DNA of 63,861 nucleotides, the filler included, from Octopus bimaculoides (Eukaryota): the NCBI RefSeq assembly GCF_001194135.2. It is 6 parts of 6 records of this genome, joined end to end, with 100 filler letters (N's around TTAATTAATTAA, not from the genome) between each part and the next. Parts side by side here need not be neighbours in the genome. Positions count along the whole stretch, not along the records: positions 6,925 to 23,798 come from NC_068990.1; positions 23,899 to 47,122 come from NC_068983.1; positions 47,223 to 60,659 come from NC_068982.1; positions 60,760 to 62,432 come from NC_068985.1; 2 more parts are not named here. One strand, written 5' to 3'. The notes under the pieces were generated by a model, which had not been told where the DNA came from, searched no databases, and saw nothing but the letters and a program-made list of their open reading frames with translations. The position numbers and the translations under genes are program-made. Shown here piece by piece: positions 1 to 63,861 of this stretch. How positions within the stretch are numbered: position 1 is the first letter of the stretch; every line of letters begins with the position of its first letter.

Positions 1-157
1 GAGTTGAAAACTTTCTTCTAGCATTCCACTTAATATCTATGTTCCATGTAGAAATATGGTATCGTAGCTACTAACAGTTGAGGGTTGCGTAGTCTAGACG
101 GCGTTTTTAGATTTCATTATTCTCTTTAACCCGGGTAACGCCGGGTATTTCTGCTAG
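1..157 (+). mobile_element. Helitron 3' end (non-autonomous, 5' part outside window)
   Basis: GC hairpin CCCGG-GTAACG-CCGGG at 130-145, then CTAG at 154-157 followed by T: canonical Helitron 3' terminus. Confidence 0.7.
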
Positions 158-159
158 TG

Positions 160-660
160 TTTAATAAAAGATAACATATTTACCTAAGTTTTAACATCAT
201 CTCCTTCGAAATACAATGCACCGGTCCCAGCGTTCCTACCACTTTTGGAATCCGGCCTGGAAGTCTTTTTCCGTAAGCGACTCGAGGACCTACTGCAATT
301 CGCTCTGGATCTCGACAACGGTGTTAAAACGGCGACCTTTGAGCTGCATTTTCATCTTGGGGAAGAGATAGAAGTCTGCCTTATCACGTTGATTCTGCTT
401 AAGGTTTACATTAAAGGAGTACAAGTGTCTGTGAAATAGTAAAAGATTATGTAGTTAAGTTGATCCAACAACTAAAGGAGAATTGGGGCACGAATTCTCG
501 ATGCACAATACCGCGGATGTCAAAGAAAAACGATGAGCATACACTTGATTAAGTTGTGATTCTATCGTGCTTTCTTCGGTCGTGGAGATGAAGGATTCTT
601 CCGTTGTGACGACTGCTGCTTCGTCTCAGGATCATACCCGTAGATTCAACTCTCGTCACC
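160..660 (-). mobile_element. Mariner transposase relic (C-terminal half, internally deleted, with stops)
   Basis: Minus strand translates to GDES*IYGYDPETKQQSSQ...PRPKKAR, KCMLIVFFDIRGIVHREFVPQ and ADFYLFPKMKMQLKGRRF...FQKW*ERWDRCI..YFEGD, all hallmark mariner motifs. Confidence 0.9.
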
Positions 661-2626
661 GAAAATATATATAAGTTTGTGGGAAATATTTTTAAAGTAA
701 TGTTTCCCTAAAAGAAAACCTCAAAAACAAACAAACAAAAAAACAAAAAAAAACAGCTTTATACACCACTGTATTGGAAATAATACTTTTTTTTTAATTT
801 AACATTATTCTTTAGGTGTATCTATACATTTTGAATTGATGTTTATTCTTTAAATTAGCTACCATATATTTTAACTAATTGAGTCACAACATACATTTCC
901 TTTAAAGCGTCTTGACGATACAGACTTCTAACTCCACCTGTCATCTTTTCGGTGTAATTCAGAATTGTTCTTGCTTGGATTAACTCGAATTCACAATCGT
1001 TGAATTGAATTTGTGATTTCGGAATGAATAAGCGTTTCTCACCCGTATTAGATTACGGAGTTTTCTTGTCTCCTTGTCAACACAAGACAGAACGTCAGGT
1101 TAGTCCTCTAGCTAACTCACCTTCTTTTACAGAATCTTTCGCACAAGAAAAGCCACCGATTCTAGGGGTTGACAGCACCTGTTCTTGTTCCCTTTGCAGA
1201 CTTTTGAAGGTAAATCCCTGAGAAACATGCAGACGAAACCCCAAATACACTATCTTTCACCACAGCTTACTTTTTAACGATTCAACCACCATTGGTCTAA
1301 TATCTACCCCCTCTTCAATTAAAAAACTGCAGTGTAAAAATACAGTGTGGTTTCATTTGTTTGAATGTTTCTTCATGCACTCAGGCATACACTCACTGTA
1401 ACAGTCAAAACACCCTCTCCTGTCATCGTATTCGGACTTCACTCTATCACTGCACAATATTGAATTCATTGTAATCAAAAAGAAAGAAATCTATGATGCA
1501 ATTCTTTCATTCCTAAATGATTCAGATTCCAGCATTAATTGTTCCTCCCACTTTTGGAATCCGGCCTGGAAGTCATTTGCTTAATTAGGTAACAAATAAC
1601 TTCCTGTGAACATTTCCAGTTATTCCATAGAACACTATAGTTCCAGATATACCAATACAATTAAATAGTATTGTCACAGCTGGAATTCGTTGAGTAGTGG
1701 TCTGCTCAGTCAACAACATTTATGCAATGAGTGGATACTCAACCGGCTAGAAAGAATTGTTGTTTGGCAATGGGTACACATTTTCTCCTACTTCTTTTAC
1801 TTTCATGTCCCTCATTTATTCTTTTAATTAATTTTCATCAAAATTTCCTCTTCCAAAACTTGGTTAATTAACCCCTTCGCCATATTTCTTTTACCGCCAG
1901 CTGCCTCATTGTTTCATATTTTTTCGTCAATTTCCTTTTTTTTTTAACCACAAATTTTTCTTTATTTCGTTGCTATTATGTTGAACTATCATATGTCCAA
2001 GTTTGGCCAAATGCGTTTCTTTTCAATATTTAATTTTGCTTGCAATAACCGGTTCTTTTGGTCAAACTATCGTATCTCCAGCTGCTTCAGATGCCAAGAT
2101 ATGAAAATTGTCAAAGTGTAGTACAACGGCTTAGCATTTTTGAAATGTGTAATAAGTCCACATGCGACAGTTTCGCAAAATATTTCTGACTGAAAATATT
2201 ATGCATGCATGGAGTTACGATTTTATGCACCCAAAAGTATTATTGATAAGCTGAAACTGTATGTAAAAAAGAATGGAATGGTGAAACTATTTTACAACAC
2301 TTTTGCATAATAGCAACGATTTGTTTTTATTTCGTTGTTATTTGTTTATTTTTAAAGATTTGTTTTGCTGTTACGTTATTTTCAGAAAAAATTCTATGAT
2401 CAGCTGACCAGTTGCTGTTTTCTGCTAAAATTCCATTCACGTCCAGGATGTATTATAATAATATAACTGTATTATGATAATACAACTTGACCCTAGAACT
2501 TGACTGGTGAACTTATTTGAGAAGAAAAGTTCATATTGGCGAGACTTGAACTCGGAACATAAAAGTCTGTAAACGACCGTGCGAACGTCAGGTTGCGTGT
2601 TCGAATCACGTCGGGTACGACCGCGT

Positions 2627-2644
2627 ATCACGTCGGGGTCACCA
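2627..2644 (-). promoter_or_regulatory. Primer binding site complementary to tRNA-Trp
   Basis: Plus strand ATCACGTCGGGGTCACCA equals the 3' 18 nt of metazoan tRNA-Trp(CCA) including CCA, and lies 3 nt from an LTR-like ...TTTACA end. Confidence 0.9.
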
Positions 2645-2647
2645 TCT

Positions 2648-3332
2648 TGTAAACGACCGTGCGAATGTTGGGCTGCGTGTTTGAATCACGTCGGGTACGA
2701 CCGCGTATCACGTCGAAGTGAAGGTGACGAGAATGACCGTGCGAAGTGAAGGTGACGAGAATGGTTTGTTTGCACATCACACGGTCGATACAATAAATAT
2801 GAAAAGGATAAAGGAGTATAAGTGCCAGAAGGAAATGAGAGACACAACCGGGTAGAATGTTTAAGAGAAGATTTTATTTATATGTTAACAGGCGTGTCTG
2901 TGTGTGCGTCATATAAACATAATAATAGACAGGCCGTCATGAGAACAAAGTGTGTGTGTACAAACATGGATGTATGCGTGTGCGATAAGTACAGAGCATT
3001 GACAGAGTCTATAATATGACGTTAGAAGAATGTTCAGACTCAAGAATAATAAATACCAGTTCGTAGTCAATGTACACGGTAGTTGAAGTGCTGTATCAAG
3101 AAGTTGAGGCTGCAATGCAGAGCCGAGGAGAGGCACATGTCGTACGTGAAGCTGTGGCTGTGATGCTGATGCCTGGGTCACTTGGTACAGAAGTTCTCGC
3201 AGGTTGTGTTTGCTGTTAACCATGGTGAAGTAATTCACCGAAAGACCTCGACTCGCTGCGTCGCTGAAGTTTTATAGGGTGCAGTCGGCGCAAACTGCTT
3301 GTGCTGCTATAAGTCTGCACTTAAATATCACA
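2648..3332 (-). mobile_element. 5' LTR of a Gypsy-type retrotransposon (internal region lost)
   Basis: Minus strand runs TGTGAT...TTTACA, with a TATA-like CTATAAAA near 3275, AATAAA near 2875 and the tRNA-Trp PBS directly after. The distal boundary is uncertain (3332 or 3336) and no TSD was found. Confidence 0.65.
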
Positions 3333-4079
3333 AACATTTTGTCCAACATTTTCAAACACTTTGTTAATATTTTACCTGATTTACACGTTTAAAGAACTAA
3401 TAAATTTACTTTGCTTGTTTTATCATTGCTATTTTTAATTATTTCTTTGATTAGTTTTCTCCAGAAAATATGTAATTAACTGACCACTTCCGACATCAAC
3501 TGATCATTTGTCTTCAGACTGAGTCTTCGAAGGCCATTGCCGTCTGCCCAATGATAAAATACATATACAGAAAATGAAGAACAATTTATACTGAAGGATG
3601 GTTGAAAATAAAACAAAAATAAACCCATAACTTTTTTTACTTCTGTCTATCCATCCGTCTGTCCGTCCGTCTTTGTTCTTCCTTTAAATGACTTTACTTT
3701 CTCTGTAATAAGTTGCTAGTGAAATGTCTACACTTTGTGTCATTATTTTCCTTACTAATGCAATGATTACATTTGTTATTCTTTAGTGACCTATATTTAC
3801 ACAACTTTATTTGAGTCGCTAGACACAAATAGGTTGACTGATCATTTTTATTGTCTTTATTTAAAAAAAAATCTTTGAGGAGGAATGGCGACAGAAGTCA
3901 TGACAAACTTTTTAGGATACCTCCCACGTATCCTCTGCGTGTTGTAAAAGGCAACTGAAAAGGGAACTACAGCAGCAACAGGGGGCTGGATGTTGTTTGG
4001 GTGGCATCAATGGGGTCGTCAAAAACGGTATATTCGCAAGGACATTGCTGTGGTAGGGCAAATTTGGCTTTAAATAGGC

Positions 4080-6068
4080 CTTGCCATGCCTTGCACCGGA
4101 CAGCAACGGCGCAGTACAAGTATCTCAGTGGATGATCCTTGAGTGATGGACATCAGCAGATCTTGATTAAGTGACGAGCATTCTGGTAACCCTAGAGGCA
4201 GCCGTCATGCTGCAATGAAGAAGGCAATGGAAAACCACTTCACTATTCCCAAGAACGATAATGAATAGTCGTAATTCAATGTTGGAAGATAACGATGTGA
4301 AGGAGGCTTGTCTGTCTAATGAGGACGGCTCCTCGCCCAGTAGGGCATTCCATGACCAACAGAAGGGTCCCGACTGTCAGCAAACTACTGTTAGCAACAG
4401 AAGTACCATCAGAGTTGGAACCTGGAATGTGAGAACTTTATATCAAAGTGGCAAGCTTGAACATGTTAAGCAAGAAATGATGAGATTAACTATCGACATC
4501 CTGGGCAAAAATAAAACAAGTTGGCTGAATGATGGTGACTTCAACATTGATGATTTCAAGATGATTTATACAAGTGGTAACAAACATGAGAAAGGAATAG
4601 GACTACTTTTAGATTCTGATATGGCGAAGTGTGTCCTTGGCAGTAAGTGACAGAGTCTTGCCGGTCAAACTTAACATCCACGTAACATCTTCATCATAGA
4701 CGTTTATGTGCCCACAGCAGATAACAGAGAAGCTATTGATGCCTTCTATGAGACCTTTGAAGAAGCCAAATTTCAGTGCAAGTCAGATGAAATTAATATC
4801 ATCATGGGAAATTTGAATGCAAAGGTGGGTCATGGATAGGACGGCAAAGCGGTTGATCTGAAAGGAATTGGCAAGAAAAATGAGTGAGGTGAGAGATGGA
4901 TACGGTGGTGTGAGGCAAAGAATATAATTATTACAAAAACACGGTTTAAGGAGCATCCTAAAGAACTTACACATGGAAGGGCCCTGGTGACAGCTCGAGA
5001 AACCAGATTTGATATATCTCCATCAATGACATATTTAAAAAATCAGTGAAACATGCAAAAACATATCAAGGAGAAAATTGTGGTAGTGACCATGTACCAG
5101 CAGTATGCACACACCAATGTAAATTAAAGAAGTTGAAGAGAACAAGTGCCACAGAATACGGGTAGCTGAATAAACCGGAGGTGTAGAGAATAGATATAAT
5201 CAGTTGATTGATAATGGCAAAGAGATTACCTGGGAAGTAACGAGAAACACTTAAACAGAAACAGCCCAGGAAATCCTGCCATATAAAACGAATAAAATCA
5301 AAAACAAATGAATGACTGAGGAAATCTTGTCAATGATTAGTAAGAGAAAGAAGATCAGGAACAGGAAATCCAAAGAGTTTAGGGAACTGGATAGACTGAT
5401 TAAACGGAAGTAGAAGGAAGCTAAAGAGACGACATGGCTGGATTGACAGTGTGAAGAAACTGAAAGGTAATTTCTGATTTGATACAAAGTACATCAGAAG
5501 ATAAATGAGATCTCTGGCAAAAAGTCAAGGTGCTCAAACTCCAAATGTATCAGAGTAAAGAAAGGTACCACACTGGTTGAGAAGATTGACATATTTAATA
5601 GTTGGACGGAGTGTATAGGAGATTTATTTCACGCTGGGAGAGCAATCTTGCCTAGTTTTTCTGACTCTAATGAGGGTCCAAACATTCTGCCATCTGAAGT
5701 GCTGACAGCTATCAACATGACGAACAACAAAAAAAAAGCCCCCAAAACAAAGCTGCTGGGCTAGATGGAATTGTCGTTGAGATAACGAAAGCATTAGAGG
5801 AATATGAAATTAGAAAACTGATAGATCTATGGTGATGGGAAATTTCCAGAAGATCTGAGTTAATCTATCTTTATTGCCATCCCAAAGAAATCAGGAGCGG
5901 TGGGCAGTAAACAGAATCGCACAATTAGTCTCATGAGTCGCGTTACAAAGATCATTCTGAGAATTTTACTCCTTCGGACAAGAAGCAGAATAATACCCGA
6001 AATTGGAATTGAACAGGTTGGCTTTGTAAATGTGCTGGTACTAGGAATGCTACTTTAGTATTGAAAAT
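4080..6068 (+). mobile_element. RTE-clade LINE: 5' UTR, APE endonuclease and RT N-terminus, 3' truncated and frameshifted
   Basis: ORF 4261-4650 contains IRVGTWNVRTLYQSGKL...DILG (APE). Downstream broken frames give IIMGNLNAKVG, GLDGIVVE, FIAIPKKSG...RTISLMSRVTKIILRIL and EQVGFV. Confidence 0.92.
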
Positions 6069-6069
6069 G

Positions 6070-6824
6070 TTTCCATCATTCTGTACAGAGCTTCCAAGGT
6101 AGATGAATGAATCGACAACCGCAAGTAATCTTTAACAAAAAATTTAGTGGGGTTACAAACAGCACCACACGCAGGTTGATGCATTACAACAGTTTTATTT
6201 TTTGCAAGTAGATAGTCAAGTCAAATCATCACAAGCCGAGTCAAATGCAGATACAAGAGGTTGCAGACCTGTTTCAGAATGACTGACAAGATCACAATCG
6301 ACAGCGTATAAAAAGTTCCCTAATGAGTGAAATAAAAACCTTCGTTTTGAATTTCAGTCTGGTCAGATTAAAAACATTCCCCGTTGTCCGATATTTTATG
6401 TAAATACCCTCCTCAGAGTTTTGAAAAGCATATAACAACACAACAGTAAAGTATATTGCAAAGAAGGTGGGTGCATCAAGATCTCCTTGCTTTACTCCAT
6501 TTTCCACAGCAAAAGATTCAAAGAGCCTACCACCAAAATTAAGTCTAGCTTTCATATCTTGATGCAAACCCTTGATCATGTTTACAAATTTTTCTGGGCA
6601 ACCTATTTTCTTTAGAATCGAAATCCACAGAGCATTTCGATTAACAGTATCGAATGCTTTGCTCAAATCAACAAAGCAATGGTACAGAGCAAGATTCTGT
6701 TCAATGCACTTTTCTTGTAATTGTCTGACAGTAAAGATACAATCAGCTGTGCCCTTGGAGGAACAAAAACCACACTGAAACTCAGACACTATATTTGGAA
6801 CTATAAAGGTATTTAAACATTCTA
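6070..6824 (-). mobile_element. RTE-clade LINE reverse transcriptase fragment (second family)
   Basis: ORF 6292-6789: FQCGF...TADCIFTVRQLQEKC...FVDLSKAFDTV...GVKQGD..APTFF. It continues after a frameshift as YAVDCDLVSHSE and SFIYLGS, and is cut by the gap at 6825. Confidence 0.93.
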
Positions 6825-6924
6825 NNNNNNNNNNNNNNNNNNNNNNNNNNNNNNNNNNNNNNNNNNNNTTAATTAATTAANNNNNNNNNNNNNNNNNNNN
6901 NNNNNNNNNNNNNNNNNNNNNNNN
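6825..6924. other. Artificial scaffold linker 44N-TTAATTAATTAA-44N (also 23799-23898, 47123-47222, 60660-60759, 62433-62532)
   Basis: Five identical 100-nt blocks with a six-frame stop 12-mer centred between exactly 44 Ns on each side. Confidence 0.95.
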
Positions 6925-6979
6925 TATATATATATATGCACACACACATGCATACGTACAAAAACACATAATTTCTGTA

Positions 6980-7034
<55 letters not shown>

Positions 7035-8464
7035 AACGCACAATGTGGGCACCTATTCGGAATTGTAACCTGCTCCAGTGGAATAAGCTGTGATGCAGTT
7101 TGGGTAATTGCTTTCTCCCCAGCTGCTTCCCCCTCTCCGCCGCCACCATCCACCTACACCTACACATCACACCACCTCGCGTCTCCATTGTCAACACCTA
7201 CCCAACGCTCTTCATTTACTCTCATTTCATATCCTGCTCGCGGCGCATTAAACACCCAGCCTATTCAAACGTATCTGCCACACTATGCTGTTCACAAACG
7301 TATACATTATAAGTGTGTGTGTATGTGTGTGTGTGCGTGAGTCTGTATGCGTATGTGTGTGTGTGTGTGTATGTGTGTGTGTGTTTGCGTGTGAGTGTGT
7401 GCGCGCATGTTTGTATTTATTTATTTATACATATATGCATACATCTACAGTGCACAGGTGCACACAAGCATATATATATATATATATATATATANNNNNN
7501 NNNNNNNNNNNNNNNNNNNNNNNNNNNNNNNNNNNNNNNNNNNNNNNNNNNNNNNNNNNNNNNNNNNNNNNNNNNNNNNNNNNNNNNNNNNNNNNNNNNN
7601 NNNNNNNNNNNNNNNNNNNNNNNNNNNNNNNNNNNNNNNNNNNNNNNNNNNNNNNNNNNNNNNNNNNNNNNNNNNNNNNNNNNNNNNNNNNNNNNNNNNN
7701 NNNNNNNNNNNNNNNNNNNNNNNNNNNNNNNNNNNNNNNNNNNNNNNNNNNNNNNNNNNNNNNNNNNNNNNNNNNNNNNNNNNNNNNNNNNNNNNNNNNN
7801 NNNNNNNNNNNNNNNNNNNNNNNNNNNNNNNNNNNNNNNNNNNNNNNNNNNNNNNNNNNNNNNNNNNNNNNNNNNNNNNNNNNNNNNNNNNNNNNNNNNN
7901 NNNNNNNNNNNNNNNNNNNNNNNNNNNNNNNNNNNNNNNNNNNNNNNNNNNNNNNNNNNNNNNNNNNNNNNNNNNNNNNNNNNNNNNNNNNNNNNNNNNN
8001 NNNNNNNNNNNNNNNNNNNNNNNNNNNNNNNNNNNNNNNNNNNNNNNNNNNNNNNNNNNNNNNNNNNNNNNNNNNNNNNNNNNNNNNNNNNNNNNNNNNN
8101 NNNNNNNNNNNNNNNNNNNNNNNNNNNNNNNNNNNNNNNNNNNNNNNNNNNNNNNNNNNNNNNNNNNNNNNNNNNNNNNNNNNNNNNNNNNNNNNNNNNN
8201 NNNNNNNNNNNNNNNNNNNNNNNNNNNNNNNNNNNNNNNNNNNNNNNNNNNNNNNNNNNNNNNNNNNNNNNNNNNNNNNNNNNNNNNNNNNNNNNNNNNN
8301 NNNNNNNNNNNNNNNNNNNNNNNNNNNNNNNNNNNNNNNNNNNNNNNNNNNNNNNNNNNNNNNNNNNNNNNNNNNNNNNNNNNNNNNNNNNNNNNNNNNN
8401 NNNNNNNNNNNNNNNNNNNNNNNNNNNNNNNNNNNNNNNNNNNNNNNNNNNNNNNNNNNNNNNN

Positions 8465-8499
<35 letters not shown>

Positions 8500-8531
8500 T
8501 GTATGTATACATATATATTTATATATATATT

Positions 8532-8586
<55 letters not shown>

Positions 8587-8855
8587 ATGTACACTAACTT
8601 TACGGGTCGGCAGTTTATGATTATTGTCTTATACGCATGTATGTATGTATATATACTTATTCATACACATACACACACACACACACATATATATATGTAA
8701 ATACACACATATACAACATCTACACACATTCATATATGTGTGTATGAGTATGTGCGCGCGTGTGTGTGTGTATACACCAATATGGCATTCTTCGACTGCC
8801 TACCCACAAAATTTTCATCAAATAACTTCGCCCACCATAGTGGCAACAGCTTCAA

Positions 8856-8895
<40 letters not shown>

Positions 8896-9677
8896 CGCGC
8901 GCGTGCGTGTGTGTCTGTAGTAGTAGTAGTGGTGGTGGTGGTGGTAGCGGCTGTTTGTTAATTCAGGCGGCCTCTCTACGCCGTGGCAGAGATGTCAGGA
9001 CTCATTCATTATCTAATTAACGTTTCGAGATATTTATTAATAATTAACATGTCGATAATGAGGACGATAGAGGGGATCCGTTGGTGATGAGGTGGAGGAG
9101 CGTCGTTGTTCTCGTTGTTGTTGCTGTTTCGCACACCCCGCTCAGCCGTGATTGAACAGACCTATGATGGCAGACACCCCAACCGTGACTACCCTGTTTG
9201 ACTTTAAGGAAATATGGACAGTCACATTCTGATAACCGTTTTCCTTATATAAAGCAACAGAGGTTGATTTGTAAGAGATTCGGCTATTATTTCTAACAGG
9301 TCGAACCCTAGTGTTACTGGTGGCAGGCAAGTGGAAGTAGTGGTGGTGATGATGGTGCTGTGGTTGTTTAGACATGTCCAGCCGTAGCCATCCCTTCTCT
9401 TTCCGGTGTGTAAGAACTCCTGGACAACATTATCCAAAGTATCATTTTCTGAAACTTGAAGGTGATTTGGCTGATATTTCTAGCAAATCCAGAGCCCACA
9501 TAGGAACTCCTTTGTTTCGTCTTACAGATGGTGGTGGTGGTGGTGGCATTAAAGTACTGGTCAGCGTTGTGGCGGTGTTGGTGGTGGTGATATAGGAGTT
9601 GTGATGGGACGGTGACATTGGTGGGAATATCAAACGTTAGTAAATGCAGTTGTGGTAGTAATATACAATATATATAT

Positions 9678-9755
9678 ACGACGGGCTTCTTTCAGTTTCC
9701 GTCTACCAAATCCACTCACAAGGTTTTGGTCGGCCTGAGGCTATAGTGGAAGACA
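9678..9755 (-). mobile_element. SINE family A fragment (octopus-type tRNA-derived SINE)
   Basis: Reverse complement matches 46074-46150 of the full copy (gtcttctactatagcctcaggccgacc...gaaagaagcccgtcg). Confidence 0.85.
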
Positions 9756-10431
9756 TATATGTATATGCATATATACATACGTATATGTACATACTTACAT
9801 CTATACGTATATANNNNNNNNNNNNNNNNNNNNNNNNNNNNNNNNNNNNNNNNNNNNNNNNNNNNNNNNNNNNNNNNNNNNNNNNNNNNNNNNNNNNNNN
9901 NNNNNNNNNNNNNNNNNNNNNNNNNNNNNNNNNNNNNNNNNNNNNNNNNNNNNNNNNNNNNNNNNNNNNNNNNNNNNNNNNNNNNNNNNNNNNNNNNNNN
10001 NNNNNNNNNNNNNNNNNNNNNNNNNNNNNNNNNNNNNNNNNNNNNNNNNNNNNNNNNNNNNNNNNNNNNNNNNNNNNNNNNNNNNNNNNNNNNNNNNNNN
10101 NNNNNNNNNNNNNNNNNNNNNNNNNNNNNNNNNNNNNNNNNNNNNNNNNNNNNNNNNNNNNNNNNNNNNNNNNNNNNNNNNNNNNNNNNNNNNNNNNNNN
10201 NNNNNNNNNNNNNNNNNNNNNNNNNNNNNNNNNNNNNNNNNNNNNNNNNNNNNNNNNNNNNNNNNNNNNNNNNNNNNNNNNNNNNNNNNNNNNNNNNNNN
10301 NNNNNNNNNNNNNNNNNNNNNNNNNNNNNNNNNNNNNNNNNNNNNNNNNNNNNNNNNNNNNNNNNNNNNNNNNNNNNNNNNNNNNNNNNNNNNNNNNNNN
10401 NNNNNNNNNNNNNNNNNNNNNNATATATATG

Positions 10432-10610
10432 CATATGTGGGCACAGGACGTCACGAAACGTGTGCAACAAAAATATACGAAGTACGAGTACATGGAATAT
10501 GAACTATTTTTTCGAACAACGAAAGACACAAATGGAAAACAAAACAAACAACACAAAGAACGACCCTTCATCGGTTGTTGGCTGTTTTTCTACTCTCGTA
10601 TTTCGAGCAT
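10432..10610. repeat. Single arm of the repeat family that forms the 60290-60612 inverted repeat
   Basis: Shares caggacgtcac...aaagaacgacccttcatc(g/a)g(t/c)tgt...ctactctc with 60296-60452. Confidence 0.7.
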
Positions 10611-11707
10611 TTAACAACAATATACGCTTTCGATAAAACAGTTCGTGTGTTGTGATATATTTTGCTGAAGGATATAACTTGTTCAGTTTATTCCCGAACT
10701 ACACAACCTGATGCGCTGTGTGTAGCCTAAGGAACTCATATTTGGTTTATTGCTTTCATCACGACAGTAACCATTCACATTAAACTGATGCATCTCAACA
10801 CATATACACAAGTTATTCTAAGGTCTGTTTTTTCTGTTTTTCTTTTTTCACTTTTTATGTGTTTACCATCAAACATTCCCGTTAGCTTTAAGCAGTGTTG
10901 GAATTTCTACGACCATTGATCAGTGGAGAAAAAATTAGATTCCTACCACCAGAAATACTGGAATGTCCACAATCATTGATAATGGGTAACAAAGGTAAAG
11001 TGGTCGGTAGTTTTTGGTTATCTCACCCCCATTAAAAAAATGCCATTAAAAAATTGGGTTCTTTTTCCCCACTAAAAAATTGAGTTTATGTGGTGACAAA
11101 AGATTGGAGGTTGATCCCCAGTCGTTAATGGAACAGTGAGTCCTCGAGAGTGACCGTGGCTATTGTCCATAGCTTAATCCATTATATCAAGTTGCTCCAG
11201 AAGTGTTGTCATCGATTAAACCTGTTTCCCACAAGCCTTTCTTCCTGAGGTGGGTTGCCAAAAAATCAACAAGACAAAAGCAATCAACGTCAAAAAGAGG
11301 GTCAAAAACCAACATAAGTCAACGACTGTCCTAAATGTGGAGGGGCGAACTCAAAAGATACTCTACTCCGATGTCCGGTCTAACGTAAGAAGACCACTAC
11401 GAAGGAAGAGCTCCGAGGCTTTTATTAAAGGAAGAGTTTAGGAAAAGATACCACAGTGTCCAGCGCTACCGTGGTGGTATAACTGGGTGGGCAGTCTGGG
11501 CTCGGCACCCTTATAAAACAACGAGATTAAGAAGAACAACTCTGAGGATAGACTCACACTTTATGTGAGTGACTGTGATGAGATGGAAGTCAAGGGAATC
11601 AGCGCCTCTTGAGCATCTTGGGTCAGAAAGGGAACTCGTGTCTCACGAACTCTTCCTCATGAAAAGAACATGAACGCGTAACAAATATGCAAATACAGAC
11701 ACACACA

Positions 11708-11745
<38 letters not shown>

Positions 11746-12123
11746 CACACACCTGTATTCTCTCACTCTCTCACTCATCCCTCTCTCTTCCCTCTCTGTC
11801 TCTCTCTCTCTTACTAAACAATGTCTGACAAGACTTAAAGACAAATAAATAATGGCTGAGGAGAGGCGCATGTGCGGTAAGAGAGTGCGCGGGTGGTGGG
11901 GCGGGAGGGGACCAGATGTAGAGAGAGTAAGGTTATGAGAGAGATAAGGGGGGAGGGAGAGAGGAGAGAGAGAGAGAGAGAGAGAGAGACGAAAAGAAAG
12001 GTAGGCAGGAAGAACAACAGCAATAAGATCAACAATGAAGCCAACTAAATAAACACAGTGGAATGTAAACAAAGAGATCTCTTGAGATACGGCCTTACAC
12101 ACACACACACTCACTCACGCACA

Positions 12124-12293
12124 TACATACAGAAATACATACAGAAATACATACAGAAATACATACAGAAATACACACACACAAACCAACACGCACTCTT
12201 ACACACATACATAATACATTCACTCACACATATGCACATGCACATATGCACATGCACATATGCACATGCACATATGCACATGCACATATGCAC
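12124..12293. repeat. Minisatellites: 12-mer ACATACAGAAAT x4 and 14-mer CATATGCACATGCA x4-5
   Basis: Tandem units are directly visible. Confidence 0.9.
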
Positions 12294-12358
12294 ACACATA
12301 CATACATGTATGAATCGTGTAAACTGAACTTAATGTATGTGTCTATACGTATGTGTTT

Positions 12359-12402
<44 letters not shown>

Positions 12403-12571
12403 CTATAAGTTTATGTATATATTTATGTATATTTGTGTCCTCTGGGACAACAGCTTTCCTAACTATGTGCCTGTGAGTGTATGTACGTACGTATGTATGT
12501 ATGTATGTATGTATGTATGTATGTATGTATGTATGTATGTATGCCTGCATGTCTGTCTGTCTGTATGTTTG

Positions 12572-12603
<32 letters not shown>

Positions 12604-12721
12604 CACGCATACTCATGCACACATATGTGCTTGTGTGTATACGTAAATACATATCTATATGTATAAATACACACACACACATACACACACATATACACAC
12701 ACACAAGAACCTATATAGTTA

Positions 12722-12860
12722 GGAAGGCAATTGTCCCAGTGGTTAAGGCATCGAGCATTAGTTCAGTCATCATAAGATTGTGAGATCGATTCCTTAACGA
12801 AGCGACGAGTTGTGTCCTTTGCAAGGCCCTTCGCTTCACGTTAACCCGGCCGATTCAGCA
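12722..12860 (+). mobile_element. SINE family D head (degenerate tRNA-like)
   Basis: A-box-like TGTCCCAGTGG and B-box-like GATCGATTCC, followed by gttgtgtcctt.gcaagg as in the minus copy at 34535-34803. Confidence 0.6.
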
Positions 12861-13440
12861 AAAAAAAAAGAAGAAAGAAAGAAAGGTTAGGAAGAAAGAA
12901 AGAAAGGTTAGGAAGAAAGGAAGAAAAAGAACAATTTTGCTGCGGCCCTACGTCCCCTGTTGTCATATGTTCGATATTCACGCGCAGAAAAGGGTGGGAG
13001 TGTGGCGAAGTAGTTTGTGTCCCCTCGCGACTACATAGGCACCTAAAGCAATTAGTGAAAGCATAGTATACGACACTAAGTCATATTCGTTGTAAGTGAC
13101 GGCTACAATGCTTTGATATAATCATATCGCAAGTGAGTTCGGCTTGGTAGCATAATTATTTTATGCGCTTATGTATGCGAAAGTCTACACGAATTCAATC
13201 ATGATATAAGAAACGATACAAACGCCAAATATATTCAAATCAATTCTTGGAAATGAGACTGTGAAGGTCTAGAAAGTTTGGATATGGATTTAGGAACTCT
13301 ATAGTAACTGTAACAAGCTAAGGAAATATGAAAAATGTAAAAAAATGTAAAGAAACTTGTGCGTAGACATGCATTTAATGAAGCGTGCACGCACGCACAT
13401 GCACAAACACACACACACACACATACACACACACACACAC

Positions 13441-13479
<39 letters not shown>

Positions 13480-13645
13480 TTCTCATGTCTGTTATAGTAA
13501 AGTATCAAATTCGTGACGTCAAGCATCGATCAGAAATGTGAAATACGTGATGTGCATGTGCGAGGTTCTGCGTGTGTTTCTAACCTTTCATCTTTACGTA
13601 CGTACTTACGTATGTCTGTATGTTTGTCAGTCTGTCTATCTGTCC

Positions 13646-13676
<31 letters not shown>

Positions 13677-13839
13677 TGTATGTAGGTAGGTAGGTATGTA
13701 TGTGAGTTGAAGCAGGGTGGGTTGAAAAGTAAGTCTTGTGTCAACAGGTGTGTTCTTTCGCAGAGAGAACGCTTGCACTGAATACAGAAATTCCCACCTG
13801 CCATTTCCCGTTCTATTTTCACTGCATACACTCTTCTGA

Positions 13840-13871
<32 letters not shown>

Positions 13872-13874
13872 CCC

Positions 13875-13922
<48 letters not shown>

Positions 13923-14836
13923 TTCCTTTATTCGTTTATTCCTCTCTAATTTGCTTTCCGTCTCATTCTCTCATTCTAATCGGTGCCATAGAAAGGAATG
14001 AGGTAACTTGGCGCGGCTGTTTGGTCGCTGGCGATATGACGGGGCTGACTGGACATTCAGCCTGTTTTGGTGACAGTACAGTTTAGCGCTGGAGGCAAAC
14101 ACACGCACACGCACGCGCAGAAATACACATACACACAGATAGAAAAGTGAGAGAGAGAGAGATTATAATTTAGTAATTGAACACAACCGGGATACACACT
14201 TCCCCTTTCCTCATAGCCAGAGTGAAATAAGCTCACAAACAGAGAAGTGGAGGAGGAGGAGGAGGAGAGAAGAAGAAGAAGAAGAAGAAGAAGAAGAAGA
14301 AGAAGAAGAAGAAGAAGAAGAAGAAGAAGAAGAAAAAGAAGAAGAAGAAGAAGAAAAGGATGGAGAGAAAGGGAAAAACTGTAAAACATCTGATGTCAAA
14401 TAAGTCAGCATCGAATCAGTGACGCCAAAATAGCCACCCCAAGACACTTCCCCCTCTATTCATGGTTGTTTCTATGTTTCTTAGCCAGTTAACGTCAGTC
14501 TAATGGTTAACGTCTAAACTCGGTTTGAATCCCTTACTTAGAACAGCGTCTCTCATTGGTGGTGGGGGGGGGGAACCTTGAGAAGACTGAATAGGAGCAG
14601 AGAGAAGAATTATAAGGGAACCTTATATGACCTGGCCATCGTTCTCATGCCAATGACGAAAAAAATAAGGGAGGGAAGTTCAATTTGTTTTATATTCCGC
14701 TACCAAGTTCATTACAGTTTCATGTTTCTGACCCCAAAGTAATTCTCAGTTTCGAATTACTGAAGTAATCCAGGATCAGATTCTTGGTCGTGTTAGGAGC
14801 AGGGTGGCAGTGCTTGCCTAGGACTCGGAGATGTTT

Positions 14837-15029
14837 CAGTTCTATATTTCTGAGATGAAGAATTATGTACATTATTTACATTATTTACATTTGACGGATA
14901 TTTGTCCTCATCTTGTTTGTTGTGAACACAACGTTTTGGCTGATATACTTTCCAGCCTTCATCAGGTGTCCTGGGGAAATTTCGAACCTGGGTTCTCATT
15001 CCTAAGGTATTTTTCCGTTGTTGTTGTTG

Positions 15030-15101
<72 letters not shown>

Positions 15102-15188
15102 TCACAGCTTGGAATCGAACTCGGAATCTTGAGGTTAGTAGCCCGCGCTCTTAACCACCACGCAATATGCCCGTGGGTGTATGGCGTA
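14837..15188 (-). mobile_element. Family E composite element: tRNA-like head, (AAT)n, hammerhead-bearing tail
   Basis: Head 15095-15172 with B box GTTCGATTCC (rc of 15111-15120). Tail 14837-15015 closely matches 37085-37240 and the reverse complement of 37425-37605. Confidence 0.85.
14925..14970 (-). ncRNA. Type I hammerhead ribozyme, probably inactivated (G12A)
   Basis: Minus strand: gacac-CTGATGA-a-ggctg/cagcc-AAA (instead of GAA)-ACGT-T-gtgtt. Confidence 0.7.
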
Positions 15189-15189
15189 T

Positions 15190-15570
15190 TGCCAAATACG
15201 ATCTCAGTACATCAAGTGTATTCCTGATCTCATTGGTTTCTCTGATGAGTTGCATTACAACATCAATGTTCTGATGGATCGATCTAGTTATTCATGACGA
15301 GAAATACAGTCAACCATTGAGAAAATCTATTCTGAGACGCAGCTGCCCTTCAACGTTCAGCAAAGAAATTTACCGAAACTGATTGATGTCCTTTGAGCTT
15401 TTTCTTTTCGGGTGTCTAAATTCTTTCAGCAGACCTCCATAGATCGGCAACGCTGTCCCTTTACCGTATCAATTTCAAAGATCTTCCAAAGGTTTCTTAG
15501 GAACTCTGGGCATCGCTTGCACAGGAAGTAGGGTAAAGCACCGAGTAAAGGCTAGGTTGATACCTTTGGG
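15190..15570 (-). mobile_element. R2/NeSL/HERO-type non-LTR retrotransposon RT fragment
   Basis: Broken minus frames read LPYFLCKRCPEFLRNLWKI, VADLWRSAE, KDINQFR*ISLLNVEG and VVMQLIRE, motifs I recognise from HERO-like RTs. Confidence 0.7.
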
Positions 15571-15698
15571 AAAATGCTGAAACGATTTCATGTGTGTAAA
15601 TAAACATACACACCCACACACGCTGACATGCACGCACACACACACACACTTACACACATATACACACACGTGTGTGTATATAGATATATTTGTGTGTG

Positions 15699-15739
<41 letters not shown>

Positions 15740-16186
15740 ATGCGATGGGTAAATTGTCACCATTTTATACCTTTTATTTCACGCACGTGCATTATTTGTT
15801 CTTGATTTTATCGACTACACAGTATAGTAGGGTCAGTTGGGCACAGTCAGTGAGAAAAACAGCATCATGACGCAATTTACTCTAACAGGAATTTGGAAAC
15901 GACGCGCCAGAGGGATAGAAGAATGAGGGAGGGGCGAGAAAAAAGAAAAGAGACAGTGAAGTGAAAGAGGAGGGAAGGTGAGAATGAAGAGAAAGCCAGG
16001 AAATGTGAGAGAGGGGGAACGAAAGAAAGAAGAGTGGAAAGAACGAAGTGTGAAAGGGCTGATAGAAAGAAGGAAAGAATGAAAGAATAACAGAGTCGTA
16101 CACAATGTATATATATATGTACTCCTAAGAAACCAAAGTGTACGTACGCCGCTACTCTTCTTTCTTTCGACGGAAGCTTAAATAGT

Positions 16187-16272
16187 AAACCGCGATAGGT
16201 GAACCGCGATAGGTGAACCGCGATAGGTGAACCGCGATAGGTGAACTGTCATGGGTGAACCGTGATATGGTG
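16187..16272. repeat. 14-bp minisatellite (GAACCGCGATAGGT) x4 plus two decayed units
   Basis: Tandem units are directly visible. Confidence 0.95.
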
Positions 16273-16390
16273 AGGGATCACTGCATATAGGGATGCGTGT
16301 TTGTGTGTGAATGACTTTGTATTCGTATTTGTTATTCATCCACACACACACCGTTTCACATCCACGTTTCACAGCCAATATTATTTTAAT

Positions 16391-16560
16391 TACGTCCCCG
16401 TAACCGAACGGTTCGGCGAAAGAGACCGGTAGAATAAATACCAGACTTTAACAAAAGAAACCAACTTAAGTATTATGGTCGATTTATTTCCCTCAACCCG
16501 TTTAAAGCAGTGCTTAAGCATGGGCGTAATCCAATTGCGTGACACAAGTAACGATATAAA
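16391..16560 (+). mobile_element. SINE family A 3' part
   Basis: tacgtccccgtaac...ggttcggcgaaagagaccggtagaataa...gcatgg matches 46287-46405. Confidence 0.7.
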
Positions 16561-16999
16561 GTAAGTAAAAAAAGAGTTTATCTTGTATGGTATTTGTTAT
16601 ATCTTTATTCATGTTTATTGTTTATATTCTCCATGCCACTGACCACTCTCAGCTATTTCTTTTTGTTCATTTTCGCTTAAATTAATGCAAATGACCTTAG
16701 ACCATTAGCGCAAATATGTCGTCTGCTGGATTCAAGGAAAGAAAACTGCTGTGATGGTAACATTTACTGAACCAACGAAACAAGAGAGTCCAAAAATGAT
16801 AGAATTAATTTATCAAATAAAGGCACATTAACAATAATCGATATAAAAACTTAGAAATATTGCATTTCTCAATTTCTCAGTGAGATTTATACAGTAGCAG
16901 CACGATAAAGTGATGGTTTGTTGCCAACTTAATGTGGCAGTCCCAGGAAAGGGAAGAATGCTACTGTTATAACGAAATTAAAGACACCACTTAAGAATT

Positions 17000-17330
17000 A
17001 TGGTTTAAAAGCTACCATAATGACATCAATTTCCTTATCTGGAATCCAACAGAGGAGATACATAAACAAAAATGCAGAAAACGTAATATAAAAGAAAATT
17101 GGAACCAACTTTAAAATTTGCATAAGGCGTTCTTCCCATATGATCCGTCCGCAACAAAAATCGTGCTCACATCATATCACTAAGGCGAACTGGTTTACCT
17201 CAATTGGTCTTGCTTCTCTTTAACATCATACCAAAAGATATAAAGGAAGGAAAAAAACCTCAAATGGTTCCTGGAGGAATTCTTTCAACAACTTCCAGAT
17301 AAATTGCCTACAAACGGATAGAAATTCTTC
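17000..17330 (+). mobile_element. Possible CR1/L2-group LINE 3' end, very degenerate
   Basis: LLFNIIPKDIK and, after a frameshift, LKWFLEEFFQQLPD resemble the FNxLPxxI...LDxFLxxxPD tail motif. Confidence 0.35.
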
Positions 17331-18080
17331 AAGCGATAACTGTTTACTCGAAAGGACTACGGTGCCCTGTGTATGACTGTAACGTGGGAACATGATTAAA
17401 TGTCTTCTCCAGATGGTGCTTCTAAGTTAGTTAGGGGTTGCGCCAATAACGAATGAAAACTGAACCTGCATATCTTAGTGTCAAAGTAGGAAAATAAAAA
17501 AAATAATAAAAGACTGTGATTCAGAAAAGAATTATGTGAAAAGAATAACGATAGCGATTCGCATGTTAGAAATAGAAGCATCTATTGTTCATCAAAAAGG
17601 TGGCGACAACTAAAACTAATCACCCGATCTCGGAGTCATTTCATCCAGCCCTCTAGTGATCTGCATAAACAGGTATGCTTATAACAACCAGTTATAGATA
17701 AACTGGTAACTGCGTGTTGTAGCTTTATGCAGTAATGAATCGACAGGGACTGATACAGAATACACCAAGAGCTCACCTTTAACTCATCTCGCCAAGCAGT
17801 ATACAGTAAACTTTTGAATTAGAATCTCAATTCCCAGTCCGCCTACATCTTCCTGTGAAGCATTGACCTGCTGATATTCAGGCTTGGCATCGACCACGAC
17901 TGTCTGAGCAGTCTGGGAGGTTCTGTTCAGGTCATTGACATCGTGAAGAAAAAATGATTACCGAGATAATAAATAACATTTAAAAATAAATGTACGTTTT
18001 AATCTTCAGTAAAGATTTTTATCGCAACAAAAGCAATCTAAAATGCGTTACTTAGCTTTGAGAATTGAATGGCATGTACG

Positions 18081-18293
18081 AAGGCGTTCAGCTGGCAGAA
18101 ACGTTAGCAATCCGGGCGAAATACTTGGCGGTATTTCGTCTGTCTTTACGTTCTGAGTTCAAATTCCGCCGAGGTCCACTTTGCTTTTCGGAGTCGATAA
18201 ATTAAGTTCCAGTTGCGTACTGGAGTCGATCTAATCGACTGGCTCCCTTCCACCGAAATTTCGGGCCTTGTGCCTAGAGTAGAAAAGATTATT
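18081..18293 (+). mobile_element. SINE family B (tRNA-derived)
   Basis: gctggcagaaacgttagc...gagttcaaattccgccgagg (B box)...gggccttgtgcctagagtagaaaagattatt; the head is also present at 48424. Confidence 0.8.
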
Positions 18294-18789
18294 TTGACTT
18301 CACTTTTCATCAAATGCCACCGGTCCAGATCATCGACATTACTCGGCAAATAAATAAATAAATAAATAAATAAATACCTACTCACCTACTTAAAAACGGA
18401 TGTTTTCCCAAATTTGAACACATGCCTAAAATCATCATGAAATAATATATGACAGAGAAATTCCATTCGAGTCGGAAGTTCCCTTGATTTATAACAGAGA
18501 ATATTCGCGAAAAGAGATTCAGAAGGAATGCAGTGATGAGCTCTCCTCTTCTATCTCTGTCTCACACAAATACGAATTAATCACACATAAGGATACCACA
18601 CACACACACACACACTTTCTCACTCAACACTTGCAGACGACACTGTATACACTTGGAATAAACACGTTGTCACAATTTCTCATTTAAAAATATCTTCGGA
18701 AAGTTAGTAAGCGGTTTCAAATACCATAGAAGGCACAGCATAACGTTTTTTTTTTTTTTTAAATGTTTCTCATTTAAATTCATAAAATA

Positions 18790-19590
18790 TTCATGTATTA
18801 TGCTCTATAAATCGTATTGTTGAATTTTGCGATGTTTGAAACCTATCTCTTGTCTCTGGGTTTTGCTGTCATAAATCAGTGTGCTAAGGACACAAGCTCT
18901 GTAGACTGCTACCTTGGTGCACACCGTTTATTTACAGTTCTCCAAAGACTTATGTTGTCAGCCTGTCTTCTGATAAGGCTGCGCTCCCAATACATCTGTT
19001 GATCTTAGACTCTAGAGAATTAATTATCTGTGATGGTGGAAGCTAGATATGTGAACTCGCAAACTCCTTCCGGTTCGCACTTGTTGATAGTGATGGTAAG
19101 GGAGTACTCAACATCTTGTCGCAGCATTTTTGTTATCTTCAGACTGATGGCCAATCAAAAGTCTTGACGAACTCTTGTGAAACTGTCCATCTGGCGAATG
19201 AGTTACTCCTCAGTTTCTTACCTGTGTTCCATCGTCAAGCAGCATGTTTTTGATGTATACCTTATTCGTGTTCGTCCGAAACAGACGGGACACTTTGCCG
19301 TCTGATTTTGTGAGAAGGTAAATGCCTTCTCGTTTGATGATCCAAAAGCATGCTTTAGCATGGCAGTGATGAAGATACTAAACAGGATGCTGGGAAAAGC
19401 ACACAACCCTGCTTCAATCCACAACAAATGCTGAAGGCTTCTGAATGAGAGTCAACAAACTGAACGATACCTTTCATGCCTGTGTGCAATGTCTGAACGA
19501 TCACGAGTGAACTCAGTGGGAATCTGATCTTGGCAACGACTTTGAAAAGACAGTCTCTACACACAAGATCGAAGGCCTTCGAGAGGTTAA
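18790..19590 (-). mobile_element. RTE-clade LINE RT fragment (degenerate)
   Basis: KAFDLVCRDCLFKV...LHTGMKGIVQF...GLKQGCVL, LFSIFITAMLKHAFG and FTYLASTI across broken frames. Confidence 0.85.
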
Positions 19591-19649
19591 AGAAAACGAT
19601 GGGGAATGGTTGGTTTTGCTCTCTCTATTTTTCTTGTAATTGCCGAATA

Positions 19650-20820
19650 CAAAAACAAGATACATGGACCATTCGCAGCATATTTCCTCATCAGCCAGAT
19701 TCCGGAAAGTCCTAGCGGTTTTGCGCTTATTTATCCCCGAGACGGCGCGAATCCAGCAAGTGCCAGATCGTCGAGCTAAAAGAACTAAGCTTCTGAGAAA
19801 AGCAAACGAATGTATACAAGGACCAAAGCAAGAATGAAAACAAGAACAAGAAAGCTAGAATGATGCACACACAAAAGACAAACGCCTTTCGGCTATACAA
19901 GACGAAAATAGTTATACATTTACAAATAAATGCATAACAGAATGGGTCTTTCGACTATTAGACGAACGTAACGTGATGAAATAACAATACAAGTGCAACA
20001 AGAAAAGAATTATACATGTACAATGGATAAATGCCTTTCGGCTATACAACAAAAGGAAAATAATTGTACAGTTACATAAATAAATAAATAACAGAAAGCG
20101 TACTTCAACTCTCAGACGAACGTAGTAGGCTGGTGCAAAGGAGAAATGGAAGCTTGTAATAGACCGAGTGGAAGGACAGACGACCGTGACTGGTTTGGAT
20201 GACAACTGGTCGGAAAGGGACGACAAATGCCTTGGCTAGACAGCGATCAGGTGGTAGCAGAGGGAAAGAGTTGTAGAGGGTAGAGGGATTAAGGAAGAAG
20301 AGGGAGGGGAGGAAAGAGGGACTAAGGAATAAGAAAGAGGGAAAAGAAATCAGAGAGAGGGGAAGAGAGAGGGTACAGAGTGAGAGAGAAAGGTATAAGG
20401 GAGACAAGTGAGGAAGAAAGGCAGAAGGAGGAGGGGAAAAGAGGGAGGGAAAGAGACAGAGACAGAGAGAGAGAGAGAAAAAGGAAGGAAGAAACAAGGG
20501 AGATAAGCGAGGAAGGAAAGAAAAGGTAAGAGCCGTACATAATATTCAAGGATTATTCCTTTTAACAAAGTAAACGACAGGTTGTACGATGCGCCGCATA
20601 GATAAATCATGGGTAGGACAGAAAGAAGAGGACACAAAACAAGATACGGAAAATAGACGATAACATAACAAACGGGAAACTAGACAAAAACAAGATACAC
20701 GGACCATTCGCTGCACGAGTCCGGAAAGTCATAGCCGTTTCGCACTTATTTATCCTAGAAACCGCTCGAATCCAGCAAGTGCCAGAACGTTAAGTTAAAA
20801 GCATTAAGCTTCTGGAAAAA
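19650..20820 (+). repeat. Dispersed direct repeat pair (19650-19800 and 20685-20820)
   Basis: Both read caaaaacaagatac..ggaccattcgc...ccggaaagtc.tagc...gaatccagcaagtgccaga...aagcttctg; family not assigned. Confidence 0.8.
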
Positions 20821-21781
20821 AATAAAGTTCACTCCAATGGCTCATAGCAGGTTTAAACGCATCATATCAAATTCATGTACACACAAAAAGTGCATCAGCG
20901 CAAGCTGTGAGGTTTTCTCCTTCGAAAACCCTTTCGATTGAAAACAAATGATCCAAATATTGTGAGTAAACCATAAGACACCAACATTTTGATGTAATTA
21001 CTACTCCTCAGTAGCAGACATAAATCCAATCTTTTCGAGCTAACTAAGAAACCCTGTTCATGTACAAAACTTAAACAAAACTGAAATTACATCAGTACGC
21101 ATTTGAAACAGAAGAGATCAAAATAATGAGGTGTACCCATTTATATGTTTGGGCAGATACAAAAGTGGAACAGCGCTTGTTTTGGGAGAAGAATCTCTCT
21201 TTAGAGGACCTGCTCCAGACAATGTAAGAACTGAACTCAAAAACTAAAGCAGCGTAACTAAATCTCGTGGCGGTGCAGCACTGTATCGTTTCTACCAATG
21301 TACAATACAAGACAGTTCTAATAGTAATTTCTTAGTTAGAAAACCACAAATTTACAAGAGAGAAGGTTATTGTCGATTTAAATTGAACTGTAATATATAA
21401 CTGGTACATATTCTTTCAAGCCTGGGAAGATGAAAAGAATGTCAAATTTGGCGCAATTTGAACATAGAACAAAGAGGAACAACATAAGTAAATATAGATT
21501 TCTTGCTTAGACACAAGTTCAAATAGTTGCGGTGGGGTGAGATACAGTTAGACATAGCACCATATCTTATATATGTACCTACAAACCTACCTACATACTT
21601 ACATGCACACATACATGCATGCCACACATATATCCATACACAAAGCGATTCAGATAATCACAAACCCAAAGAGCCTTGCCATGTTGATAGTGACCGGATT
21701 GACTTCTGCAACTGGAAAAAATAAAGGAAAAGGAAACTATAGTAAATCCCACGGATTCATCGTTTATGTTTTTTTTTCTGT

Positions 21782-22180
21782 TACTTATTTCAGTCATTGG
21801 ACCGCAGCCATGCTGTAGCACCGCCTTGAACGGTTCAGTCGAACAAATGGAATCCAGTTTTGTTTTGTCTTGTTTTTTTAAGTCTACCACGTACTCCAAC
21901 GGCGTCTTTTACCGAAGCGCTAATTTAAGGGGATATAAACAAACCAACGCTGATTGTCGAACAGTGGAGGGAGACAAGTGTAAACACAAAGACACACACA
22001 TACATATACACATACGAAGAGCTTCCTCATAGTTTCCGTCCATCAAATTCATTCACCAAGCATAGCTCGGTTCAGCGCTATCGTGAACGGCCCTTACCAA
22101 ACGTGCCGCGCGGTGGAACTGAAACCAAAATCACAAGGATTGCAAAGCGATCTTATTAACCACACGGCTATGCCTTCGCC
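21782..22180 (-). mobile_element. SINE family A, near full length, diverged
   Basis: Reverse complement follows the family A layout (head, CA microsatellite, tail ...gcatggctgcggtccaatgactgaaataagtaac). Confidence 0.8.
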
Positions 22181-22689
22181 TGAGGACAGGAACGTTAAAT
22201 ATGAGGGCGATTTGGCTGCTATAGCTCAGAGAACATATGAAGATGTGAAAGCTTCCGCGTGTTGTTGGTGGGCGTTTAACAGTGCATCTCTACACACAGC
22301 TATCACGTGATCTGTCTTTAATACTTCTTAGTTCAATGACCTCAGCCAGTACACTTGTCCCCCACCCACTTTCACCACCACCACCGCCACCTCTACTGTC
22401 ACCACCACCACAACCACCGCCGCCACTGCCGTCCTTATAATCATCGTCATCGTCATCATTAACACAGAACAATAGATGTCACAGGTAACAGGTGATAGGA
22501 AAAAAAAATAAATAATGGTCGACAGAATATTAATTTCGAGATATTCTTCATTGTCATTTAGGTCAGGGCGCCCACGCGCTTCGTCGTCTCCTTCTCATCG
22601 TTGTTGTTGCTGATGTTATTGTTGTTGTCATCGTTATTATTGAATCCTAAGCAATACCCCGAACAAATGTTGTTTTGCATTGTTATTGC

Positions 22690-22968
22690 TCTTCTTCTTC
22701 TTCTTCTTCTTCTTCTTCTTCTTCTTCTTCTTCTTCTTCTTCTTCTTCTTCTTCCTTTCATTCTTCTTCGTCTTTCTTCTTCTTCTTCTTCTTCTTCTTC
22801 TTCTTCTTCTTCCTTTCATTCTTCTTCGTCTTTCTTCTTCTTCTTCTTCTTCTTATTATTATTATTATTATTATTCTCTGCCTTCTTCTTTTTCTTCTTC
22901 TTCTTCTTCTTCTTCTTCTTTTTCTTCTTCTTCTTCTTATTATTATTATTCTCTGCCTTCTTCTTCTT

Positions 22969-23056
<88 letters not shown>

Positions 23057-23120
23057 TCTGCCTTCTTCTTCTTCTTCTTCTTTTTCTTCTTCTTCTTCTT
23101 CTTCTTCTTCTTCTTCTTGC
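22690..23120. repeat. Compound (TTC)n/(TAT)n microsatellite with higher-order duplications
   Basis: The interruption cctttcattcttcttcgtct occurs twice and tattctctgccttcttc three times. Confidence 0.95.
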
Positions 23121-23898
23121 AATTACTGCTGCAGTCGTTGCTCCTGCCGATGTAGTTACTCTGTCTTTATTGCTACTGTTGCTGTTGCTGCGGTTGTTTT
23201 GACTGCTACTGCGGTGTGTTGCTGCCGTTGCTGTTGCTGCTGCGCTAATTTTTGCTGAAGTTGATATTTTCGCTGCAGATGTTACAACTGCTGCTGCTGC
23301 TGCTGCTGCTGTTCTTGCTGGCGTTGGTTTCTTTCTTGTTTTTTTTTCTTTTTTGTTTTTTACAAATAATTGAAATTGTTGCCGTTTGTATTGTTGTTAT
23401 GAAGCGTCCTCCAGCTTACAGAATCATTACGTTTATGAAAATCTTGCCGTAACATGAAATTCCGTAACCCGAAACGTCGTTCCCACAGGTCTCCATGTTC
23501 ACCGACTTTTCATGTAACACGGAAATCACCAGAGAATAGACTCTTCGGTTCACGGACTTTCTCGTTACCACAAGACTCATGGTTGCAGTGTTTCCGTAAC
23601 GCGGGGGTGTCTGTCCGTTGCAGTAGTCCTGCTGCTTCTGGTACTGTAATTGCAGTTGCTGTGGCAGTAGCTGCTGCTGCTGCTGTTTGTCTTCGTTCAT
23701 TGTTATTATTCCGAACAAGAATTGATATAATTAGTGTGAAGTGTTTTGTTAACTAGTGGTGGTGGTGGTGGTGGTGGTGGCTGCGACGGTGTGTTGTANN
23801 NNNNNNNNNNNNNNNNNNNNNNNNNNNNNNNNNNNNNNNNNNTTAATTAATTAANNNNNNNNNNNNNNNNNNNNNNNNNNNNNNNNNNNNNNNNNNNN

Positions 23899-23953
<55 letters not shown>

Positions 23954-23956
23954 GTT

Positions 23957-24334
23957 GAGGCGCAATGGCCCAGCGGTTAGGGCAGCGGACTCGCGGTCAT
24001 AGGATCGCGATTTCAATTCCAAGACCGGGTATTTTGAGTGTTTATTGAGCAAAAACACGTAAAGCTCCACGAGGCTCCGGCAGGGAATGGTGGCGAACCC
24101 TGCTGTACTCTTCCACCACAACTTTCTCTCAATCTTACTTCCTGTTTCTGTTGTGCCTGTAATTCAAAGAGTCAACCTTGTCATACTTTGTCACGCTGAA
24201 TATCCCCGAGAACTACGTTAAGGGTACACGTGTCTGTGGAGTGCTCAGCCACTTGCATGTTAATTTCACGAGCAGGCTGTTCCGTTGATCGGATCAACTG
24301 GAATCCTCGACGTCGTAAGCGACGGAGTGCCAAC
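23957..24334 (+). mobile_element. SINE family C, full length
   Basis: tRNA-like head gaggcgcaatggcccagcggttagggcagcggactcgcgg...atttcaattcc, unique body, ends ...gacggagtgccaac. Confidence 0.75.
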
Positions 24335-24443
24335 CATATATATATATATAAATTTAGATTCAAGGTGAATATGGTACTTAAGTTTAGGCACCAGAATTTA
24401 GTATGGTATTATCCAAACAATTCCAAAAATAAGGTGATCAAAA

Positions 24444-24902
24444 ATCAAAATAAGCAACAAGGATATTCAAGGTTAGTGCAGTACGATCGTTTCATGCAGC
24501 CCCATTTATTTAAGCAACGTGAGCATTACATTAAATGTAAAATGCAGAGCAATCTTCAGTTGCACAAAGATACAGAAAATGTACTGAAATTTCATTTCAG
24601 TAGAAGGATTTATATCACTGTTGTAACTACATTTAAACAATTCAAGTGGGAAGGAAAAATATAAAAGTCAAAATGGTTCTTTTATATTCTTCCTTCCCAC
24701 TTGAATTGTTTAAATGTAGTTACAACAGTGATATAAATCCTTCTACTGAAATGAAATTTCAGTACATTTTCTGTATCGTTGTGCAGCTGAAGATTGCTCT
24801 GCATTTTACATTTAATGTAATACTCACATTGCTTAAATAAATGGAGTCGCATGAAACGATCGTACTGCAGTAACCTTGAATATCCTTGTTGTTTATTTTG
24901 AT
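24444..24902. repeat. Foldback: 224-bp inverted arms, 11-nt spacer
   Basis: 24444-24667 is the reverse complement of 24679-24902 with about 10 mismatches by eye. Confidence 0.95.
24782..24869 (+). ncRNA. Candidate type I hammerhead ribozyme (stem III ACGATCGT)
   Basis: tgcag-CTGAAGA-[long stem II region, tgc...gca]-GAA-ACGATCGT-A-ctgca. Stem II closure is imperfect. Confidence 0.7.
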
Positions 24903-24928
24903 CTTTTATATATATATATATATATACA

Positions 24929-25233
24929 CAGTGGCAGATTGTCCAGCTTGCCAGCATGCCCAGTGGCAAGTGGACCCCTGCACCATTAGAATCCATGTAT
25001 GGATTCTAATGTCCATGTTAGTATCTAAGGGGCCCATCCCCTCATGTTTGAGTATTTTTTATTCGCTCCTGGAAGAATGCATTAATTATTTCAGCCTGGC
25101 TGTGTTTGTAGACAGTTGAAAAGAATACTTTTAACAAAACAAATAAAAAAAAAATTAAATTATAGTATTGTAGTTTCAGGTAGGCCCCCTTAATCTCCTG
25201 GCAACCAATACTTTTAGACCCAGTCCGCCACTG
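24929..25233. mobile_element. hAT-like MITE
   Basis: Termini CAGTGGCAGAT and AGTCCGCCACTG form an imperfect TIR; flanks tatataca and tatttata are a possible decayed 8-bp TSD. Confidence 0.55.
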
Positions 25234-25259
25234 TATTTATATATATATATATATGTATA

Positions 25260-25481
25260 AAGAAAGAAAGGGATAAAGAGACCAATGGCAAAGTTAGAAT
25301 TATATTTTATGGATAAAGTCTTACAGCTGTTTCAGGGAAAATCCAATGTATCCCTTCATCGGAGATGGTAATAGTAGAAGAATGAAGGGATACATTGGAT
25401 ATTCCCTAAAACAGCTGTAAGACTTTATCCATAAAATATAATTCGAACTATGCCATTGGTCTCTTTATCCTTTTCTTTCTT
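25260..25481. repeat. Foldback: 100-bp inverted arms with decayed hammerheads (stem III ACAGCTGT)
   Basis: 25260-25359 versus 25382-25481. The minus strand of 25319-25365 reads tct-CCGATGA-aggga...tccct-GAA-ACAGCTGT-A-aga. Confidence 0.88.
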
Positions 25482-26319
25482 CATACATACACACGCTAAT
25501 ACATGACCTATGTTATATTCCCCACTCATGTTGCTACAACGACAGGGGCAAAACTAGTCGGTATACAACACTTACTCGATATTACCTGTATCTTTAGGGT
25601 TTGGTTGACTCCAATACCCTTCATAACCTTTATATATATAAATGTATATATAGAGTGGCAAACTGGGCCTAAAAATAGGCTTGGAAGGAAAAAGAGAGTA
25701 AAGCAACAAACAGAATGGGAGTGAGTGACAGTCAGAGGCAGTAGAGCATGCGAACAGCATTCAAAGATTTTGCCCCAAAAGATGCTGACACTTTACCCAA
25801 AATAAAACTGTAAATTTTTATCATAAATTGTATTTGCTTTATCAGTTTCACACACACACACACACACACTTCCATTTTATTCTTTCAGTTTTCCATGCTT
25901 GCCCTTTCCAAGTAAAGGATAAGATATTTTAGTGTTCATTGATCTAAAAAATTTAAACAAACATGTGTGCACACACACATTCCCACATGCTTATGCACAG
26001 ATGTATAATATATGTATGCACATCCATAGCTGTATATGAATAATATCTGTACATATATACATACATACATATATGTATATATATATATGTCTTGCAAACA
26101 ACTCGCACATGCAAGTGCTACCAGCCGAGAACTCTGCATACCGGAAGCCAGCAAGTGTATGGGGTCATCAGCAGCATATATATAGAGAGAAAGAGAAAGA
26201 GAGAGAGAGAGAGAGAAAGTGGGAAGAGGGGGAGAGAGAAAGTGGAGGAGATAAAGATGTGTCTGTATATATATAAATGTGTATGTATGTATCTATCTAT
26301 CTGTCTACATATATACTTT

Positions 26320-26498
26320 ATTAAAAAGCAGCAAAAATATCACAAAAACTGTTACTCAGAGTTTCATGTTCCCGTTTGTTGGACAGTTTTGTTTAGAATG
26401 GAACAAAAATAAGGTTACAAGCAAAAATATACAATTAGTTTGATAGATATACATTCGAAAATGGTTTTGTTTCATTGGTTCTTTCAGCTAATGATCTT
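26320..26498 (-). repeat. Third partial copy of the 27-kb foldback family
   Basis: Matches 27545-27720 (aaaagcagc...ttactcaga...agctaatgatctt); cut by a gap. Confidence 0.9.
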
Positions 26499-26924
26499 NN
26501 NNNNNNNNNNNNNNNNNNNNNNNNNNNNNNNNNNNNNNNNNNNNNNNNNNNNNNNNNNNNNNNNNNNNNNNNNNNNNNNNNNNNNNNNNNNNNNNNNNNN
26601 NNNNNNNNNNNNNNNNNNNNNNNNNNNNNNNNNNNNNNNNNNNNNNNNNNNNNNNNNNNNNNNNNNNNNNNNNNNNNNNNNNNNNNNNNNNNNNNNNNNN
26701 NNNNNNNNNNNNNNNNNNNNNNNNNNNNNNNNNNNNNNNNNNNNNNNNNNNNNNNNNNNNNNNNNNNNNNNNNNNNNNNNNNNNNNNNNNNNNNNNNNNN
26801 NNNNNCCCCCCCCCCCACATCTACTATTTTCTGATTTTTTTCCTTCTCTTTCTTTCGCCTGTAACAACTAACTTGTAAAAGCTTACACCAAGAGATTTTG
26901 GTGATGTGCGTGTATGTAGGTGCA

Positions 26925-28100
26925 TACATATATATGCATTTGTGTATATATTTATGTCTTGCTTATATATGTCTGTATATGTATGTAGCCTTGTACCTGC
27001 ATCAGTATGTTTAGTGTATATATGTATAGTATAGATGGTTTGGTATGTGTATATACTGCTACATGTATATGTTATCTAGCATGAAATTTTTTTTTTTTAA
27101 CAGATATGTCTTTTAATTTATTAATTGATCAATATTTTACAGCTAATTATTTACCCTGGGTATTCAGGCTTTGTCCTTCTTTATAAACTATATTTGATTT
27201 CAGGTTTGCTTTGATTTTTATAAAAATATGATTTTACACCACAGTTTGTTATTGCATGCAACCGTTTATTGAAAAGACCGTTAGGTGAAAAAACCAATGA
27301 CAGAAAACCATTCTCCAATGTGTATCTATCAAACTAATTGTATGTTATTGCATTTAACCTTATTTTTGTTCCATTCTAAACAAAACTATCTGATGAACGG
27401 GAATGTGAAACTCTGAGTAACGGTTTTTGTGATATTTTTGCTGCTTTTTAATAAAGCATATTACTCTACCTCTGGTATTCAAGTACAATTTTTCCACCTT
27501 GTCTCACATTTATGTGCTTACTCTGGTATATATATATATGCTTTATTTAAAAGCAGCAGAAATATCACAAAAACAATTACTCAGAACTTCCTGCTCCTTT
27601 TCGTCGGAGTTTTGTTTAGAATGGAACAATATAAGGTTATATGCATAAATATACAATTAGTTTGATAGATACACATTTGAAAATGATTTTGTTTCATTGG
27701 TTCTTTCAGCTAATGATCTTTTCAATGACTGGTTTTCATGAAATTACAATTCCATTTTAAAATCTTATAAAAACTGAAGAAAACCTTAACTCAAAAATAG
27801 CTTATGCAGAAGGAAAAAGACCTGAATACCCAGGGTGAATAATTAGTGGTAAAAAATAATAATAAATTTAAATAAATTAAAAGATATATCAATTTAAAAA
27901 AACTTTCACCCTAAAATACATATACATTTAGCAATACATACACATAAAAATAATCTATATATACGTATATACACTAACCATACAGGCATTGGTACATGAC
28001 TACATACATATACAAACAAATATAGGCAAAATGTATATATATATATTCTTCATGGTGGCATAAATGTATATATGCATGCATAAATATATACATATAAATA
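26925..28100. repeat. Large diverged foldback (clear arms about 27090-27460 and 27537-27900, looser extension beyond)
   Basis: Reverse-complement blocks such as ccctgggtattcagg, tgtgtatctatcaaactaattgta and ttgttccattctaaacaaaact. Confidence 0.85.
27382..27427 (+). ncRNA. Candidate type I hammerhead ribozyme (stem III ACTCTGAGT)
   Basis: aaaactat-CTGATGA-acgggaatgt-GAA-ACTCTGAGT-A-acggtttt. Confidence 0.7.
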
Positions 28101-28111
28101 TGTAGAATTAG

Positions 28112-29990
28112 CCACAGAGCATTTCGATTAACAATATAAGATGCCTTGCTTAAATCAACCAAGCAATGGTATAAGGCAAGATTCTGTTTGATGCACTTTT
28201 CCTGAAATTGTTTGATAGTAAAGATAGTATCAACTGAGCCCCAGGAGGAGCAAAAACTCTATTGAGACTCAGACACGATATCTGGAATTATGAAGGTATT
28301 TAAACGTTCTAACAGAATGCGGGCAAGTACCTTTCCAACTACAGACAAAAGCAAAATCCCACAAAAATTACCATACCAATCCTTTGGTCCCATTTTATAC
28401 AAAGAGAGACTAAAATGGCATCAATCCAGTCTTGAGGCACTTCCTCAGTTCTCCAACAGTGACAAATTAATATATATAAGAGTTCAAACATTTTGTCACA
28501 CCCATATTTCTTTCAACACCTCTTCACAAATTTCATCATCAACAGATGATGGTCTATTCAAAAGTGCAGAAAAATGTTCAACCCAGCACTTATGAATAGA
28601 AGCAGTGTCATTCAAAACCAAATGTCCATTTGCTGGTCTCACTGGTGATTTTGGACCTTAACATAAGAGTACAAACCCTTGGCATCATTTCTATCAGCTA
28701 CTTCTTGCACCCCTTTTGCTCTGTCATTCCACCAATCCTGTTTATTTTCCTTAGGCCAGTCTGTACTCTCCCTTTCAGCTTTCTGTAAGCTTCATTTGAG
28801 TTGGGAGTTCAAGAACTGAAAAAGAAGTGTATTGCCTAAGTTTTGTTTTTATAAAAGTAAGTCATGGATTTCTGGCGATTTGTCTGAAAACCAGTCATTG
28901 GACTTACACCATTTAACTCCCACTGAAGAGCTTGCAACCTGAAATACTTTTGTTTTGAAATTTTCCCATAGATTGTTTGGATCAAGGTTGATACTTTCTA
29001 TGGTGTAACATTTAACTTTTTGGGTACATTAGGACCAAACTGTCGACTTTAAGGCATTATCAAAAAATTAATTTTTCCATGCACTAGACGATGGTCAGTC
29101 CAGCTCTTTGCTCCTCTCATGGCCTGAACACTAGAAAAATCTTTCATATCACTTTCTGATCAAAATATAATCCTTAGATCTTGGGTGCATCCAGGTGGTT
29201 CTATATTTATTTTTTTTTTTGCTTGAACAGAGTATTGGTAATAACCAGATTATTCTCAGTACAAAACATCAAAAGAGCTACTCCATTTCTATTACATTTT
29301 CCAATCCCATGTCGGCATAAAACAGGCCATGAAACGTAGTCATTTCCAACGCTTGCGTTGGAATCTCCCAATATGACCAGCTTGTCAGAAATTGGTACTT
29401 TGATCAATAATTGTACTAGATCATCATGAAACTATCCTATAGTTTCATAAGAATGTGACATTGTTGGTGCATAAATATTGACAATGATAAGAAGCCTACC
29501 TTTTGTCGGTTTTTATACAGCATGACATGGTTTCTTCAGATATACCACTTGGAAATTCTGCAATGGAGGATACTGATTTCTTGAGAGCAAACCCAACACC
29601 AGATTCTCAATGCTGACTCTCAGGTAGGCCTCTCCAGAAGATTGTATATCCATAAGTAGGTTCATTTTGTTGACCCTCACCAGAATGATGAGTTTCAGAG
29701 AGCACAACTATATCAAGGGAATATTTCTGAAGCTCACGCGGAATAAGTGCATCTTATTGAAATTATTATCTAGAAGTATGAACACATTCCAACAGCCAAA
29801 ATTCAGAGGATATTTATTTTTTCTTCTTCTTGAAGATTGTTTGACCGCAGTGGTAGGATGATGACTGGGCTCTACCTGTGACACACTGGGATACGTGCCA
29901 AGCCAGACCTGTTCTCCTGACATTCCCAAGCCTGTTTTGCCATTTACTGAATCTTTTTGAGACATTTCAGAGGAAGTTGCTAGTGTATTT
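28112..29990 (-). mobile_element. RTE-clade LINE: APE to RT N-terminus, same family as 6070-6824
   Basis: FGCWNV, DKLVILGDSNASVG...GIGKCNRNG..LL.FCTENNLVITNTLF (APE). 28112-28310 aligns with 6624-6824. Confidence 0.9.
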
Positions 29991-30280
29991 TTAAGTTTCA
30001 ATGATTCAATGATTTTACTAAGATTTGGTGTACAAGACGTTCCGGTGCAGATGAATAATTTTCAGTGGTTGTAGCTTACACCGCACTACCACCACTTATT
30101 GGGCCCAAGATTATTTTCACTGGAATGACATGAGAATTAATAAAACCAGGAACTTCCAAAGCCTCAGGTTTTATTTTGGAGATTTCCTTCTCCTAGGTAT
30201 ATTACCAACCAAAGTTAAAGAGCTTCATCCTACCCATGAGGTAGGCTATCCTGTGCTAGACACCAAACTGACACCCAAAT

Positions 30281-30386
30281 TCGAGGTTAATTAAAAATAA
30301 AAATATGAATGAAAAAATTATTATGAATGAAAGATTAAGCTTAATATAATTTTTTCATTCATATTTTTATTTCTAATTAACCTTGA
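30281..30386. repeat. Short AT-rich inverted repeat (about 40-bp arms)
   Basis: tcgaggttaattaaaataaaaatatgaatgaaaaaatt ... aattttttcattcatatttttatttctaattaaccttga. Confidence 0.8.
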
Positions 30387-31038
30387 GTTTTGACTTTTAC
30401 ATCTTAGTTTCAGTTTGAACTATAATAACATTTTGATTAGTATATTTTTTACTTTGTTTACAATTTTATATTATTATTTGGAATAAATAAAAATTCTTGT
30501 ATTTTTTTTATTATTCAATTGATTTTTAATGAAAATTTTAATCGATACCTCATTTAACACTAAATTATTTTGAAATTAGAGTACCATTTTAACCTAATAT
30601 AAGACTTCGATTTGATTAGGGTTGAAATATTTTCGATTAATACTGTTTTATGCGATAAATACCTAGTCTTTTTATGTTAATTTCCTATACCATACGGAAT
30701 ATTTTAACTAGACGTCTTATAAATAAATGTTTTTAATCATAAATAGCCTAGCTTAAACTATTGCATCGTTTAAATATGTGCTAATAATATCTTTATTATT
30801 TTAACCTTAAACTTCGTTCAAATTGTATTTTAAACGAAAACATTTGTTTAGTTGGTTTTTATATATAATATACCTGTTAGATTATTTTATAATGGATGTA
30901 GGATTGATTATGGAATGTTTATTATTTTGATATTTTAATAATATTTTTCTATCTTTATATAATAAGTATTTTATATACATTCATTTGTTATTTATTGTTG
31001 GTTGATATATACATTCATTTATTATTATTGTTGTATTT

Positions 31039-31140
31039 TGACCTGAAGATTATTATTTTTGAATAGAATTGATTTTCGATAGTTTTAATCCATTTAAATT
31101 TCTTTCTATTTGAAAATTGGTTATGAAACACGTGTAGTCA
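31039..31140 (+). ncRNA. Candidate type I hammerhead in an AT-rich PLE-like pseudo-LTR (stem III ACACGTGT)
   Basis: tgac-CTGAAGA-[decayed stem II]-GAA-ACACGTGT-A-gtca. Confidence 0.65.
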
Positions 31141-31543
31141 TTTTATTATCTTGATCTTATGATATTACTTTGTATTTTATTATACTTATTTATTGTGCTT
31201 TTGATTATAAATTTTTTTCTATATGTGACAGTGGATTTTCATTGATGAGTTCATAAACCTTGGTTATNNNNNNNNNNNNNNNNNNNNNNNNNNNNNNNNN
31301 NNNNNNNNNNNNNNNNNNNNNNNNNNNNNNNNNNNNNNNNNNNNNNNNNNNNNNNNNNNNNNNNNNNNNNNNNNNNNNNNNNNNNNNNNNNNNNNNNNNN
31401 NNNNNNNNNNNNNNNNNNNNNNNNNNNNNNNNNNNNNNNNNNNNNNNNNNNNNNNNNNNNNNNNNNNNNNNNNNNNNNNNNNNNNNNNNNNNNNNNNNNN
31501 NNNNNNNNNNNNNNNNNNNNNNNNNNNNNNNNNNNNNNNNNNN

Positions 31544-31575
<32 letters not shown>

Positions 31576-31889
31576 CATATATACATATACTTGGCTTTAT
31601 ATAACCGCTGTGAAATATAATTAAGATTTAGTTGAATTAGGTCAATCTAATTTGCACACCTCAGCAATAGCAGGTGAATATCAAACTCTGTGCAGTAATG
31701 CTTGCACTTGATATTCTTGCAATGTATGCAGATAACATGACCCAACTTAGTGATGAGATCAACACTTGGTTGTTCAGACAGGTAATTTATATAAAAATAC
31801 AAAAATGCTTTCTATAAAATTTCCGAAATGCAGATTCCAGTGTAGGTGAATAAAATATAAATGAGTAACAAAGATGTACAGGTATCAAT

Positions 31890-31973
31890 TCATTACAACC
31901 GTTTCAAGCAACTCCTTTAACCGATTAATGAAAAACATTACATCATTGCAAAGAAACCGTTTTCATTAGATGA
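31890..31973 (-). ncRNA. Decayed type I hammerhead (G5A; stem III ACGGTTGT)
   Basis: Minus strand: tcat-CTAATGA-aaac...gctt-GAA-ACGGTTGT-A-atga. Confidence 0.5.
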
Positions 31974-34534
31974 CGGCATATATTTCAAAAGCAAAAGACA
32001 AACCAACTGCATGGACATATTCGTATCTGTTTCATATTCAAATTACCAAGATCTGACCTCTCACACCTACCCTACAATGTCATGCTAAAATAGACAATAA
32101 CACGATAGAAATCTCAAAGCTATGAGATAATCTATGATTAATTCAAAACAATGTGGATAAGTAAGCATTACAGTTGACATATTAATCCGAATGCTAAAGG
32201 GTTAAAACAATGATAACAATGATGCCATTCTTACATATATCTGAACAGAAATACTATATTATAAAATTAACATACTATGCTAGTTTTTCCGTACTAAGAA
32301 TAAATGAATTCTGAACTCAATATTGTTATAAATGTCGTCATGTAGAACATTAAAAACATTTTAAAGGCATTTATTGTTTTACATTTTGGTAACCTACTTG
32401 TATGCTTAATCACCAGAGCATGTATCATTACATTATCATTTTCTAAAAGAAGTGATGGTGTAAAAGTATCTCGAAATTGTAAAGCGTTGAACTTTGGTTG
32501 CTATGTGATGTTAGTGATAAACATCTCATTAAATTATAATATATTGCTTCTGAAAATTGGCCACTTAATTGACATTTATCATTAATATTACAAGAATTAT
32601 AAATATTTCTCTCAATATATCTAGAGGCAATGATCGGTTTTTGTGTGAATATTATTGTTGCATCTGCTGCTTCACATATCAGAAATACTTTCAAACACCA
32701 AATTATAGCTGAAATAACGTTTTCTAGAGAAGTAAGGCATTCTACTTATATAAGTGCCACCTTCCTTATTTTCATTTTAATTAATGCATTTACTTGTTGT
32801 ATGTCCATTTTCCAGTTATCATAATTTTAGAGTTTCACTGTGGAAAATATAATCCATTTTCTCAGGGAAATTCTAATAGTGACAGACTTACTGCAGTTTT
32901 TACCTTTACATTCTACAATGGCTTCCAGCAACTTTTCTTGTGTGTCAAAAAGGTAGTGTGCATCATTATGTTACTTAAAAAAAGACTTTTAACTGTTCTC
33001 TGAAACAATTACTCTGAAATAATTTACCTTAATGTTCTTGTAGCAGATTCAAAACCAAATCGCTGAAATAGCTGAGTAAATGTTGCAGTTAGTCATGATA
33101 TCTTTACCTGATTGGCCAATTAACTGCCCAATCAACATTGAGCCATCATGCAATTCAGCCTTCTAATAAGGTTTATGAATAGGCTAATTTTTGATGTTAA
33201 ACTTCAGAGTGTGGAGACTATCACAGTGGCAACTACATTCTCATTCTCGTTCACCAGCAAAAACTCTTCAGTATGTCAAACAGTTGTTTTGATAATTAAA
33301 TACTCTTATTTTCATCCTCCAGCTTTTTCAGATCGAATCAACAGATTTGCTATCATAGATTTAACATGATATTTCTCCAGTTGTGACAGCATAGCCACAG
33401 ATTTACATGGACCAGTTATTTTGTCATAAACTACAGAGTTTGTCTCTCCTAATGTGTATAAATTGTTGTTTGTTTTCTTCATTCAAAGACCAACATGGAA
33501 AATTCTATGTGCTGTAAATAAAACTTCTGTTCGGTGTTCATGAGTGGTGTTCAGTATTTATACACAGCCAGTAACCCAGCACAACTATCATAGAAGAACC
33601 AGCTATCTATGACATTCTCAAAGAGACATTTATGAAATATTAGTTTTGTTTTGTAGAATGGGATGCTTTTAAGTAGAGTATTGGGGCAGCAATCTATTGT
33701 GTCTAAAGCTGTTCCTATTCAATGTTATTAATCCATATATAATGTCTGAAGCAGAATATATGTACGTACTACTGATAATATCCTTGCTATTTAAAATTAA
33801 GAATTATTTGTAAAATAATGCTCATTATTTATTATGAAAGCTTTAACACACAGTTTTGCTTTCATCTACATTCAAGTATCTAAAGCATTCAGAATTCACA
33901 ATTTTTCATGTTATTTCCCCTCTAGTTACTCTCCTTTTATATCACATATCTGGAGTCATTTATCTTCTATCTCGCTTCTCTTTCTGCTTCATTATATTGA
34001 TAACTTTCTATACTAGTCAAGCCTAAAAGGCATGTCATTACATTCCTTTACAATATTAAGGGTGATAATCCTGGGTTTTCTCTGAGAAGATTGTAGACAA
34101 GCATGGTCTTCCCACTTGCTCTGTAGTATAGGTTTGTTTTTTAATTGTCTACTTCATAATAGATTTTGGTTTTTAACTAGGCCTAATAATACAAAAATAA
34201 AGTTCATGGGAATCACCGTCTTGAAATATCCCAGTTGATGTTTTGGCAAGATCAGAGATTACAAATTGTGCAAACTATTTATTGTTACTTTAAAGAAGTT
34301 CAGAATTATGATAAGCCAATCATGTATGGGTTGAATCGAAATGTTTTTCATTACCAATTGCATGAATAAAGAGAGGTTTATGAAAATTGAGAAAACAAAC
34401 CTGATTGGCACCAGTTTTTGTGTTTTGAAAATGTTCCTTATCTTGAAAAACATTTCCAAGAGGTAAAATGGTAAAGACCCCTTCGATGAATGACCATAGG
34501 ATTGTACCTAGAAAGTTCCCTTCTGAAGCACAAC

Positions 34535-34803
34535 TCCAGGCAAGGTTATTTATGGAAGACCAGCACTCACCCATGCATACCACCTTCACTGCTCCATAAC
34601 ACTGATATTATCCAAGGGAAAGGCAAAGGCCAATACAAATTAGCACCAGTGAAGTCGCAACTTATTTCTACAGCTGAGTGAACTGGAGTAATGTGAAATA
34701 AAGTGTCTTGCTCAAGAACACAGCATGTAGATCCAGTTCAAGAACTGAACTCACTACCTCATGATTGTGAGCCTGATGCTCTAACTATTGAGCCATGCAC
34801 CTT
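34535..34803 (-). mobile_element. SINE family D
   Basis: Reverse complement begins ggtgcatggctcaatagttagagcatcagg... and continues tgtgttcttgagcaagacactttatttcacattactccagttcactcagctg. Confidence 0.75.
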
Positions 34804-36459
34804 CACAAAATATATTAGCTGATCTGCTGTGGCCAGGATTCGAACTTGAGCATTTAGACAGATCATACATAGACCAATTTTTTATTTAAACATTTTTATT
34901 GTTCCCCTAGTTAAAATTCACCAATGTAATCAATTCTTTATTTGTTTGAGATATTGGACTGCAGCTATGTTGGAGCCATGAAGGGGTGGTCTCATGTCGG
35001 AATCAAAAGGGTTAAAATCTGAAGAAGAATGGCTTTTTGTGGCACATTTTATTATTTCTTTTGTCCAGCTGTTCTCCTACATAATTAACATCTTTTCAAA
35101 ATAAGATTCGTGTCTTTTTGTTTTAATGATAGAGTTTTGATGTAACTTTCCAACTTAATCTTCCTAACTTTTTTTGCATATAAAGTATGAAGATTGCAGA
35201 TATTCCAGTCATCAATATTATTACTATTATCATTACCCACATTATCAGTGACAGAATTCTAAATAGAATAATCATCACTGTCAGCTTTAAAATGCACAGC
35301 ACAGTATAGCCAGCTGCCAACTAAGCCACACTTAGAAGCAAGCATAGCTTAGTAGCATACATCATGCTTCCACTATTTGTTTTTGATATCCAAGCTGTTA
35401 CAAGTAGACATGCTCTCAGTGCCTCTCACTCTTGATACAATAAAAGATCCAGGATGTGATAGCTGGAGGGAGGCAAAGCTGCACTAGCACCTTGGTTGGT
35501 ACTAATTTCAGCTCAGTATGGAATCAAATTCTTTACTCAAGGACACAATATGCTCCTTGATCCAGGAATTAAACCCATTTCCTTATGAGCATGAGCCAAA
35601 CATCCTAAGCATGCAGCCAGCCACAAGTTTTCTTGAACATCTTGATTAACTTAAAATATCCAGGTGTAGATAATCCTGAAAATGGGGAACATTAAAAGTG
35701 TAAATTAATTTTAAAGTTCTTCAGAGCAATTTGATTAAATCATAGTCAGGATAATAGATATTGATACATCCCCAGGATAAAGCTAAAGAGTTAATGTAAT
35801 AAACTGTAAAAATTTTCACAAACAAGTTAAGCACATTAGACAAGAAAACAAGTATGTTAACTATTGTATTTAGCAGGTTAGTAAATTAGATTATTATTAT
35901 TATGAGATTACTGATATAGGAATATATAAATAAATATAGAATAAAATAGTTGCATACAATGTTGCATAATTCTGTTACATAAATGCATAAAAAAAGGTAA
36001 AAACCAAGGAAATAAAGTTATCAGTTTTTTTTATAAGACTGATATATACCAGTAAGAGGGTTGGAATGGAGAAGGCGTAAGCAAATAGGGTAGGAAGGTT
36101 TGGAGAGCACAACTAGAAATCAATTGAAAAACAAAATAAAGGGAAAAAAAGACCAACACTTTTAAATTTCTCCATATGAGCAGTTTAATAATTCGATCAT
36201 CCATTTTTTTGTGTGTGTGTAGGAGGGAGGAAAACATTAAAATAATTTAGTTTTATTTTTTCTCATAAAAGTATTTTAAGTAAATGACTCAAGATGTTAT
36301 ATTAGTAATACATTTAACATTTTCTAGAAGTTACACATTTATGTACAAGTCTGGCCCTGTGTGTTTGTGTGTTTTCAGCAAGGTGTAATGGAATATTAGA
36401 CAATATAACCTATTCCATTACTCCACACTGAAGATGTACAACATGCAGAAAAAATTTCT

Positions 36460-36609
36460 GAGTGGCTGTGTTGTAAGAAGTTTGCTTCCTAACCACGTAG
36501 TTCTGGGTTCAGTCCCACTGTATGGCACCTTGTGCAAATGTCTTCTACTATAGTCTTGGGCCAACCAAAGCCTTGTGAGTAGATTCAGTACACAGAAACT
36601 AAAAAGCCA

Positions 36610-36646
<37 letters not shown>

Positions 36647-36845
36647 TTGTGTGTGTATCTAATCACTGCTTGATGAACAGTGTTGGTGATTCTGCATCCC
36701 CATAACTTAGCAGTTTGGCAAAAGAGACTGATAGAATAAGTACCCAGCTTAAAAAAATAAGTTCTGAGGTAAATGTTTGTGACTAAAGTTTTTCAAGGTA
36801 GTGCCCCAGCATGGTCACAGTCTAAATGACTGAAACAAGTAAAAG
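36460..36845 (+). mobile_element. SINE family A, near full length
   Basis: Colinear with 45986-46427, including the internal (TG)n and the gactgaaacaagtaaaaga tail. Confidence 0.88.
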
Positions 36846-37084
36846 ATAGAGGACAAATGACAAGCATGGAATGAATGGGAAATATTAAATATTGAATACC
36901 TTGAATCATTTACTTATAATGACACTTTTGAAAAAATGTAAAATACACAAATTAATTTTAATATCTTTTCTCACTACATGAAAAAATGATCTCATAATTG
37001 ATTGTTTTATATTGTTAAAAAAATATTTCAATTTCTACAGCGAAGGGTTTTCATTTGCATGATGTTAGCCAGGTGTGATATATT

Positions 37085-37377
37085 TACAGTTCATTTTTAC
37101 ATTATTTACATTTCATGGATATTTGTCCTCATCTTGTTTGTTGTTAACACCTTTTGGCTGATATACCCTCCAGCCTTCATCAGGTGTCTTGGGGAAACTT
37201 TGAACCTGGGTTCTTATTCCTAAGGTATTTTCGATGTTATTATTATCATTATTATTATTATTATTCAGGTCACTGCCTGGAATCGAACTTGGAATCTTGG
37301 GGTTAGTAGCCCATGCTCTTAACCACTATGCCATATGCCCACGGGTATATGGCATAATAATAATAATACCAATAGTA

Positions 37378-37423
<46 letters not shown>

Positions 37424-37605
37424 CAACAACATCGAAGAATACCTTAGGAATGAGAACCCAGGTTCGAAATTTCCCCAAAACACCTGAAGAAGGCTGGAGG
37501 GTATATCAGCTGAAACGTTGTGTTAACAACAAGCAAGATGAGGACAAATAAACGTCGAATGTAAATAATGTACATAATTCCTCATCTCTTAAATATAGAA
37601 CTGTA
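37085..37605. mobile_element. Family E head-to-head inverted dimer
   Basis: Minus copy (tail 37085-37240, head 37263-37340), 14-bp palindromic junction, and plus copy with the head deleted (AAT run, tail 37425-37605). Confidence 0.88.
37479..37524 (+). ncRNA. Minimal type I hammerhead ribozyme, core intact (GUU cleavage site after 37519)
   Basis: aacac-CTGAAGA-a-ggctg[gagggtatat]cagct-GAA-ACGT-T-gtgtt: 5-bp stem I, 5-bp stem II, palindromic stem III. Confidence 0.85.
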
Positions 37606-39393
37606 TTCACAGTTGTTGGTCCCGAAACAGTAGAACGTCACTTGTACATAACTCACTTGCCTATTTGTAATCTGCACACAGACACATACATAATAATGCT
37701 GACACTAAACAGACAAAGGCTAAAGATGAAAAATTTTAGGTAAAACTGGAAATAACATACTGTAAACAGACTGTGTAAATAAACTTATACATTATCATTA
37801 CTTAGCTAGGATTCAAATAATATGAAATCAAAACTAGAGTCCAAGAATGATTGTGGTATGCTCTGGTCAAAAACCAAACTGACAAGAATTGTATCCTCAA
37901 CTTTGGGATTCACTTTTAAAAGTAGTTATTGAAAATCCATTAAGAGCTGCTTAAGCATTGTCGATTTACTAAGAGCTACTTGGATAACATCACAGTTGGT
38001 ATAAAAAGTGTTCTACAATGTTGGCAGGAAAACGAAAGATAAACAAAGTACTAACTACAAGCAACACTAGAAAATGATGAATCCACACTACTATGGAGCT
38101 GTGTTGTATGTACTGTTAGTGAGTTAAGTGTGAACAAATGAAACAACATTGTTAATGACCAATTAGTTGAAAAGGATCTTATTGCAAAAAATCTTAATTA
38201 CTTAAGATATGAATATTTTTTAATTATGAAATAAAAACCATTCTCTAATTTGAGAACCTTAAAACATTTTAGCATGTATTATTTTGGTTTTTAAGATTCC
38301 AGGTCATTGTTGACTTATGGCTACAATTGGTTCCAACTGACTGGTCATAAGTCGATTTGGTTGCAAGTCAGCCTGTAGGCTTACATAGCTTTATTTTATA
38401 TTCTTACATTCTTAAGGTACATTTTCAGGTAAAAGTCACACCCAACATTCTGTATTATACTATCATACTGGTGTTAGTCAAAAATTTTGGCATCCCGAGC
38501 AGTCATCTTATAAACAAATACGAGGTTGCCTCAATGTTTCCATGACAAGATATTCGTCAAACACTTGGGATAAACATAGCGGCAATTGAAAACCAAATCT
38601 AGGGTAAATGTTTGTTAGCTGGCATCATCTGTAAATGGGTTAATTTCTAAGAAATTAAAGTTATTAGATTTCAACTGGACTATATATTATTGCTGCCGGA
38701 AGCTGGCACACCAACTGTCGTAAGGTCAATCAGTCGTAAATCAGATAGGTCGTAAGTTGGCAGCAACCTCTACTGAGTTGTCAGTAACATCATGTTCTTA
38801 GGGGGACACTGCACATTTACATCCCAGCTCAAGTAAGATGCCCATCAGTATGTTTAATTTCTAGTGCATAAACTCCAAAGCCAGCATGTGGAAAAAACAT
38901 TGAGATATAGTGTCATTTCTGACTGAGTAAAAGGGGACTGACCAGTAAAAATGGGCCAAATCTGAAAATTTGTAAATAAAATTGCCTCATCTAAAACTTC
39001 ATTTTAGAAAAATTGTTTTCTTCTGTCAGTACAAATGATAATGGGTGAGAAGGAAATATATAAAAGGATTGTCAACAAAAATGCCATAATTTGCAATACA
39101 AATTCTAGTTCCAAGAATATATTGCAAACATGAAATGATCTTGTTGATAAAACTGTGTACAGGTACTCCATGTATCATTAGTTCAAATCATCAACTAATG
39201 TTTCAAGCAGAAAGCTATTTTTAGCAATGACTACCTGTGATAAATAAGAGCCAAATATTTTATGGCAAAAATTACTTGCAATAGATTGAGTCTTGTCCAG
39301 AAGTCTTTTCTTTTCATCATCATTCTCATCATCATTACAACCACCACCACCACCACCACCATCATATCATCCTCATCAACAACAACATCATTT

Positions 39394-39900
39394 AACATCC
39401 ATATTTCATGCTGGGAGAGGTTGACAGGAGTCACTTGCTTACTCACATTTAAGAGAGAGAGAGTGAAAATGATCTGTAGGAGCTGTGAATCCAGTCGTTT
39501 CTCAAGGTATGAAATGAGTAGAAGTTCCTTGGATAAAGGGACTAAGGTAGTGGGAGATTTTCAAGAGTTTATGGGGATAGTAAGAGTTGGGGGAATAGGA
39601 AGTAGGCAAAAATTTATTGGGCTGAAGGGCTGATATAAAGTGTGATAGATAACCAATGATGCATGAGCTGGGGAAGGTAAAGGGATGTCAAAGATAAATG
39701 GTGGGTAGAGCAGCAGGATAGTAATAGTGATTATAATGATGATACAGTCGATGGGGGGAGGCCAAGACAGAGATAACATATAGTTGGGTAGGATGTAGGA
39801 GTTGGGGGAGAGAGGTAGGTGTAGCGCATGAGGATTTGATAATTTGGTGGCAAAGAGAAGTGGAATGATCACAGTGACAGGTGAGTGAAGAGAACAATCA
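39394..39900 (-). mobile_element. L2/CR1-group LINE fragment (endonuclease end or linker)
   Basis: Pro/His/Ser-rich broken frames (HASLVIYHTLYQPFSP...TLVPLSKELLLISYLEKRLDS) of the kind seen in L2-group ORF2; clade call is tentative. Confidence 0.5.
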
Positions 39901-40029
39901 TTAATGGACAAAGAGTGGCTAACAAATTAAATGGTTCCAGGAAACAAGAAAAAATAGGACAGTCTCAAAGAGGTATGGAGCTGCAGTGAGAGAGATGATG
40001 GATGTGCAGAGGAGAATGAGCTGAGTGCC

Positions 40030-40245
40030 CATTTGGGCAAATACATACACACAATGCTTCCAGAAATCAGCTTTGCAAATGTGGGAAGAACTTTTCAAGA
40101 ATCTCGTGTGGCCAGATATCCTGGTTCTTTGTCATCTCCGAGATCAGCCTTCATCGCTTTGTTCCTTGTCTTCCTGGGTCTCCTTCTTCCACAAGCACCA
40201 TCCACATTCAGTGATCAGCACTTCTTTATAATTATCCCCATCCAA
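40030..40245 (-). mobile_element. RTE LINE 3' end, degenerate
   Basis: gtggatggtgcttgtggaagaaggagacccaggaagaca corresponds to the ..GRGRPRKTW.. C-terminal motif. Confidence 0.6.
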
Positions 40246-41223
40246 AGATATCACATATCCATATCAGCACAATCTTCTTTCTTGCACACTACATCTGGTT
40301 TTTCTTATACCCAGTTTTTCTCTCAGCACATTTATACTATGACATTCTTACACTGTAAAAGTGTACACAAGATAGAAATTAAATGTGTACAAGTTCAAGT
40401 ATTTCCTATAATTTACAAATATAAATGAAAATAAGTACATGACCTCACAACATACTTAATATTTCTAAAACTATCCCAAAGATCAGGACATTCTCTTTAG
40501 AGAATGTACTTTAATTCTGTTAATTACTAACCTTCTTCAAAGCTCAAATAAAGCCTAGACTGGAGCATGGTCCATACCTTTTTTTCATGGCACTTCATGC
40601 ATTTATATCTAAGACAAAATCCAAAAGAAATCCAATCATCTGATTAGCAAAGAATCAATTCCCAACATACTTCAACTACTAGCTTACAACACACTGTTTT
40701 TTCATTCTGTTTTTACTGCTAATACAATGAGGTCCATTTCTCTAAACTAGCTACTTACATCACTACTTTATTTACTCTGTTCAGTCATCTCACCTGTCTC
40801 TTTTTTACCTATATGTCACATCCCAACTCTGCATTATCACACTAGACACAGTACCAAATCCTTCCTTCCAGAAAAGTAATCTTGGAGAATTACACCCGCT
40901 ACCTCTGCCACACATTCTTCTAACAGAGACTAACTTTCAAATGTCTAAGCTGACTATCAACTGTATCAGTTCTACTAATTTAGGTGCATTTGTTTTATAT
41001 CATGGATCCTTATTGACTAACATATAGAAAACAAATTTTACACAAGAATATATACATATGTATGTATTGGTATGACTGCTGACTTAAGAATTTTACCTTA
41101 CAGTCACATACTTTGGTGTGCTGTTCCTCTTCATGAAACCTAGGTGAGTATCTTCTACTATAGCCCCAGGATAATCAAAGCTATGGAAGTGGATTTTGTA
41201 GATGGAAACTAAAAGAAAACCAT

Positions 41224-41272
<49 letters not shown>

Positions 41273-41709
41273 GCGTGAATGTATGCATGCATGTATGTGA
41301 GTGTTTGTGTTTCTTTGTTATGAAGTCAAAAGACAGTTGTAAACTAGTGTAATCACACAAGTGGAGTTGGTATGCTTCTTTTCAAATTTTCTGCCAAGGA
41401 TGTCTGACCATAGAAATATATTACCTTGTTTGAAAACAGGTGAGGGCTGGTTGCAGAAAATCTGCTTTAAGGAATTCCATTTTGACCCATGCAATCACAG
41501 AAAGGAGTAAAAACCTTGATCCTTATGATACAGTTTTAAGAATATTAACTATGATAGGTCACCTCATATTTATTTTCATGAATCATGAGAATAACTTGAA
41601 CTTGTACTCATCTTATTTGCATTGATGAAATGATGAGGATGATGATGATGATGACGACGACGATGACAACAATGACAACAACAACAACGACAACAATAAC
41701 GATGAGGAC

Positions 41710-42006
41710 AACATCCATATTTCATGCTGGGAGAGGTTGACAGGAGTCACTTGCTTACTCACATTTAAGAGAGAGAGAGTGAAAATGATCTGTAGGAGCT
41801 GTGAATCCAGTCGTTTCTCAAGGTATGAAATGAGTAGAAGTTCCTTGGATAAAGGGACTAAGGTAGTGGGAGATTTTCAAGAGTTTATGGGGATAGTAAG
41901 AGTTGGGGGAATAGGAAGTAGGCAAAAATTTATTGGGCTGAAGGGCTGATATAAAGTGTGATAGATAACCAATGATGCATGAGCTGGGGAAGGTAAAGGG
42001 ATGTCA
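41710..42006 (-). repeat. 297-bp copy of 39394-39690
   Basis: No differences seen by eye; same orientation as the first copy. Confidence 0.95.
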
Positions 42007-43269
42007 TAGTGATGATGATGATAACGACGATCATCATGTGATTGCTTGTATCTCAAGTTACAAATTTCTTAGTCATAATTGGTTCTATAGTGATTTGGGA
42101 GCAAACTAAACCTTAAAGCTTTCTCTGAAATTGCAGTTCTTTTTTATTTGTTTATTTTTTCTGTGTAAGACGTTTGTAAGAATGCCATCTTTTATAGCAT
42201 TAATGAGATGTTGACCTTGTTGTCAGATTGAATTTGTAAATTAATTTCCCATAATGTAAAGTAGTTCAACAACTTCCATTAATTCTAGCTTTAGTTTTGA
42301 TATCATCTGAGCAATTGAAGACAATTGTTCTAAAAGTACTTAAGCTACACAAAAATCGATGTGACTTAGGCACTTTAAGCAGTAAGGTCTTCAATTTTGT
42401 TTCCTAAGTATATCTAATTCAGTTACTTTCTTATTTCCCTTAAATTTAATCAACCTATGGTTACAATAGATCATCACAGCCTACTGCTTCTCAAGATCCA
42501 AAATTCATAAAGTAACTTGCAAAAGTAATTATCGTTTTCATTTATTTGAATCCTTTTCCTCGAGTATTAATGTTTAAAGGAAATTCACAAATTCACAATA
42601 CTCTTTAATCAATTTATGGTATACCCACTTTCCAAGTACTATAATGTATTAATTTTGCTCAAAAAGGAAAAACTGTAATTTCAGATTTCTAATGATAAGA
42701 ATAGCCTTGATGTTATAAAATGAATTTCATATTGTTTGATAAATGCTTTTACCAAAATAGTTTAAGGGCTTCTAAACTTTTGTTTCAGTTATATGCTTCT
42801 AGTTTATCATCATCATCGTCATGATCATGATGATGATCATCATCATCATAATCACCACCACCACCACCACCACCACCACCACCATCATCATCTTATTATT
42901 ATTATTATTATCATTATTATTTTCTTATTTATTTTACAATAGCTATTTGCTGGATTTATTTAGTTTCCAATAAAGGTAAAAACAATTAAATAAATCATAT
43001 GCTGTTTGATTGTTTATAACCTTTGAAGCACATTTGTTTTCACTCTACAGAAAGGAATAACAAAATCACATTGCTATAAACAATTAACTAAATTGAAATA
43101 TCTGAAATAAAAAGAATTAGGTTATAGTTGAACTTTATAACTGTTATGTATTAATTTGACAAACAAAAGTAATTCTACATAATTGTAAAATTGGAAAATA
43201 AGATTTTTCCATAATCATTCATGATAGAGTACTGCTCCCACATTTAGAATGATGTTGTTGCAACACATA

Positions 43270-43620
43270 CAAGAATTCTTGATTGCACCTCATTCAAAAT
43301 CAACCTAGCTAATTGGTGTGAAATCACTTGCCCTCATACTTCAACCTCTAAGGCAGATATATGCTCTCTCCACTGCCAGCTTTCTGCTGCAACAATAGAC
43401 TCTGCATCTCAAATTTAGCTGGTGTCAAGCCAACTTCACTCAGAAACATTTTCACCTCACTCATTTTCTCATCATCTACATTATGCCTACTGTTTCAAGT
43501 CATGCACAAAGAACTACAATCAGTTCTTCCTTCCTAGAATCTTGACTCTTTGGAATTTCTTCCCAACCCTTGTTTTTCCTGTAGCTATCAACTTGCAAAA
43601 ATTTACGTGAAACATTAAAC
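43270..43620 (+). mobile_element. CR1-clade LINE 3' end
   Basis: ...QFFLPRILTLWNFFPTLVFPVAINLQKF matches the FFPRTxxLWNxLP motif. Confidence 0.7.
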
Positions 43621-43823
43621 TGCATCAGTTTCATCCCACCTTATGATATATGCATACACCAGGAGTACATCATCTTCCACCAGATCAAAAAGAATAAAGG
43701 CAAAATTTAATCTACCACTGACGCTGGAAGATGTTTGGAAAAAAGTTATAGGATTTATTATTTCAAAGGAACTAATCATGCTAAAAACGTAATTTATGTT
43801 TCTTCTTATTACATCAATAGTTA

Positions 43824-44190
43824 TTATTACTTCTGCCTTAGCGAAGGCAGAGGTATTGTTTTCAGTTGTGTTTGTTTGTCCATGGATAAGATATCTCAAG
43901 AACCACTGGATAGATTTGGATGAAACTTTCAGAGATCTTTGGCCTCATAACTGGCATGAGTTGATTAGATTTTGGGATCGATTTGGTACCGGACAAGGAT
44001 TCTGGATTATTTTTCCTGTTTTTTCATTTGATTTGTGAGAGCAGTTGGGTTCATTTTTAATATTCCCATTTGTGAGAGCAGTCGAGTTTATTTCAAATAT
44101 TCTCATTTTAAAAATTGTCTCTGGCTAATCGTTGAGAGGACGTTAGTGTTGCCTTGGTGGAGGTTTGAACTCACTGAGTGCTCTTCTTAT
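43824..44190 (+). mobile_element. Non-autonomous Helentron (DINE-1/HINE-like)
   Basis: 5' ttattacttctgcc(ttagcgaaggcagagg) and 3' ccttggtggaggt subterminal inverted repeats, followed by a short stem-loop (gaactcactgagtgc) and a T-rich end. Confidence 0.75.
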
Positions 44191-45985
44191 TATTGATTTT
44201 AGCACACTGGTGCTAAAATTAAGCAATTACTGGTGTCTTCCCAAAGGAAAATTTTAAACAAAAACTAAAATATTTAGAAAGCTATTGCTTACTTTCTTTT
44301 ATTAATTACAAACTTAGAAAAGTAAGTTCAAGATGCTCCAGCAACATTATGGATTCTCTAAAGCCTTAAATTATAATTTTAAAAGTCATGATTAGCAAAG
44401 ATTCACTAACCATAACTGTACAACACAAAACCCTCAGGTACATTTTATCTCTCTCACACCCTGTTGCTAATATAACAGTTTCTGTTCAATCTTCTGAACC
44501 AGCAAACAATGTACTACTACATCCTAAAACCTCCTGCTGCACCTGCCTCTCTTACTCTCATCATTCCTACACATTCGCCTTAGGCACGCTCTTTGCTTAA
44601 CACTTCTTTAAATAACTTCTCAAATAGTCCACTTATAATGTTCAGCTTCTCCTCAAGTGTAATGTTAGATTTGCTTCAATAATTTAACCTCTTTTACTTT
44701 GTTTTAATATTCTTTTTCCTCTGTAGCTTCTTTCTGAAACTCAGTTCCTTATCAGGTATTTTTTACCAGAATCAACTGGTAAAAGTTCAAGATATATATC
44801 ATCCACAATGTCTACACCTATCTTGGAGGGTCTGCAATGATCATAGATGCTGCTCTTCTAATTACTCTTCTACCTATTTACTCTTCCGCTAAATAAACCA
44901 AATGTTGGCTCATACTGGTGAAATCTGTTATAATCCATTTCTTCTTGATAACCTCTACCATTTGATAACCTTTTACTTGTTTTACGACTAATGTTATCTA
45001 ACAATCATATTCAATTGTTAACTACTACAACCATTCTTTGACTAAATTTCACTACCTATACTCCTGCCATTCATATTATTTTAGTTGCTGGGTCTGGAGG
45101 AAGTAACACTGCTTATGGAATTTAGAGGTCCACCTAGATTGGTGAGATTGGGGAAAATTTTAGAAATCAACATCTGCAGGAAAGATTTGAACAAGGGGGA
45201 AATTCCAGAATGTGAATGTTTTGTGAAAGAGGCTCGATTTCACAATAATTGATGTTCATATGTAATTTGTTTTTGTACAGTATTAAAGTCATAACAATTT
45301 ATTACTAAACACTTTTACTTTGAGAAGAAATTTTTTTAAATGGAGATAATGTTGAGAAGAGTATTTATAGACAAACATAATTAATCTATGTACTTGATTA
45401 TTCTTCCCTTACACATTTTAGTACATAAAGCAGAACACAGGTTACAGTTTTAAAATATAATCTGGTGTTTACTGTGTTTACTGATTAATATAGCATGAAA
45501 TATGGCAATATGTTATTGAAGTTCATTTCATGATTATGTAATACTTGCTTTAATCTGAAGGTGCAGAATCTTGGGCAAGTGTCTTCTACCTTAGCGTAGG
45601 ATCTGTCAAAGTTTTCTCATGGAAATTGGGTTGCTGGAAGCTGTATGGATGCCCCTGTAGGATGGATTGCATTTTCTCTTAGGTGGTTGACTTTATCCAT
45701 TGTTCTGTTTAACATCACCTCATGACTCTTGGATGCTTTCTGCAGTTTTCAATATAATACATGAATACAGACAAATTTTATGGTCTGAATATAATCCATG
45801 AGTATTAGTTTCTTCATCCATTACCACAACCAGGCTCAGAAGCTCATAAAATAGTGATAGCCATCCATGTCCTCCCCTGGCAAAGCCATCGAGCCATAAA
45901 AAAATAGGGAACTGTAGAGTTACAGTAGGGATAGAAGCTAGAAGCTGGAAAATTAATCATAGCAGAAATAAAAGAAGAATCCATA

Positions 45986-46157
45986 GATGCAGGAGTGGCT
46001 GTGTGGTAAGTAGCTTGCTTACCAACCACATGGTTCCGCGTTCAGTCCCACTGCGTGGCAACTTGGGCAAGTGTCTTCTACTATAGCCTCAGGCCGACCA
46101 AAGCCTTGTGAGTGGATTTGGTAGACGGAAACTGAAAGAAGCCCGTCGTATATATGG

Positions 46158-46232
<75 letters not shown>

Positions 46233-46427
46233 TGTTGTCTGTGTTTGTCCCCCTTGGCATTGCTTTACAACCCATGCTGGTGTGTTTACGTCCCCATAAC
46301 TTAGCGGTTCGACAAAACAGACCGATAGAATAAGTCCCGGGGTTGATTTGCTCGACTAAAAAGGTGGTGCTCCAGCATGGCCGCAGCCAAATGACTGAAA
46401 CAAGTAAAAGAGTAAAAGAGTAAAGAG
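45986..46427 (+). mobile_element. SINE family A, full-length reference copy
   Basis: A box TGGCTGTGTGG, B-box-like GTTCAGTCCC, internal (TA)(TG)n, tail repeat AGTAAAAG. It may belong to the published octopus OK/OR families, but I cannot assign it. Confidence 0.9.
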
Positions 46428-46769
46428 TATGATAAGGAAAAGGAAAAACATAACAAGATAATGAGAATGACAAGGATGTTGACAATGATGGTGACAATGA
46501 TGATAATCATAGTTGCTGTGCTAGTAGGGATGAAATAGCAAAAGAAAATTTCTAAAGTCATTTCTATTATCTATATCTAGTTATAATCAACAAAATATGA
46601 TGAAATGAGTACCAGCAAGTATTCATAACAGGGTGATGAGGCATGACGAAGAGGCAGGTTTGATTCCTTGCCTTTACATTTCTCCTATCAATGATTTCAC
46701 ATCTTAGTCAAAGCTTGATATATGATTGCTTCTACAAGGCTGAGTTATCCAAAAGGAGTAACAGAATAT

Positions 46770-47122
46770 TTTCTGTTGCCAGAAGGGAAGCTAGGCGACA
46801 GGTTTATTTAGCCAGAGGGGAGGCAGATAAGAAAAGATTTGCCAATGTTCTGTGCCGTGAGGACCAAAGACTTGAGGTATTTCGTGTCGCAAGACAGTGT
46901 AGGAGAGAGAATAGTGATGTAGTAGGAGAGAAATGTGTTCGCATGGATGATGGTACGCTTGCTCTAAATGAGGCTGCAAAGAAAGAGGTCTGGAGAAGCC
47001 ACTACGATAGATTGCTTAATAAAGAGAATGAATGGGAGAAAGAGAGTCTGCCGTATGTTGACCCAACAGAGGGACCAGCTATCCGAGTTGACAGTACATT
47101 GGTAGATAAAGCAATTAAGAGT
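46770..47122 (+). mobile_element. RTE LINE linker between endonuclease and RT
   Basis: ARREARRQVYLAR...VFRVARQCRRENSDVVGEKCVR...WRSHYDRLLNKENEW...GPAIRV; cut by a linker gap. Confidence 0.85.
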
Positions 47123-48024
47123 NNNNNNNNNNNNNNNNNNNNNNNNNNNNNNNNNNNNNNNNNNNNTTAATTAATTAANNNNNNNNNNNNNNNNNNNNNN
47201 NNNNNNNNNNNNNNNNNNNNNNATATATATATATATAGGTTTGCGTGCCCCTGTATGTGCGTTTGTGCGTGTGTATGTGTGCGTGTCAACGAATGACAAA
47301 AGAACAGGAGTTACGAAATAGCTTTCATTACTTTACACCTGTTTGTTATATGCTTTGTTATAAGCATTGCACACAGAACCGACCGCCTTCTCAGAGTCAT
47401 ATTACATGCAGATACAAACACAAACACATGCACACACACATGTGTATTTCCATATACATATATTTAATTAAAATAACCATTTATACACACCATTCTCATA
47501 GCACCTAATGGAATTGCTGTACTAAAAACAAAATAAATATGACAGATGAAAGAAAATTCGTTTCAGCAGCGGATTTTTCGAGCATGTGACAGGCTGCGAG
47601 TAAGCGCCATGAAAACATCAAAAATGTCCAAAATGCATCTGGCACTCTCATTAGCCACTAATATGATACATAGAGAGATATGTTTTATTCATCATTATCT
47701 GTGTCTGAGACGACAAGTTCTCGATCGAGCATTTGTTTGCCTGAAAAGGCCCCAAAAGGCTGAAATGCATGTGTTGTTCTCGTTAGACACTGCGGGGAGG
47801 AATTTCGTCTCTTTCTGATATCCATTGTTTTTAACATAGCGAGTCCATAACAGATGTTATACCAAGGGAAATATTGTAGCAGCTCGCTTATCAGCAGCGA
47901 GTATACATTGAGTATGATTGATATATTCATATATCTTTTATCTGTTACTTATTTTAGACTGCGGCTATGCTAGAGTACCACCATGAAGAATTTTATACCA
48001 AATCGACCGCAGTACTTATTTTAT

Positions 48025-48085
<61 letters not shown>

Positions 48086-48423
48086 TTGACGCCTAGAATT
48101 TATTGTATTTTTACGGTCATATATTGAAAGCTTTCAAATTCCACCAAGAGTCAACATTATGTACTGTGATTCTGAAGTCGACAAAATACAGTACAAGACA
48201 AATATTGGTGTAGACTTAATCAACTCTAACTTCCCCCCAACGTCAGATGTCTCGTGCCAATTCTAAAAATCCACTATATATGTATGTATGTATGTATGTA
48301 CACACATACGCACACTCTATTTAATTTCGACTCCACACATTCAGGTCTCAGTTTTCTATATTGTTGACACTGATTTCTTTTATCTGGATCCTATAATATA
48401 TGTATTGATATTTAAAAGATGTC

Positions 48424-48600
48424 CAAGGCGACGAGCTGGCAGAATCATTAAAACACCGGGCAAAATGCTTAGCAGCACTTCGTCCCTCTCTTCGTTCTGC
48501 ATTCAGTGTATGTTATTTTAAATTGATCCTGTACTCGGTACTCTGGGTTAGAATCATGTCAGCATCGACTTAGACTTTCATCTTTCTAAGATTGATAAAC
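48424..48600 (+). mobile_element. SINE family B head fragments
   Basis: aaggcgacgagctggcagaatcatta..acaccgggcaaaatgcttagc is homologous to 18081-18150. Confidence 0.75.
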
Positions 48601-49516
48601 ATAATACTCGTCCTATACTAGGTTAGATTCTTCTCTTTTCTCCCACTTTCTTTCCACCTCTCTCTTTTTCTATATCTCTCTGGGAATAACTGGCTGTGTC
48701 GACGGCTTAATAGGGATGGGTTCCGAGTGTCTAAAAGTATCAAAGACAACGGTGTATGTCACGACACTACACCCACGATTGAATGAAGGTGTTTTAAACT
48801 CAAGACGCTACAATATATGCTGTGTATTTACGAAGTTCCGCACTAAACCGAGTTTCTGACTGTGTTGATCTTGGTTTTAGTTATTTCACTTAATCCATTA
48901 ATGTTATCGAGAACAATCTAAATGTCACGACCCCTTACGACCCCAACTACTACCAATTAAACATTCAACCCCTGATCATAATCATCAAGCCAATGACACA
49001 CGTTATCGCAATATTAATCTTAGACTTGTTAACATTGTCATAACAAAATAGAATATGGTTTATTTATAAGTATCAACCAGGAATACGATGATAAACACCT
49101 AACACCTTTAGAAATATGTGCTCATATAAAGGGAACATTTACGGTTGATTCAATTACGTTAGAAACGTTTGAAAGTAGATCAATGCATTGATACTTGAAG
49201 AAGTAAGAGAGTTTATTTGGCGAGAGAAAGCAGGCTCAAACAAAACTTAAATGTTGTTTGAGATATGAAGAATTATCAGAGTTGATAGATATAAACATAC
49301 ATCATGCAGGTATAAAATTCTCAGATATAAATATATATATATTTCCTCTTCTATAAATATACACTAAAATCTGCTATCATCTATATATATATATATATGT
49401 ATGTATGTATGTATATATTTGTGTGTGTAATAATATTTCTTATTATGTCGAATTACGATAAAAACAATTTTACATTAAACGGAAGGATTTTATGTTGCAT
49501 GGGGCCTATGAAACTG

Positions 49517-49556
<40 letters not shown>

Positions 49557-49718
49557 NNNNNNNNNNNNNNNNNNNNNNNNNNNNNNNNNNNNNNNNNNNN
49601 NNNNNNNNNNNNNNNNNNNNNNNNNNNNNNNNNNNNNNNNNNNNNNNNNNNNNNNNNNNNNNNNNNNNNNNNNNNNNNNNNNNNNNNNNNNNNNNNNNNN
49701 NNNNNNNNNNNNNNNNNN

Positions 49719-49750
<32 letters not shown>

Positions 49751-49984
49751 CATGAATGGATATATATGAATGTGTGTGTGTACTTGTATGTATATGAGTG
49801 AATAATTATGTATACATATATATAAACATGAAAGGGTATATATGAATGTGTGTGCTGTGTGTGCGCGCGTGCATGTGTGTGTATAACATGTTCCTTCAAA
49901 TAAAGGATGACTGACCGCTAGATGATTGCTAAATGAAGTCTCTAGTGTATAAAATCAACATTTTAAAGTTTATGAAGTTGAAAC

Positions 49985-50185
49985 CAGCCTAACAGAAAGT
50001 GGAAAGAAATATGTGACTATGGTATAGGCCGTGTATCAGAGGAACAAAGCGATGTGCTCCTTGCCTGACTGAGAAATGCCGGATATTATAGATATTACAG
50101 ATATTAACATCCAATAATAAATACCTGAGCAACAAGAGTGAGATCACCAGCAGATGATTACACATCAAGTCCCTATCTGTGGGAA
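49985..50185 (+). mobile_element. Penelope-like element GIY-YIG C-terminal fragment
   Basis: IRGTKRCAPCLTEKCRIL...NNKYLSNKSEITSR*LH matches the CxLCxxEK...LNKRSE motif. Confidence 0.7.
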
Positions 50186-50924
50186 AATATTGCGAAATAA
50201 CCACATAACATCTGTATCTAACCAATGCATCCACACCTTAAACAGCTACAGAAATTAACCTCACACACATAAATACATGAGCTTATACCCATAACAATCT
50301 ACAAATATTATGTAAAGCGTGCACACTCACTACACAACGACATACATACACAACCTCAACAAACAAGAATAGGGCAACTAGCCAATTCACCATTCACCAA
50401 TCGACACGTCTACAACCCACCAATATTTTGATAAATATAAAAAGAGTTGTGTTCCTTGATCAATTCTGTCACTCTCAATCACGTGATCTCACATAAAGAT
50501 CTCTATCTTATTGGGGACTGAAAATAGATCCATAAGAAATGAAGGCATTAAATAATATTTTACGTATATGGATTTCTAAACCAAAGATACGTTTACTGAA
50601 CCGGTAGACTGCATTAATAATATATGTATGTGCAGGTGTGTGAGAGAGAGAGAGGGAGAGAAAGACAGTGAGTGAGAGAGAATAGAAACACATGTATATA
50701 CGTAGGAATATTTTGTGGGAGTTTTCACATGTGCATTTAAAATGACAAGGCAAGTGACATAAATTGAAAATGCATTTATATATTTTATGTCTGTGTTATA
50801 GATGCAGCTAGAAGTATGAGTAAAAATAGAAACTAAATTGATAATGTCAGATGAGAAGAGCACCCCAATATCTAGAGGATATGTCATAAATCATTTTACC
50901 TTGTAAACATAAGTACAAAATATG

Positions 50925-51000
<76 letters not shown>

Positions 51001-51238
51001 AGTTCAAAAAACACAAAAAAACAATAACAAAAAAACAACAAAGTGAGGACGTGATACGTAAAGTGTTATTGGACGCTCGGGACGTGTGTGTGTGCACGCG
51101 CGTGTATGTGTGTTTGTATGAATGCATGTATGAATACGAACAGATGTTCGTACGTGTGTAGGTATATACACATATAAACATATACACATGTGTGAATATA
51201 TGATTTGGATCCAATCGAGAATAATAGTATTATATGAT

Positions 51239-51315
<77 letters not shown>

Positions 51316-52074
51316 TCAAAAATACATGCAGGTAATGGATTTTATACATTTATTTTAAGCTTACAAATGTTTGGGATAAGTATTGGAGGAATTTTGTTCA
51401 ATTGTTCAGTCGTCTTGATCGATCGATCCATGCTCGATCGACTGAAAAATATAGAGAACAATCACCCTACCTTATTATCCTCAGAGCCACAATGAACTGA
51501 CTGCCAAACGAAAGGAATTTCATCAAATTGGTATTATTTGAAAACTGGGTCATCTATGTTGAGTAAATGTCTGACAAGTACTACAAAGACAAAATAATAA
51601 AGGAGAATAGTAGTAGAAGTTAGTTAGAATTTTAAAAAATAGTACATATGACCTTCAAAAAGGAATGAAATCTGTCACCTTACTACCTCGTCTAGGGCTG
51701 TCACAGATACCAGAGGCAATGTATTGAAGTTTACTACTATATTTTAAGATGTTAATAGACGGGGAAATAGTTATAAGCTATGTAAAAAAGACAGTTGAGA
51801 GATTGAGGACACGCCGACTACACAGAAAGAACAAATATCTAATCACTGTATATTGAGATAATCACTTTGCAGTAAATAATAAAGTTTGTAAAATAATAAT
51901 CAGAGATCATACAGAAAATATAAATTGATATAATATTGCAACAGGAAGAAAGGTAAAAGGGTAGTGCCTAACAGAAGTTAGTAGAGGAAATTAATACAAA
52001 AGCTAAAAAGAAAATAAAGGGTAATGGAAAATAAGGAAGCCAAAATTGAAAGTGAATATCTCCTTATAAAGCAA

Positions 52075-52670
52075 CTAGACTACCCGTGACCCGTTGGGTC
52101 ACTGACGTTTCAGGTTATAAAGCATTGAAGCTGATTTCAACATTGCATTGAAATGAAAGTTAAGTTTATAATGATTCAGTTAAATATTTCAATTCGTTCG
52201 TGTCATCATACAAAGTTTACAACTTCATGTTTAAGGCTTTATTGATTATTTACAACATCTAATAAAAATAGAACTTCCAGGAAAAACTTGAGCTCCAGTA
52301 ACAGCATTTATTTATGACATATGTGCACACTTCGACAAAAATGCAAAAGGAATTCTTATATAACGTAAACATAAAATTAATGTAAACAATTTTCACAGTA
52401 TTATATATTCCCATTTCAGGGTTATGTTACTTTCGGAATATTTTCCCATTATGCGCCGTTTTAGCTTTTCATGAAGGTACTCCAAAACACTGCGTATCTC
52501 GGGAATCCGTGGTCTGATTTACGCAATATTTGTTTTATTCCATTTGTATTCATATTTCAGGGGTTCCTTACTTTCAGAGTGTTTTCCCATTATGCGCCGG
52601 TTTGGCTATATTAAATTACAGACAAGAACGCACGCAAGCAATCACAGAGTTTTAGTAGTATATAGACAGA
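52075..52670 (-). mobile_element. Complete non-autonomous Helitron (596 bp)
   Basis: Minus strand A|TCTGTCTATATACTACTAAAA ... GTGACCC-AAC-GGGTCAC hairpin ... CTAG|T, inserted in an AT dinucleotide; two internal ~50-bp repeats. Confidence 0.85.
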
Positions 52671-52791
52671 TAAGTAGTAAAAATGAACAGAGAAACTTTA
52701 TATAAATCAAAGTAAGTAAATAATTAAATGTCCTACTAGCACGAAAATATTCGACCATTGCATATGTGTGTGCATGTGTGTGTATATAGAT

Positions 52792-52877
<86 letters not shown>

Positions 52878-52990
52878 ATGCATGTATATATGTTTGTATA
52901 TGTATGTACATATATGTGCATATTTATGTATGCATGTATATATGTCAGTATATACTTATGTATATATAAATATGTATATATATCATATAT

Positions 52991-53137
52991 AGGCGCAGGC
53001 ATGGCTGTGTGGTAAGAAGCACGCTTTCCGACCACATCGTTCCGGTTCTAGTCGGCGTGGAATCTTGGTCAAGTGTCTTCTACTATAACCTCGGGTGGAC
53101 CAAAGCCTTGTGAGTGGATCTGGTACACGGAAATTGA
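52991..53137 (+). mobile_element. SINE family A 5' half
   Basis: ggcgcaggcatggctgtgtggtaagaag...caagtgtcttctactataacctcggg..gaccaaagccttgtgagtgga. Confidence 0.85.
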
Positions 53138-53889
53138 AATAAGCTACTTTCTTATGGTGACCTCTTCACTGTTTTTGTTGGTATGGTGTAACTGTATAGA
53201 ATCTCAAATATTGGTTGGTTTGTTTATTTCTTTTGGTTCCTTCGCTTTTTTATAATGTGTTATTTCCTTTCAAAATATATTTACAAACTCCATGAATGAT
53301 GCTTTGATCAAAAACAGTGAAGAGGTCACCGTAAGAAAGTAGTATTCATTTCAGTCAGCAAACCCCCACTGTATAGCAACAGTATTTTACCCCTTTTGAG
53401 TTCAGAATTTATTGAAGATAGTCATGCCTTAAATGAAATCAAACAAAAGAATGTGCTACTCATCCTTAAAATCTGGTGAATCAACAGCAAAATAAATCCA
53501 ACACCACCACAGACACACCTCCATCCCAATATAACTAACATTCTTTCTTCTATTTTCTTTACCTTCTACTCCACCCCACCAAATACACACAGAAATACCC
53601 TAAGTCGCTTGATCTTCATACTGGTAAAAAGAGAAAAATATCGCTCCGTGGTTCATCCACTAATGCTATTTTGTCTGAGGAAATGAATCAATGATGATGA
53701 TCAACCAGCTATCCACGGATACTACGGACTACACTGTAATGATCCCAGGAATACGAATTACGATCGTAAAAGTCATGTAATTTCCGGAAACGCGTGTAGC
53801 GATGCATTAAATGTTAATAAATTTCATCCTAGGGTTCTTCTTCTTCTTCTATTATTATTATTTTTATCATTATTATTATTATTATTATT

Positions 53890-53940
<51 letters not shown>

Positions 53941-54177
53941 GCTGTTATTATTATCATTATCATATATACACACACACACACACANNNNNNNNNNNNNNNN
54001 NNNNNNNNNNNNNNNNNNNNNNNNNNNNNNNNNNNNNNNNNNNNNNNNNNNNNNNNNNNNNNNNNNNNNNNNNNNNNNNNNNNNNNNNNNNNNNNNNNNN
54101 NNNNNNNNNNNNNNNNNNNNNNNNNNNNNNNNNNNNNNNNATATATATATATATATATACATATATATAATAAATGG

Positions 54178-56461
54178 AATAGAGAATGTTCAAATCAGGT
54201 AAACCACAGTGAACACATATGTATACGGATTTAATTCAGATAGAAATTGTTCCCAAAACATATCTTGATATATTAAAAGTACATATAAAAATATAAATAT
54301 TAAAAATATATATCGACTTATAAATATATGAATATACCAACATAGTAATAATATAATGAAGTACAGGATTGTAGATAAAAACGTTTTTGTTTTTTTTAAG
54401 AAAAAATATGTAGTGAAGAGAAAATAATAGGTGTCGAAAAAATATTTTCAGTTACATATTAAAGAAAATATTCCTACGGCCGTTTCAGGGGTTCAATCCT
54501 CCGAGTAAAAAATGTAATCTTAAAATTCATTTTCAAAGAAAATCTTTAATCTCAATGTTATATTTGATACTAAGACAAAAATTGTGAATATTTTTTGGAT
54601 ATCACACTAAATTTAAACACCGAGTTATATTACCTTTACCGGAAACCATTATCAAGTATTACAAGGCGCCGTTAAACTCTAATCATCCTTAATTAACCCT
54701 CTATAGTATTATTACGGCTATCTCTATTAGGATCTCCAGCCTATCAGCAAACGAGGAGATCTTTAATGCACGTGCTCCATTTTATAATCAAGCCCTAAAA
54801 TCAAGCGGCTTTCATGATCATATTTTCTACATCCCTGATACCAGTCTCAAAATCAAATAAGCAGCTAATCTCACATCTGACATCAATCTTGAAATTACTG
54901 ACACGATTCCTTCCTTAAATTATAAAAATATAAGAAAACACTTTAACCATACCAAACTTCATAACCTTCATTTTAGTAACCGTAATAAATGTAGTCCCTC
55001 TATATCTGAGCACCCTAATGTGGTAACCCACTCTAAATCTAGAAAAAGAGAAATTATTTGGTCCCCCACCATTTTCTATCAGTATCATAAATTTACCTAA
55101 ACTGTTCTTTAAGATCCTGAAATTAAAATTTCCTAAGCACCACAAATATTATCTCATATTTAACAAACACTCTATAAAGCTATCTTTGGGATCTATAATT
55201 GCATCCATAAATAGAAGTAAACTCCAGCTTCAAATGACTAAAAGCTTAGATCACCATGAGGTACACCATGAGGTACACCATAAAGTCCAAGTAAAATCAA
55301 TAAAACAAAAAAGTAAGTAAATCTAAATCTAAACGCAATCAATCCCAACTAAGCATAGATTAACCCGATACAACTTTAATAAATGTGAGTAAAATTGAAG
55401 ATAAGAATGCAAAAACTTGTAATTATGTCTGCTCGCTGAATTTTGTTTACGAAAGAATGTAAATTATAAATGCAGTGTGTTAAATGATAAACATCAGTTA
55501 AGAGTATACATAGGAAGCACTATAGATGTTAAAAGACGATATTAAACACTTTGAAATTCCTTCAGTAAACTAAAATATAAAAACCCGACGGCACAGGTTA
55601 GATACATATATGATTTAAAATTGCAGAACATCATTTTTACATTATTTTGGTTTATTATAGATGAGCACCCCCTTACAACAGGATTATGGTCCATTGTTGA
55701 ATGTGCATAAAAGAATCATATACAATCCTCCGCCTGTGCAATCCTACCATATTAAACAAGCTTTCTGATGATACTCATTTGTGTAACCACATATATTACT
55801 CAACATTCATGAGACTTTTTAAAATCTGAACGTACTCAACAATAGCCTTACTAAGTTACGCCGCACGACTTCACACCATATTACCTATAACACGATATCG
55901 CCAATATAAATATGAATTACTAAGTAATGCAATTTTTACTCACATCAGCCCTCATATAGACTTCGATCATTTGCATAAAAATATAAATATATCTGTTCTT
56001 CCATAAAAGTTTCCAGTTACCTTATACCTTAGCAGTGAACTGAATGCATTTCTACTGTAAACATCACTTTTTCCCTGATGAAGGAGACGTTCTCTGAAAA
56101 TGAAATTTAAGATTCATTTCTTTACTCAGAGGATTGAAACGGCCGTAGGAAATTTTATTATGTAACCTAAAATATTTTTTCGACGCCTATTATTTTCTTT
56201 TCACTATATATTTTTTTCTTTTTTAAAAAACGTTTTTATCTGCAATCCTGTACTTCATTATATTATTACTATGTTTGTATATTCATATATTTATATGTCC
56301 ATATATATTTTTAACATTCATATATTTTTATATTTTTATATGTATTTTGATATGTATTTTTAATATATCAATATATGTTTTTGGGACAATTTTTATCTGA
56401 ACTAAATCCATAGACATGTGTTCACTGTGGTTTACCTGATTTGAACTTTCTTCATTCTATT
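54178..56461 (+). mobile_element. 5'-truncated Penelope-like element with inverted 5' pseudo-LTR
   Basis: RT thumb (LDITLNLNT, NSNHP, SANEEIFNARAPFYNQAL), linker (RKREIIW, FPKHHKYYLIFNK) and GIY-YIG (NVNYKCSV...VYIGST..KRRY) at 54545-55780. 54178-54540 is the reverse complement of 56085-56461. Confidence 0.92.
56070..56152 (+). ncRNA. Type I hammerhead at the start of the PLE pseudo-LTR (stem III ACGGCCGT), stem II damaged
   Basis: tttcc-CTGATGA-aggag...-GAA-ACGGCCGT-A-ggaaa. The inverted copy (54470-54494) retains the missing cccct stem II strand. Confidence 0.8.
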
Positions 56462-57756
56462 AATCATAACTGTCTAACGTCCCAGGCTCTACTTGAGCAC
56501 TTCTACACGGTCTATATCTTTCGTTAGGAATATATGTACACAAACACACACACGCACACAAACATATACATATATATATATTTATATATATATATATATA
56601 TATATNNNNNNNNNNNNNNNNNNNNNNNNNNNNNNNNNNNNNNNNNNNNNNNNNNNNNNNNNNNNNNNNNNNNNNNNNNNNNNNNNNNNNNNNNNNNNNN
56701 NNNNNNNNNNNNNNNNNNNNNNNNNNNNNNNNNNNNNNNNNNNNNNNNNNNNNNNNNNNNNNNNNNNNNNNNNNNNNNNNNNNNNNNNNNNNNNNNNNNN
56801 NNNNNNNNNNNNNNNNNNNNNNNNNNNNNNNNNNNNNNNNNNNNNNNNNNNNNNNNNNNNNNNNNNNNNNNNNNNNNNNNNNNNNNNNNNNNNNNNNNNN
56901 NNNNNNNNNNNNNNNNNNNNNNNNNNNNNNNNNNNNNNNNNNNNNNNNNNNNNNNNNNNNNNNNNNNNNNNNNNNNNNNNNNNNNNNNNNNNNNNNNNNN
57001 NNNNNNNNNNNNNNNNNNNNNNNNNNNNNNNNNNNNNNNNNNNNNNNNNNNNNNNNNNNNNNNNNNNNNNNNNNNNNNNNNNNNNNNNNNNNNNNNNNNN
57101 NNNNNNNNNNNNNNNNNNNNNNNNNNNNNNNNNNNNNNNNNNNNNNNNNNNNNNNNNNNTATGTATGTATGTATGTATGTATGTATGTATGTATGTATAT
57201 ATATATATTATATATATACACACATGTGTTTATATATGTATGCACATGTACATATATATATATATATATATGTGTGAGTGTGTATGTGTAATTATATATC
57301 TTTATTCATAAAGATATACGACAAGCTTGTATGTACCAGAGGATAAGTTTTCTTGCTTTTATCTTAGAAATATGGTATATTTAGGTATTTTATAGTCAAC
57401 ACCCAACTGCATTCGTCTTTGACAATTTTGATGTTCTCAATTTCTCGATTTGAAACCTTACAAATTCAAACTCTTTACCGTTGTAACATTTTTAGTCAGC
57501 AACGGAAGCCAAATAAATTATACGAATAATACTGAAATTGAAGATGAAAAAGCTTTAGAATATGTAGCAACATATATGTATATAGAAACATACGTATAAC
57601 TTCTTGAGTAAATGTGTGTGAGAGTCTCAATGAACGAAAGGACTCTCCAAAAAGTTAGGATGAGTGCGTGTGTGTGAGAGAGAGGGTGAGAAAGAGAGAG
57701 AGTTTGTGCTTGTATGTATGTATGTATATACATATATGTATGTATGTATGTATGCA

Positions 57757-57885
57757 TTGCCTCCCGTGCCGGTGGCACGTAAAAAGCAGCCACTTCACTT
57801 TCGGAGTGGTTGACGTTAGGTAGGGCATCCAGCTGTAGTAACTTTGCCAGATCAGATCGGAGCCTGGTGCAGCTCACTGGCATTT
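57757..57885 (+). mobile_element. SINE-like repeat fragment
   Basis: gcctcccgtgccggtggcacgtaaaaagca...cgttagg.agggcatccagctgtag resembles a widespread invertebrate SINE domain; family not assigned. Confidence 0.5.
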
Positions 57886-58098
57886 GTGTGCGCGCGTGTG
57901 CCTGTGTGCGCGTATTCACTGGACATATGATTGATTACCCTGCATATCTGTATACAGTAATGTATGCATATTTATATAGATACATTCAAGTGTATGTAAC
58001 CCCTTTTACTACTGCATGCTCCCCATTCTCGAACCTGCACACCAAGTGCGGAAATGCTTCCAATCGCTTAAATCAGACAAGGTAACTGGCTCTGACAA

Positions 58099-58177
<79 letters not shown>

Positions 58178-58839
58178 ATCTCTTCTTAGTTGCATAGTGA
58201 TCACAAGTTCTGCTGCCACAGAGCCTGCCCCACTAGAGTCCTACTTTCTGTCTCTCACAATTGGAAGTTTGGTTTAGACATGTTCGGTAAAAGCAATGTT
58301 TGTTGCTCGTATCAAATCTTCAACTGTGTCTAGCATGCACATCACCAATCAAAACATCTCGCTTTCGAGCTACACCTAGCTCTCATTTCCTGGATTGGCA
58401 CATTCCCTTCAGATAGCACCATCACATCACATTCTGATGGTACTCTTTCTGCCTCACTTTCAACCAACTCTATGTTACTCCGTGTTTTAGTTCATCCACC
58501 ATTCTATACCTTCTATGCATCAGTGATCTGCTTGTCACCAAAGCTAACAACATTCACTCTTATGCGATGATACGATCGACATTCATCCATAACTTTCCTC
58601 TACTCTGCATCATCCCTACGTAACCTAAACACTACACGATAAACTTGCATGGACTTTATAAACGGAGACCTTGAGATATGCTTCAGTGGAGCCATGTTAA
58701 TCTTGTGACACAAAATAAATTAAGCTCTGCTTATACAGAGAAAACCTCACCGAACCATACTCTCTCTAAACACGAGCCGCCCTGACAGCCGCGTCGCAGG
58801 CCAGGCTTCTCAATCATATAATATCTCTTCTGGGGAAAG

Positions 58840-59300
58840 CACATGCTTATCATTGCAAAGGGCACATCCCAAAGACCGGCTTCTTTATTCACAGCCCGAA
58901 CATTTTTCAGCCTATATAAGCTGCCAGCATTCAACAAGGCCTGAAAGAACACTACTCTCCAAATTTGAGAAAAAGCTGCTGCTACACAAAGGGACATCCT
59001 AAACCTGCATGCAACGGCCAGTCAGTGGATACATACACTCCATTCTCTTACTTAAGCGTGTTTTCTTCCCGCTCTGTCGTTTTTACTGTCTTTTGTAATG
59101 GCCCCCGTCCCACAGAACTGGTTGGTCCCTTACCTTCACCAGCCAGGCACACCGATCTACTCGTCTCTCCTCTACTCGTCACCCATGTTATGTCCAAGCC
59201 ACGCATTAGCCAATGTGTCTATATTTTTTTCTCTTCCCAGAACATCGTCTTTTAGAATTTTGTTCCTACTCATATCATATCTTTCCTAACAACAACATGC
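58840..59300 (+). mobile_element. CR1-clade LINE 3' end
   Basis: SVVFTVFCNG...LPSPARH.RSTRLSSTRHPCYVQ and FLFPEH/LEFCSYS pieces follow the CR1 tail consensus. Confidence 0.65.
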
Positions 59301-60289
59301 TTACTGGTTTGGAAAGTTATGGGTATTGTCCGATCGTCCAAAGGCAGAAATTGTATGAGAGAAAGTGTGTGTGTGTTTGTGTTTGTGTGTGGTGGGGGGT
59401 ACACTATTACGTGCGTTTGTGTGATGATGTTTCTAGGAATTGATATATGTTTGTATAAATGCAATACTGGAGAATTTATATATCTCGATTAACTCATTCA
59501 GTATATAGAATGATACTTCACCACATTTTGCTTCCCTTCCTTAGTTTATTAAACGTTAATAGAATGGTAATTAAAACTTTCCATTAATGCCATTAAAACT
59601 TTTCAACAGCGCTCGTAAAGTATTCTCGAAAACTTTCCAATAACTTTTAAACGTTTATTAATCATGATGTTGGATCAATCTATCTTCATTGAATCGGCTA
59701 ATTTTCGAAACAATGGGCAGTTTTACGGATCAGTGGTTCTAACAATTCGAAATATTAGTTCATCGGTCGTCTTCTGTTTATTCAAACACACCACGCTTCG
59801 ATCTGTTGCCAATTAATGTATTTTCCCAATGGTTAAATTGCACATTCCCTAACTGACACAATAACCAATTATCCTGAGAATTTATTCGTAATTAACATAA
59901 ACAATTTTATCTCTCAATCATTTATTCTCAACCATCCAATTTTCTAGGATTTATGTAACAGACACACTAACATTTTCTCCTAATATAGTTTTTTTGAGGG
60001 CTTTGTTTTATATTTTTATGCTGTATTGTTTGGCGTTTACAAAGAGGATGTCCATGTGCTAAATTTCTTAAGAATAGTTTGAAAATAATAGGCAATTATG
60101 CGAAGTAGTATGAAATATTTTCTTCTCCATCCTACTTCATCTTTATCTTACTCTCGTGATCTTCACTCTCTCCCTCTCACTCTCTCTTTCCCCTCTCTTT
60201 CTTTCTCTCTCTCATACACACACTATATATGTATATATACTTGGAATGGATACGTGGCGTTCAATTAAATAACATATATATATATATAT

Positions 60290-60612
60290 GTGGATACAGG
60301 ACGTCACCAACAATAAACAATATGAAATACGAAAACAAATGAATTAAATACGCAAATAACGAGAGAAAAAATGAAAAGCGTAACAAGTAATACACAGAAT
60401 AAAAGAACGACCCTTCATCAGCTGTCGGTTGTCTATCTACTCTCCATTGTTCGAAATAGATAGTATATAGACAGCTGACAACTGATGAAGGGTCGTTCTT
60501 TTGTATTCTGTGTATTGTCTTGTTTTCCATTTTTTTCTCTCGTTATTTACGTATTTAACTCATTTGGTTTCGTATTTTATGCTGTTTACTGTTGGTGACG
60601 TCCTGTACCCAT
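60290..60612. repeat. Foldback: about 145-bp inverted arms, about 35-nt spacer
   Basis: acaggacgtcaccaaca...gaacgacccttcatcag versus ctgatgaagggtcgttc...tgttggtgacgtcctgt. Confidence 0.92.
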
Positions 60613-60615
60613 ATA

Positions 60616-60659
<44 letters not shown>

Positions 60660-60872
60660 NNNNNNNNNNNNNNNNNNNNNNNNNNNNNNNNNNNNNNNNN
60701 NNNTTAATTAATTAANNNNNNNNNNNNNNNNNNNNNNNNNNNNNNNNNNNNNNNNNNNNATATATATATATGTATATATAATTTATTAATAAGGGTAGAA
60801 ATTGATATTATTCAATTAAAACCAGTGGTCCAGCATATTAAAAAGATCCCAATATTAAAATTATATTACATT

Positions 60873-61448
60873 CAAAAATAAGAGGAATGAGCAGCAAAAG
60901 TGGACTCCTATATGCTAGAAATAGATGCCGAATCATCTAACCACGAAAAATATCTTCTCAGTAAAAATTTAGCGACACAACAGACTGTAAAAGGGCAAGA
61001 CAAATGAAAAAATACTAAATACCCTTATTAATAAATTTTAAATAGTGATGTTCTCAAACCGGTAAATTAGCTGCAAAAATTTATTTCCGGACTTAGCGCG
61101 CCAGATTGAAGACATTTGAAGGGATACACTGAATGTAATTTGTAGAACTCTACAGTGCTCCCTTTCGGGTGGACGTCTTGTGTCTAGTTCTGGAAATTAT
61201 ATTTTATAAATCGACAGACTACGCTGATGATCCTGCAGATATTTACTTATGTAAATTGTAACAAGTGAAACCATGGTACGTAGGTTAATCATTTTTTTTT
61301 ATTTAGTATTTTTTAATTTGTCTTGGTCTTTTACAGTCTGTTGTGTCGCTAAATTTTTACTGAGAAGATATTTTTCGTGGTTAGATGATTCGGCATCTAT
61401 TTCTAGCATATAGGAGTCCACTTTTGCTAGTCATTACTCTTATTTTTG
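60873..61448. mobile_element. PLE-like pseudo-LTR inverted pair (149-bp arms)
   Basis: 60873-61021 is the reverse complement of 61300-61448 with few mismatches; a hammerhead lies just before the right arm. Confidence 0.88.
61219..61283 (+). ncRNA. Type I hammerhead ribozyme, core intact (stem III ACCATGGT, GUA site)
   Basis: ctacg-CTGATGA-t-cctg...atttac[ttat]gtaaat...caag-t-GAA-ACCATGGT-A-cgtag. Confidence 0.82.
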
Positions 61449-61628
61449 TATATATATATATATATATGCATATTTGCATTGTTTTACCCAATGGCCAACA
61501 TCTCTCGTGATCGAAATAGGGAGTTGGATCAGCGTCAAATGAAGTCTTTTTCTCAAGTACACAACTCCCCACCCCCAATCAGAGAATCGATATAGCGGTA
61601 GGTAAATGTATGCCCACATAATAAATGT

Positions 61629-62197
61629 AAGGATAAGAAAATTAGACAGATCATATATATATAAAGTATATTAAATACATGAAATATAAAAAATGTATAT
61701 ATATACATATATGCATATATACAAAGATCCAATTCACACAGAAAACAAATAATATAAAGAATTAAAGAAGTGGAGGAAAAGTATTAAAAATCCAACAGGT
61801 GTTTCTGGGGTACGGCTGTCCGTAGTGATGTTTGTAGATTGATTATATCCTAGGATGAGATGAGTCTCCATCTTCAGGGAAGAGATTCTACATTCGAGAT
61901 GTTAAAGGAGAGAAGTTCAAAGATCTTTGAATTTCTATCCTTTAACATCTCAAATGTAAGATCTCTTCCCCGAAGGAGGCTCGTCTCATTCTGCGACGAA
62001 ATCAATCCTCAAATATTACTACGGGCTGCCGAACCACCAGAAACAGCTGTTGGATCTGTAATACATTTCGTCCACCCCTTTATTCCACTACATTATTTGT
62101 ACTTTGTTTAACTTAGACCTTTTTATATGTATACATATATACATTTTTCGTATTTCATCAATTTAATATACTTCATATGTCTAATTTGCTTATCCCT
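61629..62197. repeat. Loopless foldback centred on TTCAAAGATCTTTGAA (61916-61931) with a hammerhead in each arm
   Basis: Arms of about 280-290 bp, diverged. Left arm minus strand: tcc-CTGAAGA-tggag...cccca-GAA-ACACCTGT-T-gga. Right arm: CCGAAGG...GAA-ACAGCTGT-T-gga. Confidence 0.85.
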
Positions 62198-62392
62198 TTC
62201 TTATCCCACGAGAACTATTAAGTGCATTCTTTAAGTTGAATATCTGGAGCTCATCTATGAAAAAAAATATATATATGCATAGCGAGAGAGAGAGCGTGAA
62301 ATAGAGAGATACAATTTGAAATTGTTTTTTGACCGGAGACTGTTGATGTTGCCTCCTGGAGTTGATTTCGGAGTAAAAGAAGAACAGAGTGT

Positions 62393-62432
<40 letters not shown>

Positions 62433-62634
62433 NNNNNNNNNNNNNNNNNNNNNNNNNNNNNNNNNNNNNNNNNNNNTTAATTAATTAANNNNNNNNNNNN
62501 NNNNNNNNNNNNNNNNNNNNNNNNNNNNNNNNTTTTACCGTTTCTAACTTGCCTACTTATATCCAATATGTTTATTATTTATTTGATCTACACCAGTTTT
62601 CAGATATTTCACCGCCTTTTTTTAAACTCTGTCT

Positions 62635-63160
62635 ATGAGCTGTATGCATGCATGCATGTATGTATGCATGTATGTATGTGTGTATGCATGCATGTATGTA
62701 TGCATGCATGTATGTATGTATCTTTGCATGTATGTATGCATGTATGTATGTATCTATGCATGTATGTATGTATGCATGTATGTATGTATGCATGTATGTA
62801 TGTATGTATGTATGTATGCATGTACGTATGTATGCATGTGTGTGTATGTATGTATGTATGTATGTATTCTAACGTGACTGAGCGCAGTTTTAAACTCAAA
62901 CAAAGGAAAAAAACAGGACAGTGTGTTTTTAATGACTTTTTCACTCGTTTGTATTGTAAATAGAATATAGATACTCAGAGACACATGGTCATACAAGCGC
63001 GTGCGCACACACACATACACACAACAAAACATACAGATAGAGAGACACACACACACACACACACATACACACACACACACAGGAAAGTAAGATATGTATA
63101 CACACAAACACACACACACACACAGACACAGAAAAGTAAGATATGTATACATACACACAA

Positions 63161-63192
<32 letters not shown>

Positions 63193-63326
63193 TTATGCGT
63201 GTGTGCATGTATGTGTGTACATGCGTGCTTGTATCCAGACATCTGATTCTTTATAAACTGTATTCTGTTTCCCTTTGAAACAATTTCTTCACTAACATTT
63301 CATACAATCACTCACACACACACACT

Positions 63327-63423
<97 letters not shown>

Positions 63424-63624
63424 AACTTTCTCTATTTTTGCAATATTTTACCAATCCGCCATACCCACGATTTTCATCATCTCTGTATCGATATATTCCA
63501 CGAACTCTCTCTCCTTCTCAATCTCTCTTTCTCTCTCTATCTTTCACTCTCTCACAATCAGTCAATCAATCGATCAATCAATCAGTCAATCAACCTATAC
63601 ATACACACACACACACACACACTC

Positions 63625-63657
<33 letters not shown>

Positions 63658-63666
63658 ATCTCTCTC

Positions 63667-63705
<39 letters not shown>

Positions 63706-63785
63706 GTCTGTCTATATACCTATCTAGCTCTCTTAACCTATCTAGTCTATCTTTCACACTCTCTCTCTCCCTATCTATCTATCTA

Positions 63786-63827
<42 letters not shown>

Positions 63828-63861
63828 CCTGTCTATCTCTATCCATCTTTCTCTCTCTCTC
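62635..63861. repeat. Compound microsatellite field (ATGT/ATGC, CA, CT, CTAT)
   Basis: Directly visible; similar tracts flank nearly every N gap in the window. Confidence 0.97.

What the first reader, a model, noticed from the sequence alone, without database searches (positions are those of the whole stretch)
14925..62055. At least eight unrelated hammerhead families in 64 kb, each with a different stem III palindrome
Seen: stem III is ACGT (14.9, 37.5 kb), ACGATCGT (24.8), ACAGCTGT (25.3, 61.8-62.0), ACTCTGAGT (27.4), ACACGTGT (31.1), ACGGTTGT (31.9), ACGGCCGT (56.1) and ACCATGGT (61.2). Each has its own covarying stem I. Established: palindromic stem III allows minimal hammerheads to fold as dimers. 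Inference: the family-specific palindrome could act as a self-recognition code so that only RNAs of the same family trans-activate each other. The density suggests a very large genomic hammerhead complement.
Basis: partly seen in the sequence, partly recalled or inferred. Interest (0 to 1): 0.75.

Follow-up and report, generated by a model that had tools for sequence, protein, structure and literature searches.

The report
Penelope retroelement hammerheads sharing palindromes
The window holds real hammerhead-ribozyme motifs from nine repeat families, likely all tail ends of Penelope-type jumping genes and their non-coding passengers; the palindromes that are predicted to pair two copies are reused between families, so they are not a private family code, and the main oddity is an unusually long side arm.

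Summary
The motifs are real: 5 strict type I hammerheads against 0.075 in shuffles. The window holds 17 copies of 9 multicopy families, most copies decayed. Two families are tied to Penelope-like element (PLE) coding sequence: 56.1 (Hydra-type ORF remnant in the window) and 14.9/37.5 (Penelope/Poseidon-type endonuclease). The rest look like non-coding PLE-type ends. Genome-wide patterns give about 29,850 matches against 2,016 in controls, so the complement is large, but this packed window is about 8-fold denser than average. The code idea fails as stated: nine families use seven palindromes; 60 of 378 cluster pairs share one (24 expected if uniform); palindromes also switch within families. 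Palindromicity itself is selected (34 of 60). A dimer would pair stem I across partners too, and stem I plus palindrome is nearly family-specific (1 of 72), but with no sign of selection against cross-talk. Palindromic stems III and many families per genome are published. Not found in what I could read: 36-78-nt stem II arms and a tRNA-like segment in one PLE tail; this scan noted both earlier on other DNA. Cleavage is untested.

The parts
14925..14970 (-). Minimal hammerhead, ACGT family; core damaged (AAAA for GAAA)
15099..15172 (-). tRNA-like segment with A- and B-box-like motifs upstream of the 14.9 hammerhead, followed by an (AAT)n spacer
   Evidence: ARAGORN at relaxed threshold calls tRNA-Ser; default finds none in 8 of 8 family loci
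24437..24667 (-). Inverted arm of the 24.8 family with a hammerhead (core 24559, H17 24482), first stem I pair broken
24782..24869 (+). Intact hammerhead, 59-nt stem II, ACGATCGT; element ends in (TA)n near 24907
25312..25385 (-). Hammerhead, 25.3 family, ACAGCTGT, core CCGATGA in this copy
25382..25429 (+). Inverted partial copy of the 25.3 family (core incomplete)
26330..26403 (-). Decayed copy of the 27.4 family
27383..27426 (+). Hammerhead, 10-nt stem II, 9-nt stem III ACTCTGAGT, one stem I mismatch
27555..27626 (-). Decayed copy of the 27.4 family
31039..31140 (+). Intact hammerhead, 75-nt stem II (78 in the family), ACACGTGT
31890..31973 (-). Decayed hammerhead, 57-nt stem II, related to the 24.8 family
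37130..37206 (-). Decayed inverted copy of the ACGT family; a tRNA-like segment follows at 37268-37332 (-)
37479..37524 (+). Intact minimal hammerhead, ACGT family
54401..54540 (-). Inverted, 5'-truncated terminal piece of the 56.1 element (3' half of the hammerhead only)
54592..55760 (+). Broken PLE ORF remnant: RT thumb (54592-54848), linker, cysteine motif and GIY-YIG-type endonuclease pieces (about 55412-55760); stops and frameshifts
   Evidence: tblastn to PLE peptides from the same genome, best E about 2e-9; motif places
56070..56152 (+). Hammerhead in the 3' end of that PLE, ACGGCCGT; this copy lacks 8-9 nt at the base of stem II
61219..61283 (+). Intact hammerhead, 36-nt stem II, ACCATGGT; family unit about 521 nt, non-coding
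61773..61900 (-). Hammerhead of the 61.8 family, 63-nt stem II, stem III mismatch in this copy
61947..62072 (+). Head-to-head partner of 61.8, core decayed, ACAGCTGT intact

Best explanation
These are type I hammerhead motifs carried in the 3' terminal repeats of several Penelope-like retroelement families and, likely, of their non-coding derivatives; each is predicted to cut only when two copies of the same element pair, and the palindrome is a structural need of that pairing, not a family code. Shown: the motifs, their multicopy families, their place 3' of PLE coding sequence in two window families, head-to-head truncated insertions, and selection for self-complementarity. Inferred from published in vitro work on other species: an 8-9-nt stem III is too weak as a monomer hairpin, so the two hammerheads of one pLTR-ORF-pLTR transcript swap strands; copy A's core uses copy B's cleavage site, which pairs both stem III and stem I across partners, and cleavage would trim the retrotransposition RNA. 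Because only symmetry is required, any palindrome works; families drift between palindromes through G-U intermediates and reuse a few of them. Family specificity of stem I plus stem III is then a by-product of divergence. Most genomic copies are solitary or inverted, decaying, and likely inactive.
For: 5 strict hits against 0.075. All 7 families searched directly in the genome return at least 41 matches, with 78-2799 first-look candidates for them (25.3 and 31.9 were not searched directly but have 15 and 8 copies among fetched loci). Window 54.4-56.4 kb is an inverted piece, a broken ORF and a sense hammerhead; 9 of 23 copies of this family have PLE protein similarity upstream on the same strand. 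Three ACGT-family loci continue upstream into a GIY-YIG-type ORF ending at a fixed distance. A near-complete PLE (L190) has 309-bp direct repeats, each with a hammerhead motif. Same-family neighbours: 52 head-to-head, 4 direct, 4 tail-to-tail of 60, the PLE insertion pattern described in PMC8557442. Where the pattern left the inner four bases free, 34 of 60 sampled matches are perfect palindromes against 7.6% by chance. Sharing: 60 of 378 cluster pairs against 23.6 if uniform. Switching within a cluster: ACGATCGT with ACGTACGT, ACGATCGT with ACGGCCGT, ACCTAGGT with ACCATGGT, with ACGTGCGT-type wobble forms.
Against: No cleavage was measured. RNA reads from a related species show no sharp ends at the predicted cut of the ACGT family (unstranded-looking library, many host transcripts). 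For 24.8, 25.3, 31.1, 31.9 and 61.2 no convincing upstream PLE ORF was found, and for 27.4 and 61.8 only weak hits in 2 of 34 and 1 of 32 copies, so their PLE link rests on insertion structure and hammerhead type. Pfam gave no hit for the Hydra-type or Poseidon-type peptides; clade names rest on motifs, with no tree. Direct pairs are rare, so most loci could only dimerise in trans. Clusters include related subfamilies, which inflates sharing. Published min-HHR activity is low, and 8 of 9 Xenopus dimers did not cut (bioRxiv 2026.07.22.740005).
Confidence: 0.8

Rival explanations
1. Composite address under selection: stem I plus the palindrome form a symmetric duplex of about 14-22 bp that has been diversified so that co-resident families do not activate each other in trans.
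For: Among the nine window families only 1 of 72 ordered pairs is cross-compatible (25.3 core on 61.8 site); palindrome plus stem I was unique for all but one pair of 40 clusters; both stems change in a compensated way between subfamilies.
Against: Palindromes collide more than uniform choice predicts, and cross-compatible pairs number 19 against 10.6 (3 bp) and 14 against 5.1 (4 bp) in permutations; low cross-talk is expected from any divergent short helices; the cis dimer needs no code.
Confidence: 0.1
2. The 8-9-nt stem III families with long stem II cut as monomers: 2-3 bp of stem III is enough once the long arm docks on stem I or binds protein, and the palindrome is only the trace of a hairpin.
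For: 27.4 can form 3 bp with a 3-nt loop; a 2-bp stem with tetraloop is called more stable in axolotl HHR_Amex2 (PMC7229834 passage); long arms fold better than shuffles (family z -2.0 to -6.7).
Against: The central bases, which would be loop in a monomer, are themselves complementary in 34 of 60 samples; isolated monomer hairpins have positive energy.
Confidence: 0.12
3. The motifs no longer cut; they are kept as folded RNA signals for the element's reverse transcriptase, or merely ride along.
For: Naiads proliferate without canonical hammerheads and the authors raise parasitism of PLEs by hammerheads (PMC8557442 passage); position 10.1-11.1 is often mismatched here; no read ends at the cut site.
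Against: Family majority sequences keep the full core in 8 of 9 families (27.4 shows CCGACGA) together with UH and symmetric stems, which a pure binding site would not need.
Confidence: 0.15
4. Chance matches in AT-rich DNA.
For: A loose descriptor gives 5.55 hits per shuffle.
Against: Strict 5 against 0.075; genome patterns 10-18 times their reversed controls; coherent family majority structures.
Confidence: 0.01

Closest known systems
Hammerheads of Hydra-clade PLEs, including Hydra-1_Obim (Craig et al. 2021, PMC8557442; passages and supplement Files S1, S2 seen)
   Same: 8-10-nt self-complementary stem III, different among families of one species; unpaired or U-U pair at the base of stem II; (TA)n targets; Hydra-2_aMil has the same stem I and the same ACTC-N-GAGT stem III as the 27.4 family; DKT and CxCX5C motifs in the linked ORFs.
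   Different: The listed Hydra hammerheads have short stems II (about 10-26 nt with loop); five window families have 57-78 nt, and matches with 39-69 nt outnumber those with 8-38 nt in this genome (12,318 against 6,953).
Minimal hammerheads of metazoan PLE terminal repeats (Cervera and de la Pena 2014, PMC4209133; main text parts 1-2 of 4 and the supplement read)
   Same: The ACGT family fits exactly: extra base after A9, G-C closing pair, 4-nt palindrome; several consensus families per genome, thousands of mostly single copies, inverted neighbours 100-700 bp apart, dimer model; Aedes families differ by compensated palindrome changes.
   Different: Their descriptor caps stem II at 7 bp plus a 10-nt loop and stem III at 4 nt, so most families here fall outside it; no cephalopod in their list; no tRNA-like segment described.
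Dimeric PLE hammerheads of Lunse, Weinberg and Breaker (not held; seen only as title and through review passages in PMC6765202)
   Same: Palindromic short stem III, cleavage as dimers.
   Different: Cannot say; the paper may already cover long stems II or mixed dimers.
Metazoan non-LTR retrozymes (PMC7229834 passages; bioRxiv 10.64898/2026.07.22.740005 parts 1-3 of 5)
   Same: Non-coding hammerhead repeats proposed to derive from PLE ends; the 61.2 family is a 521-nt unit with a short terminal repeat in L334.
   Different: No tandem arrays were seen for the window families; neighbours are head-to-head (52 of 60).
Schistosoma Sm-alpha SINE-like elements (figure-legend passage in PMC6765202)
   Same: Promoter followed by a hammerhead, as in the ACGT family.
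   Different: Here the tRNA-like segment lies inside the 3' end of a coding PLE (3 loci) and copies are dispersed and often inverted.

Membership tests
Type I hammerhead ribozyme | CUGANGA, GAAA and UH in type I order with stems I-III | tested here: met
   5 window copies strict; 8 of 9 family majority sequences have the full core, 27.4 has CCGACGA
Type I hammerhead ribozyme | G10.1-C11.1 pair closing stem II | tested here: inconclusive
   Met in the ACGT family after the extra base; first and last stem II bases are G-C in only 7 of 40 clusters and mismatched in many; the same is listed for Hydra PLEs
Type I hammerhead ribozyme | Self-cleavage after UH | not testable with these tools
   No sharp RNA ends in three raw-read runs of a related species; uninformative library
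PLE-associated dimeric hammerhead | Self-complementary stem III too short for a stable monomer | tested here: met
   34 of 60 perfect palindromes; energies
PLE-associated dimeric hammerhead | Located in the terminal repeat 3' of a PLE RT/GIY-YIG ORF | tested here: inconclusive
   Met for 56.1 and 14.9/37.5 and for a non-window family (L173, L190); weak for 27.4 and 61.8; not found for 24.8, 25.3, 31.1, 31.9, 61.2
Endonuclease-bearing PLE insertions | 5' truncation with inverted copy next to the terminal repeat | tested here: met
   52 of 60 same-family neighbours head-to-head; variable 5' extents
Hydra-clade PLE (56.1 family) | DKT, CxCX5C linker, C-terminal endonuclease without CCHH | tested here: met
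   Motifs read in L173/L190 peptides and 56.1-family copies against the text of PMC8557442; DKT itself lies outside the window remnant
Hydra-clade PLE (56.1 family) | RT phylogeny with reference Hydra elements | not tested
   No tree built
Penelope/Poseidon-clade PLE (ACGT family) | C-terminal GIY-YIG with two internal cysteines and no upstream finger | tested here: inconclusive
   Seen in a 139-aa fragment; no Pfam hit; RT not recovered
Non-LTR retrozyme | Head-to-tail tandem units each with a hammerhead | tested here: not met
   4 direct pairs of 60, none a tandem array
Non-LTR retrozyme | Circular RNA | not tested
   Only the ACGT family was laid on reads

The most novel reading that the evidence does not exclude
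Tens of co-resident Penelope-type families use stem I plus the stem III palindrome as a selected, family-restricted pairing address, with the 36-78-nt stem II arm as a second family tag read by the cognate protein, so that a ribozyme fires only with its own kind and non-coding passengers must match their master's address.
Probability: 0.08. Interest if true: 0.7.

Novelty: new variant of a known kind. Interest (0 to 1): 0.3.

Why it matters
The system is known: PLE hammerheads with palindromic stem III, many families per genome. What this genome adds is a large natural library (roughly 28,000 pattern matches above control) with long stem II arms that published descriptors would miss, and natural pairs that share a palindrome but differ in stem I, or the reverse. 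These make the still-open question of what PLE hammerheads do, and whether they act in cis, in trans or alone, easy to test with unaltered sequences. If an address under selection were real it would be an RNA-level self-recognition system among transposons, but the data here lean against it.

Tried and rejected
Rfam scan: no hammerhead model matched among the rows shown. The repeat finder was swamped by microsatellites and N runs. No long ORF near most motifs. Insertions starting at the cut site: none at +1 among fetched copies; 4 ACGT-family and 3 24.8-family ends fall at -9 to -2, a post hoc cluster that alignment ends at mutated CpGs or internal deletions could make, so not used; DNA contigs show no top loose end there. 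No RNA holder on record was listed for the stretch; raw reads of a related species cover the element on both strands, 77-78% run on into unlike sequence, no sharp ends; summed contig depth was not used as copy number. Naiad link considered because of the 'half core' note in PMC8557442: the linked ORFs have a C-terminal endonuclease, so rejected for 56.1 and 14.9/37.5. First reading of the ACGT family as a plain tRNA-headed SINE was revised when three loci ran on into an ORF. Short tblastn hits from two peptides that translate other repeats were dropped before counting. Literature searches for a palindrome code or long arms: searches found no such statement in listings; only the papers named were opened; two key papers (Lunse et al.; Arkhipova et al. 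2017) are not held, and bioRxiv supplements were not seen.
Full report
Setting. The window is six joined stretches from a 2.34-Gb, microsatellite-rich animal genome. An octopus is likely; this is inference from genome make-up and from earlier scan notes, not a test. The stretches with hammerheads lie on contigs C3, C2 and C5; the stretch holding 14.9 was not placed.

Is it real? A strict type I descriptor finds 5 sites against 0.075 in 40 local dinucleotide shuffles, a slightly relaxed one 6 against 0.1, a loose one 17 against 5.55. Seven direct genome searches each returned at least 41 matches. Aligning copies from the fetched loci gives a coherent hammerhead for all nine families, with the full core in eight. 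The window holds 17 copies, two of them partial; five pass the strict test, the rest are decayed. Three genome-wide patterns count 6,953, 12,318 and 10,579 matches against 708, 686 and 622 for the reversed patterns; overlaps between patterns were not removed and the patterns do not demand stem I. In the first 30 matches of each 8-nt pattern, 34 of 60 have a perfect palindrome, 46 with G-U, and 36 have at least 3 bp of stem I (chance 7.6%, 15%, 5.8%). The window has 6 pattern matches where 0.77 are expected (P 1.5e-4), and 200 kb around the third stretch has 7 hits, 4 of them inside that 23-kb stretch. So the complement is large but the window overstates it about 8-fold.

What they belong to. 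At 54.4-56.4 kb the window shows an inverted terminal piece, a broken ORF with RT thumb, linker and endonuclease pieces, and the sense hammerhead at 56075; 9 of 23 family copies have PLE protein similarity upstream. The related peptides carry DKT and CxCX5C and lack the paired cysteines inside the endonuclease, the Hydra-clade marks given in PMC8557442; no tree was built and Pfam has no hit for them. A near-complete element of this group (L190) has 309-bp direct repeats, each with a hammerhead motif. The ACGT family continues upstream in three loci into an endonuclease with two internal cysteines, Penelope/Poseidon-like by motif (no Pfam hit). Between its stop codon and the hammerhead sits a tRNA-like segment; 21 of 46 copies begin within 13 to 6 nt before its A box and 3 extend well upstream (arms of one inverted insertion were not merged), which suggests a fixed start and a SINE-like short unit. 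The other families share hundreds of non-coding bases upstream; 61.2 is a unit of about 521 nt. Same-family neighbours are head-to-head in 52 of 60 cases, the PLE signature. Their PLE link is inferred.

The code. Nine families use seven palindromes. In 187 motifs forming 46 clusters, the 28 clusters with a perfect AC..GT 8-mer use nine palindromes, one of them nine times; 60 of 378 pairs share, against 23.6 under uniform use (clusters include related subfamilies and the patterns fixed the outer bases). Single clusters carry two perfect palindromes and wobble forms between them. In a type I dimer each core uses the partner's cleavage site, so stem I also pairs across partners (follows from the topology drawn for dimers in PMC4209133). 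With both stems, only 1 of 72 ordered window pairs is compatible, so families would mostly ignore each other, but sharers are compatible more often than permuted labels (19 against 10.6; 14 against 5.1). There is no sign of selection for separation.

Mechanism. Shown: structure, symmetry under selection, position. Predicted: 8-9-nt stems III form duplexes of -8 to -14 kcal/mol and unstable monomer hairpins. Inferred from PMC4209133 and the review PMC6765202: two copies on one transcript pair and cut, trimming the element RNA. Not shown: cleavage; RNA reads give no sharp ends and insertions do not start at the cut site. One earlier scan note reports a pile-up at the cut site in another genome; I did not see that here.

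Against what is known. Several families per genome, thousands of copies, palindromic stem III and dimer cleavage are in PMC4209133; 8-10-nt palindromes that differ among families, U-U at the base of stem II and an octopus Hydra element are in File S2 of PMC8557442. The long arms (family z -2.0 to -6.7; 13 of 30 sampled long arms below -2) lie outside the published descriptor and the Hydra list, and the tRNA-like segment was not found in searches; the main dimer paper could not be read. Earlier notes of this scan describe both on other DNA; they are unchecked and I count only what I tested.

Verdict. Real, mostly known biology with a long-arm variant; the palindrome code is not supported. Interest 0.3.

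Noticed in passing
window 15099-15172 (-), 37268-37332 (-); L204, L212, L206: A tRNA-like segment lies about 55 nt after the stop codon of a Penelope/Poseidon-type endonuclease; 21 of 46 copies start at its 5' edge; this family makes up most of the first 100 of 10,579 ACGT-type matches.
   Followed up: partly
L147, L158, L160: Hammerheads with 6- and 10-nt palindromes (AGTACT, ACGCGT, AGTACGTACT) lie within 0.2-0.9 kb of Neptune-like endonuclease ends.
   Followed up: no
L334, L335 (61.2 family): Non-coding 521-nt unit with a short terminal direct repeat, retrozyme-like.
   Followed up: partly
window 27369-27442 family: Family majority core reads CCGACGA, with stem I and stem III like coral Hydra-2_aMil; the family carries over 1.2 kb of microsatellite-rich non-coding sequence upstream.
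   Followed up: partly
window 4219-4650 (+), 5483-5764 (+), about 6348-6824 (-), 46664-47122 (+), 27974-28258 (-): ORF fragments that look like LINE endonuclease and reverse transcriptase pieces (by eye; the Pfam call on them failed).
   Followed up: no
window 24614-24732: Long perfect hairpin formed by the centre of the head-to-head 24.5/24.8 insertion; gives sub-threshold microRNA matches in Rfam.
   Followed up: partly
window 39244-39633 and 41629-41949: Two near-identical translated stretches about 2.3 kb apart, a local duplication or repeat.
   Followed up: no
window 2568-2745: 80-bp tandem repeat of about two copies, GC-rich for this window.
   Followed up: no
L221 5282 and 8905 (-): Two 25.3-family hammerheads in direct orientation 3.6 kb apart with a PLE RT fragment between them on the opposite strand; unexplained.
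   Followed up: no
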